IMG/VR virus record: IMGVR_UViG_3300032373_000016
Location: 1-50,485 of that record
Strand: one strand, 5' to 3'
DNA: 50,485 nt
From: a virus
Taxonomy: Duplodnaviria; Caudoviricetes
This document shows, piece after piece, positions 1 to 50,485 of the stretch. The notes beneath the pieces are model-generated. The model ran no database searches. It was not told where the DNA came from and worked only from the letters and a program-made list of their open reading frames with translations. The position numbers and the translations under genes are program-made. Numbering within the stretch: the first letter of the stretch is position 1; the number at the start of each line of letters is the position of its first letter.

Positions 1-127
1 GAACCGCGACGGCATCTATGCCAAGGATGTTCCCAAGGTACAGATCGACGGCAATGAGATTATCGATGGAACGATCCGCGGGATCTTTGTTCGCAACGTC
101 AACACGACGACGACCGATCATGTGACG
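1..127. repeat. 127-nt terminal direct repeat, identical to 50359-50485 (circular-assembly overlap)
   Basis: gaaccgcgacggcatctatg...gatcatgtgacg occurs at both ends. It falls inside a continuous reading frame, and 127 is a common assembler k-mer, so it is not a biological terminal repeat. Confidence 0.95.
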
Positions 128-889
128 ATTACAAACAACTATGCGGAAGGCTGCGGCAATAGCGGCCTCGAGCTTAATGACGCGGACCTGGTTGTATGCG
201 CCAATAACATGTGGCTGGACTGCGCCTCGCGAGGGGCGGTGTTCACCAATTGTGATGTGATCAACCATACCGGGGATCTATCGGATCGATGCAGCTCAAT
301 CGGCATCTACTATCTGAACTGCACGCACATCACTGGCAATGGCGTGACGGTCTATGATGCGGGACAAGGGCTTAGCAACCGAAGCGGTTTCCAAGTCGAC
401 GGCTGTACCGACTTGAAGTTGACCAACTGCCATGCGCGGATCCGTTCTGGAACGGCGATGCAGTATGGCATCAACTTCAACGGGTCGGGCAATTCGCAGA
501 TCCAGCTCACGTCTTGTGAGTTTGAAGGCACGGTGACTGATGTTACCGGGACAGCTCCATCAAATATCATTTGGACCGATTGTATCGCAGACATTCAAGC
601 GGGCTTCGGTCGGAAGGATCGGAGCATTAGCGGGACAACGTTGAACGCGAACCGCTGGGATCGTCACCTCTATGTTGGCGCGGGAACCATTCGGACGATT
701 GCGACGACCAACACGAGATCTGGGCAATTGCTTTTCTTGACGTTCTCCGGAACGGTGACGTTTGATCACGGTTTCGATAATGTCTTCTGCAACAATGATA
801 CCGATCAGGTCTGCGGCCCTTCAGGAAGTGGTAACATTCTTAGTGCCTGGGCCCGGCGCACCGGAAACAATTGGATCATCCAGACTTAG
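1..889 (+). CDS. C-terminal part of tailspike/tail fibre (beta-helix), continuing from 47804 across the junction
   Basis: ORF 122..889 is in frame with the ORF starting at 47804 once the overlap is removed. It has repeating beta-helix-type Asn/Cys/Gly-rich rungs. Confidence 0.9.
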   Translation, partial: NRDGIYAKDVPKVQIDGNEIIDGTIRGIFVRNVNTTTTDHVTITNNYAEGCGNSGLELNDADLVVCANNMWLDCASRGAVFTNCDVINHTGDLSDRCSSIGIYYLNCTHITGNGVTVYDAGQGLSNRSGFQVDGCTDLKLTNCHARIRSGTAMQYGINFNGSGNSQIQLTSCEFEGTVTDVTGTAPSNIIWTDCIADIQAGFGRKDRSISGTTLNANRWDRHLYVGAGTIRTIATTNTRSGQLLFLTFSGTVTFDHGFDNVFCNNDTDQVCGPSGSGNILSAWARRTGNNWIIQT

Positions 890-1910
890 AGAGGCGCTTG
901 ATATGGGCGGCAGCGATAGCGTGGGGTTTCACATAGATGCGGATCAGTTCTTTGACCTGCGCTACGCTCCAACCCATCACTCCGGCGATTTCCTCTTCTG
1001 GAATGCCCGCTTCGACCAAGACGGTTGCATAGGTATTCCGGAGCTGGTGAGCGGTGGCAGCAATGCCCAAGACCTTCGCCCTGTCGTTTATGAGCGCAGA
1101 GACAACACGTGGCTTGCACGGTCTTCCGTCTTCTTTGGTGAGCATATATGGCTGCAGTCCATGAGAGGATCTGAGCTGTCTGTTTTTGAGCTCGGTCAGG
1201 AAAGTCCGCCCCTCCAATGTGATTGGTATGACGGCCGTTCTGTTACCCTGACCTTTTGAAGTTCGAACAATCAGATAATCTTCCTGCCAGGAACTCCACC
1301 TTATAGCCGCCAGATCGCTTACGCGCAGTCCGGTAAGCATACCTAGTCTAAATGCGTCTTCGGCCTTCCTGGGGCAATCTGAGAGGAAGTTGTTGATATC
1401 GTCCTGCGACCAAGGTTCCTTCGCTTCGCTCTTCTGATAGAGCGCTTCGGTGTTTGCCGCTGGATTGTGTAAGATCTTGCCTTTGCGGTGAGCATACCCA
1501 AGAGCAATGCTGAAAGACGATACGTGCATGTCCGCGGAGCGGGGTGCGGTAGCACCAATCTCTTCCTGCCAATCGATGATCTCGCCCCGGAATTCTCGGG
1601 ACTCGATACGGTCAATGCTTGTGGATCCAAACCGCTTACGTGCGGCAGACAGGCAGCGGCTATAGTCAGCGCGTGTCTTGCTGGCCAGTGACAGAAACTT
1701 AGGGCTCTCGAGATACGCATCGATCAGAGCTGCGCAATCGCCTGTGGGATTGTCGACGGCATCGAAGGCGTCGGTGAAGTCTTTGGGATAGGGCGCCTCG
1801 ATCAGAGCGGCCGATGACCAGAAGCGCTTACCTGTCGAGATCGCATAGTAATAGATGCGAGGGCCTGACTTCAGGGTCTTGTGCGCGGTGCGGAAGTCTG
1901 AGCGTTTCAT
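876..1910 (-). CDS. int: Tyrosine recombinase / phage integrase
   Basis: Catalytic motifs TGLRVSD (R), TSKG (K), HQLR (H-x-x-R), MGW and IY are all present. Start MKRSDF follows a GGAGA RBS. Confidence 0.92.
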   Translation of the reverse strand: MKRSDFRTAHKTLKSGPRIYYYAISTGKRFWSSAALIEAPYPKDFTDAFDAVDNPTGDCAALIDAYLESPKFLSLASKTRADYSRCLSAARKRFGSTSIDRIESREFRGEIIDWQEEIGATAPRSADMHVSSFSIALGYAHRKGKILHNPAANTEALYQKSEAKEPWSQDDINNFLSDCPRKAEDAFRLGMLTGLRVSDLAAIRWSSWQEDYLIVRTSKGQGNRTAVIPITLEGRTFLTELKNRQLRSSHGLQPYMLTKEDGRPCKPRVVSALINDRAKVLGIAATAHQLRNTYATVLVEAGIPEEEIAGVMGWSVAQVKELIRIYVKPHAIAAAHIKRLSKSG

Positions 1911-2203
1911 GGTTTCTCCAATTGGGAATGATCGCAGCCACAAGGAACGGCATTTGGGTAGATCTCACGATCTATGGCTTCAGCCTCTTTGTAAGAAGGC
2001 AAAGCGTTCACGGCGTCCCGGCACTCAGGGCAGCAATTGTCGAGCTTGAAGCTCTCTCGATAATAAGATCCGAAGGGCGCGCCTGTAATGAACTGGGTCA
2101 ATTTGCAGCGCCACCCAAAAAACCGCCGCATAAGCGGTTTGTCCTTGCATCCCGGTATAAGTAAAAACACGCGTGGCTTTCTGCAGAGCAGATGCTGATC
2201 CAT
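1907..2203 (-). CDS. Hypothetical Cys-rich protein, translationally coupled to the integrase
   Basis: ACCAGGAG RBS; ATGA overlap with the int start; CCPEC and CGC motifs. Confidence 0.7.
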   Translation of the reverse strand: MDQHLLCRKPRVFLLIPGCKDKPLMRRFFGWRCKLTQFITGAPFGSYYRESFKLDNCCPECRDAVNALPSYKEAEAIDREIYPNAVPCGCDHSQLEKP

Positions 2204-2247
2204 TTTTGATTTCTCCTGGTTGCCGGTCTTTGGGGGACCGAGCCTGT

Positions 2248-2276
2248 TACATATGGATTGAATGTGGCTTATTCAA
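2248..2276 (-). promoter_or_regulatory. Sigma70-like promoter for the 2203/int unit
   Basis: TTGAAT-N17-TATGTA on the minus strand, directly followed by a CCCAA-loop hairpin (2224-2240) and an RBS. Confidence 0.55.
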
Positions 2277-2478
2277 GAAAGTCGAACATTGAATAAACCC
2301 GGCGAGACGTGGCTGCGCTCTTTTTCATTTTGGCCACGACTTCTTTGACCTGGTTAAAGTCGTCAGGGTCCATGTCTTTTCGGACGAGTAGATCGATCAG
2401 CTCTGCCCAATATTCCATGAGATCAGCATTGGACTTGTTGAGAGACAGGGAAGCCTGAAGCGGGGATCTATTTGTCAC
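2269..2478 (-). CDS. Hypothetical protein
   Basis: GTG start after GGAGG, overlapping the upstream stop. Confidence 0.6.
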   Translation of the reverse strand: MTNRSPLQASLSLNKSNADLMEYWAELIDLLVRKDMDPDDFNQVKEVVAKMKKSAATSRRVYSMFDFLE

Positions 2479-2758
2479 CGTCACCTCCAGCAGCGAGGAG
2501 CATGGCGGTGAAGACCCGTTCTGCATTTTCAGGATCAGGGTAGCCGCCGAAGCCTGCAAGCACACTGCCAGCCTCGACCATTTCTGCACTCGGCTCCATA
2601 AGCGCTTCTATAAGGGCCTTTTCGGCGGCTTGGGCGCGGGCGATATACATGGCTTTGACCTCATCAGACAGCGCCTGCCACTTAGTGATCGAGGGAAAAT
2701 GGTCACTTTCTGCCTGCCGGATCGCCCTCGCCACTGCCTCTGTTCTAGGATTGGTCAT
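2468..2758 (-). CDS. Hypothetical phage early protein
   Basis: EAVARAI...AL.EPS.EMVEAG...AML pattern typical of small alphaproteobacterial phage proteins; ATGA coupling. Confidence 0.7.
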   Translation of the reverse strand: MTNPRTEAVARAIRQAESDHFPSITKWQALSDEVKAMYIARAQAAEKALIEALMEPSAEMVEAGSVLAGFGGYPDPENAERVFTAMLLAAGGDGDK

Positions 2759-2949
2759 TGGTCGAGTTCCTTTTTCAGGATCGCGATGTAGGCTTGCTTG
2801 ATCATCCACTCAGGGACGGTTCGAAAACAGGCCCATTCATATTGAGGGTCATCCTCGTCGGTCGGCCTGACCCCAGCACCAAGACGGCCATCAGAGCTGA
2901 TTGAAAAGATAGGCGTGCGCCATTCATCGTTCTTTTGAGATTTAGTCAT
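2755..2949 (-). CDS. Hypothetical protein
   Basis: Overlap-coupled ORF in the early operon. Confidence 0.6.
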   Translation of the reverse strand: MTKSQKNDEWRTPIFSISSDGRLGAGVRPTDEDDPQYEWACFRTVPEWMIKQAYIAILKKELDQ

Positions 2950-3133
2950 TGCTCTGCCATCCTTCTGAAAGCCATTCGTCGTGCCAGCGGAAAAAGCGAT
3001 CCGGTAAGCGCTTGGTTAGGCGGTAAAGCCAACCCTCCCACCAATCGAGATAGTCGATCTGACCAGTTCGAACGTAATGGACCAATAGGCCGTCGCGCTT
3101 TTTCGTGACTTTGAAAACTGGTAGCTGTTCCAT
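2942..3133 (-). CDS. Hypothetical Trp-rich protein
   Basis: TGATG coupling to the upstream gene. Confidence 0.6.
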   Translation of the reverse strand: MEQLPVFKVTKKRDGLLVHYVRTGQIDYLDWWEGWLYRLTKRLPDRFFRWHDEWLSEGWQSND

Positions 3134-4284
3134 CAGCTCTTCCTCTCTTGGCTAGTGGGAGGGGTGGTGAGCGCACCGCAAACGTCAGCGATCATCATGG
3201 CGAATATAGCGACTTCGGCGGTATCTAAGCCGCATTGTGCTTTTGATACTCCCATACGGGCGTGCTCATCCATCTGGCGAATGTAAACCTCCATCCCCTC
3301 TCGGAGGTCTTTGGGATTGCAGCTCTTCCAACTACTCTTACTGGTAATCGCGTCACGCTCTCGTAGGCCGGTTTCCATCAGATCGGCGAACGCTTTGACT
3401 TCCGGCCTCCACTCGTCACGCGATGCGAGGGCGGACTTGAGGGCCTCTATGTGCTTATCGCGGTCGCGATAAAAGTAAGTCCCTTCCATGTAGTTCCACG
3501 TGCTCATTTGAGGGTCTTCTAGCCATTCGAGAACTTTTTGCGCGGCCTCTCGCACCAACCCTGACACCGGGGCACTCTGTGTGGCGTGCTCGTAGGCTTG
3601 CTCTGCTTGAGGTTCGATCTCTTTTAAAGCTTCGGCGGCTCTGAAAAAGGCCTCGGCATGATCGATTTTGGAATGAACATAAGGCGTTTCAGTATCGCCT
3701 GAACACGAGGCGCAAACCTCTAATAATTCTTCGTCAAAAGGTGTTACGGGCTCGCCCTCAGAGAGCACCTTCTTGCATTTGGTACAGCGCTCGTATTCGT
3801 GAATGTCGCCTTCCGTGAATTGGCTGATTGTAGCCATGCCGGGGTCGATGCGACCAACCTTGAGCTGGCTTGCGCGCTCAAGATCACCATCTTTGATGGC
3901 GGCGACGTAGGACCATATTGCTGTCGATACTCCCGCGTAGATTTCATCCAGAAGGTATTTGGCTCTATCCACACTCGGTGTGGCGAGGGCTTGGCGGGCG
4001 ATTTCGCGAGACCACCACATATCAAGCGGAAACGTGACAAGCTCATCAGACTTTTCACAGCGCTCGGTGATTGTTGTGTTCGGATCAGCGATCTTCTCCA
4101 ACGCTTCCCGCAGTTCGCTCTCACCACGCGGCTCAATGAGCTTGAGTTCGCCGCTTGAAATCTCGTCAGGCGTGAAAGATGAACGCAATGTGTCGAACGC
4201 CATATTGAACTGCTCAGTGCTATAGTGCGCGTTGAAGTCGTGCTTTCGCACAACAACAAGTAGGGCCTCTCTCAAGCTATCCAT
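3133..4284 (-). CDS. Mosaic Ead/Eaa-like protein with a Zn-ribbon and a C-terminal MazG-like all-alpha domain
   Basis: CTKC...CASC; C-terminal FADLMETGLRERD...W..C...AEVAIFAMMIAD resembles the all-alpha NTP-pyrophosphatase-like domain of phage Ea proteins. Confidence 0.55.
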   Translation of the reverse strand: MDSLREALLVVVRKHDFNAHYSTEQFNMAFDTLRSSFTPDEISSGELKLIEPRGESELREALEKIADPNTTITERCEKSDELVTFPLDMWWSREIARQALATPSVDRAKYLLDEIYAGVSTAIWSYVAAIKDGDLERASQLKVGRIDPGMATISQFTEGDIHEYERCTKCKKVLSEGEPVTPFDEELLEVCASCSGDTETPYVHSKIDHAEAFFRAAEALKEIEPQAEQAYEHATQSAPVSGLVREAAQKVLEWLEDPQMSTWNYMEGTYFYRDRDKHIEALKSALASRDEWRPEVKAFADLMETGLRERDAITSKSSWKSCNPKDLREGMEVYIRQMDEHARMGVSKAQCGLDTAEVAIFAMMIADVCGALTTPPTSQERKS

Positions 4285-4504
4285 TGTTTCGGGCCTCCTT
4301 CATCGCGAACTGGGCCATTCTCATTCCCTCCAGAAAGGCGATACAATAAAGCTGTTGGGGGTTTGATTTGTGCATGTTCCGTTGAATCGTCGGGCCAACC
4401 AGATGCCAAGCATCGCTCATATTCACCCGAAGGCGCTCGAAATGAGTGACGGGAACCAATGGAACTTTGTCAAAGACGGTTATGTATCTCTGCTTCTTAG
4501 GCAT
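4277..4504 (-). CDS. Hypothetical protein
   Basis: AGGAGG RBS before MPKKQ. Confidence 0.65.
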   Translation of the reverse strand: MPKKQRYITVFDKVPLVPVTHFERLRVNMSDAWHLVGPTIQRNMHKSNPQQLYCIAFLEGMRMAQFAMKEARNNG

Positions 4505-5093
4505 CTCGGCCTCCTTCGTCTGAGGGGTGGGTGGCGAGCTTGCCAAACTCAATCAGGAACTCAGAACAAGCTGAAAGCCAGTCTAGCGGTTCAATGGTTT
4601 GTTCGAGTGGTGGGTACTTTGAGAGCCCATTCCACTCATCGGCGGCGCCTGATGTCAGATCACGTTGCTCGGTGCGCAAGAGGCGAAGGTCCGCGCGCTT
4701 GATTTCTGGGTGCTTAATGTCCGATAGCTGCAGGCCAAAACGAGCGCAAACAGCCTCCTCAACGCGGCTCTCAATCACCTTATAGTCGGGCAAAAGCTGT
4801 TTCAGTGGACCAACTATGTCGCCAATATAGGCTTCCGCAGCATCATGCATGAGGGCGGCAAATTTCAGTTCGTCCGGAACAATTGAGCTTACTAATACCG
4901 AGTGCTGAGCAACGGAGTAGAAGTTGAGAGCCTGACCACCGAAGCGCGCAGTCTGCGACAGCCCCTGAGCAATATCCTCAATATGTATCATGTCCGGTTG
5001 CGGGCTCAAAAAGTCGAAGTAGCGACCCGTCTTGAGAATGATTGTTGCGCCAACGACGCCTGTTTTTGACTTTAAAGTTTGTGCGGTGGTCAT
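4497..5093 (-). CDS. HD-domain phosphohydrolase (YfdR/YfbR-like 5'-deoxynucleotidase family)
   Basis: IEDIAQGLS..RFGG...YSVAQHS...ALMHDAAEAYIGD..PLK motifs. Confidence 0.88.
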   Translation of the reverse strand: MTTAQTLKSKTGVVGATIILKTGRYFDFLSPQPDMIHIEDIAQGLSQTARFGGQALNFYSVAQHSVLVSSIVPDELKFAALMHDAAEAYIGDIVGPLKQLLPDYKVIESRVEEAVCARFGLQLSDIKHPEIKRADLRLLRTEQRDLTSGAADEWNGLSKYPPLEQTIEPLDWLSACSEFLIEFGKLATHPSDEGGRDA

Positions 5094-5479
5094 GACCCCG
5101 TCTCCCCTGTGGCTTGGCTCTTATGCCGTTCTGTGAAGGCAGCTGCGGCGCGAAGAAGCCCGAACTCAAGCTCCGTGGCGCAGGTGTCTTCGTCGTCAAG
5201 TCCGTGGATTTCGTCGCGCTCTAGCCAAAAGCGAGCCAGCTTTTCTATCGGCCCAATCACTTCAAGCGCTTTGTCTAGCTCTGCGCGGAGGGTGGCGTTT
5301 TCGTCCAATTGCCGGGAAATGACTTCCCACGCTTCGTTGTCGAAGTCGGCGTCTTTAGTCTGGCCGGTATCACGCAACAGCTCGATTTTGTTTCGAACAA
5401 TCCAATAGATGCGCTTTCGTGCGGCGATCAGTGGCATTTCACCCTCAGCCAATCGCTTCAGTTCGTCTGTATTGGTCAT
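5090..5479 (-). CDS. Hypothetical protein
   Basis: GGGAGA RBS; ATGA coupling downstream. Confidence 0.65.
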   Translation of the reverse strand: MTNTDELKRLAEGEMPLIAARKRIYWIVRNKIELLRDTGQTKDADFDNEAWEVISRQLDENATLRAELDKALEVIGPIEKLARFWLERDEIHGLDDEDTCATELEFGLLRAAAAFTERHKSQATGETGS

Positions 5480-5494
5480 TGGTCGTTGGTCTCC

Positions 5495-5731
5495 CTAATC
5501 GAGAGGGATGGCGCAGAATGAGCCATCTGGTGAAATGGTTTTGCACTGAAGCTTGCTCGGTGCATCGTCCGGATTATCATTGAGCTCATAGTAAATGAGC
5601 GCAGCGACGGCAGCGCCGAACACGCCCCACGCTATGTTCTCGCGATCAATCTCAACGCCATTGATCTTGGCGGGCATAGATTGGCATCCCGCCAAAGCCA
5701 GTGCCGTTGCTGCGATAGCAATTCGTTTCAT
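5495..5731 (-). CDS. Small lipoprotein
   Basis: Signal peptide MKRIAIAATALA-LAGC lipobox plus a second hydrophobic segment; CCAGGAG RBS. Confidence 0.75.
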   Translation of the reverse strand: MKRIAIAATALALAGCQSMPAKINGVEIDRENIAWGVFGAAVAALIYYELNDNPDDAPSKLQCKTISPDGSFCAIPLD

Positions 5732-5814
5732 TTCTTTCTCCTGGGTGATAGCGCCAAGGCCACGCAGAGCGCGACCAAGACGGCAGACATAAGTAACAGC
5801 CCATTCCCCGCCAT
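5728..5814 (-). CDS. 28-aa single-TM peptide (MAGNGLLLMSAVLVALCVALALSPRRKK), not in the ORF track
   Basis: Exactly fills the gap, with TAATG and ATGA overlaps on the two sides. Confidence 0.6.
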   Translation of the reverse strand: MAGNGLLLMSAVLVALCVALALSPRRKK

Positions 5815-6155
5815 TAGGCTGAGCTCGCCATTCCACGTGCGGCGAACTTGATCTCCAAGATCTTTCTAAGCTCAACCATCTCTTCAAACATCAAGCCAAC
5901 GCGGCGCTCGTCTTCGGGATCCACTTCGCCACCCTCGGACATGACGTTGAGCAGTGTAGAAAACACGTGATCGGCGCCAGCCATGTAGGCGCTGAACGCA
6001 CGCTCCTGCTCTTCGAAAGGCTCGTCGACCAGCCCCGTGACTTTCAGAAAGGCGGCAAAGCCAGCCATGACGACATGACCAGATTGGAGCGCGCCAAGCG
6101 TGAGCTTCTGCACGGCCTCTTCGATGATCTTCTCTTTGTTTTTCGCTTCGCCCAT
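5814..6155 (-). CDS. Hypothetical protein
   Basis: ORF in operon context; AF.AYMAGA..VF pattern seen in small phage proteins. Confidence 0.7.
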   Translation of the reverse strand: MGEAKNKEKIIEEAVQKLTLGALQSGHVVMAGFAAFLKVTGLVDEPFEEQERAFSAYMAGADHVFSTLLNVMSEGGEVDPEDERRVGLMFEEMVELRKILEIKFAARGMASSA

Positions 6156-6159
6156 TGGT

Positions 6160-6444
6160 CTAATCCATTTCCATTTCTATAGTGAGTACGCGCACAATCC
6201 GGTTCGGTCTGCCAAGTGCGGTGCCGGTGCGCTCTAGTTGAGTGCGGGCGTCCTGCAGGGACGTAATCTTGCGCTTTGATCGGTTCCAGTAATCCCCGAA
6301 CTTTATATCAACGCGGTAGTGCTCTTTGGTATTCTGAGCGACGGTATCGATGATAGCCTGAGTGATTTCCTGGGCTGTGCGGAACGGCGTGCCTTCTTCT
6401 TCAAGAAGCACATCGTTTACGATTGCGAATATCTCTTCTTTCAT
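6160..6444 (-). CDS. Hypothetical protein
   Basis: ATGA-coupled ORF. Confidence 0.65.
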   Translation of the reverse strand: MKEEIFAIVNDVLLEEEGTPFRTAQEITQAIIDTVAQNTKEHYRVDIKFGDYWNRSKRKITSLQDARTQLERTGTALGRPNRIVRVLTIEMEMD

Positions 6445-6785
6445 GCCGCTTTGACCTTGGTAAGATGTTCGAATTGACCTTTGTAGGTCTTGCTGACGTC
6501 CTGCGGCAGGCAGTGGCGAACACCAATGAGATTGTAGCCAACCTCTGCGGCGAACCGTGAAGCCGCTTCAACATCAGCCCCAAAGGCGCGGAAGGTCAAT
6601 GTGATGTTTGCCCCGTGATAGACAACCATCCATTGCTTGCGTCCTGGATCGCACACGGGCTCTGCAGCGATCTCTTGGTGCATGAGGCGGGCGGTGCGCG
6701 CAGGGTCCGCGATCATGCCACCTTCTCGCACGCCCCGCTTCATGGCCTGAAGCGCCAAGCGCTCAATTTGTTCCTGCGTTAGCAT
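6441..6785 (-). CDS. Hypothetical protein
   Basis: TGATG-coupled ORF. Confidence 0.65.
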   Translation of the reverse strand: MLTQEQIERLALQAMKRGVREGGMIADPARTARLMHQEIAAEPVCDPGRKQWMVVYHGANITLTFRAFGADVEAASRFAAEVGYNLIGVRHCLPQDVSKTYKGQFEHLTKVKAA

Positions 6786-7171
6786 CAGCCTTCCCCCTTT
6801 AAATAGTCGCGCGCTTCGATAACCGTATCAATGAAGTCAACCTCGGGATGCCCCACCTCTTCGATGCGCCAAATTACTCGACCATTGTCTGTTTTACCGG
6901 CGCAATCACCTTTGATATTCGTGAGCCTCTTAAGCAGGTCATCGGCAGTTTTGAGGCGTGCCTTAAGCTTGTCCATGTCCATTTCAATCGCTTCGTCTAT
7001 GCCGTCGCCCTCAAAGCCTTCCTCGGCAAGAATGTTGAATAGGATGTCCGCCGCCTGTTTTAGGTCACGCGTGATATTGCTTTGAGCGCGGCTGGCTTGC
7101 CTGCTACCGGATCGCGCCTCCGCAATGCATCGGCTGATGTCGATCAGTTTCTTTTTAGTCGGCTCTTTCAT
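6785..7171 (-). CDS. Hypothetical protein
   Basis: CCAGGAG RBS; TAATG coupling. Confidence 0.7.
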   Translation of the reverse strand: MKEPTKKKLIDISRCIAEARSGSRQASRAQSNITRDLKQAADILFNILAEEGFEGDGIDEAIEMDMDKLKARLKTADDLLKRLTNIKGDCAGKTDNGRVIWRIEEVGHPEVDFIDTVIEARDYLKGEG

Positions 7172-7341
7172 TATTCTCTCCTGGATTTGTCGAGGCGGCG
7201 TATCTCGCCCCGGCGTTTCTGAATTTCAATTTCGACCTGGTTGTATTGGGCTCGAACCTGGTCCCAGATCATGCCCACCTCTTCGAAAATTATCTCAAGG
7301 TGGGCAATTTCAGATTCAATTTCCTCTTTATTCCTGCTCAC
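7171..7341 (-). CDS. 56-aa coiled-coil-like protein (MSRNKEEIESEIAHLE...), not in the ORF track
   Basis: GTG start overlapping the RecT end; TAATG coupling to the next gene; heptad pattern. Confidence 0.6.
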   Translation of the reverse strand: MSRNKEEIESEIAHLEIIFEEVGMIWDQVRAQYNQVEIEIQKRRGEIRRLDKSRRE

Positions 7342-8557
7342 TTTTCAGATCTTTGGCGAGCTCTTCATAAAGCAAGTTGAATGTGGTCGGCACGCCTTTG
7401 CCATCGTACCAAGAGCACGATTTACAAAGCGTATGAATGGCGTCGAGGTCATCAATGTTGTCGGCTTGGCGCATGGCTTTTTTGCCGGCAAGCTTCGAAG
7501 GAAATGCGTCGGCCATGTCCTCTTCAGGCTCTTCCTTCGGTTCCTCTTTGGGCTTGGCGACGGTCTTTGTTTTCGCCTTCGGCTTCGGAGTATCCTTTTC
7601 TTCTGGTTCCGGCTCCGGTGCCGTGCCCTTGGCTTCTTCAGGAATGTCGTCACCCTCGAGCACGTCAGTTACATCTTCCGCTTCGGCCTCTTGGCTGTGC
7701 GGCTCCTCTTCAACCACTTCGGCTTCAATGGCTTCAGGCTCCGCGACAGTTTTGCCGGTCGAGAGATCCAGAATGTTGCCACTATTGGCAGGCGGTGCCG
7801 GTGGCAGGGTGTTCTCGCTGGTCTCAGATCCTGGAAGCTCATACATTCCATCGTCGCGCTGAATGAGATCGAGCACATCGGTTGAAAGCGGTGCGCGCTT
7901 AGCGAGTCGACGCAGCACTGTCTTCTTCCACATCTCGCTTTCGAAAGGTCCATCCCAAGGCCCGTTCTTGGCGCGAGAAATGTTCTTAACCGCCATGACC
8001 TGATCACGCCCCATAAGCTCGCGATAGATCCCGCCGTCTTTGGTTTTCAGAATAGCGTAACAGGCAATCATCTTGCCGCGGTTCTCAGCAAGCGACGGCC
8101 GGTGCATGATCCGCTCTTCATCGCCAAGCTCATAGTCAAAGTCGTCGGCATCATAGACGACCTGGGCGGACAGAGACGCCACTTCGCCAGACTGGCGCAT
8201 CATCTTCAAGATCCCGCCAATCATCGGCATGTACTGCGCCGTCGCTAGGGACCGGGTGATGTTGTCTGAGCACTTAATCTTTGTGTTGAAGACAACCAGC
8301 GCCGCTTCTCGGCCGTCTGGAAGCAATCCGTCTTTGGCTGCGGCAAGTGCCGACGACCATACTGACTGAGGGTTCTCGCTGACCGCGCGCAGCAAATCTT
8401 GATTGGTGCCAATGGCACTCGATAGGATCCGCTTGAAGCGATCGGGGGATACGTGGGCAGGCAGCGATGCTGCGAACTGTGGAGAGGCTTGCTCGAGCGC
8501 GCCCTTCCAGTTTTGGCGCACGGCCGGCGCCTTATTGGTTTTGGTTAGATCGTTCAC
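7328..8557 (-). CDS. recT: RecT-family single-strand annealing protein with an acidic C-terminal extension
   Basis: LP.HVSPDRF, GLLPDGREAALV, YMPMIGG, GPW..FESEMWKKTVLRRLAKRAPLS; GTG start after AAGGAG. Confidence 0.9.
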   Translation of the reverse strand: MNDLTKTNKAPAVRQNWKGALEQASPQFAASLPAHVSPDRFKRILSSAIGTNQDLLRAVSENPQSVWSSALAAAKDGLLPDGREAALVVFNTKIKCSDNITRSLATAQYMPMIGGILKMMRQSGEVASLSAQVVYDADDFDYELGDEERIMHRPSLAENRGKMIACYAILKTKDGGIYRELMGRDQVMAVKNISRAKNGPWDGPFESEMWKKTVLRRLAKRAPLSTDVLDLIQRDDGMYELPGSETSENTLPPAPPANSGNILDLSTGKTVAEPEAIEAEVVEEEPHSQEAEAEDVTDVLEGDDIPEEAKGTAPEPEPEEKDTPKPKAKTKTVAKPKEEPKEEPEEDMADAFPSKLAGKKAMRQADNIDDLDAIHTLCKSCSWYDGKGVPTTFNLLYEELAKDLKSEQE

Positions 8558-8570
8558 TGTATTCTCCTTG

Positions 8571-9668
8571 TTAACTCGGTGATTTGAATTGAAGGCCAGC
8601 AAGATCGGCGTCTTCGATCTCAATGGTTGGTTCGATGTGCGACCAAGGCTCATCGAGGCCGAACTTGTCTCGCAAAACCGCATAGTTCTTTAGGCCCTGG
8701 TCGACCTTGATTGCGGCTTCTTCGTACACAATGCCAATCGGTTTGTGCCAGCGAGGAACGACGATAGGCGCTTTGCCCGCTTTATCGTCTCGGACCTGAA
8801 AGAACAGCCAAACCCAAACCCACTCATCAACGGCCGCGATAGCTTTGAGGCGTTCATCGATATCGCTCTGAGTGGACGGGTCCATGTCATCTGGAAAGAA
8901 GACGTTTCCTGCGGCAACATGATCGCGCACGGCTTGACGCGCTTCATCATAATAGCGCCGCTGAATATCGTATTCCATCTCTTCGATCTGCCGGCGAGGC
9001 ATGTCCTGGATCGTTCGGCCCTTCCAGTTAGAAAGGGTCTTGAGGTCCAGCGTGAAGCCCTCGTTTAGAGAGTCGAGACGGCCGCGCAAAAGAATGTCCG
9101 GATACTCTTTGCGCATCCAGAACACAGAAACTTCAGGGATCCCGATCTTCAGACCATCTGCAACCGCTGGTTCATTTTCCACCATCTTTGCCATAGCGCG
9201 AAGCGCGCGGTCCTGGCGGGCTTGGATGGGGATCTTATTGAATAACTCCACATCCTGCGTGTGCTGGGCCTTGATATGATCCCAGACGCGGCCACCAAGA
9301 TTGTTGTCGACAGCGATCTGAACAATCTCAGCTTTGCTTAAGCCGGACTTCACATGGATATCAAGGTTCTTGAGATAATCAGTGATCTCTTTGCCAGACT
9401 TCAGCACGCCCGGATAATCCAAGGGATCTGGCTCAATTGTGAACCGGGCCTGATAAGCCTGAGATCCCTCGAGCATCAAAGCGTGTAACGCCTGGCCTAG
9501 TATCAGGTGCTTTTCTCGCGCTGGCGGCTCATAGTGCGGATTGTGCCGACTGCTGTACCACCAATCAAAAGGCGCTCTGAGCAACTTCTTGATGTCTGAC
9601 GATCCCAAAGCGTCAATACCAAAGTATTCAGATTCGGGCATGTCGATGTAAACGCCTGGCTCGATCAT
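8571..9668 (-). CDS. RecE-like PD-(D/E)XK exonuclease (exonuclease VIII/DUF3799 type)
   Basis: PGVY.DMPESEY...LGSSDIKKL, GQALHAL.LE, EVSVFW, RGRLD...DLKT, YDIQ..YY; adjacent to RecT. Confidence 0.85.
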   Translation of the reverse strand: MIEPGVYIDMPESEYFGIDALGSSDIKKLLRAPFDWWYSSRHNPHYEPPAREKHLILGQALHALMLEGSQAYQARFTIEPDPLDYPGVLKSGKEITDYLKNLDIHVKSGLSKAEIVQIAVDNNLGGRVWDHIKAQHTQDVELFNKIPIQARQDRALRAMAKMVENEPAVADGLKIGIPEVSVFWMRKEYPDILLRGRLDSLNEGFTLDLKTLSNWKGRTIQDMPRRQIEEMEYDIQRRYYDEARQAVRDHVAAGNVFFPDDMDPSTQSDIDERLKAIAAVDEWVWVWLFFQVRDDKAGKAPIVVPRWHKPIGIVYEEAAIKVDQGLKNYAVLRDKFGLDEPWSHIEPTIEIEDADLAGLQFKSPS

Positions 9669-9901
9669 AGTGGTAGCCCCCATTGGTCCATTGCGGCGAT
9701 TGAAAACAGGATGTAGCCGGCCGTGATCCAGAACATCAGAGCGATATAAACGAAGCACTGCCTCAGATAGTGAGCAAACATCACATTGTATTTGTCACCA
9801 ATCTGAAAGGCTTTGGCGTAATACTTTGCTGCCGTCATGCAGCACCCGGTTAAGAGAATGCCGTAAAGCAGTGTCGATAGAACCGAAGCGAGAAACATCA
9901 T
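9665..9901 (-). CDS. Small two-TM membrane protein
   Basis: Two hydrophobic segments; overlap-coupled. Confidence 0.6.
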   Translation of the reverse strand: MMFLASVLSTLLYGILLTGCCMTAAKYYAKAFQIGDKYNVMFAHYLRQCFVYIALMFWITAGYILFSIAAMDQWGLPL

Positions 9902-10236
9902 TTTGAAAGCCCCCGCTTCATGATTTCCAGCATCTCTAAGGCCAGCGCTTTATTGATACCGCTATAAAATTTCAACTGATCGTCGGTGTCGAAACCGCCG
10001 TTTGCCGAAACGAAAGAAATAGCTTTCAAGAAGATGTCTACCAGATCTTGGCCGGTCATTTGACCGTCTCGGTCTTTCGCCGAAACAGCGATCAAGACGC
10101 TGACAGCATTCGAGGCAACACATGTGCTGCAAGTGCATCCGGTGATGTTTGAGTGAATTTGGTCCAGAAGCATGTGCGCAAAATCACTTGCTTTGCGCTG
10201 ATCCTCTTCTGAAACGTCGATCTTTTGGGGCGCCAT
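9898..10236 (-). CDS. Hypothetical protein
   Basis: TAATG coupling; CTCSTC motif. Confidence 0.65.
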   Translation of the reverse strand: MAPQKIDVSEEDQRKASDFAHMLLDQIHSNITGCTCSTCVASNAVSVLIAVSAKDRDGQMTGQDLVDIFLKAISFVSANGGFDTDDQLKFYSGINKALALEMLEIMKRGLSK

Positions 10237-10457
10237 TAGGTGTTTCCTTTTTCGGGCTGAAAGCCAGTACCATTGCAATTGTCACAGGTTTTGACATGCG
10301 AAGTCCCATCCGCACGCGTAAAAAAGCCTGCGTTCTTACGTTGCGGATGTCGACAAAAATCGCTCGGTACGCCTTTGCAATCATGGCACCAACAGACGGC
10401 GCCTGATCCAAAACAATGTGAGCATTCTTTTGCCTTAACAGATTTGGGCCCTGTCAT
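10236..10457 (-). CDS. Small zinc-finger protein (DnaJ-type CxxCxGxG repeats), first gene of the left early operon
   Basis: CSHCFGSG, CHDC, CDNCNGTG; CCAGGAG RBS. Confidence 0.7.
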   Translation of the reverse strand: MTGPKSVKAKECSHCFGSGAVCWCHDCKGVPSDFCRHPQRKNAGFFTRADGTSHVKTCDNCNGTGFQPEKGNT

Positions 10458-10480
10458 GGCTTCTCCTGGATTGAGGCTTC

Positions 10481-10509
10481 GATTTATGAACCAACAGTGC
10501 AAATGTCAA
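10481..10509 (-). promoter_or_regulatory. Leftward sigma70 promoter of the early/recombination arm
   Basis: TTGACA-N17-TAAATC on the minus strand in the divergent intergenic region. Confidence 0.7.
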
Positions 10510-10725
10510 GAAAAATGCACCAAAATGATACTTCCCTAAAAAACGTGCCGCTTGAAATTAACCCTTAGCTGTGCTCTGAACACCGCTTACGGTTTTCCAA
10601 ATACCGGGCTGGGCGTCATGCGACATATCAAATAAAATCCATCCCGTAACGAGTTGGCGGCAGGGCGTCACCTCCTACACTCCTGTCTTCGGGCACCCTG
10701 CCACTGCCCCAAGAAAGGAAAATAA

Positions 10726-11175
10726 ATGATGGCACGTAAGCCCAAAGATGAAAAAGACGCGAAGCCAAAGAAAGAGAAAGAGCAGCCGGCCGGCATTGAA
10801 GGCATGGCCGATCTGAACCTTCCAAGCGCTGAAGAGCTCGAAAAAGCATTCAAAGATTTTTCTTTGCTGCAAGAGGATCAGCGCACCGCTCTTGGTGCGA
10901 TCGGATCGCTGGTTAAGAAAAATACCAATCAGCACAACATCCACGCAAAAGCGTTCAAGCAGTTCGCTGCCTTCAAGAAAATGGACGTATCAAAGCGCAC
11001 AGAGCATTTGATCCACTTGTTCCATTATCTCGCTCACGCTGGGATTGTCCCGCATCCTGACCTGTTCGAAGACAAACGCGGCAAAGAGCTGGCGAAGACT
11101 GCGACAGCGACGGTTAAGCTTGCCGCTAAAGACGGTGAGCTGATGAAAGAAGCTGAAGACGAGATGGCCGACTAA
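10726..11175 (+). CDS. GapR (DUF2312)-like DNA-binding protein
   Basis: Helical pattern L.E.Q...I..L.K.....IH.KAFK.....KKMD..KR.E....L.HY....G..PDLF resembles GapR/DUF2312; basic N-terminus. Confidence 0.55.
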   Translation: MMARKPKDEKDAKPKKEKEQPAGIEGMADLNLPSAEELEKAFKDFSLLQEDQRTALGAIGSLVKKNTNQHNIHAKAFKQFAAFKKMDVSKRTEHLIHLFHYLAHAGIVPHPDLFEDKRGKELAKTATATVKLAAKDGELMKEAEDEMAD

Positions 11176-11942
11176 TGGAAGGTCGGTTGAACCTGGTAGC
11201 CGGGCGGCGTGTAATGTTCACGCTGCTCGGTCCCCCAAGAGGAAAGATGGCTCCGCGGTCGCGCGTCATCGTCCCAAAAGGCGGCAAAAGACCAATGGCG
11301 CATATCTATGCTGCGCCTGAGCAAAAGAAGTTTGAGGCTTTGGTTCAGGAGGCCGCTGAAGCTGCTTTCAAAGAGCAGGCCGGTGGCGAGATCTTCCAGA
11401 ATGAAGTGAGCGTCACGATCTTTCAATTTCTGCCCTGGCCCAAGAACACCACGAAGAAGGAACTCGCGCGGATAGAGTCCGGGCTTGCAGCTCCTACGAA
11501 GAAACCAGACAATAGCAATGTTGCAAAATCTGTCGAAGACGCCATGAACAAGGTCGTTTTCAAAGATGATGCGCAAGTAACAGACTTGCTCGTTCGAAAG
11601 CGGTTCTCAGACAAACCGCGTATTTCTGTGATGATCACAGAGCTTGTCGAACCTGAGCTCCCAATCATCGCCGCCTCTCCTAAAGAAGCTTCGACGCCGG
11701 GCGGGGCAAAAAACAGAGATGATGATACTTCAAGTAAGGCTGTCGGCGGCGATGCCATGGTTAAGCGCAGCCAATCATCTCAACCCGGCAAACCAACTGC
11801 GTGTGGGGCCGCATCTGTTCTGATGTGCCAGAATCACGACAAGAAAGGCGGCGCCTGGTGCGTCGACTGCCTGCCAGCACAATATGCTGACAAGTCTAAA
11901 CGCCCAAAGACTATGGTTGTTTTGGGAGAAAAGGATGTCTAA
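11175..11942 (+). CDS. rusA: RusA-family Holliday junction resolvase with a C-terminal extension
   Basis: GPPRGKMAPR, KKPDNSNVAKSVEDAMNKVVFKDDAQV. Confidence 0.88.
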   Translation: MEGRLNLVAGRRVMFTLLGPPRGKMAPRSRVIVPKGGKRPMAHIYAAPEQKKFEALVQEAAEAAFKEQAGGEIFQNEVSVTIFQFLPWPKNTTKKELARIESGLAAPTKKPDNSNVAKSVEDAMNKVVFKDDAQVTDLLVRKRFSDKPRISVMITELVEPELPIIAASPKEASTPGGAKNRDDDTSSKAVGGDAMVKRSQSSQPGKPTACGAASVLMCQNHDKKGGAWCVDCLPAQYADKSKRPKTMVVLGEKDV

Positions 11943-12264
11943 AGAGCCTGACCTGCAGGGTCGTTATGGAGCTGCTGTCTGGCGGCTCCACATAACGGGT
12001 ATGCCCTATTCTGAAGTCGCAAAGAGACTCAACGTGAGTTTTTCAAAGAATTCCTTGGCAGGCATTTTTCATCGCCAAAAGAACGCTCTTGAAAAAGACG
12101 ACCGGGATCTTCAGATACTAAGCCAGTTGGAATCGGGTGTCCCTATCCCCGATCTAGCTAATCATTGGAAGGTGTCGAAGGGCACCATCATGAACCTAAG
12201 AAACGAGCTGTTTAATGAACAACGACGAGAAGGGCCGTCACGGCCTTCCGAAGGATCCACCTAG
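11935..12264 (+). CDS. GcrA-like N-terminal HTH regulator with a second HTH
   Basis: VWRLHITGMPYSEVAKRL...SKNSLAGIFHR parallels the GcrA N-domain (LW..G.S.SQIA..LG...RNAVIGK.HR); second HTH GVPIPDLANHWKVSKGTI. Confidence 0.6.
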   Translation: MSKEPDLQGRYGAAVWRLHITGMPYSEVAKRLNVSFSKNSLAGIFHRQKNALEKDDRDLQILSQLESGVPIPDLANHWKVSKGTIMNLRNELFNEQRREGPSRPSEGST

Positions 12265-13666
12265 CAATGTGCCTGCAGAGGCAGCGGTTATAGGATCCAT
12301 ATTATACGACAATGAAAACTATCACAGAGTCGCGGCTATGCTGCGGCCAAGTGATTTTTTCCAGCCCGCCCATGAAGAGATCTATGATTCGATTGTCGAT
12401 GTGATCGAGGCCGGTCATGTCGCCGATGGCGTGACCATGCGCCAAGAATTCGAGAACATGGATCGCCTGAAGCAAGTTGGTGGTGCCGCTTACCTGGCTG
12501 AGTTGCTGGATAGCGCAGCCTTTGGGCCTGAAGTCTCAGACTATGCGCGCATCATTGTTGATACATCGATGCGGCGGCAGCTCATGGATATTTCTGCAGA
12601 GCTCCTGCTACGGGCTGAGAACTTTGATCGAGATCAGAGCACGCGGGATTCGCTATCTGATGGGATCCAAAGGATCGAAAGCCTGATGCTTAGATCCTCA
12701 ACCGAGCGCGACAATTGGGACTTTGCTGAAGAGGCCGTCGAAGAAGAGCTGCAGTCGCTCCGTGAAAACATGGAAACCGGCCGCGTCCTCGGCATGACGA
12801 CAGGCATAAGCAAGCTTGATGATCAGATTGGTGGTTTCCACAAAGGGGATCTCTACGTGATCGGTGGCGCATCCTCGATGGGCAAGACCGCTCTCGCGAT
12901 GAACATATGTACTGGTCTGGCTCACACGGGCGAACAAAGGGTCGCTCTATTCAGCCAAGAGATGTCAAAGGAACAGCTTGCATGGCGCCTGGCGGCAGCG
13001 CAGGCGCGTCGCATGGGCTTTGGTGCGGTAGAGTATCAAAAGCTTCGTCGCGGCCAGATAGGCATGAATGAGATGGCCATTCTCGAGCAAGGCTGGAAGT
13101 CTTTGCCCCGTGAGCGGTACGCATGGAACTATACGCGCGGGCTGACCTTCCAAGACGTCCGAGCATCCATTCGTAAGGCAAAGCGAAAGATGGGCGGCGT
13201 CGATGTTGTCTGCATCGACTATCTTCAGATCATGAATATCAAGGCTGGCCGGGACAAAACGCGCGCAGAAGCCATTGGTGATGTCACGATGGGCCTTAAA
13301 AAGCTGGCTGGTGATGAAGGCTTTGCTGTCATCCTCCTGTCGCAGCTCTCTCGCCTCAAAGGCAGGGACGACAAGCGGCCGCAATTGGATGACCTGAGAG
13401 AGTCCGGATCGATCGAGCAAGACGCTGATGGCGTCATCATGGCTTATCGCGAAGATTATTACATTAAGCGCCGTGAGCCCGAATATCACAAAGCGGGCGC
13501 GTGGAATGATTGGAACATTGAGTACCAAGCGGCGAAGGGTAAGTTTCAAGCCGTGATCGCCAAACAACGTATGGGCCCTATTGGCTCGGTCGACCTTCAC
13601 TTCGAAATGCAAACCGACGTGATCATCGATGACAAAAATCTATTAACTGATGAAGGGCTGTTTTAA
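12215..13666 (+). CDS. dnaB: Replicative DNA helicase, DnaB family
   Basis: AEAAVIGSIL N-domain; Walker A GASSMGKT; FSQEMS, IDYLQ, LSQLSR, RPQLDDLRESGSIEQDAD, KQRMGP. Confidence 0.97.
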   Translation: MNNDEKGRHGLPKDPPSNVPAEAAVIGSILYDNENYHRVAAMLRPSDFFQPAHEEIYDSIVDVIEAGHVADGVTMRQEFENMDRLKQVGGAAYLAELLDSAAFGPEVSDYARIIVDTSMRRQLMDISAELLLRAENFDRDQSTRDSLSDGIQRIESLMLRSSTERDNWDFAEEAVEEELQSLRENMETGRVLGMTTGISKLDDQIGGFHKGDLYVIGGASSMGKTALAMNICTGLAHTGEQRVALFSQEMSKEQLAWRLAAAQARRMGFGAVEYQKLRRGQIGMNEMAILEQGWKSLPRERYAWNYTRGLTFQDVRASIRKAKRKMGGVDVVCIDYLQIMNIKAGRDKTRAEAIGDVTMGLKKLAGDEGFAVILLSQLSRLKGRDDKRPQLDDLRESGSIEQDADGVIMAYREDYYIKRREPEYHKAGAWNDWNIEYQAAKGKFQAVIAKQRMGPIGSVDLHFEMQTDVIIDDKNLLTDEGLF

Positions 13667-14568
13667 TGAATTATCATGCATTTAACACCGAGATTGCTAA
13701 AGTAGTTGGGGTCAATGCGGCCGTGATCGCATACAACATTCAATACTGGTGCGAAACCAATGAGGCGAACGAAAGCGTGCAGCATTTCAAAGATGGCCGC
13801 TATTGGATGTTCAACAGCTATGGCGCATGGACAAAGCTGTTTCCCTACTTCACTCGAAAGCAGGTCAGAACAGCGCTAGATAAGCTGATTGAAGCGAGTA
13901 TCATTATCGATGGCTGCTTCAACAAAGACGTTCGAGATCGCACAAAATGGTACAGTTACAATGGTCTTGAACCTATGCCCTTAGCGGCAGGGGGGGGTGA
14001 CCTTAAGGGCACAGACCCTATGCCCTCAGCGCCACATGGGGGTGCCCTCAGCGGCCCACCATTACCTATTATAAACAACAAATATAACAAAACACATATA
14101 ACCGCTGCGCGTGACGTTTTTGATTTTTACAATCAATTAGTAGAAAGCAAAGATCTATCATGGGCTAAGTCTCGTGTGCTTTCAGACAAGCTGAAGGCAG
14201 GCATCAGTGCTCGCATAAAAGAATACAGCCTTTCAGATGTGAAGGTGTTCATAGAACGCGTTGCAGAGCAGCCCTGGGCGAACGGTGGCTATGACGGCCG
14301 CAATGAATGGCGTCCAGCGCTGCACTATTTCACTCAACCGTCTGCCTATGCCAAGCATTTCGATAAGCTCATGTCACGGACGCCTAAACCAGATCCAGAT
14401 TCGGAGCGCGCTCAATTGCTGAAGAATTTGTTTGCGGCGTTTGCCGGTGGTGAGCCGTGGGCCGGTGAGCGATATGGCTTCGACAAGCATCCATACGATA
14501 TCCAGTCAGATTATCCTGACGAGCTTTACGAGCTGAACAAAATGATCAAACCGTCTGAGATACAGTGA
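13666..14568 (+). CDS. Phage replication initiator (winged HTH)
   Basis: FN.EIAKVVGVNAAVI...DGRYW.FNSY..W...FPY...QVRTAL..L...DRTKWY N-domain; low-complexity linker encoded by iterons; coupled to dnaB. Confidence 0.8.
   Translation: MNYHAFNTEIAKVVGVNAAVIAYNIQYWCETNEANESVQHFKDGRYWMFNSYGAWTKLFPYFTRKQVRTALDKLIEASIIIDGCFNKDVRDRTKWYSYNGLEPMPLAAGGGDLKGTDPMPSAPHGGALSGPPLPIINNKYNKTHITAARDVFDFYNQLVESKDLSWAKSRVLSDKLKAGISARIKEYSLSDVKVFIERVAEQPWANGGYDGRNEWRPALHYFTQPSAYAKHFDKLMSRTPKPDPDSERAQLLKNLFAAFAGGEPWAGERYGFDKHPYDIQSDYPDELYELNKMIKPSEIQ
13976..14101. other. Probable replication origin: four 14-bp quasi-palindromic iterons plus an AT-rich tract
   Basis: TGCCCTTAGCGGCA (13976), TGACCTTAAGGGCA (13998), TGCCCTCAGCGCCA (14021), TGCCCTCAGCGGCC (14043), spaced 22/23/22, then an A/T-rich stretch at 14067-14101. 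Confidence 0.8.
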
Positions 14569-14570
14569 TC

Positions 14571-14609
14571 AGTGCGTTAATTTTACATTTACGATAATTC
14601 GCGTATAGA
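14571..14609 (+). promoter_or_regulatory. AGTGCGTT motif overlapping a TTTACA-N16-TATAGA promoter and a CtrA-box-like site
   Basis: AGTGCGTT at 14571; TTAA-N7-TTTAC at 14577-14592. Confidence 0.5.
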
Positions 14610-14631
14610 GCGAGAAACGCATGGGGCTGTT

Positions 14632-14970
14632 ATGCTGGTAATCGATCAATGGTTTATTCTGCTTTTATGCACGCTTTTCGTGCTTATGATTGCGGTGGTG
14701 GTCCATGAGATTGTTAAGCCTGGTGTTCTCAGGGCAGGAGCGGAAAGCGAATGCGAGCACCAATTCACAGCCTACAAAAACGATGCGCGCCTATCCAAAC
14801 ACAACTATACATTTTTCTGTTCTCGATGCGGCGCTGTGCGGCAGGGCGGTGATCTCAAACCGGGCTTCAAGGTTCAAACAGTCCCGGTCACGCCTAATGT
14901 CAGCGCCACGTCGAACGCCAAGAAGCTTCCAAAGCCCAAACCCAAAAGAAATGGAGTGTCCGCCCGATGA
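14632..14970 (+). CDS. Membrane-anchored Zn-ribbon protein
   Basis: N-terminal TM segment; CEH...CSRCG. Confidence 0.65.
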   Translation: MLVIDQWFILLLCTLFVLMIAVVVHEIVKPGVLRAGAESECEHQFTAYKNDARLSKHNYTFFCSRCGAVRQGGDLKPGFKVQTVPVTPNVSATSNAKKLPKPKPKRNGVSAR

Positions 14971-15512
14971 CATGTTACGCCTTCAAAGATGGAATTCTCG
15001 CAATTGACCGACAATGCACGCAAGAGGGCATTCAGCTATTTCACACAGAAAAGTGGTTTGTTCTGAATGATCGGTCGATTGTTTGTGGCTCTGGCAACTT
15101 GGATACCGTCAGGCGGATCGCTGCAATGCTCGCCGAAGATACGGACTTGGATGGCTGGAAGATAGTGGAAGAGGTTTTCAAGAAAGACGACAATACGCTT
15201 GTCCACCGCTTCCACTCAGACGGCCGCGTTGAGGGTTATTGCAGCGAGGGCTATCATCCGATTGAAGAGGGCCTTTGGGTCGTAGGCGGTGACTTTCGTT
15301 TCATGAATGGCTGCATGGCGATGGGTGCCTCGGCCGTAGAGGCGGTCATCCGGGCGTGTTTCTTCTTGAAGGGCACGGGCTTTCCAATCGATGTGTTGGA
15401 CGTTCGAACATCTTTGCCAGTGGAAAATATTTTTGATGATACAGGTGATCAGCGAGTAGAGGATGCGCGGCCATATCTGCCGCTCCAACCACTTCTGAGG
15501 GAGAAACGATAA
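14967..15512 (+). CDS. HslV/proteasome-beta-like Ntn-hydrolase
   Basis: N-terminal M-T-C..DGILAIDRQ, GSG, and the MAMGASAVEAV..A motif typical of phage HslV-like proteins. Confidence 0.7.
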   Translation: MTCYAFKDGILAIDRQCTQEGIQLFHTEKWFVLNDRSIVCGSGNLDTVRRIAAMLAEDTDLDGWKIVEEVFKKDDNTLVHRFHSDGRVEGYCSEGYHPIEEGLWVVGGDFRFMNGCMAMGASAVEAVIRACFFLKGTGFPIDVLDVRTSLPVENIFDDTGDQRVEDARPYLPLQPLLREKR

Positions 15513-15889
15513 TGGGAAACCTGCCAACCAGACGCGTGTTCACGCACTTAGACGTTCTCAAGACAATGGAAGAGGGCAGGTCAATAAAAGGTCTGACGAT
15601 GGAGCAAGTGTCAGAACTCGCCGGCGCTCCGGATCGATATTACAACAAGGTCGCGATGGGCCTTGAGCATGAAAATGTTCGAAGCCTTCGTCGTAGGCTC
15701 CGCGGCCGACCGGATCCAAAGGGACAGAGCGCGGTTCGATATCCAATGCGAATGGAAACCCTTATGGCCTGGCTGGCGGAGTCGTGCGGCTATGCGCTGG
15801 TGATGATGCCAATTGAAGAGGCCGCTCAAATCATCGAGCCAGATCCGGTGACACATCTGACTTATCCAAAGCTAGAAGACGTCGCATAG
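15512..15889 (+). CDS. XRE-like HTH protein, candidate late regulator
   Basis: R..KGLTMEQVSELAGAPDRYYNKV. Confidence 0.6.
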   Translation: MGNLPTRRVFTHLDVLKTMEEGRSIKGLTMEQVSELAGAPDRYYNKVAMGLEHENVRSLRRRLRGRPDPKGQSAVRYPMRMETLMAWLAESCGYALVMMPIEEAAQIIEPDPVTHLTYPKLEDVA

Positions 15890-15899
15890 AGGAAGAGAA

Positions 15900-16178
15900 A
15901 TGAGTAAGAACGATCCAAAATACAATTTCATTGGTGGTCACATCATCAACGAAGCAAGCGGCCTACCTGTACCGGATGATGAGCCTTGCATGGTGTTTCG
16001 CGCTCGGGACATATGGGCGGTCCACGCCATCGAAAGCTATCTCAGCGATATTGAATTAGGTATCGGTGAAAAGGATACGCCGCACGTCACAGCGGTTAAG
16101 GAGCGGATTGAGGCGTTCAGGCGGTTTGCACGAGATAATCGCGACCGAATGAAAGAACCCGACACAGAGCTAGCCTAA
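15900..16178 (+). CDS. Conserved phage hypothetical protein
   Basis: PDDEP..VFRARD..A...I..Y...MKEPD motif; AGAGGAAG RBS. Confidence 0.75.
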   Translation: MSKNDPKYNFIGGHIINEASGLPVPDDEPCMVFRARDIWAVHAIESYLSDIELGIGEKDTPHVTAVKERIEAFRRFARDNRDRMKEPDTELA

Positions 16179-16211
16179 CCCACCGTGTCAGCGCCTTTAA
16201 TGCGGCGCATA

Positions 16212-16250
16212 GAAAAACCCCAGCACTTTCAATAATGAAAGGTCTGGGGC
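16212..16250 (-). terminator. Intrinsic terminator
   Basis: GCCCCAG-AC-CTTTCA-TTAT-TGAAAG-TG-CTGGGGT followed by TTTTCT on the minus strand, at the convergence of two operons. Confidence 0.75.
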
Positions 16251-16310
16251 TTGCGGTTTTCCCTCTCGGGGGGCTGGGGGGGCTGATGGGTCCGAAAGGA
16301 TTGCCCGCCC
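16212..16310 (-). ncRNA. Candidate ~100-nt C-rich sRNA
   Basis: Promoter TTGCAC-N16-TACATG (16342-16315), 5' hairpin, unpaired CAGCCCC repeats and an intrinsic terminator (16250-16212); no credible ORF. Confidence 0.55.
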
Positions 16311-16344
16311 GATCCATGTAATCAAGTTTGCATAATGTGCAAGT

Positions 16345-16626
16345 TTACAGTCCGTAAGTTTCTCGGATCTTATCAAGCGCCGCTGCCTGGCGGGTGATCT
16401 CGGTGAGGCGCCAGCCAAACAAAGCGCGAGCCTTATCGATGGGCATCCCGTCTCGCAAGTAGGTGCCAACCGCATTTCGCTGAACGCCAAGGATCTTCGC
16501 GATCTCATATTGTTTCAGACCTGGTGCGACGGCATTGAGAAAGTTGGTGACTTCGTAGTCTTCCAGCCGCTCTTTGTCAGACAGGTCAATGTGATGTTTT
16601 AAGGTCGGTTTTTTAGAGGTTGTCAT
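16345..16626 (-). CDS. Small HTH protein, candidate repressor
   Basis: GLKQYEIAKILGVQRNAVGTYLRDG HTH. Confidence 0.7.
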   Translation of the reverse strand: MTTSKKPTLKHHIDLSDKERLEDYEVTNFLNAVAPGLKQYEIAKILGVQRNAVGTYLRDGMPIDKARALFGWRLTEITRQAAALDKIRETYGL

Positions 16627-16741
16627 ATGAATTTCCAATGCCTATATGGGGAAGTGTTAGTGCACTCCTGGTGACTGACGCAAACAGCTCGAAGCCCGCG
16701 CATTTGGGCCCTCATTGAGGGAAGCGCGGGCTTCATTGCAT

Positions 16742-16909
16742 TTAGGCTTTTGGTTTCGCAGCTTGCTTGGTCGCTTTGTTCACATTGGTGATCAGTTCGA
16801 CCGCTTCAGCGAGCGTTACGTTGAATTGCTCCATTCCATCTGCAAGCTGCGTCATGAGAGACAGCGTGTCTTTCGCGAGGGTCTGAAGTTTCGCTTCTTC
16901 ATTAGCCAT
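16742..16909 (-). CDS. 55-aa helical protein (MANEEAKLQTL...), not in the ORF track
   Basis: ACCAGGAG RBS, ATG and open frame to TAA. Confidence 0.7.
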   Translation of the reverse strand: MANEEAKLQTLAKDTLSLMTQLADGMEQFNVTLAEAVELITNVNKATKQAAKPKA

Positions 16910-16924
16910 TTAGTTTACTCCTGG

Positions 16925-17104
16925 TTAGGGTCCGTCCATCAAGAATTTAAATCCTGCTACAGCCAGTAGGAGAAATACGGCCAAGAACGGCGCCATTCCA
17001 CCTAAGCTGTAAATCCACTGCACAGCTAGAAAGATGCTAGTCACAAGCGCGGTGCCCATCAAAAGCACTGCGCATAATATGCAGAGATATCGGAAAAAAT
17101 GCAT
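16925..17104 (-). CDS. Small two-TM membrane protein
   Basis: MHFFRYL...; two hydrophobic helices; CCAGGG RBS. Confidence 0.65.
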   Translation of the reverse strand: MHFFRYLCILCAVLLMGTALVTSIFLAVQWIYSLGGMAPFLAVFLLLAVAGFKFLMDGP

Positions 17105-17202
17105 TGTGGTTGTTTCCCTGGTGTGATGCCCAACAGCGGGCACCGGGAAACCCGGCTCGCTATTGCGAGGCCGGGCACCAGGAAACTCAATTGTGCGGCA
17201 GA

Positions 17203-17424
17203 CTATTCGTAGTATTCTTTCGAGTAGCGAACCTTCCAGCCGCCATGCAGGCGAAGGCGGGACCGACGAGCTTTTCGTTGAAGGCGGGCAGCATCTCGCC
17301 GCTGTTGTCGTGTAAGCGGCTTTGCTTTGGTCTTCTTGCTCTCGGCATCTTCGGGCATCTCCTTGGCCTTCTTGCGGAAGCCTGGGATGATATGCGCGTA
17401 AGCGCCTAGTCGTGGATCTTTCAT
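17203..17424 (-). CDS. Small basic protein with an arginine-rich motif (candidate RNA-binding/antiterminator)
   Basis: KPLTRQQRRDAARLQRKARRSRLR; TAGGAG RBS. Function is inferred. Confidence 0.6.
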   Translation of the reverse strand: MKDPRLGAYAHIIPGFRKKAKEMPEDAESKKTKAKPLTRQQRRDAARLQRKARRSRLRLHGGWKVRYSKEYYE

Positions 17425-17500
17425 GTGTGCTCCTATTTTGGCACCCAAAAACCCCGCTCACCGGAGTGAGGCGGGGCATCCCAAGTGGGATTAAATAGGA

Positions 17501-18058
17501 TCAGTGAGTGGCGGCTGTCGGTTTAATCAGATCAACTGCCTTTTCAAGATCAACGTTATGCCCGTTCTTTTTGGGCGTGAGGGGAACGAGGGTCTGTTTA
17601 TATGCCAAGCTAGCGTAATTTTGCTGTTGGCCCTCCACGGTGCCTTCCTGTCGATCCTGTGGCTTTTCGGTTTCTTCGGCCTCATAGCTATCATTGATAA
17701 CTTCAGGGCCAAAGATCGTGATCAGACCAAGGCCCAATCCTGCAAGCCACAACTGCCAGCCTGCCCAACCGGGGAACAACGTATTCCCCAAGCCTTTGTG
17801 GGCCCAATAAGCGATCAAGACAAACAGCGTGAACTGGATCCCAATGATCGGGTATTGTCGCCAGTTCTTCCGCTTCCGGTGTGTCAGTGTGAATTCCAAC
17901 AGGGACGCTTGAAGCATCGAGGCCATGATCAGCACAAAAACAAGGGTGAGTGTGACCAGCTCTGACGAGACGTCTTCGGTCTTACTGAAAAACCCCATAA
18001 GGATCTCAACGCCAACAAGACCAACCATGCCGATAACGGCAAAGTGTTTTCTTTTCAT
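17501..18058 (-). CDS. Four-TM membrane protein, first gene after a promoter
   Basis: Four hydrophobic segments plus a polar tail; CCAGGAG RBS. Confidence 0.75.
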   Translation of the reverse strand: MKRKHFAVIGMVGLVGVEILMGFFSKTEDVSSELVTLTLVFVLIMASMLQASLLEFTLTHRKRKNWRQYPIIGIQFTLFVLIAYWAHKGLGNTLFPGWAGWQLWLAGLGLGLITIFGPEVINDSYEAEETEKPQDRQEGTVEGQQQNYASLAYKQTLVPLTPKKNGHNVDLEKAVDLIKPTAATH

Positions 18059-18096
18059 TCAATTCTCCTGGGTTTGCGCATTGGGAGCGCACGGTT

Positions 18097-18124
18097 TAAA
18101 TACTAAAAATATCGAAAAATGCAA
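18097..18124 (-). promoter_or_regulatory. Leftward sigma70-like promoter
   Basis: TTGCAT-N16-TATTTA, followed by a CCCAA-loop hairpin (18075-18091) and an RBS. Confidence 0.55.
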
Positions 18125-18207
18125 GAAAAAAGTGCATTGGCGCTCAAGATAATTGCCAAACCCTAGCAAATTGATAATGTCCACGCTGGTTTATCGAAGG
18201 GCTTACC

Positions 18208-18741
18208 ATGTCAAGCAGAGCATCCCGCGCCGTAGAGATTGCGCGATTAGAAAAAGAGCTTCAAGACGCGAATTACTACAAGGAAAAATACAGGCGCCGC
18301 TTGATTGAGCTGGATCCTGACTATCTGAAAAAGGAACGGCCTACGCCTGTCGCCAAATACAGCAAAGCGCTGATTGATCGTGTAATGCTTATGGGCGATC
18401 AGGGCATGGCAGAGGATCAATGGGTTGCTGAGTTCGGATTGTCCCGGCGAACCTGGAACGAATGGAAAGCCCAATATCCCGAGCTCGTTGAAGCGGTTGA
18501 TCGTGGTTTGCAGCGCGCCCTGGCGTGGTGGCACGAGTCAGCGCGGCACGCGAACGAGACAGGAAACAGCAAATTTGGGATGTCGATTTACAAACAGCGC
18601 GTGGCTGAGATTGAGGGCGGCATGACTGACCTGGCCGCTGGTGACAATGGTGACGCAAGCCGCCTGGTCTTGCTGGATTTGAGAGAAGACCCTGAAGGCG
18701 AAATTCCTACACCGGGTTTCAACGAGCAGGACGCAGCATAG
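18208..18741 (+). CDS. Terminase small subunit
   Basis: P..KY....D.V...G..G......AEFGLSRRTWNEWK.QYPEL.EAV......AWW HTH pattern of P22/Sf6-like small terminases. Confidence 0.7.
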   Translation: MSSRASRAVEIARLEKELQDANYYKEKYRRRLIELDPDYLKKERPTPVAKYSKALIDRVMLMGDQGMAEDQWVAEFGLSRRTWNEWKAQYPELVEAVDRGLQRALAWWHESARHANETGNSKFGMSIYKQRVAEIEGGMTDLAAGDNGDASRLVLLDLREDPEGEIPTPGFNEQDAA

Positions 18742-18786
18742 CATGTTCATTTTCTCGGCCACAAATGAGGCGGAAAAAATGAACAC

Positions 18787-18823
18787 AAAAAAAGCCCGGC
18801 ACAATGGCCGGGCTGTTTCGTTT
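18787..18823. terminator. Bidirectional intrinsic terminator
   Basis: A-tract, AGCCCGGC-acaatg-GCCGGGCT, then a T-rich tail, between convergent genes. Confidence 0.8.
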
Positions 18824-18833
18824 GGTTGGTAGT

Positions 18834-19028
18834 TTACTCCCACGAAGCGTGTCCGTCTCGCCCGTAGGTCCGCTCCTCTACCGATGAGAAGTAGCGGTTA
18901 AGATCATCGGTGTTGAGCCAGTCTTGCTCGATTTGCTCTTCGATCTGTTCATCAGTCAGGCCGTCTTCGACTTCAACTGATTTCGTATAGGTCACGATTT
19001 CTGTGACGTGGTATTGAACCTTGGCCAT
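18834..19028 (-). CDS. DpnD/PcfM-like small acidic protein
   Basis: Y.VTEIVTYTKSVEVE....EQIEEQIEQDW pattern; TAGGAG RBS. Confidence 0.55.
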   Translation of the reverse strand: MAKVQYHVTEIVTYTKSVEVEDGLTDEQIEEQIEQDWLNTDDLNRYFSSVEERTYGRDGHASWE

Positions 19029-19098
19029 GATTTCTCCTAGTGCTGGCACGCCAAAACCCGGCCTGCGCTAGCAGGTCCGGGCAAGGTGTTTGGTGCGG

Positions 19099-19347
19099 CT
19101 ACTTGAGCGCGTCGAGGTGACGAGCAAGGGCCTGGTCGAACATGAGGTCCGCGACATACGCCGCCGCGTCCAGCATCGCTTCATAGCTGGCTTTGGTCAT
19201 GCTCGTTGTGAGGTAGAGGTGTTGAAGCTCTTCCCCGCGTTGGCTGAGATACATTTCGCATTCGGCTTCAGCCCTCTGCGTCGCGATATCCTCATTCGTA
19301 GGAACAGGGATAATCTCAGCGGTGATGTTTGCGAATGAAAGTTGCAT
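19099..19347 (-). CDS. Hypothetical protein
   Basis: ACCAGGAG RBS. Confidence 0.7.
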   Translation of the reverse strand: MQLSFANITAEIIPVPTNEDIATQRAEAECEMYLSQRGEELQHLYLTTSMTKASYEAMLDAAAYVADLMFDQALARHLDALK

Positions 19348-19362
19348 GGGTCTTCTCCTGGT

Positions 19363-19554
19363 CTAGGCGAAATGAATTCGCGCATATCGTTTATTCAACA
19401 CTGACATTTCGACTTCCTTAAAAATCAAAACAATGTCGTTAGACGCTTCAGGCTTCAACGTGCCTTTGTCGTCCAGATAACGAGCGAGGTGCAACGACCA
19501 TTCGGCCGCTGCAGTGTCTCGCATAATCTTCGCTTCGGTACGGTTAAAGAACAT
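19363..19554 (-). CDS. Hypothetical protein
   Basis: ORF overlapping the upstream stop. Confidence 0.55.
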   Translation of the reverse strand: MFFNRTEAKIMRDTAAAEWSLHLARYLDDKGTLKPEASNDIVLIFKEVEMSVLNKRYARIHFA

Positions 19555-19738
19555 TGCTCGTCGCCTTTCGTTTAGGGAAAAGCGGTCGCGCAATGTGATA
19601 CGCAAAGGCCGCTGCAATACCGCTGCCAATGTAGGCAGCCATTGAAACTAGCTCTGCACCAATCGAGGCGAGAAGAAACGCACACGCCAAGGCCGACAAA
19701 GCGAACACAACGCGTGCAAAGATAATAATAGCTTTCAT
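19544..19738 (-). CDS. Small two-TM membrane protein
   Basis: CCCAGGAG RBS; hydrophobic. Confidence 0.65.
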   Translation of the reverse strand: MKAIIIFARVVFALSALACAFLLASIGAELVSMAAYIGSGIAAAFAYHIARPLFPKRKATSNVL

Positions 19739-19858
19739 GCTATCTCCTGGGATGGATAGGACTTGATTGGGCCACATGGACGCCCCGCGTTAGCGGGCAA
19801 GGCGCCCGTGAGACCCAATCATAAATAAGTTGATCCGATAGGTGAGCCCCGAAGGGCT

Positions 19859-20098
19859 CTAGGCGGTAAGATCCGCCAGTAGTTCGTCATCAGTGTAGTT
19901 GACCTTGGCGCGGCGTTGTTTCCGCACGGTATAACCGGCCTCTTTCAGCTGATGCTTGACCGATGGCCAGGCGCTTCGCGGGATGTTGCAATCCGTGAAG
20001 TGCTCGTGAATCTCAGTCCAAATAGCCTCTGCTTGAGGGTTGTTCGGATAGAGTGACACGTAAAAGCCAAGGTCGATGAAGTTAAAATCGGTCTTCAT
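19859..20098 (-). CDS. Hypothetical protein
   Basis: TAAGGA RBS; followed by the hairpin GAGCCC-TTCGG-GGCTC. Confidence 0.65.
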   Translation of the reverse strand: MKTDFNFIDLGFYVSLYPNNPQAEAIWTEIHEHFTDCNIPRSAWPSVKHQLKEAGYTVRKQRRAKVNYTDDELLADLTA

Positions 20099-20224
20099 GA
20101 TTGGTGTCCTTATGTTGCTCACCAATCGAACCAACTTAAAATCCTAAATTGTCAAACAGCTTGCCAACTTGGGAGCTGGCACCTCAAAACCCGCCCCGGT
20201 CCATGACCGAGACGGGCGCTGAGT

Positions 20225-20341
20225 TTATCGCTTAGGTATCGCCTGGTTTATAACCGTTGATACGAAGGCGAGGATGACAACCGCTGACCCAAAGGTCGAA
20301 ATGATTGTCAGGGCGTCTTGTGCGAGCTGCTGGCTATCCAT
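20225..20341 (-). CDS. 38-aa single-TM peptide (MDSQQLAQDALTIISTFGSAVVILAFVSTVINQAIPKR), not in the ORF track
   Basis: Overlaps the stop of the upstream peptide; one hydrophobic helix. Confidence 0.55.
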   Translation of the reverse strand: MDSQQLAQDALTIISTFGSAVVILAFVSTVINQAIPKR

Positions 20342-20444
20342 CGTGCCGCTCGTCCCACAACTGAGACACCCAAGCACCAGATTCGCAAGCGAGCCAAGTG
20401 CAGACGCAAACTAGGCCGAGAATGGCCCAACCAATTGCTGACAT
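20334..20444 (-). CDS. 36-aa single-TM peptide (MSAIGWAILGLVCVCTWLACESGAWVSQLWDERHDG), not in the ORF track
   Basis: ACCAGGAG RBS directly after a promoter and a CCCAA hairpin. Confidence 0.65.
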   Translation of the reverse strand: MSAIGWAILGLVCVCTWLACESGAWVSQLWDERHDG

Positions 20445-20490
20445 GTAGTCTCCTGGTTTAATCGCCGGCATTTGGGAGCCGACAGGACAT

Positions 20491-20519
20491 CATATACACC
20501 CGCAACTGATCGATTGCAA
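20491..20519 (-). promoter_or_regulatory. Leftward sigma70 promoter
   Basis: TTGCAA-N17-TATATG on the minus strand, followed by hairpin 20464-20483. Confidence 0.65.
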
Positions 20520-21100
20520 GAAATAAATACACAAAAGGCGCATTTAGGCCACAATACAGGGCAATTCCCCACAAACTATCCCACCGCTACAGCTCAAAAG
20601 ACTGTAAAGATAGCTATATATAAACATACACTGATCACGCGCAGCGTGAACAACACTAGACTGAAACCAATAACAACAAACCACATCAACGCAGGGCTCA
20701 CGCAAGCTAAGCCTACACGCACCTACTCAACGCTTAAGCACACTCACTCGCACCAGCATCAGGCGCAACACGCTCCAACACACACCAACACGCTCAAGCC
20801 TGGACGAATTAAGAAAAAGAAAAAAGCTTGTGTTTTTCACTCGCGTTCGCCGGTTGGATGTCCCCGCGCGTGCTTATAGTGGGCGCAAATCGATGTGAAC
20901 TGATTGCGTATCAGCTACAAATCCCCATGAATGCAGGCCATCGAGACGATAGTTTGTGACAAACTGACGAAAAAAGGCCCCCCTGGGGGGTGGATCGCTA
21001 TTTTCGGGCGGGGGGAAAAATTCGCGGCCGGCTTCCAGGTCGATATATATATCCCCCCCGATTTTAAAAAAGGTAGTGTACTGCCTCAAATGTGTTATGA
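20520..21100. other. Largest non-coding region; candidate packaging-initiation/terminus site
   Basis: A/C-rich left part, a cluster of palindromes and G/C homopolymers, lying between divergent units and between terS and terL. Confidence 0.5.
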
Positions 21101-21141
21101 GATATTTTCCGAAGGCCCAATCTTCGGACCAGGAGAAGAGC

Positions 21142-21510
21142 ATGAAGAATTCTAAACAGGCATTTAGTGCGCGACAGCTTGTCGATCTTTATTCGGAGCT
21201 GGACGAAAGCAATCGCTATTGGGCGGATATGTTCCGCGATGAGGGAGAGTTGCGGATTTACGATTCATTTATTCACAATCCGATTTACGCTCCCGAGCAC
21301 GATAAGGCGAAGTGGTTGCACGCGGTTTCGATGGATAAAGACAATCGGACTATTCGGGTTCGTGCGACTTATCCTGATGGTACGGTTCGATTTTGGGATT
21401 GGGGCTTTGAGTTTTTTGAGGCAACAATTTACATTGGCCCATCGAAGCTGAGCTACATGCTTGGCTTCTATCGTGCGGCTTACCATCATCCTCAGCGTGA
21501 GCTGGATTAG
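21142..21510 (+). CDS. Hypothetical protein
   Basis: ACCAGGAG RBS before MKNSKQ. Confidence 0.7.
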   Translation: MKNSKQAFSARQLVDLYSELDESNRYWADMFRDEGELRIYDSFIHNPIYAPEHDKAKWLHAVSMDKDNRTIRVRATYPDGTVRFWDWGFEFFEATIYIGPSKLSYMLGFYRAAYHHPQRELD

Positions 21511-21678
21511 CGCTAGGCCAAAAAATTTTGATTGTTGCGCGAGATCTGTTATCGGGTTGTTGCGGCTTCATGAGAGCCGCTCCCTTTTGTAGAGTGTTCT
21601 GGCTTTGGCGGATAAACCCAATCCACACGTCGCTGAAGTCAGTTCACTCTACGTTTAGTTTTAAGGAGCTGGGAAAAC

Positions 21679-22137
21679 ATGCGTGAAGGTGTTGAATATC
21701 GTTATGACGATGAGAGTTTGCGTTTTCTGAGTGGCACGCCTGCAGAAGATGAGATGTCGAGTTGGGTGAGTGAGAGTGAGGCGGAGGCTTATCGGATTGC
21801 GTCACAGGCTTTTGATGATGTTGAGCGACAGGAAGTTGTTTATACAGAGAAGCTGGATCCTGCTTTGGAGAAGTTTAAGTCTAAGGCTGATGCAGCTCGT
21901 GAGAGAAGTGCGGCAGAGGATGCTGAGCTTTCTGGTGTACCGGATAAGATGCGGTTTAGTGGTTCGGTGCTTTTGAATTTTGCGAGTCTTGATCGGGATG
22001 GTGAGATGCCTGAATGGTTGGATCGTCTCGAGGCGGAAGTTTATGACCGCGTGGAAGGGATGTATCCCGACAATCAGGAATTCAATAACAACTATCCGAA
22101 TTTCCTGCAGGCTGAGATCAAGAAGCATCTAGGCTAA
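21679..22137 (+). CDS. Acidic hypothetical protein
   Basis: TAAGGAG RBS; strongly Asp/Glu-rich. Confidence 0.75.
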   Translation: MREGVEYRYDDESLRFLSGTPAEDEMSSWVSESEAEAYRIASQAFDDVERQEVVYTEKLDPALEKFKSKADAARERSAAEDAELSGVPDKMRFSGSVLLNFASLDRDGEMPEWLDRLEAEVYDRVEGMYPDNQEFNNNYPNFLQAEIKKHLG

Positions 22138-22177
22138 AAAAATTTTCTTTTTTTCGAGATCGTGATACTGCGGCTTC

Positions 22178-22354
22178 ATGGACGTATTGAACGATCTTCT
22201 GAAAGGGGTTTCCCCGGATGGTGCGGCAGCATGGTCTGGGGTTTCTCTATTTGCGCCGCGTAAAAAAGATTTGCGCGTCGTGGAGCTGCAGCCGGCGAAT
22301 GATGCGCGGGCGCGGCGGACGTTCGTATGTGTGCAGAAGCCAAAGGCTGCGTAA
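22178..22354 (+). CDS. 58-aa protein (MDVLNDLLKG...), possibly leaderless; not in the ORF track
   Basis: Open frame filling the gap; no SD; TACTGC lies 6 nt upstream of the ATG. Confidence 0.45.
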   Translation: MDVLNDLLKGVSPDGAAAWSGVSLFAPRKKDLRVVELQPANDARARRTFVCVQKPKAA

Positions 22355-22410
22355 GAGCGTTTCAAAGACCGGCTGTCTGAATATCCTGAGATCGATTTAG
22401 GAGATTAGCC

Positions 22411-22677
22411 ATGCGACGACTTGTTGAACTCACCTCAGATGGAGCGACACCCTGGATGTTGCTTCACGGGCCAACGACCGCGGCTATCGTAGATATTGCG
22501 GGCGGGTCTGCGCAGCTTCAGCTCAAAGGCAAAGATGATGCCGATTCAGAGCTGGCGCCATTTGGTGCGGCCAAGACGGCGAATGAAGCGTTCACCATTG
22601 GTGTTCAAAAACATGAGAAATTCGTTGTGCGCTTCAGCGTCACTGGCATGTCTGGCACTTTCCGAGCCTACATCTAA
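22411..22677 (+). CDS. Small beta-rich protein, putative virion component
   Basis: TAGGAG RBS; follows an AGAGCGTT promoter motif; coupled to the next gene. Confidence 0.6.
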   Translation: MRRLVELTSDGATPWMLLHGPTTAAIVDIAGGSAQLQLKGKDDADSELAPFGAAKTANEAFTIGVQKHEKFVVRFSVTGMSGTFRAYI

Positions 22678-23507
22678 TGACTATCGCAAGGTCGCTGATC
22701 ACGCCGCTGATCTATGACGTCACGCTTGGTTTGCTTGATGTGCCTGGTCTGGGTGGCGGGACGCCAACGCCTGTTCCAACATTGTCGCTGTCTTTTGCGT
22801 CTTCTTCCGTGGCAGAGGATGCCGGCACGGTAGTTGGCACTGTGACACGATCAGGCGATACGACTGGCGCCCTGACTGTGACGCTTGCGAGCGACGACAC
22901 GAGTGAGGCGACGGTTCCAGCATCGGTCGACATTGCCGATGGGGATTCAGATGCAGACTTTACGATCACCATTTTGAATGAGAACACAGCAGACGGTGAT
23001 CAGGTTGCGACCATCTCTGCGAGCGCCACGGACTTCACGGGAGCTTCGGCAAACGTCACGGTTACAGATGTTGGTGTTGCGACGAGCCTCAACCCGAACA
23101 GTGATTTCTCGAACGGCACGACTGGCTGGTTGATCGATAATTCGATGGGCGGCTTCAGTGGTGTCGGAAGCATCTCGGAAACAGGCGGCGAGCTAACATC
23201 TGCCTGCACGGGCGGAGTTGCTGTTTGGTTGATCACTGAAGCTGCTATCGTTGTGACGCCCGGCCAATCTTATGATGTCACTTATACGGTCACTGACCAG
23301 GCCGGAGGCTTCAACGGAATTGGTTGGTGGGATACTGCTGACACATCTGGATTCTTGCCAACCTTGCCCGATTTTATCTCTGGCGGGCCGTTTCCGGTCA
23401 CAAGCACGTTCCGCATCACGCCCGGATCAAGCCAAATCAGAATCGGCGCCCAGATGAACAATGGCGCATCGCTGACCTTCTCCGAGTTTAAGATCGAAGC
23501 GGCCTAA
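22677..23507 (+). CDS. Calx-beta/Ig-like plus CBM-like protein, putative capsid-displayed adhesin
   Basis: LSFASSSVAEDAG...TVTRSGDT..ALTVTL...DGDQ Calx-beta pattern; LNPNSDFSNGTTGW...VTPGQSY jelly-roll pattern. Confidence 0.7.
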   Translation: MTIARSLITPLIYDVTLGLLDVPGLGGGTPTPVPTLSLSFASSSVAEDAGTVVGTVTRSGDTTGALTVTLASDDTSEATVPASVDIADGDSDADFTITILNENTADGDQVATISASATDFTGASANVTVTDVGVATSLNPNSDFSNGTTGWLIDNSMGGFSGVGSISETGGELTSACTGGVAVWLITEAAIVVTPGQSYDVTYTVTDQAGGFNGIGWWDTADTSGFLPTLPDFISGGPFPVTSTFRITPGSSQIRIGAQMNNGASLTFSEFKIEAA

Positions 23508-23572
23508 GCGTAGAGCGTTTGGAGAAAGCCCCACTGGTCTATCTTGCTGGCAGCAAACTAGAGGGCTGACCA

Positions 23573-24001
23573 ATGGACGAGAACGAAGATCTCAAAGCAA
23601 AATATGAAAACATGCGGCAAAACGTGCGGCGCGCTATCGCTGTCGTTGCCGGTTTAGTTATTGCGGCAGGTGGCTTTTTGATCCTGACGCGCCTGTTTGG
23701 ATCTACCGGAATTGACGATGTTGGCTATTGGCCAATCGTTGTCGCGGCCGCAACCGTCGCTGGTTGGTGGGCTGCCCAAACAGACAATCGACGCGCGGTT
23801 CGAGAGAACGATAAAACCCTTATTGTCTCGAATTGGTGGCGCGATCTCACTGTGGTTGTTTCCTTCCTCGGTGCGGCCGCTGCTCTTATGAGCGCAATCG
23901 GATTCCTCGCCTGGGGCATTACTTTGGGCGCGGGGATTTCCTCGCTAGCTGGCTGGCTATCGGGGCGACACATTTGGAAACGCGCGCCGCTTACGAGTTA
24001 A
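23573..24001 (+). CDS. Four-TM membrane protein
   Basis: Four hydrophobic segments; own AGAGCGTT promoter motif. Confidence 0.7.
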   Translation: MDENEDLKAKYENMRQNVRRAIAVVAGLVIAAGGFLILTRLFGSTGIDDVGYWPIVVAAATVAGWWAAQTDNRRAVRENDKTLIVSNWWRDLTVVVSFLGAAAALMSAIGFLAWGITLGAGISSLAGWLSGRHIWKRAPLTS

Positions 24002-24065
24002 GTGCGTTTCTATCCTACCTAACTTCCTTCATGTTTTTCGTACCCAATAAGGGTGTCCGGTAAAC

Positions 24066-24560
24066 ATGAAGGATTTTTTTATGGACGATCAAACATTCGA
24101 AAAAGCTGAGCCGGAAACGGCAGAAGTTGACGAAAGCGTAGATTTTGACGGCGCCGTTGCGGCGGCAACACTCAAAGTAGATGCCCCAGCCGAATACGGC
24201 ATCAATGTAGATGTCGATGAAAGCAAGCCGTCTGGTGCGACCTTTGGCTTTGCCGGCGCAAAAGCAGTTCCTGTGGCCGCTGTCGAAGGCGCGGAAACAG
24301 ATGACGAGCCTAGCCCCAAAACATCCGAACAAGAATGCGGTGCGGAAAACGTTACTAGTGACGAACCTTACGTTCCGTCCGAAGAGGAAATAGACACTCG
24401 TGTGCGTTTTCAGCGAGCAGATGCCATTCGTGAAGTTGCCAGAAGCAACCAAGGACGCGGCATTCCGATTGAGATCCTTTGCCGACAGGCCGAAGATCTT
24501 ATGCTTTGGCTTGACGGCGAAGTGACCGCCGACGAGTTGACGGTTTACAACGAGCAATAG
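24066..24560 (+). CDS. Acidic hypothetical protein
   Basis: Long ORF downstream of an AGTGCGTT motif; start may be the second Met after AAGGA. Confidence 0.7.
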   Translation: MKDFFMDDQTFEKAEPETAEVDESVDFDGAVAAATLKVDAPAEYGINVDVDESKPSGATFGFAGAKAVPVAAVEGAETDDEPSPKTSEQECGAENVTSDEPYVPSEEEIDTRVRFQRADAIREVARSNQGRGIPIEILCRQAEDLMLWLDGEVTADELTVYNEQ

Positions 24561-24586
24561 CCTAATATCTGAACACCGACCTGAAA

Positions 24587-24615
24587 GGCCGGGGCCCATT
24601 CGGTCCCGGCTTTTT
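24587..24615 (+). terminator. Intrinsic terminator immediately upstream of terL
   Basis: GGCCGGGGCC-CATTC-GGTCCCGGCT-TTTT. Confidence 0.7.
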
Positions 24616-24625
24616 GCATGGAGAC

Positions 24626-26245
24626 ATGATGCCAAGAGCAATCCATTTCCGCGGCGATGAGAGATACCCTAACGGTTCGCCGACACTTAGAAAATTCGTC
24701 ATGGAAGAAGAGCCTGACGTTCAATTGATCGAAGGCCCGATTGAGAGTGGTAAAACCACGGGCTGTATCGCCAAGCTTTACAAGCAAATGTGCGAGATGC
24801 CCCGCGGGGTCGACGGCTACCGGCACTCGAAATTCCTGATCACGCGCCCGACCTATGGCGAGCTGCTTGAAACCGTTGTTGCTGATTGGCTGTTTTGGTT
24901 TCCAGAAAAGGTCTATGGCAACATGACCAGATCTGAGCCGTACCACTATTACATGAACTTCGAAGACGTCAGGTGCGAGGTTGTCTTCATGGCCTTGGTC
25001 GATAGTTCTGAGCCGGTCATGCGGAAGCTTCGCTCAACGCAGTTCACGTCTGCCTGGGTGAACGAAGGCCAGTATTGTCCGCTCAAGCTATTCACCGGCA
25101 TCATTGACCGCTGCGGCCGCTTCCCTGCTCGGGTTGTTACTCCCAACTATGACAGACGCAAGCGCGCGATCCTGGATAACAATGCCCCGCCAGACAATAA
25201 CCATTGGATCCGCAGAATGCGGGGTGATGTGGCTTTGCCAGAAGACATGCCCGATGATCAGAAGATGGCTTACGATAAGCCGGAAAATTGGAAGTTTTAC
25301 CGCCAGCCCGCGGCTGTGCTAGAACGCAAGGATCCGAACACCGGGGATCTCGGCGTCATTGATCAGGAGACAGGCAAATTGGAAAAGTACAAGCTCAATC
25401 CGAAGGCCGAAAACCTGCAGCACATGGGCGACAAGCCCTATTCCACATTCGCTGGTAAATCTCGAGATGAGATCGATCGAGATTACCGGAACATCTCGCG
25501 GCCGTCTCGATCCGGTACGCCGCGGCACCCGCATTTCGACCGGGACTATCACGTTGCGCAGGAAGCGCTGCAGCCAAACCCTGACGTTGAATTGATCTTG
25601 GGGATCGACTTTGGTTTGACGCCGGCCGTTATGTTTGAGCAACGCATCGACGGCCGCTGGTACACATATCGCGAGCATGTCGCAAAGAACGAAGGTGCTG
25701 AAGAGCTTGTCGAATCTATCAAAGAAATTCTGGTCAAGCATTTCCCGTTCTATGTGAACACAGGCATTCGGGCCTGGGGGGATCCGCAGGGCGGTTGGCG
25801 TGGTTCGCAATCGGCCAAGAAGACCAAGACTTCATTTGCGATTCTGCGCGCAGGCGGCGTGCCGGTTGTCCATCCAAAACCAAAAGACAATCCGGAGCTG
25901 AGAATGTCGATTGGTAGGAAGCTTTTGAAAGGCGGGATCAACAAAGGTCCGAAGGTCATCATTGATCCGTCCTGCACTTGGCTGATTGCTGGCTTGGATG
26001 GTCAGGCGAAAATGGTTACGCGCACCACGCCAGATGGATTGGTGATCAAGTCGGAGCTCGCGAAAAATGAACACTCTCACCCGGTTGAGGCGTGGGAATA
26101 TTCCAAATGGGGCTATGGCGAGGGCGCCGATATGGTCAAGGCGTCCGCGAACGGCAAGAAGAGCCGGCGCTTCAATACAGGCCAAACCAGCGGCAGAGAA
26201 AGCACGGATGCTAGGACATGGAAAAAGGTGCGGGTCCGCGCGTAA
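24626..26245 (+). CDS. terL: Terminase large subunit
   Basis: Walker A GPIESGKTT, Walker B AWVNE, nuclease motif ILGIDFGLTP, GDP, SHPVEAWEY. Confidence 0.95.
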   Translation: MMPRAIHFRGDERYPNGSPTLRKFVMEEEPDVQLIEGPIESGKTTGCIAKLYKQMCEMPRGVDGYRHSKFLITRPTYGELLETVVADWLFWFPEKVYGNMTRSEPYHYYMNFEDVRCEVVFMALVDSSEPVMRKLRSTQFTSAWVNEGQYCPLKLFTGIIDRCGRFPARVVTPNYDRRKRAILDNNAPPDNNHWIRRMRGDVALPEDMPDDQKMAYDKPENWKFYRQPAAVLERKDPNTGDLGVIDQETGKLEKYKLNPKAENLQHMGDKPYSTFAGKSRDEIDRDYRNISRPSRSGTPRHPHFDRDYHVAQEALQPNPDVELILGIDFGLTPAVMFEQRIDGRWYTYREHVAKNEGAEELVESIKEILVKHFPFYVNTGIRAWGDPQGGWRGSQSAKKTKTSFAILRAGGVPVVHPKPKDNPELRMSIGRKLLKGGINKGPKVIIDPSCTWLIAGLDGQAKMVTRTTPDGLVIKSELAKNEHSHPVEAWEYSKWGYGEGADMVKASANGKKSRRFNTGQTSGRESTDARTWKKVRVRA

Positions 26246-26688
26246 TGGAAACTGAGATCCTTTTTTGGAACGTCATTTTCTACCGGAATGAGCGCGAGCA
26301 TTGGTGGGATTGGTTGACCCATCCAGACTGGCGGCATGTTTCAATCTATGGCTGGATGTCTGACCGCTGGGTTTCGTTTGACGTGGCAGACACCAGGTCT
26401 CGGATCCGGGTTATGACGCAAGACGAGTTCGTGATCTGGCTGCTCGAGCAAAAAGAAACCGCCACCGCTATCGTCAAAATCCCCACGCAAAAAGGCGGCG
26501 GCATCCCAGCTCGAATGGGCCTATGGTGCGTGAATGGCGTGAAGCATGTGCTCGGACTTCGTTCAAGTGCGTTGAGGCCAAGGGCGCTTTTTCGTGACCT
26601 AATGGCCAATGATGCAGAGGTGATTTTCACAAATGGTAACGAAAGCGAGCGGTCCTTCCGAGAGTGCAGAGCAGAAGGCGGCGCGTGA
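26245..26688 (+). CDS. Permuted papain-like (NlpC/P60-type) putative peptidase
   Basis: WRHV...WCV..VKHVLG...RP..L, i.e. His-before-Cys order; located between terL and portal. Confidence 0.5.
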   Translation: METEILFWNVIFYRNEREHWWDWLTHPDWRHVSIYGWMSDRWVSFDVADTRSRIRVMTQDEFVIWLLEQKETATAIVKIPTQKGGGIPARMGLWCVNGVKHVLGLRSSALRPRALFRDLMANDAEVIFTNGNESERSFRECRAEGGA

Positions 26689-26929
26689 GCGCGCTGAGGA
26701 ACAAGCTCGCGAAGCGCAGATCGGCGAGATCCGGCGCGGCGTTACCCAAGAAACCTCATCCCTGTTAAGTCGGTTCGGTCTCGTGACCGGAACTGGCAAA
26801 GCCAAATCGACGGCCGCGCAACAAGCGTTTGCAGGGTTTGGTGGGCTCACGCCTAAATCAGGTAGTTTCACTCCAAGGCCGGGCGGTGGCGGTGGCTCAA
26901 CTGCGGGCTTCAGCCGTTTCGCGAGGTAA
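26633..26929 (+). CDS. Small protein preceding the portal (putative virion assembly protein)
   Basis: Position and Ala/Gly/Arg-rich composition as in T7/BPP-1-type modules. Confidence 0.6.
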   Translation: MVTKASGPSESAEQKAARERAEEQAREAQIGEIRRGVTQETSSLLSRFGLVTGTGKAKSTAAQQAFAGFGGLTPKSGSFTPRPGGGGGSTAGFSRFAR

Positions 26930-26931
26930 GA

Positions 26932-28497
26932 ATGCCATACGACAATGAACCGTCAAAAATTGACGACAAAATTGCCCTTCTGATCCAACAGGCCAGAACC
27001 GGGCGCCAGCATTTTCAAACAGCCTATAATAATTTCTTCGATCTCGCGGCGCCCTGGCGTTCGCGAGTTGGTGAGAAGGCGACCGAACTTGATCCGCAGG
27101 CGCCGTCTGAGCAGGACAATATTTTCGATACAACGCTGCAAGAAGCTGTCGATGATTGGGCATCTGATTGCCACGATGAGTTCACGCCGTCTTATCGGCC
27201 GTGGACGACCTATGAAGCCATTGGGGGGACTGAGCAATTTTCACAAGCGTCAAAGAAGAAGATCATAGAATTTGTCACCAACCGAATGCGCAAGGTTTAC
27301 GACAGGATCAACCAATCAAACTTCGAAGAAGAAGTCGAAGGGTGTTACGTCGACCTGGCAATTGCGCCGACAGGATTAGACGTGATCCTTACGCCGGCCG
27401 GGCAGCCGCTTCGTTTCGAGCACATCCCGATCAGCGAGCTCCTGATTCTGCCTTCTCCGTTTGGTGGAGTGGGGGATCGCTTTCGCGAGCGACAGGTTCA
27501 ATGGAAACACTTGGAGCTTATTTGGCCGGACGCCGATTGGGGCAAGGTGAAGACTGGCTCAATGATGGACACGAACGGGACTGTGACAGTGGTGAAGGCC
27601 CTGATGCGGGATTGGCGCAACCGATCTGAAGAGGTTTGGCGCGAATACCTGTTCTGCGAAGGCAAGATTGTGCAAACGCTTGATCCTGTCTCCGGACCTG
27701 GTTCGTGTTCTATGATTGTGGCTCGGCCGCGCGTGTCGTCTCCGTCTGCCTATGGCATCGGCTATGCAAACAAATCTGTTCCAGCCGCTCGGGTCTTGGA
27801 TGAGATGGCCTATCTCGAGCTGAAGAGAACCGGCAAAGTGATTGATCCGTCTTATCTGTTTTCAGATGACGGCACGTTCAATGCTGAAGGCGGCATTGAC
27901 AATGGCGAGTTTGTCGAAGCGGGCGAGGGTTTTGAGCTTAAGAGCCTGGCGCCGGATAATGACGGCAGAGAGGCGTGGTTCGTTCAAGACAAACTTGAGG
28001 CAACCGTGAAGCGTGGTTTGTTCCAAGATGGCCCGCAACAGACAGGTGACACGCCGCCTACGCTTGGGCAGTGGATGGATCAGAAAGAGACAGCATCTCG
28101 CCGCAAAGGCTTCCCACGTTCGCGCATTTCGAATGAATTGGTTGTGCCGACGCTGCGCCGCGTTGACTGGTGCCTGATGCAGCGCAAAGAGCTAGAGGCA
28201 GCGCTTAAAGTTGAAGATGAACTTGTCCGTTTCCAGCCGATCTCTCCAATGTCGCGCGCTTCAGATCTCCAGGAGATCCAGATGGCAAACCAGCATCTTC
28301 AAATGTTTGCCGGTCATTTTGGTGATCAGGCAATGGATTATTATGATGTTCCAGAAATGATGGAAGAGGCTAATAAAAAGCTCGGCGGCAGCGTCGTGAA
28401 GATCCGTTCTGAGGATGCTGTAACAAAACTGCGCACAGAGCGCGCTCAATTGGAAGCCGCAGCCAGCGGCGGATTAGGGGAATTGCCAAGTGGCTAG
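26932..28497 (+). CDS. Portal (head-tail connector), T7/BPP-1 type
   Basis: NIFDTT, FTP..RPW, SNF..E....Y.DL...PTG, YGIG motifs; size and synteny. Confidence 0.92.
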   Translation: MPYDNEPSKIDDKIALLIQQARTGRQHFQTAYNNFFDLAAPWRSRVGEKATELDPQAPSEQDNIFDTTLQEAVDDWASDCHDEFTPSYRPWTTYEAIGGTEQFSQASKKKIIEFVTNRMRKVYDRINQSNFEEEVEGCYVDLAIAPTGLDVILTPAGQPLRFEHIPISELLILPSPFGGVGDRFRERQVQWKHLELIWPDADWGKVKTGSMMDTNGTVTVVKALMRDWRNRSEEVWREYLFCEGKIVQTLDPVSGPGSCSMIVARPRVSSPSAYGIGYANKSVPAARVLDEMAYLELKRTGKVIDPSYLFSDDGTFNAEGGIDNGEFVEAGEGFELKSLAPDNDGREAWFVQDKLEATVKRGLFQDGPQQTGDTPPTLGQWMDQKETASRRKGFPRSRISNELVVPTLRRVDWCLMQRKELEAALKVEDELVRFQPISPMSRASDLQEIQMANQHLQMFAGHFGDQAMDYYDVPEMMEEANKKLGGSVVKIRSEDAVTKLRTERAQLEAAASGGLGELPSG

Positions 28498-28756
28498 TTG
28501 GAAAGATTTAGATCGCGAAGCAAGCGGAAAAGATGAAGATAGTTCTCTTCATATTCGGAATGTTCTTAGTCGAATTGGCGACACTGCAGACGGCAAAGTG
28601 TTTCGAAAATGGTTGCTCGAAGGCAAAATCAAAGTGGCTCCTCCTGCCGGTGCAACAGATAGTGCGTTGAGAGATCACGCCGCAGATCAAAGGATTGCGG
28701 TTAAGATTTACAACGCATTGGAGCCACTAAGTGAACGTCAACGGAACCGGGAATGA
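28490..28756 (+). CDS. Bbp19-like protein
   Basis: T.DGK.F.KWL pattern between portal and scaffold. Confidence 0.6.
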   Translation: MASWKDLDREASGKDEDSSLHIRNVLSRIGDTADGKVFRKWLLEGKIKVAPPAGATDSALRDHAADQRIAVKIYNALEPLSERQRNRE

Positions 28757-29522
28757 AGACAGCGCAGCACCAGAAGCCGCAGGCTTTGGTGGCGCAAAAG
28801 AGGTGAGCACTCCTGCCAATGGGGATGCTCCGGCGTCGGACGCTGCTGATCCTTCGGAAACCGGGCAAGATGACGCAGCGGCCGACGCGACCGGCTCATA
28901 TGAACTTCCACAAGACCTTCTCGGCGAAGACGGCGCGCTGAACACAGAAGCTGTCACTGCCCGCCTCCGGACTGACGCTGAAAGCGCTGCGGCAAGAATA
29001 GAAAAGTTCGGCGAGGTGCCTGAAGGCGATTATACGATTCCTGGCGAAGTCGAGATCGAAGGCATTGGCGCGGTCTCAATCGATCCTGAAAACCCATACC
29101 TCAAAGGCTTTATGGAAAAGGGCAAAGAGCTTGGCATTGGCCAAACCGCCATGACCACTTTCCTCGAAGACTATGTTCAATCGGCCGCGGCTGATGCGAA
29201 GGCGCTATCTACTGAAGCTGCCAAGCAGGTCGTTACTGACCAGAACAACAAAATGCTGAGTGAGTTTGAATCGCTCGGTGACGACAGAGACTCCCGGTTA
29301 GCGTCTCTACAATCGACCATCTCTGAACAGGTTTCGCCTGAAGCCGCGACGGCGCTGGTCAACGATATTCGTACCAAAGCAAGTTTTGAAGCAATCGAAG
29401 GATTGTTAGAGCGTGTTGGTGCGGGTCGTCTGAATACCGAACCTACGGGTGAGCACGCAGACGATGGCGAACTTGATGTCGCTAACATTCTCTTTCCAAG
29501 TAAACAAAAAGGTAAAAGCTAA
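28731..29522 (+). CDS. Capsid scaffolding protein
   Basis: Acidic and helical; VPEGDY...KELGIGQ; directly upstream of the capsid gene. Confidence 0.8.
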   Translation: MNVNGTGNEDSAAPEAAGFGGAKEVSTPANGDAPASDAADPSETGQDDAAADATGSYELPQDLLGEDGALNTEAVTARLRTDAESAAARIEKFGEVPEGDYTIPGEVEIEGIGAVSIDPENPYLKGFMEKGKELGIGQTAMTTFLEDYVQSAAADAKALSTEAAKQVVTDQNNKMLSEFESLGDDRDSRLASLQSTISEQVSPEAATALVNDIRTKASFEAIEGLLERVGAGRLNTEPTGEHADDGELDVANILFPSKQKGKS

Positions 29523-30532
29523 TGGCTGTTGTTGGACAACCGTTTATCGATCTCATCGATATTAACAAAGCGAAGGGCGCTGACGGCAAAGTCACAGCGT
29601 CCTTGATCGATATCGTTGCACGGCAGTCTCCCGTGCTTCGGAGCTCGTATATGGGCGCGTGTAACAACAACACGACGCACAAGCATGTGATCCGCTCTGG
29701 GCGTGGCATGGCAAGCTGGGGCCGGCTCTACAAAGGTATTGCCGCTTCCAAAGGCAACACGTTCCAAGTCGAAGATACAACCGGCTTTCTGGAAGCTCGT
29801 ACAGAGATCGATATGCGTCTCTTGGAGCTGGAAGGCGACAATGCGGCAAAGTACAAGCTGCTTGAAGCCGAAGGCCAGTTGCAGACTGTCACCGAGAACT
29901 TTGAAACCGCCTTCTTCTATTCCGATACCGCGGCGGCGCCGGATGAGATTAAAGGGCTGGGCGCTCGTTATGGCACGATCTCAAATGCCGGTCCTGGCAA
30001 TCAGATTGTCGATGCGGGTGGAACCGGGTCGGACAACATGTCTGTTTGGATGATGACATGGGGCCCGCGCGCTTGTGCGCTGATCCACCCATCAAAAGTA
30101 TCGGGCGGCATCGAGCGTCAGCAAAAAGGCGAACAGCGCGTGCTGGATGACAATGGCAACCCGTACTACGCTGAAGAGGACATTTACCGTCTTCACACTG
30201 GCGTTTCGGTTGGCGATTGGCGCTATGTTGTCCGCATTGCTAACATTGACGTGTCGGCATTCGCAACGGATCCGTCCGGTGCAATCGATTGGCTGCGTGA
30301 TGCTTATTACAAGCACCGCGGCCGCGTTGAGAACATGGGCAAAACCGTCATCTATTGCCGGCAAGAGTTCATCCAAGGTCTTGACGAGCTGGGCACAAAC
30401 TCGGCCGGTTCGGATAACTTCATTCGCTTGAAGCCAATGGACTTCATGGGCCAAGAGTTCGACGCTTACCGTGGTAAGATGCCGATCATCGAGACAGAGA
30501 ACCTTCTCGCCACGGAAGCACGGGTCGTCTAA
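29522..30532 (+). CDS. Major capsid protein (BPP-1 Bbp17-like)
   Basis: W..LYKG..ASK, DTTG.LEA..EID, FFY.D....P.E..GL..RY, DAGGTGSDN.S.W, G..V.DWRYVVRIANID. Confidence 0.93.
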   Translation: MAVVGQPFIDLIDINKAKGADGKVTASLIDIVARQSPVLRSSYMGACNNNTTHKHVIRSGRGMASWGRLYKGIAASKGNTFQVEDTTGFLEARTEIDMRLLELEGDNAAKYKLLEAEGQLQTVTENFETAFFYSDTAAAPDEIKGLGARYGTISNAGPGNQIVDAGGTGSDNMSVWMMTWGPRACALIHPSKVSGGIERQQKGEQRVLDDNGNPYYAEEDIYRLHTGVSVGDWRYVVRIANIDVSAFATDPSGAIDWLRDAYYKHRGRVENMGKTVIYCRQEFIQGLDELGTNSAGSDNFIRLKPMDFMGQEFDAYRGKMPIIETENLLATEARVV

Positions 30533-30568
30533 TCGCGAGCTGCCACCCTTAACCCTAAAGGAAAAACA

Positions 30569-31000
30569 ATGATTTTCTCACAGAACCTCATTTTCTCCGA
30601 TCAACAGGCGATTACTGCGACGGCCGCGTCAACGAACGTCATTGATCTTGGAGCAAAGCTGACACCGCCTCATGAGGGGGCGGCTCTATCGCCGGATATC
30701 GGCATTGGGTCAAAAACGTGTCTGCTCATTCAAGTGACTGAGGCGTTCGATAACCTCACGTCCTTGAACATCGCTTGTCAGAAAGACGACAACTCGGCTT
30801 TCTCTTCTCCTGAAACGATCTGGGATGAAGACATTGTGCTTGCCGGTCTGACAGTCGGAGCTCGCGCGCTTTGGGAGCACATCTCTAAGCGTACCGATCA
30901 GCAATATCTGCGGCTGCTCTATACCGTCACGGGCACTGGTCCGACTGTCGGTAAGATCATGGCCGGCATCACTATGGGGAACCAGAACGATTATGGGTAA
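30569..31000 (+). CDS. Capsid cement protein (Bbp16-like)
   Basis: FSDQQAITATAASTNVIDLG...YLRL.YTVTGT.PT.GKI.AGI. Confidence 0.85.
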   Translation: MIFSQNLIFSDQQAITATAASTNVIDLGAKLTPPHEGAALSPDIGIGSKTCLLIQVTEAFDNLTSLNIACQKDDNSAFSSPETIWDEDIVLAGLTVGARALWEHISKRTDQQYLRLLYTVTGTGPTVGKIMAGITMGNQNDYG

Positions 31001-31469
31001 GACATTGATTGTTTCTGCGTTGGCGGCTGGTTTTTACGGTCAATTTCGCAACCCTGGTGACAAGTTCGCAATTGCCAAGATCTCTGATTTCTCAAAGAAG
31101 TGGATGCTTCCGGAGAACTTCTCAATCTCGAACGGTAAAGCTACCGCCAAGAAGGCTTCGGAAACAGAAGAAGATGAAGAGGCGGCAGAACTCGCCGCTG
31201 AGCTTCTGGCGCAACAAGCCGCCAAAGGTTCGGACGAAAATGGCGAAGCTTCGGAAGGTGATGACGAGCTGAAAACATTCAGCCAGTACAAAGAAGCCTA
31301 TCCTGGCCAAGACGGCGTTGAGATCGATGGCAGCGAAGCGGTTCAATCTGCCTTCGAAGACTTTGAGGGCTCTGTTGAAGCTTGGAACGACTTGACCCAA
31401 AAAGACCGGCGTGATCGCGTCTTGGCAAAGGTCTCGGCGATGATCGCGGACGCCGAAGACGAAGAATAA
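30993..31469 (+). CDS. Hypothetical acidic protein
   Basis: GFYG.FR.PGDKF N-terminus; last gene before a terminator. Confidence 0.7.
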   Translation: MGKTLIVSALAAGFYGQFRNPGDKFAIAKISDFSKKWMLPENFSISNGKATAKKASETEEDEEAAELAAELLAQQAAKGSDENGEASEGDDELKTFSQYKEAYPGQDGVEIDGSEAVQSAFEDFEGSVEAWNDLTQKDRRDRVLAKVSAMIADAEDEE

Positions 31470-31492
31470 GCCCTGCGCCTCAAACCAATTAG

Positions 31493-31523
31493 AAACGCCC
31501 CGGTTTAACGCCGGGGCGTTTTT
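31493..31523 (+). terminator. Intrinsic terminator after the capsid operon
   Basis: AAACGCCCCGG-TTTAACG-CCGGGGCGTTT-TT. Confidence 0.85.
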
Positions 31524-31570
31524 GTTTGAAAGTGCGTTGTTCGAACGGTGCCAAAATTGCGGAATAGGGC

Positions 31571-32200
31571 ATGGCCATTACACCTTCACCGCTCACCATT
31601 TTGCAGGCTGCATTTCCCGTTGTTGGCTGCAATCCGCCCACCTCTATCGATGATAATACCGATGAGGCCAAAGCCGCTAAGGCCACATACGAGATCGATG
31701 CTCGCGAGTTTCTTTCGCGTCACGCCTGGTCGTGGGCAACCAAGACAGCGCTTGCGACGTACAAAGGCGAGCGCACCGATCAGCGACCGCGATATGAGTA
31801 CACGCTTCCGGCCGATGTGATCACGGTAAGGTCCGCGCAACAGGGCACGTTTCCGTTTCGAGATTTCATGATGGAAGACGGATTGCTTTTGTGTGACCTG
31901 TTTGACGCTAAAAATATCTACGTATCGTACAGCCGTCGCGTGAGCGAGATCCATTGGCCACCGGCCTTTGTTGCCGCGATGGTCGATAAGGTGGCGTCAC
32001 GTCTAGCGTCTGGTCTTTTGGATCGGGCTTCAGAGGGCGATGCTTATGAGAGGCGCGCAGAGAAAAAGCTTCTCCGTGCCAAGCGTATAGACCGGCGCCA
32101 ATTCCCCGGATCCAAGGTGTATGAAAACACTTCTCTGCAGCGCCGCTGGTCAGGGTCGAACGATCAATTCCGGACAGGCTTTTATGGTAAAAACTCGTAA
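31571..32200 (+). CDS. Tail adaptor (tail tubular protein A-like)
   Basis: H.WSWATK, YEYTLPAD, WPPAFV.A...A..LA; synteny. Confidence 0.85.
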   Translation: MAITPSPLTILQAAFPVVGCNPPTSIDDNTDEAKAAKATYEIDAREFLSRHAWSWATKTALATYKGERTDQRPRYEYTLPADVITVRSAQQGTFPFRDFMMEDGLLLCDLFDAKNIYVSYSRRVSEIHWPPAFVAAMVDKVASRLASGLLDRASEGDAYERRAEKKLLRAKRIDRRQFPGSKVYENTSLQRRWSGSNDQFRTGFYGKNS

Positions 32201-34349
32201 ACACAAAAGCACGCTAGAGCTCGGTGAGCTGTCGCGCGATTTCCTGATGAACCAGTCAGAAGAAGGTGTGCTCGAGCGCGCCTGTCAGACTGCGTTGAAT
32301 GTGATCCTGAAAGCAGGCGGTGGCGCGAAGCGGCGCCCTGGCGGTGACTTCAAGTTCTCAACAGATGTGCAGCCTCGGCGATTTCGCTTCAGAGGGCGGG
32401 GCTTTGTTGAAGAGCTGGTGTTCACGAATGGTGTTCTGTTTGTTCACGACGAAGATGGTGTGCTTTTGCAGACGATTGGAAGTCAGGCATGGGTCACGGC
32501 CGACTTGGACAATCTGAGGTTTGGCGCGAATGCCAACAAGGTCTTCGTCACCTCGGCTTTAAACACGCTTCCTGTTCAAGAGCTCACTCGTGCGGCCGAT
32601 GGCACATGGTCTGTTGCGGCGTATCAGTTTTCGGTTGGTGTAAACGGCAAGCGATCCCAGCCATTCTATGACAAGTTCGATGAGATCGACACTGTGATGA
32701 CGGTTGGCGCCTATAGCGGAACAGGTGTGACGCTGCAGTTCAATCAGGATGTTCTTGTCGCTGGGCACGTGGGCCTGCGCTTCCGCTACATGGCGGCAAA
32801 CGAAATGGTTATTACGGCCGTCACCGATGCGCAAAACGCGACGGTCGACATTGTGGACACGCTTTACCCGACGCTTGACCTGCCTGTCGCAAGCAGTGCG
32901 AATTACAAAGTTGGTGAAGTGGTTGAAGGTGACGTCAGCAACGTGCGCGGCGTCATCGTAGAAGTCCCAACAGGAACATCTGTGCGCGTGATCCTTCTGG
33001 AAGGGTATGAGCGTTTCCAATATTCAGCGACGGCTGAAGATAATGACAAGCTGATCACTCGCGAGGCAGGGGAAGCTTTGACCGCGGCGCCAGTGCTAGT
33101 CACTACGCCATTCTTTACGTCGATCTATGATGAGCAACTGATCTCGGCCGTGCGTGGATATCCAGGATCATTGGCCGTCCACAAAAACCGTTTGATCTTG
33201 AGCGCGTTCGCCGAAGCAACCGATGTGGTCTGCGGATCCGCCAACGGTAATTTCTATGACTTCGCGGTTGGCGCTGAAGATGAGAATGCTTTCAATGAAG
33301 AGCTTGGCGCCGATCCCAACTCAGAGATCCGGCATGTCGCGTCTAAGGATCAGTTGGTGATCATGACGGATCGGGGCTGCCACTTTGTACCCGAATCTCC
33401 GCAATCTCCGTTAACCCCTGCAAACATCGCGTTCTATGAGATCACGCCTGATGGCTGTTCTCTGGTTGAACCGTTCTCTACGCCAGAAGGCATCGTGTTT
33501 ATCGATAATGATGCTGGGCGCCTTATGGTGCTGGCACAAGCAGGAAGTCTTTCTCAACCGTCCTGGGACGTAGCGGAGCTGTCTGAAGCGGCTTATCACA
33601 TGCTGACTGGTCCCAAGCGTCTGGTCGTTGCAAACGGGCTAGACGGGCGAACTGAGCGATATGCGATGGTGCTGAATGATGACGGCACGGTTGCCTGCAT
33701 GATCTATCGCAGGGGATCCGATAAAGTTGGCTTCTCGAGATGGACGCATGGTGAGGGTGCGTTCTCTGATATCACTGTCTCTGAAGATCGCGTGTTCATG
33801 ACCTCAAAGATTGACCGGGTATTTTCTGATATTGAAACGTCTTCGATCTGGCTGACCTCTGAAATGAAGTTTAGCAGCCTGGTCGATGACGAAGCGCCAT
33901 ATGTAAGCGCCGCTTCTGATACGACGATCCGCAACACACTGTCTGATGTTGTGAAAGATGGTGCTGTTATCGGATCTGGGGATGTTGTGCTCGAGGGCGG
34001 CAATTGGGTGGTCGAAGACCTGTCGGCTGCGGCAGGCCAGTCTCGAGGGTTTGACTTTGATGTCGACGTGACACCGGCGCCACAAACCAGCATGACGGGA
34101 TCCGGCCGCGTTCGAATTCCTAAAACGTGGGTCGATGTTCTCGATACGGGGATCATCCAGATCGGGAACTCTGAATATCTTCCGTGGGGGCCTGATGATC
34201 CATTGGATGATCCGGGCAAGACGCGAACTCAGCGGATCGTCGCTACCCAGCTTGGCTGGTCTTATGAGGCAACAAAGTTTATCGGTCAGACGCGCGGGCG
34301 CGGCGGTGCCTTCGATGTGCGGTCAATTCTTTTGGAGGTTTCTAAGTAA
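32184..34349 (+). CDS. Tail nozzle (tail tubular protein B-like)
   Basis: GELS...N.ILK..GG.KRRPG, GYPGS..HKNRL, VLNDDG...VGFSRW. Confidence 0.87.
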   Translation: MVKTRKHKSTLELGELSRDFLMNQSEEGVLERACQTALNVILKAGGGAKRRPGGDFKFSTDVQPRRFRFRGRGFVEELVFTNGVLFVHDEDGVLLQTIGSQAWVTADLDNLRFGANANKVFVTSALNTLPVQELTRAADGTWSVAAYQFSVGVNGKRSQPFYDKFDEIDTVMTVGAYSGTGVTLQFNQDVLVAGHVGLRFRYMAANEMVITAVTDAQNATVDIVDTLYPTLDLPVASSANYKVGEVVEGDVSNVRGVIVEVPTGTSVRVILLEGYERFQYSATAEDNDKLITREAGEALTAAPVLVTTPFFTSIYDEQLISAVRGYPGSLAVHKNRLILSAFAEATDVVCGSANGNFYDFAVGAEDENAFNEELGADPNSEIRHVASKDQLVIMTDRGCHFVPESPQSPLTPANIAFYEITPDGCSLVEPFSTPEGIVFIDNDAGRLMVLAQAGSLSQPSWDVAELSEAAYHMLTGPKRLVVANGLDGRTERYAMVLNDDGTVACMIYRRGSDKVGFSRWTHGEGAFSDITVSEDRVFMTSKIDRVFSDIETSSIWLTSEMKFSSLVDDEAPYVSAASDTTIRNTLSDVVKDGAVIGSGDVVLEGGNWVVEDLSAAAGQSRGFDFDVDVTPAPQTSMTGSGRVRIPKTWVDVLDTGIIQIGNSEYLPWGPDDPLDDPGKTRTQRIVATQLGWSYEATKFIGQTRGRGGAFDVRSILLEVSK

Positions 34350-34858
34350 TGGTTGAACCAGTCACAATGGCGCTCATTGCTTCGTCGGCTGTCTCGGCGT
34401 TTGGAAGCATTCTTGGCGGGTTTGGTCAGGCATCGCAAATGAAGGCGCAAGCCAAGGCCGCGGCACTCGAGGCCAAATATGTGAACCTGCAGCGCGCGCA
34501 GAAGAAAGCGATCAACCTTGAGGCGATCAATGATGTGGCTGCGTCTGTGGATCTGATCAGGTCTGGTCGGAACGTGAACCTCAATAGCGCGACAGGTCGA
34601 GCTCTTCGCAAAGATCGCCGGCGCCGCGGTCTGGATAATCTCAACAATGACAATCTGTCATTCCTGCAGCAAATCTCCGGACTTAAAACACGCCAGTCAA
34701 ACCTTCGTGCCGGCGCCCGTGTTGCCCCGCTCATGGGTATTCTAAACGCAAGCGGTGATATCGCGACTATGGCGTCCGGCTTTGGTCAGATCGGCAAGAG
34801 CGGTGCGGGCGAAGTGGACAAAATTAAGCAACTCGGCACAAGCCAGCTAAGCTTTTAA
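34349..34858 (+). CDS. Internal virion/ejection protein 1
   Basis: Hydrophobic Ala/Gly/Ser N-terminus plus coiled coil; synteny with T7 gp14/P22 gp7. Confidence 0.7.
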   Translation: MVEPVTMALIASSAVSAFGSILGGFGQASQMKAQAKAAALEAKYVNLQRAQKKAINLEAINDVAASVDLIRSGRNVNLNSATGRALRKDRRRRGLDNLNNDNLSFLQQISGLKTRQSNLRAGARVAPLMGILNASGDIATMASGFGQIGKSGAGEVDKIKQLGTSQLSF

Positions 34859-34867
34859 GAGGCCAAC

Positions 34868-36592
34868 ATGCTACAAAACATTCAGAGAAACACTGTTCAA
34901 AGCGTAGGGATCGTCGCGAATGACGGTGAAGCGGCCGCGGCAACCTCACTGTTTACGGGTCTCGCTGAATCGTCTTCACGGATGCGGCAACAGTTGCAGC
35001 CTTACCTAGATCAACAGACACGTGACAGGGCGGCGCGTGACGTGCGTTCCGCTATCGATGGGCGTGATGATGCTGGATTAGCGCTAGACGTGCCTACGCG
35101 CCGCGTTCTGACGCGGCAGGACGCTATTTACAATGATGTCGTATCCGCAGGCGTGATCGCGCAGTCTCAAGCCGACTTCCAAGATGAAGTGAATAGGCTT
35201 GCGGAAAATCACCGCTTTGACCCAAAGGGCTTTGCGGGCGCTGCTGATGATTTTGTTGAGGGTTACACCTCCGCTTTGGCGGAGCGTGAACTTTCAATGG
35301 AGATGGTTCTTAGTCTGGAAACCTCCGCTCGCCAGACCTTTGCTCAAGAGGGCGCCCGCGTCGAGGCCCAAACTCGCGAAGTGCAGGTCAAAGAAACGCA
35401 AGACGCAATGGAGCGCCGGCTGTCCCAATTGAGCGCGCAGCTTGCAACGGGCATCGAGCGAGACGCTGGCGTGTTTGTGGGAAGCACTCAGTTTGCAGGG
35501 CTCCAAAAAGAGTATGACGATATCATCAATACTCTGGTCGATAATCCGCTGTATGGCTGGTCGCCAGAACAGGGCGCCGAAGCAATTGACGACTTCATGA
35601 ACGGCGGCACAGAGCTTCTGATGGTGCAAGGCATGGAAGCTGAGTTCTTTAAGAACGGCGATGCGGCCGCTTTGAAGTTTATCGATGAGGGCGTGAACCG
35701 TATGACGCTGGATGCGCAGGAGCGTATCGGGTCGCGGTCTCGTCTCACAAATCGCCTCTCCGTCCTTCAGCAAATGTCTGCGCTGGAACAGCAAGAGAAG
35801 AAGGATGAGCAAGACGCTCTCGAGGCGGCTGGTGAGCAGGCTTCGTTGAATTACGAGTCCGCGATGCTTGGAAAGCTGTCAGGGCAGGAGCGCCCCACGC
35901 GAACGGATATCGCTCAAGGGCAACTGCTTGTGCAGGCAGGGTATCTCAAGCCAGCTCGTCTGAACGTCTACATCAACGCCAAGACCTCGGACAATCTAAC
36001 CGGCCGTGAAGAAGGCGCCCTGTTCGGCGCCATTCAATATGCTCGTGATGTCGCGACCACGCAGGAAGAGCTGGATAGTATCATCCAGGATATGCTTGCC
36101 ACCGAAACCATTGGAATTGACGAGATTTCTAAGATCGAAGACGAATGGCAGGACACGCAAGATGATCGTCTCTCGGCCGGGACAGACCTGCTGGATGCGT
36201 TCTTCCAAAAGAGCTGGATGGATTCTGCCTTTGGAGATTCGCAGGCCAAGAATGCAGAGGCGCGTATCAGTCTTCGCGAGTGGGTTTCTCAAAACCCAGA
36301 ATCAACTGTGCAGCAAGTGGAAGTTCACGCTCGCCGGATCGCAGATTCGTTTGCGCGCACGGCGCCACCCCCGGCAATGGTGATTATGGACGGGTTCAAA
36401 AACCCTCGCGGTATCACGCCGATAAATTATAAAGAATATGTAGAGGATGCGGGCGATTATCTGTTAGACAACTTTTCGAATGATCCAGCGTATCTTAATC
36501 AACAAATGGAACAAATTCGCCTGATCGACGATTATTTTGGCGATATGGCACAGCTCCAATCTGAGGGCTCTGAACCAAACGAGGAACAGTGA
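34868..36592 (+). CDS. Internal virion/ejection protein 2
   Basis: All-helical, acidic, 574 aa; synteny. Confidence 0.7.
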   Translation: MLQNIQRNTVQSVGIVANDGEAAAATSLFTGLAESSSRMRQQLQPYLDQQTRDRAARDVRSAIDGRDDAGLALDVPTRRVLTRQDAIYNDVVSAGVIAQSQADFQDEVNRLAENHRFDPKGFAGAADDFVEGYTSALAERELSMEMVLSLETSARQTFAQEGARVEAQTREVQVKETQDAMERRLSQLSAQLATGIERDAGVFVGSTQFAGLQKEYDDIINTLVDNPLYGWSPEQGAEAIDDFMNGGTELLMVQGMEAEFFKNGDAAALKFIDEGVNRMTLDAQERIGSRSRLTNRLSVLQQMSALEQQEKKDEQDALEAAGEQASLNYESAMLGKLSGQERPTRTDIAQGQLLVQAGYLKPARLNVYINAKTSDNLTGREEGALFGAIQYARDVATTQEELDSIIQDMLATETIGIDEISKIEDEWQDTQDDRLSAGTDLLDAFFQKSWMDSAFGDSQAKNAEARISLREWVSQNPESTVQQVEVHARRIADSFARTAPPPAMVIMDGFKNPRGITPINYKEYVEDAGDYLLDNFSNDPAYLNQQMEQIRLIDDYFGDMAQLQSEGSEPNEEQ

Positions 36593-39500
36593 TGGGTTTT
36601 ACACCAAATGATCGGTGGGGGTTTGCCGCAAAAGCAGACGCCAAACAACCAGGACAAGTCGAACCGGCGCCCGCTCCCAAAACAGGGGCGGGCCCTGACG
36701 CAATGAAGACAGACTTCGCGAATGCGGCAGAGCAAGAGCAGTATCGTCGCAACCTCGATGAGCTGAAGGCTCGCCGTGCCAAACGTCAGAAGAAAGACGA
36801 AGAAGAAGTCGAAAAGGCTCCGCTCGGATCTCCGACGAGACAAGACTGGCGCCCGAACCAATTGCCAGATGGTGACATGATTGTTTCGGCCGGCGCGAAA
36901 GCGCTTGGCTTCGAAGGGGATCCAGAAGAGCTTTCAAAGTTTAACCCGTTTGCCAAGATCGATCGGATCGACGCGTTCAATGCTGGCTTTGATGCCCTGG
37001 GGATCTCGCGCGACACATACGAACGTCAGGCGATGGAGAACGCTTCTAAGGCCCTGAGCATCGCAGGTGACGCTGTGAAGAAAGATGTGGGCGCGGCCGT
37101 GATGGATCCATTGGGTACGGCATCGCAGGTGCCGGGCGGCATGATCGACGCATGGAATGAGATCAACCAATTCGGTATTGATCTATCTGCCGGCGCCGCG
37201 CGCGCGGTCGGTTTTGATCCAGCCGTTGTTGAGCTGCAGAAGTTCGCGCAGGAATCGGCACGCCTGGTCGAAAACCCAATTGAAGAAGATGATACCGTCA
37301 CGGGCAATCTGATCCGTGGGATCTCGCAATTTGCTGTGCCGTTCACTGGCGGCTTGAAGGCAATGAAGGCGGCGAAATTTCTTCAGAAGCCGGGGGCCTG
37401 GCGCGAGGTGTCCCGCTTCACGCTGTCAGGCTTTATGGCAGACTTCACTGCATTTGATCCGGAAGCTGATCGCATCACTGACATGATGTCGGACGCTGGT
37501 TTGCCGATCATCGAGTATCTGGAATCAGACGAAGACGACAGTGTTTGGGAAGCCCGTTTCAAGAATGGTCTCGAGGGATCTGCGATTGGTGTAGCGTCTG
37601 ATGGTCTTTTTGCGATGGCCCGTGGCCTGAAGGGAATGCGGGAAACCAAAGAGGGTCTGCAAAAGCGCCTTGCCGCTCAAGACATTGAACAGCAAGCGAT
37701 CCAGACTGAGATAGAACGCGACCTATGGTCTAACGGCGATCCACAAGCGCCTGCTGTCGAGTTTGATGCGCCACCCAAGGCAGAGACGACCGCGCAGCGG
37801 GCGGAGCGCCTGGAAGGGCAGGAGCGACCAGATCAGCCGATTGCAGGTCAGAAGTTCCTGGATCAAGACTTCTTTGAAATCGAGCCGGACGTTGAAGCGC
37901 TCGGTGACGTCAAGCCAGCCGTTCGCATGGGCGATGCGGTAGAGAACCGCAAAAGGTTCGTTGAGAATGAAACTGTTTCTGAGACTTCAGACATGGGGGA
38001 TCTCGTAGGCTTCTCCGCTCGGTCTGGCGATTTCGCTGTTTCGTTTGAACGTGGCCGTGAAGGCTCGGTTGTCGACTTTGACCGGCTGGATAACATCATC
38101 AATGAGACAAACTTCAAGCGGGACATTGATACACCGCGGACACAAGCGCAGTCGCTTCGTGATGCGAACGAGATCTTTTCAAAGGTAGCTGCTGTGATCG
38201 AGGCCGATGCGCAGCGTACAGGTTCGCCTTCATACTCATTCACGGCCGCGACAATGAAGCTGGATAGCCTGTATCAGCGGTTTGCTCCGAAGATGGCAGA
38301 GCGCATGGGCTATGATTACAAAGCGACAGAGGGTGGTTTCCTTCTGACGCGCCCTGAAGCAACTGAGGCATTTGCTGCGCGCGGCCGGCTGTCGATCTTT
38401 GAAGCGGCAAACCCAGAAGACCGGGCTGCACGTCGACAGGTTGGCGGCAAAGTGCCGGCCTATCTGAGAGATCAAACCGGCTTCGATCCTGAGACTGGCA
38501 GCAAGCCTGGAAACGTCGCAGCTCAATCTCTAGCGCGGCAGCTCGAAAGCAGTCGTGGTCCTCGCTTTGCATTTGATAGTGCGGGAAGCCCCGAGCTGAC
38601 CGCAGAAGGTGCGGCACAGCGTTTGTCGGACATTCGGCAAGCTGGCACCGATGCTTTTCCAAAAGAGTTTGCGGTTCTCGAAAATGATGGCCGGATCCAA
38701 TACGCCCGGCGCCCGAGTGAGATAGAGCCCAATTGGGAAGAGTTTGATTACACCATGAAGGCCGGAACAACGCCGGAAGGCAATGTTGTGATCTTCACGC
38801 AAAACACTCGCCCTGACGAAGTGGCTGGCTTGATGCTGCACGAAATGGGCATTCATGCGGGTATGAGAAACATGGTCGGCGATGCCGGCATGGCAGGCTT
38901 AGAAAAGCAGGTGAACAAGCTGTTGAAAGATGGCGATGCGGCAACAATTCGCGCCCGTCAAAGAGTTCCTGAATCGACACCACAAGACCGCGTTCTTGAA
39001 GAAGTTATGGCCTACATGGTGCAATATGCGCCAGATGCCGCGCTGACACAGGCGATTATTGGTAAGGTTAAAGCCTGGGTGGCAAAGACCAATCCAAAAC
39101 TCATCAAACGGCTAAACCTTCAGGAAGAAGATTATCGCCAGCTCGCAATGCTCGCGATCCGCAATGAGGCGATCATCTCTGGGCAGGTGGTGGCTATGTT
39201 TGGTCGCCTTCCGTCTGTTGACGAATATGGCCGAGAGGGATCCACGGCGAAGCCAATGTTCAATCTATCGCAGCCGCTATTGCTGACTGACGAGCTGTCT
39301 TTGAGCAATGGTCAGGCCGTTCGCGATGCGATGGACTTGAACGCAAATGATGCAAATCTAGGGCGGCAAATTGAGGCGCTTGAAGACGAGCTTCTGGGGC
39401 CTGGTTTTATGGAGCGGTTGTTCCGGTCAAACCCGGACTTTGACCCGTTCTCTTATAGCGAAGCTGTTCAGGCGATGTCTCGTGGTGACGTTAACCCAGC

Positions 39501-42500
39501 GATTGCAGAGGAGTTTCGCAACACAGTGCGAACTATCGCATGGAATGAAGGGCGGAATATAGAAACGGTTGACGCCTCTAGCGTTGTTCGTTCGATGAGA
39601 GTTGCAGCGGGCCCAAGCCCTGTTTTTGATGTCGATCAGTTAGGGTTCATGACAACAGCCGAAACGGTTATGAACAACCCGCCACCAAGGTTTCGTGATG
39701 CAAAAGAGCTGACCTCAGACCAGTGGCGTAATTTCTTTAGAGATGGCGGCGCGACAGGCGAAGCGTTCCGGTATCACATTGAGCCTGCCCTTAAAGAATT
39801 CGAGGGTGCGGGGAAAATTGAAAAAGAAGACTTAGTGCGCGCTCTTGATATGCATCGGACGCGGATGCGAATTGTTGGTGAGGCGTCAAGCCAAACAGAC
39901 CGACTGCCTAAAGTTGGCTTCTCTATGCTTAACGTCACCGCGCGTGGGGCGTCTAAGCGCCTTAATAAAATGGTTAGCAGGCTTGATGCAATTGATCAGA
40001 GAATGACTTCTCGCCGCGAGGACGGCAGGGATCAATCTTTCGGTCAATATATGGACGCTTGGCGCGTTTATGCCTTGGAAAGCCGCATAGATCGGCACTC
40101 GATGCGCTGGGAGCTAGAGCCGCAAATGCATGGCGCAACCGACGAGCTGGAAAAAGGTCGCACCGAAACTGATTACTCAGACTATGTTTCGCCTGGACGC
40201 CACGCAAACTATCGGCAGGAGCTAATTGTTCTTCCTGATGCAGCGAAGGGATATCACTCACACAATTGGGAAAGTGAAGGTGTGATCGGCCATATTCGCA
40301 CGACAGACCGCGTTGACGTAAACGGTCAATCGTTCCGCTTTGTGGACGAGCTGCAGTCAGATCTTCACCAAGAAGGCGCCGCGGCTGGATACCAAGCAGA
40401 AGGCGACAAAACAGAAGCGCTTCGCAAATCGTTTGATGCAGCTCGTGAGAGATATGAGCGTGCGCGTGATCGCGTTCAAAGCGCATCGCTTGAAGAGATC
40501 GATCCGGACGGAACTTTAGATCCAAACGATCCTCCAGAATTGCTGCGCGAAATGGCGGCCGCTGAAGAGGCATTGGGTCAAGCGGGAGAGGCGCTTCGAA
40601 CTGGCTCCTGGCGCTCTTCCAAACAACCGCCTCGAGCACCGGGCGAGAATTGGGAAAAGCCATTCATTAGACGTGTCCTGCAGCGTGCGGTGGCGGATGG
40701 CATCGACACCGTAGCGTTCACAGACCATGCCGCCTTGAACAACTTCCTGCAGAATGAGGGAACCAAAAGCTTTTACAACGAACGGATGCCGGCACATATC
40801 CGCAAAGTCGCAAAAGATTTGGGCGCCGAAGTTATCAGAGTGAAAGCCAATCTGTCTGATTATGAAGTGATGGTGGATGATGTCACATACGGTATCGGCT
40901 ATCGTCACGAAGAAGATGGATCTAAGGTTTTCCTCGATAGTGTTCGCTACGAACGCCGCGGGCAAGCTGAAGCCGCGATGGTGGAAACCCCACAGCGAGA
41001 ATCGGAAGTATTGGCGATCCGCATGAATGATGCCGCTCGGGCAAAGCTTCGCCAAGGCAATACTTTGTTTTCAATTGGTGAGGCTCCGGGTCGAATGGAT
41101 GACGCGCTTAAGCGTACAGTTGTCGATGATGTGAAAGAGGGCCGGCGCGGTCTCGAGCCGGACGAAGCTGAAGCCTTAATCGGTGCGGCTGATCGCTGGG
41201 CTCAATCGGTGGCGCGTCTTCAGCCACAACGGGGACGCGAGCTTGTCGACCTGGTTGAGCAGGTGAAGGCTGGGAATGATCCAGAAGATCTCCGCTATCT
41301 CGTTGAAGTGATGGACCGGGCAAAGGCACAGGTCAAAGAACCGCCTTCCCTTCTAACGTTCCTACGGAATGCTGGCGGGATCCGAGACGAAGGCGGTGAG
41401 CTTTCGGCGCGGGATCTAGGCCGTGTGAACTTCGTTAACAATCGATCCGGTCTGACAATGGATGAAGCTTTGCAGCGCGCATGGGAAGGCGGCTACATCC
41501 AGAACAAGCCTTTCGAAGCTGACACGCTTGGTGTCGGTGCCCGCCCTGCTGATGAAACACGCCCGTACCATAACGATCTATTCGAGTTGATTGATCGCGA
41601 GCTCATGGGCGAAAAGGTTTACTCGCTGAATGATCAGGCATGGGTGCAAGAGGCGGCGGCTAGGGTCGACGCTCGAGCGGAGCTGGATCGATTGGGTCTG
41701 GATCCGAATGCCCCGCGTGCGCAGATTGAAAGCGAGTTCGAACGTATCGCGATGCGGCAAGAGGGGGATCCTCTCACACTCCGTGATGTTGAAGATATCG
41801 ACGCAATGGAGCGGCTGGCAAATGCCAAGCCTGGTGTCGGCCTGCCTGACCGGGGCTTGATTGGCGGCAATGAGGTTCGGATCAACTTCAATGCGCTCAA
41901 CACCTCCGATGATATCAAGTCGGTAATCGGGCAATTGGCTGATGCGTTTAGCGGCGAGATCAAAGGCGCTGTTGGCGAAACGCGAACCAATGAGATGATC
42001 CTTAAGGACAGCCGCAAGATCAGCGCGTGGGAAGCTCTGAACGGGCGTAGAACGGGCGCCCCTCTCGCTGATGTGGAAGTCCCGGCCGCGCAAGCGCTTT
42101 ATTTGGCGTCTGCGGAGAACGTGAAGAAGGCGCTACAGCACGCGATGGAAGTTGGGACGGATACAGCCCATTACAATGCTCGCCGCGCTCTGACGATGCA
42201 TAGGGCCATTCAGGCAGAGATTGCAGGATCAAAGGCTGATGCGTCTCGCGCGCTTCGGGCATGGTCAGTTACCCAATCAGCGACAGCTCAAGCTCGTAAA
42301 GAGATGAAGGATGTCATGGAGCAATATGGCGGGCGCCTGGATCCTGAAGAGATGGCTCGCTTGCAAGAGATGATCGACAGCAATCCGGAAGGGTTTGATA
42401 AGGCTGTTCGGTCGATGAGCCAGAAGACCGCCGATTCGATTGGCGAGATCTTGCGGTTCGCGTGGCTGTCAGCGCCTCCAACCCATATCATGAACTTCGC

Positions 42501-44430
42501 GGGCAATACCTTGGTCGCTTACGCCGATATTCTTCCGCGCGTGGTGACAGGTCTGCGTGGTCAGGCGACCGGCAATCAGGAGATGGCTCAACAGCTCACT
42601 GTGGCGCTCAAAGAGTTCCAAGGGATGAATATGGGCATCGCCGCTCAACTGCGTGCTTTCGGTAAGTCGGCTGAATACGGTCGGATTGCTACGAAGATGA
42701 AAGAAGCCGGCAAGCTCATGGGTGAAGGCCAGACGACCAAGGGCCTGATGCGGGGCGCTTCAGCGCTCGCGTTCGAACCAGGTGCGGCAACCATGCGCGG
42801 CCGCTTTGATGATCGAGGCGTTAACGGCCGGGCGAAGTATATGGACGCCGGCAATGATCGTGCGATTGCTGCGGAAGCGTGGGGTCTCGATGCCGAGAGT
42901 GTACGCGGCCGGGTGCTGAACGGAGCGGGTGCTGTCCTTTCGGCGCCTGTGGAATTCCTCGGCTTCTCTGATGATTTCTTCAAAGGGATCGCTGAGCTAT
43001 CCACGCGTCATCGTATGGCGCAAGAGATGGTGTTTGAAGAGATGCGTCATGGCCTCGAGCCAAAAGACGTGAACGCGCGCTATGCTGAGATTGTAGATAA
43101 TCCGCCTCAAGGCGTGCTGGATGAGGCAAAGCGTGTTGCGCAGCGCCGAACATTCACTGAGCCGGTGGGTAAGGGTACGCGGGGCATTCTGTCTCTGCGC
43201 GAAACGCTTAACAAAGTTCCGGGCGCCGGCCATGTCTTGTTCCCATTCGTGGTGACGCCTTCGAACATTCTAAAGTTCGCCTTCCAGAATGGGCCTACGG
43301 GGATGATGTTTAAGGAAGTCCGTGACGAGCTTGCGGCAGGTGGTGTTCGCCGGGCTAACGCTCAATCTCGGATGATGCTTGGAACGGGTCTCTTGGCGAT
43401 GGGCGCGAGCATGGTTGCAGGCGGCAATATGACTGGCCGGGCGCCGGTCGATCCTGGTGAGCGCGAGCTTTGGTCTCGAACCGGGCGTCAGGAGTATTCA
43501 GTTAAGGTCGGTGACAAGTGGTACAGTTACCGCCGCTTGGAGCCTGTCTCTACCATGATGGCCCTTGGGGCTGACTTCCAAACGATCCTTCAGAATCGCG
43601 CAGTCGATGATGACCCGGATGATGATATCGAAGAAGCGTTCGGTCCTATGCTGGGCATGTTCATGAATGTGGTAGCGTCGAAGACCTATCTGACAGGCGT
43701 GAGCGACTTCATGCAGTTCGTTAATGACCCAGAACGATACGGGCCGACATATCTTGAAAACCTGCAGTCAGGGGTGGCGGTGCCAGCCTTGGTGGCATCG
43801 GTAGAGAAGCTGAATGATCCGCAATTGAACGAGACTTCGAATGCTCTTGAGAAGATGATGGCGCGCACGCCTGGCTTCTCGGCGGACCTTCCTGTCGCTC
43901 GCGATATCTGGGGGCGTAAGCGGCACGTGTCATCTGGGCTTGGGCATTGGTATGACGCCCTTTCGCCGTTCACTGTGCGGACAGAAGAAGCGGAATCGAT
44001 TGATCAGGAGCTCTTGCGGATTGGCTACTATCCTACGCGTCCGGGCAAAAGCATCACGGTTCGGCACATCGCAAGCGGGATGCCGGTTAACGTGAATATC
44101 AGCAACCGGCCGGATATCTATTCTCGATATGTCGAGCTGGCCGGCAATGAGTTGAAGCTGACAGACGGCATGGGTGCTAAGGATTACCTGAATGCTGTGA
44201 TCGAGGGCAAATCTGCACGTTCGTTCGATTATCAGATGTTTTCGGATGATCCGTTAATGCCGGCGTCAAAGGAAAAGTTCATCAACACGATCATAAATCA
44301 GTATCGGGAACAGGCGCGTCAACAGCTCGAGCGGACTGAATTTAGGCAAGATCTTCAACAGATGGCGCTCGCGGCAATTCAGGCTCAAAGGCAAGCCGAC
44401 GAGATGAGGCAACAGCAACTTCAGCGTTAG
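36589..44430 (+). CDS. Large multidomain ejection (polyvalent) protein, 2613 aa
   Basis: Synteny; zincin-like LHEMGIH; GHIRTTDR...FVDELQSDLHQ; C-terminal FPFVVTP.N...YSYRRLEP region. Confidence 0.8.
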   Translation: MMGFTPNDRWGFAAKADAKQPGQVEPAPAPKTGAGPDAMKTDFANAAEQEQYRRNLDELKARRAKRQKKDEEEVEKAPLGSPTRQDWRPNQLPDGDMIVSAGAKALGFEGDPEELSKFNPFAKIDRIDAFNAGFDALGISRDTYERQAMENASKALSIAGDAVKKDVGAAVMDPLGTASQVPGGMIDAWNEINQFGIDLSAGAARAVGFDPAVVELQKFAQESARLVENPIEEDDTVTGNLIRGISQFAVPFTGGLKAMKAAKFLQKPGAWREVSRFTLSGFMADFTAFDPEADRITDMMSDAGLPIIEYLESDEDDSVWEARFKNGLEGSAIGVASDGLFAMARGLKGMRETKEGLQKRLAAQDIEQQAIQTEIERDLWSNGDPQAPAVEFDAPPKAETTAQRAERLEGQERPDQPIAGQKFLDQDFFEIEPDVEALGDVKPAVRMGDAVENRKRFVENETVSETSDMGDLVGFSARSGDFAVSFERGREGSVVDFDRLDNIINETNFKRDIDTPRTQAQSLRDANEIFSKVAAVIEADAQRTGSPSYSFTAATMKLDSLYQRFAPKMAERMGYDYKATEGGFLLTRPEATEAFAARGRLSIFEAANPEDRAARRQVGGKVPAYLRDQTGFDPETGSKPGNVAAQSLARQLESSRGPRFAFDSAGSPELTAEGAAQRLSDIRQAGTDAFPKEFAVLENDGRIQYARRPSEIEPNWEEFDYTMKAGTTPEGNVVIFTQNTRPDEVAGLMLHEMGIHAGMRNMVGDAGMAGLEKQVNKLLKDGDAATIRARQRVPESTPQDRVLEEVMAYMVQYAPDAALTQAIIGKVKAWVAKTNPKLIKRLNLQEEDYRQLAMLAIRNEAIISGQVVAMFGRLPSVDEYGREGSTAKPMFNLSQPLLLTDELSLSNGQAVRDAMDLNANDANLGRQIEALEDELLGPGFMERLFRSNPDFDPFSYSEAVQAMSRGDVNPAIAEEFRNTVRTIAWNEGRNIETVDASSVVRSMRVAAGPSPVFDVDQLGFMTTAETVMNNPPPRFRDAKELTSDQWRNFFRDGGATGEAFRYHIEPALKEFEGAGKIEKEDLVRALDMHRTRMRIVGEASSQTDRLPKVGFSMLNVTARGASKRLNKMVSRLDAIDQRMTSRREDGRDQSFGQYMDAWRVYALESRIDRHSMRWELEPQMHGATDELEKGRTETDYSDYVSPGRHANYRQELIVLPDAAKGYHSHNWESEGVIGHIRTTDRVDVNGQSFRFVDELQSDLHQEGAAAGYQAEGDKTEALRKSFDAARERYERARDRVQSASLEEIDPDGTLDPNDPPELLREMAAAEEALGQAGEALRTGSWRSSKQPPRAPGENWEKPFIRRVLQRAVADGIDTVAFTDHAALNNFLQNEGTKSFYNERMPAHIRKVAKDLGAEVIRVKANLSDYEVMVDDVTYGIGYRHEEDGSKVFLDSVRYERRGQAEAAMVETPQRESEVLAIRMNDAARAKLRQGNTLFSIGEAPGRMDDALKRTVVDDVKEGRRGLEPDEAEALIGAADRWAQSVARLQPQRGRELVDLVEQVKAGNDPEDLRYLVEVMDRAKAQVKEPPSLLTFLRNAGGIRDEGGELSARDLGRVNFVNNRSGLTMDEALQRAWEGGYIQNKPFEADTLGVGARPADETRPYHNDLFELIDRELMGEKVYSLNDQAWVQEAAARVDARAELDRLGLDPNAPRAQIESEFERIAMRQEGDPLTLRDVEDIDAMERLANAKPGVGLPDRGLIGGNEVRINFNALNTSDDIKSVIGQLADAFSGEIKGAVGETRTNEMILKDSRKISAWEALNGRRTGAPLADVEVPAAQALYLASAENVKKALQHAMEVGTDTAHYNARRALTMHRAIQAEIAGSKADASRALRAWSVTQSATAQARKEMKDVMEQYGGRLDPEEMARLQEMIDSNPEGFDKAVRSMSQKTADSIGEILRFAWLSAPPTHIMNFAGNTLVAYADILPRVVTGLRGQATGNQEMAQQLTVALKEFQGMNMGIAAQLRAFGKSAEYGRIATKMKEAGKLMGEGQTTKGLMRGASALAFEPGAATMRGRFDDRGVNGRAKYMDAGNDRAIAAEAWGLDAESVRGRVLNGAGAVLSAPVEFLGFSDDFFKGIAELSTRHRMAQEMVFEEMRHGLEPKDVNARYAEIVDNPPQGVLDEAKRVAQRRTFTEPVGKGTRGILSLRETLNKVPGAGHVLFPFVVTPSNILKFAFQNGPTGMMFKEVRDELAAGGVRRANAQSRMMLGTGLLAMGASMVAGGNMTGRAPVDPGERELWSRTGRQEYSVKVGDKWYSYRRLEPVSTMMALGADFQTILQNRAVDDDPDDDIEEAFGPMLGMFMNVVASKTYLTGVSDFMQFVNDPERYGPTYLENLQSGVAVPALVASVEKLNDPQLNETSNALEKMMARTPGFSADLPVARDIWGRKRHVSSGLGHWYDALSPFTVRTEEAESIDQELLRIGYYPTRPGKSITVRHIASGMPVNVNISNRPDIYSRYVELAGNELKLTDGMGAKDYLNAVIEGKSARSFDYQMFSDDPLMPASKEKFINTIINQYREQARQQLERTEFRQDLQQMALAAIQAQRQADEMRQQQLQR

Positions 44431-44489
44431 TGCGTTTGACGATTTGCGGGCGAAACCTATTATCTGCTTAGGCAATATGGGGCTGGCAC

Positions 44490-44897
44490 ATGCTAGATCG
44501 TCCGGTTAAATCTGATTTTTCAACAACGGCTTCTTATCGGGAGGCCCGCGCTGAATGGGCTAACGAGCTGAGAAAGGCGGTCGATAATGATGACCGCCTT
44601 GTTGGCGCGATCAAGACGATTGAGCTGCTGGCAGAGCGTGTTCATGATCTCGAGCTGGCGGTTTCAAGATCGGATGTTGTCACGCTTGAAAACGGGACAG
44701 AGTACACCTTCCACACGGTCGATCATCTCGCTTTAGCCCTTGCAGGTATTGCAGCTTCACGCGGTACAAAAGCGCCTCTTCCCCTAAGCAATGGTCAGGT
44801 CATCCCAGACGTTCGAATGAGTGAGGTTGTTTTGATCGCCACTCAGATCTTGGAAGGCGGCTTGCAGGAAAGTGAGCCGCAAGATGACCCCACTTGA
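44490..44897 (+). CDS. Hypothetical protein, first gene of the lysis unit
   Basis: ORF after an AGTGCGTT promoter motif. Confidence 0.65.
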   Translation: MLDRPVKSDFSTTASYREARAEWANELRKAVDNDDRLVGAIKTIELLAERVHDLELAVSRSDVVTLENGTEYTFHTVDHLALALAGIAASRGTKAPLPLSNGQVIPDVRMSEVVLIATQILEGGLQESEPQDDPT

Positions 44898-45504
44898 GAC
44901 GCTTCCTGACTTCGTTCCAGACGAAGAATTCGAGATCATTGGCGAAGTTGTAGGTTGGAGCCCGGATATCCTGAAGGGTATCGGCCGAAAAGAAACAATG
45001 TTTGGCGCCTTGGATCCCCGAGATATTCGCTTCGAAAGTGGGCAATGGCGCAAGTATAGGTTTGCCAGTCGCGAAGCCAGAAAGTTTGACCGCCACAAAA
45101 ACAGAAGTGCTCGGCGTTCTGACTGGCGTGAAGCCCGCTGGGAAGCCTTTTCGCAGATGGACCGCGTTGCCCAAAAAGATGCTTTCCTAAACCCAAGGGC
45201 GGGCGATGCTGCGATCCTTTCACACAGCTTTGGCTGGGGGCAAATCATGGGCTTCAATCATAAGGTTGCTGGCTTCGATAGCGCTCGCGAGTTTCTTCGC
45301 GCGATGGGAACCCTAGAGGGCCAACGTCAGGCGATTGTGAACTTCATCGTTGATAGCCGGCCGATCCTGATTGCTGGGCAGAGGGAAGATTTTGATGCGC
45401 TTGGCTATCATTGGAATGGCCCCGCATATAAGCGCAACAAATGGGCGGTAGATGTCGCTGGGTTTGTTGCTGAAGAAAGATATCGGAGTACGACCTTTGT
45501 TTAA
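44884..45504 (+). CDS. Endolysin, N-acetylmuramidase (DUF3380-like)
   Basis: IRFE, SFGWGQIMGFNH..AGF.S..EF..AM, WNGPAY..N. Confidence 0.88.
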   Translation: MTPLETLPDFVPDEEFEIIGEVVGWSPDILKGIGRKETMFGALDPRDIRFESGQWRKYRFASREARKFDRHKNRSARRSDWREARWEAFSQMDRVAQKDAFLNPRAGDAAILSHSFGWGQIMGFNHKVAGFDSAREFLRAMGTLEGQRQAIVNFIVDSRPILIAGQREDFDALGYHWNGPAYKRNKWAVDVAGFVAEERYRSTTFV

Positions 45505-45505
45505 C

Positions 45506-46000
45506 ATGGGCTCAAACATTGTTGCACTTATCGCGGTGGCTGCGGCCGCGGCAATCCCTGCTGGCCTGGTTGGATACAATAAGGGCTTCACGGATGCTGC
45601 GCGCGAGCAACAAGCGTCAACCGATATGTTCCGGGTGCGGGAGATCTTTCTTTATCATGAGGTGGGCGCAGCGCGGCAGGCGCAGCAAGAACTCATCTCT
45701 CAGATCGAAACCCTATGGGATGTAGAGGGCGAAGCTCGTCGCCAATTGAAACGAGCGCTCGCGGTGCAAAAGCGGCGGGCTGATGATTACAAGCTTGCGG
45801 CGTCGGCCGCGATTAAAAGGTTAGACAATGCTGAGAACATCGAGCTTCAAACTTGGCGGGGCACTACTGTTCCTGATGAGCTTACTCTTCCTATCTGCGT
45901 GCACGTCGACGGATCGGGTGAGTGTCAAGATTCCGGACCCCCAGCCCATAGTGGTGACAGTGTGGAGATTCGCGAGCCCGCCACCTCTGACGGGGGCTGA
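45506..46000 (+). CDS. Rz-like inner-membrane spanin
   Basis: N-terminal TM, GY.KG, coiled coil, W..T.VPD. Confidence 0.75.
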   Translation: MGSNIVALIAVAAAAAIPAGLVGYNKGFTDAAREQQASTDMFRVREIFLYHEVGAARQAQQELISQIETLWDVEGEARRQLKRALAVQKRRADDYKLAASAAIKRLDNAENIELQTWRGTTVPDELTLPICVHVDGSGECQDSGPPAHSGDSVEIREPATSDGG

Positions 46001-46220
46001 GTTTGAGCAAGAAGGCGGTGAGGCAGTTATTCTCGATGCGCCGGACAATTGTAGGGACACATGGTCTGGCATGACCAATGGTGAGCTCTACGAAATTTAC
46101 CGAGAATGCCAAGGCGTGAACGGTAGCAATAGAAGCAGGATCCGCCTGTGGGAAACCTGGGCGGCAATTGAGAAAAGGGCGCACGAAACTGCGAAAGGCG
46201 AGACTGATGGAAACCGATAA
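45828..46220 (+). CDS. Rz1-like outer-membrane lipoprotein spanin (overlapping frame)
   Basis: LSAC lipobox, Pro-rich, TNGEL...C..N motif; overlaps Rz in another frame; exact start uncertain. Confidence 0.75.
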   Translation: MLRTSSFKLGGALLFLMSLLFLSACTSTDRVSVKIPDPQPIVVTVWRFASPPPLTGAEFEQEGGEAVILDAPDNCRDTWSGMTNGELYEIYRECQGVNGSNRSRIRLWETWAAIEKRAHETAKGETDGNR

Positions 46221-47205
46221 GGTCAAGATCGAAGGTGATGAAGTCACCATTAAAGCTGGTTCTGCGGCAGAGGCTCGCGAGATTGCGGCCGCTGCAGATC
46301 GAGATATCTACAAGCAACAGCGCGGCGAAACAGACGGGGCTATTGATGACTTCCTCGATGGTGCCGGCAAGATCGCAGATACCATTGGGCGCCCGTCCTT
46401 TGAGTGGGCTGCATGGGCATTGGCTATCGTCGGCGCCGTTGTCGCTTACATCTCTTGGTCGCGACTGACAGTGAACGAAGACGTTCAATTCCTCTTCGGC
46501 GCCGTAGGCGTGGTGATCATCCTTGTCGTCAAGATCTCAGCCGGCCGGTGGGCAAAGGCTGAAAACAAAAAGGATGCGGAGACGGCGCGTGTCTTCTCCA
46601 CAATTGCGATAGGTGGCCTGCTGGTGAATGCGGCCGTGGCGGTTATGTTTCAGGCGGCGATTAGCGCTGATGAGGCGACAGGCACTCTAGATATCGACCG
46701 GGCTGTTGAAACGCTTGAGCGAGAAGAGCGCGAGCTGACGCGATCAATCGACGGTATGGAAGCGCCGCGGCTCCCGCTGGATATCCTGCAGTATGACCTT
46801 GAGCAGGCACTTAGCGAGCCAGCCCGAAACAACTCCAATGAGGCTACACCTCTGACAGTTGCTACGGTGATCGGCTGGGAGACAGATGATTTCTGTATGC
46901 CGGGTGGGCAGTACAGGTCTTATGTCGAGCGCTATTGTCCTGACATTGCTGACATGTTCCGCGCGGTTAAGGTTCGATCAGACTTTGACGCAGAAGTGAT
47001 CAAGCGAGAGGCTGTGAGAGAACAGATCTCGGTCGAGCTTTCGAAGCGTCAAAAGTCTTCGTCTGGCCTGGCGCTTGGGAAAGAGATGGCCTCGAGCGGA
47101 CGTAGCTGGATCCTGTACCTGCCGGGTATGCTTCTAATGTTGGTCATTGAAGGCTTCATGGTTTTGGCGCAGTATGTCGCAAAGAGGCATCCCAAAGGTG
47201 TTTAA
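46207..47205 (+). CDS. Membrane protein: three TM helices, a coiled-coil domain and a C-terminal TM
   Basis: Hydrophobic segments flanking a ~170-aa helical region containing a Cys pair. Confidence 0.7.
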   Translation: METDKVKIEGDEVTIKAGSAAEAREIAAAADRDIYKQQRGETDGAIDDFLDGAGKIADTIGRPSFEWAAWALAIVGAVVAYISWSRLTVNEDVQFLFGAVGVVIILVVKISAGRWAKAENKKDAETARVFSTIAIGGLLVNAAVAVMFQAAISADEATGTLDIDRAVETLEREERELTRSIDGMEAPRLPLDILQYDLEQALSEPARNNSNEATPLTVATVIGWETDDFCMPGGQYRSYVERYCPDIADMFRAVKVRSDFDAEVIKREAVREQISVELSKRQKSSSGLALGKEMASSGRSWILYLPGMLLMLVIEGFMVLAQYVAKRHPKGV

Positions 47206-47206
47206 C

Positions 47207-47506
47207 ATGCAGGTTCTTACTCAGATCTTTTGGTGCGCCGTTCTATGGTATTGTTGCTTCGCGAACTTCGACGCCTTTCGATTTAGAAAGATGCCGATGC
47301 GGGCGCTTGGTCTGATTGGTTCTTTGATCGCTGCCTGGTATGGCTTCGAAGCGATCTTAGATCTGCAAAGTATGATGGTGGGGCTTGCCCCAATTAGGAA
47401 TCTGGGTGTTGAAGTTCTGTTCTCAATCGGACTGGCTGCTTGGTTCCATTATCCGATGGATGGGGAGATGGCACGTGGACGAAGAGTACGACTTCAACGA
47501 ACGTAA
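47207..47506 (+). CDS. Three-TM protein, holin candidate
   Basis: Three hydrophobic helices and a basic C-terminus, in the lysis unit. Confidence 0.55.
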   Translation: MQVLTQIFWCAVLWYCCFANFDAFRFRKMPMRALGLIGSLIAAWYGFEAILDLQSMMVGLAPIRNLGVEVLFSIGLAAWFHYPMDGEMARGRRVRLQRT

Positions 47507-47762
47507 CGAGCGGGTTGCTGACATGATTGAGCAGGCGGGTGACGGCAACGTCTCTGGCCTGGTTCAAAGTGTAAGAGATAGCACGATGATGAACATCAGC
47601 GATGCTATGATCTGGGCCTTTATTGTGGTTCTTTTCCTGCGGGCGCTGTCAGAGTTCATTCGTCGGACAGGTGAGGCGACACGGCCCATCGTGGAAGTTG
47701 CTGCAGAGAAGTGGCGGGAAAGCGACGACGATTACTCACCGACTGTGAAGACTAAGCGCTAA
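47475..47762 (+). CDS. Single-TM protein (holin/antiholin candidate)
   Basis: GGGGAG RBS plus GTG; IWAFIVVLFL helix. Confidence 0.5.
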   Translation: MDEEYDFNERNERVADMIEQAGDGNVSGLVQSVRDSTMMNISDAMIWAFIVVLFLRALSEFIRRTGEATRPIVEVAAEKWRESDDDYSPTVKTKR

Positions 47763-47803
47763 AAGTGCGTTGCCGCTCGTCGGCTAAAATCCATGCTTAG
47801 TGC

Positions 47804-50485
47804 ATGGTCGATGTCATTCCAGCCGCAGATTCATTCGTGCGATACACGGTTGCCAGTTCCACGACTGGCCCGTTCACCTTTTCCTTTCAATACCTTGAAG
47901 ATGCTGACTTAGAAGTTTTAGTGAATGGCATTGCGCCAACCTCAAACTATACCGTCACGCAAGGCGCTCCGCTTGAATACGCAGGGATCAATGGCGGGTC
48001 GATCACGTTCGACACAGCTCTTGCAGCAAGTGACATTCTGACGATTGCTCGGGTGACGGTGAAGAAGCGGGTCTCGAACCTGGTTGGCGCGTCTTTGACA
48101 GCCAACAATCTGAACGTCGATTACAATAAGATCGTCTACATACTTCAGGAGTTTTATCGCGATATCGGGCGCGCACTCTTGGCAGACTATGGCGCAAGCT
48201 CTGCTGGCCTAGACGCTGATTCGGTGGCGGCGCTTCTCCCCTATGCGGCAGACATTGAAGAGCTTGCTACACTGGATGCGGAGATCGCGGCGCTTGGCGC
48301 GATCACGGGCGACATTACTGCGGTAAGTGCAGAGATCGCTTCTGTTGTTACGTGTGCAACAAACATTGCAGCTATCGTTGCGGCCGCTGGCGGCACGTCG
48401 ATTGATTGGAAACCTTCTGTCCGTGTGGCCAGTGATCAGGCTGGCACTCTGGCATCAGACTTTGCGGCAGGCGAAGCTGTCGATGGGATCACTCTGGCTG
48501 AGAATGACCGGATCCTTTTGAAAAACCAGACCGCCTCGGCAGAGAACGGGATCTACACGGTAAACCTTAGCGGCGCTCCTACTCGGGCGACAGACTTTGA
48601 TGGAAGCGCAAGCGTGACGCCTGGCGCTGTTGCCTATGTTGAAGAAGGCACGGTGAATGAGAAGAAGCTATTCGTTCTCGAGACTTCAGGCGCGATTACA
48701 ATTGGGACCACGGGCCTTACATTCCGCGATCTAACGGGATCGGGTAGCGCTTCGGGTAACTCTGCCTGGAAGCCGCAGGTCCGGTTGGCCACGACAGCAA
48801 ACATTGATCTGGCAAATCTCAATACGGGTGACACCATTGACGGTGTGACGGTAGCCTTGGGTGATCGCATTTTGGTGAAGAGCCAAACGGCATCTACGCA
48901 GAACGGCATCTACATTGTGCCCGCTTCAGGCTTCCCCAATCGCGCCGACGATTTCAATGATAATACCGATGTTGAAGACGGTGCCTTTGTTTACGTTCTC
49001 GAGGGTGCCGCGGAAGCTGGAACGCTATGGGCTCTGACGACAACCGGGACTGTGACGATTGGAACATCTAACCTGGTCTTTGCTGAAGTGTCAGGCGGTG
49101 GCTCTGGTGCGAGCGGGCCCCCAACTTACACATCCATTGCTGGTTTGGTTGCCGGGTCTGCAGGCACGTCCGCTTCAAGTCGCGCAGTAGTGAATGATGC
49201 CTTGCGGGGCGGCGAGTTCCGCTGGCTTACAGGAGATCAGTCAGCACTGGTCACGCTGGATCCTCAGCAGGGTTTGTATGTCGCGCCGTCGACAGACGTT
49301 ACGGGCGCCTCTGGCGTCTGGGTTCGTGTGTTCACGGGGCCTGCAATGGTCACATGGTTTGGCGCCCTGGGCGACGGCTCGAATAATGACACGACGCTTT
49401 GTCAGGCGGCGCTTGCAACTGGTTTTGATATTCACTTCCCCGGCGTGTCTTCGGGGAATTACTATAGCTGCAGCTCGGTCTTGAATGTCACGACACCTGG
49501 TCAGCAAATCACGGGCGACGGCAAGCGATCAGATATCAGGCAATCTGGTGCTGATGCCAGTGCCAACCTTTTCGTGATCACGGCAACAGATGTTCATTTC
49601 GAAAAGCTTAGCGTTCGGCCGGGCACGGTTACGAACAGCACATATCAGGGCTTTGCGTTCTACTTCTCGAATGCGGATAGAGCGCGAGTGACAGCATGTT
49701 ATGGCACGCAGCATCGCCGCGGCATTGTGATGCTAAACAACTCGAGCGATTCAGAAATTGACAGCAACACGTTCGAAGTCTCGGTCGTGACGTCAGCATC
49801 AAACCCGGACAACTCGGACGCCGGCGCCGATATCTGGTTGGTGAATGGCACGTCTGATTGCCTGGTGCATTCCAACATTCTGCACCTTGGGTGCGGCAGC
49901 GGGATCTCGGTTCAAACGATCACGCGAACCAACTGCAACAACAATCTCATTTACAATAACATTGTCACGGAAGCGCCGTCTTATGGCATCTACCTTTACT
50001 GTGGTGACATTGCCGATGAGTGCGAAGGCAACGTGGTTTCTGATAACATTGTCGACACGATCTATGGATTTGTTGAAAGCATCGTCGCGAGCTCCAACAC
50101 GTTTGGTGCCGGCATCTACTTCCAAGCGACAGGTCACAATATCTGCACGGGGAACAACCTGCACAATTGCAACGTCAACACGGATGCAGAGGTTCTTGCG
50201 CCGGCCGCTATTGGGGCAATCAATAATCGTTCGACGCAGATTGTCGGCAACAAGATCTGGAACACCAATTGGTATGGGATCATGGTTGCAGATCCGAATG
50301 AGAATAACAGCTTTGCCGATGCGCTCTTCAAGGTTTCTCAGAACAGCATCTACAGCCCGAACCGCGACGGCATCTATGCCAAGGATGTTCCCAAGGTACA
50401 GATCGACGGCAATGAGATTATCGATGGAACGATCCGCGGGATCTTTGTTCGCAACGTCAACACGACGACGACCGATCATGTGACG
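47804..50485 (+). CDS. Tailspike/tail fibre, ~1147 aa including 1..889; this part is absent from the ORF track
   Basis: My translation gives MVDVIPAADSFVRYTVASSTTGPFTFSFQYLEDADLEV (T7 gp17-like anchor), two tandem WKP.VR.A...DRIL.K.QT...NGIY domains, then WFGALGDGSNNDT and a pectin-lyase-type beta-helix. Confidence 0.9.
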   Translation, partial: MVDVIPAADSFVRYTVASSTTGPFTFSFQYLEDADLEVLVNGIAPTSNYTVTQGAPLEYAGINGGSITFDTALAASDILTIARVTVKKRVSNLVGASLTANNLNVDYNKIVYILQEFYRDIGRALLADYGASSAGLDADSVAALLPYAADIEELATLDAEIAALGAITGDITAVSAEIASVVTCATNIAAIVAAAGGTSIDWKPSVRVASDQAGTLASDFAAGEAVDGITLAENDRILLKNQTASAENGIYTVNLSGAPTRATDFDGSASVTPGAVAYVEEGTVNEKKLFVLETSGAITIGTTGLTFRDLTGSGSASGNSAWKPQVRLATTANIDLANLNTGDTIDGVTVALGDRILVKSQTASTQNGIYIVPASGFPNRADDFNDNTDVEDGAFVYVLEGAAEAGTLWALTTTGTVTIGTSNLVFAEVSGGGSGASGPPTYTSIAGLVAGSAGTSASSRAVVNDALRGGEFRWLTGDQSALVTLDPQQGLYVAPSTDVTGASGVWVRVFTGPAMVTWFGALGDGSNNDTTLCQAALATGFDIHFPGVSSGNYYSCSSVLNVTTPGQQITGDGKRSDIRQSGADASANLFVITATDVHFEKLSVRPGTVTNSTYQGFAFYFSNADRARVTACYGTQHRRGIVMLNNSSDSEIDSNTFEVSVVTSASNPDNSDAGADIWLVNGTSDCLVHSNILHLGCGSGISVQTITRTNCNNNLIYNNIVTEAPSYGIYLYCGDIADECEGNVVSDNIVDTIYGFVESIVASSNTFGAGIYFQATGHNICTGNNLHNCNVNTDAEVLAPAAIGAINNRSTQIVGNKIWNTNWYGIMVADPNENNSFADALFKVSQNSIYSPNRDGIYAKDVPKVQIDGNEIIDGTIRGIFVRNVNTTTTDHVT

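What the first reader, a model, noticed from the sequence alone, without database searches (positions are those of the whole stretch)
2224..21624. Family of hairpins with a conserved CCCAA loop at transcript 5' ends: candidate boxB/nut-like system
Seen, always read on the transcribed strand: CGGTC-CCCCAAA-GACCG (2240-2224, -), TGCGC-TCCCAAT-GCGCA (18091-18075, -), GTCGGC-TCCCAAAT-GCCGGC (20483-20464, -), TGCCAGC-TCCCAA-GTTGGCA (20181-20162, -) and TCCGAAG-GCCCAAT-CTTCGGA (21108-21128, +). Weaker copies are CGGT-TTTCCAAAT-ACCG (10590-10606, +), an unpaired CCCAAAT inside hairpin 16692-16733 (-), ACCCAAT at 21617 (+) and ACCCAAT at 24042 (+). The stems are unrelated in sequence but all pair, while the loop is conserved. 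Three copies begin within about 7 nt of a predicted -10 box, and four are directly followed by a CCAGGAG RBS. Established: lambda/P22 N proteins recognise boxB loops on nascent early transcripts. Inference: this is the binding site of one phage or host RNA-binding factor coordinating the early and integrase transcripts, with a loop unlike the GNRA-like lambdoid boxB.
Basis: partly seen in the sequence, partly recalled or inferred. Interest (0 to 1): 0.85.

Follow-up and report, generated by a model that had tools for sequence, protein, structure and literature searches.

The report
Phage gene-start hairpins with CCAA loop
A small group of marine temperate phages puts the same little RNA hairpin, always showing CCAA in its loop, just in front of the ribosome-binding sites of their accessory genes, which points to an undescribed phage-specific control signal whose exact job is still open.

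Summary
The window is a complete temperate phage genome. Five hairpins with unrelated stems and a CCCAA loop lie at the stated places, and four abut a CCAGGAGA ribosome-binding site. Hairpins with CCCAA loops are not over-represented genome-wide. The signal lies in their position and their conservation.

Two relatives have the same architecture with a CCAA loop core: a Henriciella prophage and one IMG/VR contig. A covariance model finds 13 copies in 124 kb, all sense and 5' of gene starts. All 6 stem pairs covary. The 3.4-Mb host genome has copies only inside the prophage.

Each copy follows a promoter-like element or a terminator-like hairpin. One conserved copy abuts an 11-mer identical to the host rrn leader boxA.

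- Best reading (0.4): a cassette-start RNA operator for an unidentified phage factor acting on translation or mRNA fate. It is analogous to SAS/ESAS of Cluster K mycobacteriophages.
- Main rival (0.27): a boxB-type antitermination site.

Earlier notes of this scan report hairpin-plus-host-boxA leaders in another Henriciella prophage.

The parts
2223..2241 (-). Hairpin W1: stem TCGGTC/GACCGG, loop CCCCAAA. It heads the 98-aa ORF plus integrase unit.
   Evidence: MFE -9.6 kcal/mol; found by model R1 (34.1 bits; it was a training row)
2212..2219 (-). Extended Shine-Dalgarno CCAGGAGA, 9 nt before the ATG at 2203
2248..2276 (-). Promoter-like TTGAAT-N17-TATGTA, ending 6 nt before hairpin W1
   Evidence: my regex; not listed by the E. 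coli-consensus scan
18075..18091 (-). Hairpin W2: TGCGC/TCCCAAT/GCGCA, before the 185-aa membrane protein gene
   Evidence: z -3.1. R1 hit of 21.1 bits, not a training row. Orthologous copies lie in L004 (TGCGCC/ACCCAAG/GGCGCA) and L003.
18064..18071 (-). CCAGGAGA Shine-Dalgarno of the 185-aa gene (ATG at 18058)
18097..18124 (-). Promoter-like TTGCAT-N16-TATTTA, ending 5 nt before W2. Like elements stand before the orthologous hairpins in L003 and L004.
20463..20484 (-). Hairpin W3: TGTCGGC/TCCCAAAT/GCCGGCG, before a 36-aa membrane peptide gene
   Evidence: z -3.2; R1 hit of 19.8 bits, not a training row
20449..20456 (-). CCAGGAGA Shine-Dalgarno (ATG 5 nt downstream)
20491..20519 (-). Promoter-like TTGCAA-N17-TATATG, ending 6 nt before W3
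20185..20217 (-). Terminator-like GC-rich hairpin plus UUUU, 3 nt before hairpin W4
   Evidence: fold. Not listed by the terminator scan, which needs 5 T.
20162..20181 (-). Hairpin W4: TGCCAGC/TCCCAA/GTTGGCA, standing in the boxB position before boxA
   Evidence: Orthologues in L004 and L003 have extended, covarying stems.
20150..20160 (-). GCTGTTTGACA: identical to the rrn-leader boxA 11-mer of the Henriciella host genome, 1 nt after hairpin W4
21108..21128 (+). Hairpin W5: TCCGAAGG/CCCAA/TCTTCGGA, before the first rightward gene (122 aa)
   Evidence: z -3.2; R1 hit of 17.4 bits, not a training row
21129..21136 (+). CCAGGAGA Shine-Dalgarno (ATG at 21142)
16691..16734 (-). Composite element: an 11-bp outer stem, an inner hairpin, and an unpaired CCCAAAU (16708-16702) on the 3' side. 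It lies upstream of the 97-aa HTH gene.
   Evidence: z -5.2. The orthologue in L003 shows GCCAAGU in the same place.
16681..16688 (-). GCTGTTTG: the first 8 nt of the boxA 11-mer, 2 nt after the composite element
19045..19082 (-). Degenerate module: a terminator-like hairpin, then GTGCCAGC running straight into AGGAGA with no CCAA hairpin
17440..17477 (-). Degenerate module: terminator, then GTGCC and AGGAG without a hairpin, before the Arg-rich 73-aa ORF
21589..21652 (+). Long hairpin with ACCCAAU in an 18-nt loop, after the terminator at 21562-21580 and before the AAGGAG of gene 21679. Membership is uncertain.

Best explanation
The hairpins are a phage-lineage-specific, cis-acting RNA module that marks the start of accessory-gene cassettes. 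The module is a stable 5-12-bp stem showing single-stranded CCAA, followed within 1-8 nt by an unusually uniform Shine-Dalgarno, (C)CAGGAG(A).

It is the first thing transcribed after a promoter, or the first thing after the terminator-like hairpin of the preceding cassette. I read it as an operator. A trans-acting factor specified by the phage would bind the CCAA loop and, through its position next to the SD, set ribosome access to the downstream cistron. The base-paired 5' edge would also protect that mRNA segment.

**Shown:** the structure, the covariation, the loop conservation, the sense orientation, the position at gene starts, and the absence from host DNA.

**Inferred:** that the element acts as RNA, that a factor exists, and that the output is translation or mRNA fate.

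The single copy per phage that is fused to a host-type boxA probably also feeds Nus-factor-dependent read-through.
For: 1. **Position.** 13 of 16 copies in three phages lie 1-8 nt 5' of CAGGAG. 13 of 19 CCAA-N6-24-CAGGAG pairs are hairpin loops, against 0 of 8 in host DNA.
2. **One copy per cistron where there is an intergenic gap.** 6 of 6 gene starts in L004 7.4-10.7 kb have one, as do most in L003 8.0-11.0 kb.
3. **Variable downstream genes.** The downstream genes are mostly unrelated between the phages, while the module is kept.
4. **Structure.** 98.6% of cells are paired and 6 of 6 pairs show double changes. 32 covarying cells compare with 9.7 +/- 2.2 in shuffles (0 of 500 as high), and slid controls pair only 34-46%.
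5. **Model search.** Model R1, built from 6 copies, recovers 7 further copies. Nothing else exceeds 14.3 bits in 124 kb.
6. **Phage-specific.** R2 finds only the 4 prophage copies in the 3.4-Mb host genome, and the next hit scores 16 bits. Of 151 genomes of the family, 7 others have single hits at chance level.
7. **The SD is also phage-specific.** CCAGGAG followed by ATG occurs 11 times in the 50-kb window and 9 times in the 48-kb prophage, but only 4 times in 328 kb of host DNA.
8. **A published analogue.** SAS/ESAS of Cluster K mycobacteriophages are SD-containing repeats at the starts of non-structural genes. About half carry upstream inverted repeats, and they are absent from the host (PMC3203893, passages read).
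Against: - No RNA-binding protein was identified. About 40 early ORFs gave no RNA-binding domain in Pfam or PHROGs.
- Three copies per set are not next to an SD, because boxA or a long spacer intervenes. The composite element shows CCAA 20-60 nt upstream of the start.
- Degenerate modules without the hairpin still precede intact genes (19045-19082 and 17440-17477). The hairpin is therefore not indispensable.
- The copies were partly found with structure-aware tools, so the pair counts lean towards the structure.
- Only three genomes could be compared.
- Transcription start sites are inferred from promoter-like spacing that the generic scan does not confirm.
- There are no expression data.
Confidence: 0.4

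Rival explanations
1. BoxB-type antitermination site. An N-like phage protein binds the CCAA loop on the nascent RNA. Together with host Nus factors, it makes RNA polymerase read through the terminator-like hairpins that separate the cassettes.
For: - The hairpins are the first transcribed element after promoter-like sites.
- The units contain terminator-like hairpins directly followed by genes with no room for a promoter. One is the terminator at 21562-21580, between the first rightward gene and the following genes.
- One conserved copy per phage is followed after 0-1 nt by G(C/T)TGTTTGACA. This is identical to the rrn-leader boxA of three genomes of the host family, where a small hairpin also precedes it by 1-2 nt.
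- Of 7 such 11-mers in the host genome, only the rrn leader and the prophage copy have that hairpin.
- Known boxB loops differ between phages: P22 has GACAA and phi21 has CUAACC (PMC12550061, passages read). A new loop type is therefore not excluded.
Against: - There is one copy per cistron rather than one per operon.
- 13 of 16 copies abut the SD.
- The recombination and replication operons have none.
- boxA accompanies only 1 of 5-6 copies per phage.
- No conserved arginine-rich protein was found. The candidate at 17203-17424 is missing at that place in both relatives.
- A hairpin lying 3' of a terminator cannot affect that terminator.
- The U-tracts are short (3-5 U), so read-through may need no factor.
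Confidence: 0.27
2. RNA-processing and stability punctuation. A nuclease cuts in the short single-stranded stretch between the terminator-like hairpin and the CCAA hairpin. Each cassette mRNA then carries a protective hairpin at both ends. The loop is the nuclease's mark, or the mark of a protecting protein.
For: - The spacing is fixed at 3-5 nt between the U-tract and the hairpin in 6 modules of three phages.
- The hairpin sits at the predicted +1 in promoter-linked copies.
- The idea that 5'-terminal stem-loops stabilise bacterial mRNAs is recalled, not taken from a call.
Against: No candidate nuclease was found, there are no RNA data, and loop conservation is not needed for protection alone.
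Confidence: 0.12
3. DNA-level element. It would be a recombination or boundary sequence for cassette exchange, or a protein-binding inverted repeat.
For: - The cargo genes differ between the phages.
- Metagenome contigs lack a cassette next to the 20181 module. Joints run 19763 to 20143 and 19821 to 20142.
- GTGCC recurs at the junctions.
Against: - The arms are variable and the centre is asymmetric, which does not suit a dimeric DNA binder.
- The orientation is strictly sense.
- The compensatory changes keep pairing, including G-U pairs, which form only in RNA.
- The observed joints do not fall in the hairpins.
Confidence: 0.06
4. Chance, or a by-product of base composition near ribosome-binding sites.
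For: The genome-wide count of CCCAA-loop hairpins is not exceptional.
Against: See, and the conservation in two relatives at 40-76% protein identity.
Confidence: 0.02

Closest known systems
[quoted passage not shown]
   Same: - A phage-specific conserved sequence containing AGGAG lies a few nt before the start codons of a subset of non-structural genes from different families, in one orientation.
- It is virtually absent from the host genome.
- About half of the sites carry an upstream inverted repeat.
- The function is still untested (passages read).
   Different: - In ESAS the 17-bp arms are conserved and the spacer varies, and the authors saw little support for RNA pairing.
- Here the arms vary and covary while the loop is conserved.
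- The host phylum differs, and there is no sequence similarity.
Lambda/P22/phi21 nut sites (boxA plus boxB, N protein)
   Same: - A small hairpin with a conserved loop lies early in phage transcripts.
- Stems differ between sites.
- Units contain terminators.
- One copy lies next to a boxA.
   Different: - The loop is CCAA-type, not a GNRA-like pentaloop or the UMAC-type hexaloop.
- The order is hairpin then boxA, as in rrn.
- There are 5-6 copies, mostly touching an SD.
- There is none in the main early operons.
- No N-like protein was found.
rrn operon leader antiterminator (boxB hairpin, boxA, boxC; NusB/S10 and partners)
   Same: The module at 20181-20150 has a hairpin followed after 1 nt by the exact 11-mer found 232-244 nt before the 16S genes of three genomes of the host family. 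There too a hairpin precedes it.
   Different: - The host hairpin is GGGC/UCCG/GCCC, not a CCAA loop.
- boxC was not looked for.
- Only one of the copies per phage has boxA.
Translational operator hairpins of phages (T4 gp43 operator, RNA-phage coat protein operators; recalled, not from a call)
   Same: A small hairpin with a sequence-specific loop lies beside the ribosome-binding site and is read by a phage protein.
   Different: Those are single sites for autogenous control or for one target. Here there are many sites on unrelated genes, and the protein is unknown.

Membership tests
Lambda-type nut site (boxA + boxB + N) | boxB hairpin with a GNRA-like pentaloop or the phi21-type hexaloop | tested here: not met
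   The loops are NNCCAAN or NCCAAG. P22 has GACAA and phi21 has CUAACC, per PMC12550061. The lambda loop is recalled.
Lambda-type nut site (boxA + boxB + N) | boxA next to the hairpin | tested here: inconclusive
   It is present at 1 of 6 window copies (20160-20150), and an 8-of-11 version follows the composite element. It is absent at the SD-linked copies.
Lambda-type nut site (boxA + boxB + N) | A small arginine-rich N-like protein encoded by the phage | tested here: inconclusive
   The only plausible ORF (17203-17424) has no counterpart at that place in L003 or L004. The Arg-rich ORF scan was swamped by alternative frames.
Lambda-type nut site (boxA + boxB + N) | Causes terminator read-through | not testable with these tools
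   This needs reporters or Term-seq.
rrn-type antitermination leader | boxA sequence of the host | tested here: met
   The 11-mer is identical to the rrn leaders of G001, G021 and G037. This holds for the 20181 module only.
rrn-type antitermination leader | Hairpin directly 5' of boxA | tested here: met
   The gap is 0-1 nt in the three phages and 1-2 nt in the host leaders. Of 7 such 11-mers in G001, only these two have the hairpin.
rrn-type antitermination leader | boxC and binding of NusB/S10 | not tested
   Neither was examined.
SAS/ESAS-like start-associated elements | A conserved SD-containing sequence at many gene starts that is rare in the host | tested here: met
   CCAGGAG followed by ATG occurs at 11 of 13 sites in the window and 9 of 14 in the prophage, against 4 of 49 in 328 kb of host DNA.
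SAS/ESAS-like start-associated elements | Sequence match to GGGATAGGAGCCC or to the 17-bp inverted repeats | tested here: not met
   The motif is different. This is an analogy only.
Any Rfam family | Match at the gathering score | tested here: not met
   There were 0 matches in the whole window. At E up to 10 there were 10 matches in 16000-21700, and none falls on a hairpin.
5'-terminal stabilising stem-loop | Stem begins within a few nt of the transcript's 5' end | not testable with these tools
   Promoter-like hexamers end 4-7 nt before 6 of 9 non-terminator-linked copies and 1 nt before a seventh (B4). No TSS data exist.

The most novel reading that the evidence does not exclude
The phage lineage runs a plug-and-play cassette system. 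Every exchangeable accessory gene is bracketed by a terminator-like hairpin and a CCAA-loop hairpin joined to a private Shine-Dalgarno. One phage-encoded RNA-binding protein of no known family reads the CCAA loop and couples read-through of cassette boundaries with translation of the next gene. Host rrn boxA is recruited at one boundary. This would be a new kind of RNA operator regulon in phages of marine Alphaproteobacteria, and a structural counterpart that could explain the unexplained SAS/ESAS elements.
Probability: 0.15. Interest if true: 0.8.

Novelty: new variant of a known kind. Interest (0 to 1): 0.58.

Why it matters
Gene-start-associated repeats in phages (SAS/ESAS) have lacked a mechanism since 2011. 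Here the equivalent element has a clear RNA signature: covarying stems, a four-letter loop core conserved in all 16 copies, and absence from the host. That makes it directly testable with loop mutants and pull-downs.

It also shows a temperate phage of Hyphomonadaceae copying the host rrn boxA with its preceding hairpin geometry. This extends Nus-factor hijacking to a group where phage gene control is essentially unstudied. The modules bracket variable cargo genes, so they may explain how such cassettes stay expressible after exchange.

Tried and rejected
**Searches for relatives**
- Megablast of 17000-24000 against cultured phages found no match. TerL reaches at most 31% identity to any cultured phage.
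- Single-protein scans of viral contigs found nothing.
- The alignment-based scans of viral contigs and metagenome contigs returned only one IMG/VR contig, and the genome-contig scan only the Henriciella prophage.
- Pattern scans for the hairpin-boxA junction and for boxA gave that same contig plus chance matches in AT-rich phages.
- The 185-aa protein has 10 homologues in the large protein collection.
- The 55-aa protein found only itself.
- A more distant prophage (G223, TerL 46%) has no such motif.

**RNA databases and data**
- Rfam and tRNA scans gave nothing on the hairpins.
- No RNA holder was listed among the sequencing runs.
- Contigs of three runs cover hairpins 18091 and 20181 with none of the listed differences inside them. 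However, 26 differences were not shown.

**Ideas rejected**
- Loop pairing with the SD (CUCC with GGAG): seen in only 3 of 5 window copies and in no L004 copy.
- Pseudoknot with UUGG of the preceding U-tract: present in 4 of 6 terminator-linked copies, but the 0-1 nt left in the loop is too short. This is inference.
- Pairing with 16S rRNA: the host 16S has UUGGG or CUUGG only at positions 1017 and 1069, and none near the 3' end.
- A trans RNA with UUGG in the AC-rich spacer at 20500-20880: only three CCAA on the plus strand, by eye.
- Anticodon-loop, T-loop and ANTAR hexaloop mimicry: recalled consensus features (U33; U54/psi55; A1/G4) are not met.
- A host-wide regulon: rejected. Three genomes share one host gene with a GCCAAA hairpin before CAGGAGG, and I take that as coincidence.
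- Literature: searches found no description of such a motif. Supplementary files were not consulted.
- Not used: structure prediction, complex prediction, the protein atlas and the representatives search.

Full report
**What the window is**

The window is a complete virus record with 127-bp direct terminal repeats. It encodes the following:
- an integrase (876-1943, -)
- an exonuclease and a RecT-like protein on the leftward early arm
- RusA, a DnaB-like helicase and a replication initiator on the rightward arm

Its large terminase is at most 31% identical to any cultured phage. Megablast finds no cultured relative.

**The observation**

Each is the minimum-free-energy fold. Four are followed within 1-7 nt by CCAGGAGA and an ATG.

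A simple count does not make them remarkable. Among 909 hairpins with at least 5 Watson-Crick pairs, CCCAA is in 9 loops, and several other 5-mers reach 10. CCAA-loop hairpins are also no denser in the window than in host DNA: 11 in 50 kb against 61 in 328 kb. The signal is therefore positional.

**Relatives**

The 185-aa membrane protein behind hairpin 18091 has 10 homologues in the large protein collection. DNA was obtained for two relatives:
- a prophage in a Henriciella MAG (L003; genome G001), collinear with the window from the integrase to the tail genes
- a 15.9-kb IMG/VR contig (L002, L004, L005, L006 and L036 are all this contig)

Both carry the same architecture.
- L004 has six copies in 3.3 kb, with loops CCCAA, ACCCAAG, AACCAAG and ACCAAG.
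- L003 has five, with loops AGCCAAG, GCCAA(G) and ACCAAG. It also has a composite element.

The loop core CCAA is present in all 16 copies. The flanks differ by phage: CCCAA(A/T) in the window and N(C)CCAAG in the relatives.

Copies that precede orthologous genes keep the loop while their stems change. Examples are TGCCAGC/GTTGGCA, TGCCAGCGCTT/GGGCGTTGGCA and TGCCAGCGT/GCGCTGGCA. The copies that occupy the same place behind the first leftward promoter (20484 in the window, 7420 in L004, 8054 in L003) have wholly different stems.

**Statistics**

- Of 48 AGGAG-plus-start sites in the three phages, 33 have a hairpin within 42 nt upstream, and 13 of those carry CCAA. The best unrelated 4-mer reaches 3.
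- In 327,742 bp of host DNA outside the prophage, 88 such sites give 40 hairpins, and 1 has CCAA, 24 nt away from the SD.
- In a test without structural preselection, 13 of 19 CCAA-N6-24-CAGGAG pairs in the phages are hairpin loops, against 0 of 8 in host DNA.
- A covariance model built from 6 copies recovers 7 others. It gives 13 hits of at least 17.4 bits in 124,049 bases, and the next hit scores 14.3 bits. All 13 are sense and 5' of a start.
- On their alignment, 98.6% of cells pair and all 6 pairs show changes on both sides. The 32 covarying cells compare with 9.7 +/- 2.2 in shuffles (0 of 500 as high), and slid controls pair 34-46%.

One caveat applies to the last point. The alignment is fitted to the model, and the copies were found with structure-aware methods.

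**Specificity**

The rebuilt model finds only the four SD-linked prophage copies in the whole 3.4-Mb host genome, at 32.5-36.6 bits. The next hit scores 16 bits. Only 150 of 1542 first-look candidates were scored.

Of 151 genomes of the family, 7 others have one hit each at 24.5-26.4 bits. That is about the number expected at E 0.05 per genome. Three of them are one orthologous host gene, and the rest lie in coding DNA or have oversized loops.

A more distant prophage (G223, TerL 46%) has no such element. Rfam has no matching family.

**Context**

- Promoter-like elements: 7 of 9 non-terminator-linked copies are preceded by TTGNNN-N16/17-TANNNN, whose second hexamer ends 4-7 nt before the stem in six of them and 1 nt before it in the seventh (B4). 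The generic E. coli-type scan does not report these.
- Terminator-like hairpins: six copies start 3-5 nt after the short U-tract of a GC-rich hairpin, which leaves no room for a promoter.
- Degenerate modules: two window modules keep the terminator and GTGCC but have lost the hairpin (19045-19082 and 17440-17477).
- The SD: CCAGGAG is itself phage-specific. CCAGGAG followed by ATG occurs 11 times in the window, 9 times in the prophage and 4 times in 328 kb of host DNA.
- Variable cargo: the genes behind the hairpins are mostly unrelated between the phages. Only the 185-aa, 55-aa and TerS-like proteins are shared in that region.
- Cassette indel: contigs of two metagenome runs lack a cassette beside the 20181 module.

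**The boxA link**

Hairpin 20181-20162 is followed after 1 nt by GCTGTTTGACA. The orthologous copies in L003 and L004 are followed by GCTGTTTGACA and GTTGTTTGACA.

The rrn leaders of three genomes of the host family carry exactly these 11-mers, 232-244 nt before 16S. Each is preceded by a GGGC/UCCG/GCCC hairpin. Of 7 such 11-mers in the host genome, only the rrn leader and the prophage copy have a hairpin directly in front.

So this one module copies the boxB-boxA layout of the host rrn leader. Earlier notes of this scan had flagged the boxA-like sequence here, and hairpin-plus-host-boxA leaders in another Henriciella prophage. I used these as leads and tested the boxA identity myself.

**Mechanism**

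The conserved single-stranded CCAA on varying stems, shown in a hairpin loop or in the internal loop of the composite element, argues for a trans-acting reader.

Several features fit a cassette-start operator acting on translation or mRNA fate. These are the one-per-cistron distribution, the tight link to a private SD, and the restriction to accessory, integrase-side and first-rightward units. The closest published parallel is SAS/ESAS of Cluster K mycobacteriophages, whose role is still untested (PMC3203893 and PMC12699233, passages read).

Other features keep the boxB-type antitermination reading alive. These are the terminator-rich units, the position at the transcript start and the boxA fusion. 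Known boxB loops also differ between phages (PMC12550061, passages read).

No RNA-binding domain or conserved arginine-rich protein was found.

My estimates are:
- operator on translation or mRNA fate: 0.40
- antitermination: 0.27
- processing punctuation: 0.12
- DNA-level element: 0.06
- chance: 0.02

The remainder is left for mechanisms I have not thought of.

**Verdict**

This is a real, conserved and undescribed RNA hairpin family of a small phage lineage. It is a new variant of known kinds of phage leader signals, and its function is unproven.

Noticed in passing
window 1-127 and 50359-50485: There is an exact 127-bp direct terminal repeat, and the record is a complete genome.
   Followed up: yes
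window, 13 CCAGGAG sites (e.g. 2219, 5744, 7184, 10469, 16924, 18071, 19361, 19750, 20456, 21129): The phage uses a private extended Shine-Dalgarno, CCAGGAG(A), at early and accessory gene starts. It is about 18 times denser per kb than in host DNA, and it recalls the start-associated sequences of Cluster K mycobacteriophages.
   Followed up: partly
window 19764-20142: The cassette (79/91-aa gene plus flanks) is missing in contigs of two metagenome runs. The joints run 19763 to 20143 with 11 other letters between, and 19821 to 20142. This is natural cassette gain or loss next to the hairpin-boxA module.
   Followed up: partly
window 18208-18741 versus 24614-26245: The small-terminase-like gene is separated from the large terminase by about 5.9 kb of accessory cassettes and a non-coding stretch. 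In the distant prophage G223 the two genes are adjacent.
   Followed up: partly
window 20500-20880; L004 7000-7300: An A/C-rich stretch (plus strand) of about 400 nt has no convincing ORF and lies upstream of the first leftward promoter. A compositionally similar stretch is present in the relative. Its role is unknown.
   Followed up: no
window 17104-17424: Two small genes (an Arg-rich 73-aa ORF and a 59-aa membrane protein) are inserted between the 185-aa gene and the 55-aa gene, relative to both relatives. The hairpin that precedes the 55-aa gene in the relatives is lost here.
   Followed up: partly
window 19099-19347; L004 7458-7684; L003 8493-8722: By eye, small acidic proteins of 75-82 aa share a Y..L......D.M.D...A pattern. 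They may form a fourth family conserved in the hairpin region. BLASTP at 1e-4 did not link the window copy.
   Followed up: no
L045, L046, L047 (host genomes G021, G037, G023): One orthologous host gene, whose product begins MKAAVLREPNKPL, has a GGCTGC/GCCAAA/GCAGCC hairpin 6 nt before CAGGAGG. It is the only host look-alike found.
   Followed up: partly
window 36589-44430: A 2613-aa ORF lies in the tail region and is 59% identical to its prophage counterpart. It was not characterised.
   Followed up: no
window 21562-21580: A terminator-like hairpin plus T-tract lies directly after the first rightward gene and before the remaining rightward genes. The layout recalls a gated late operon.
   Followed up: partly
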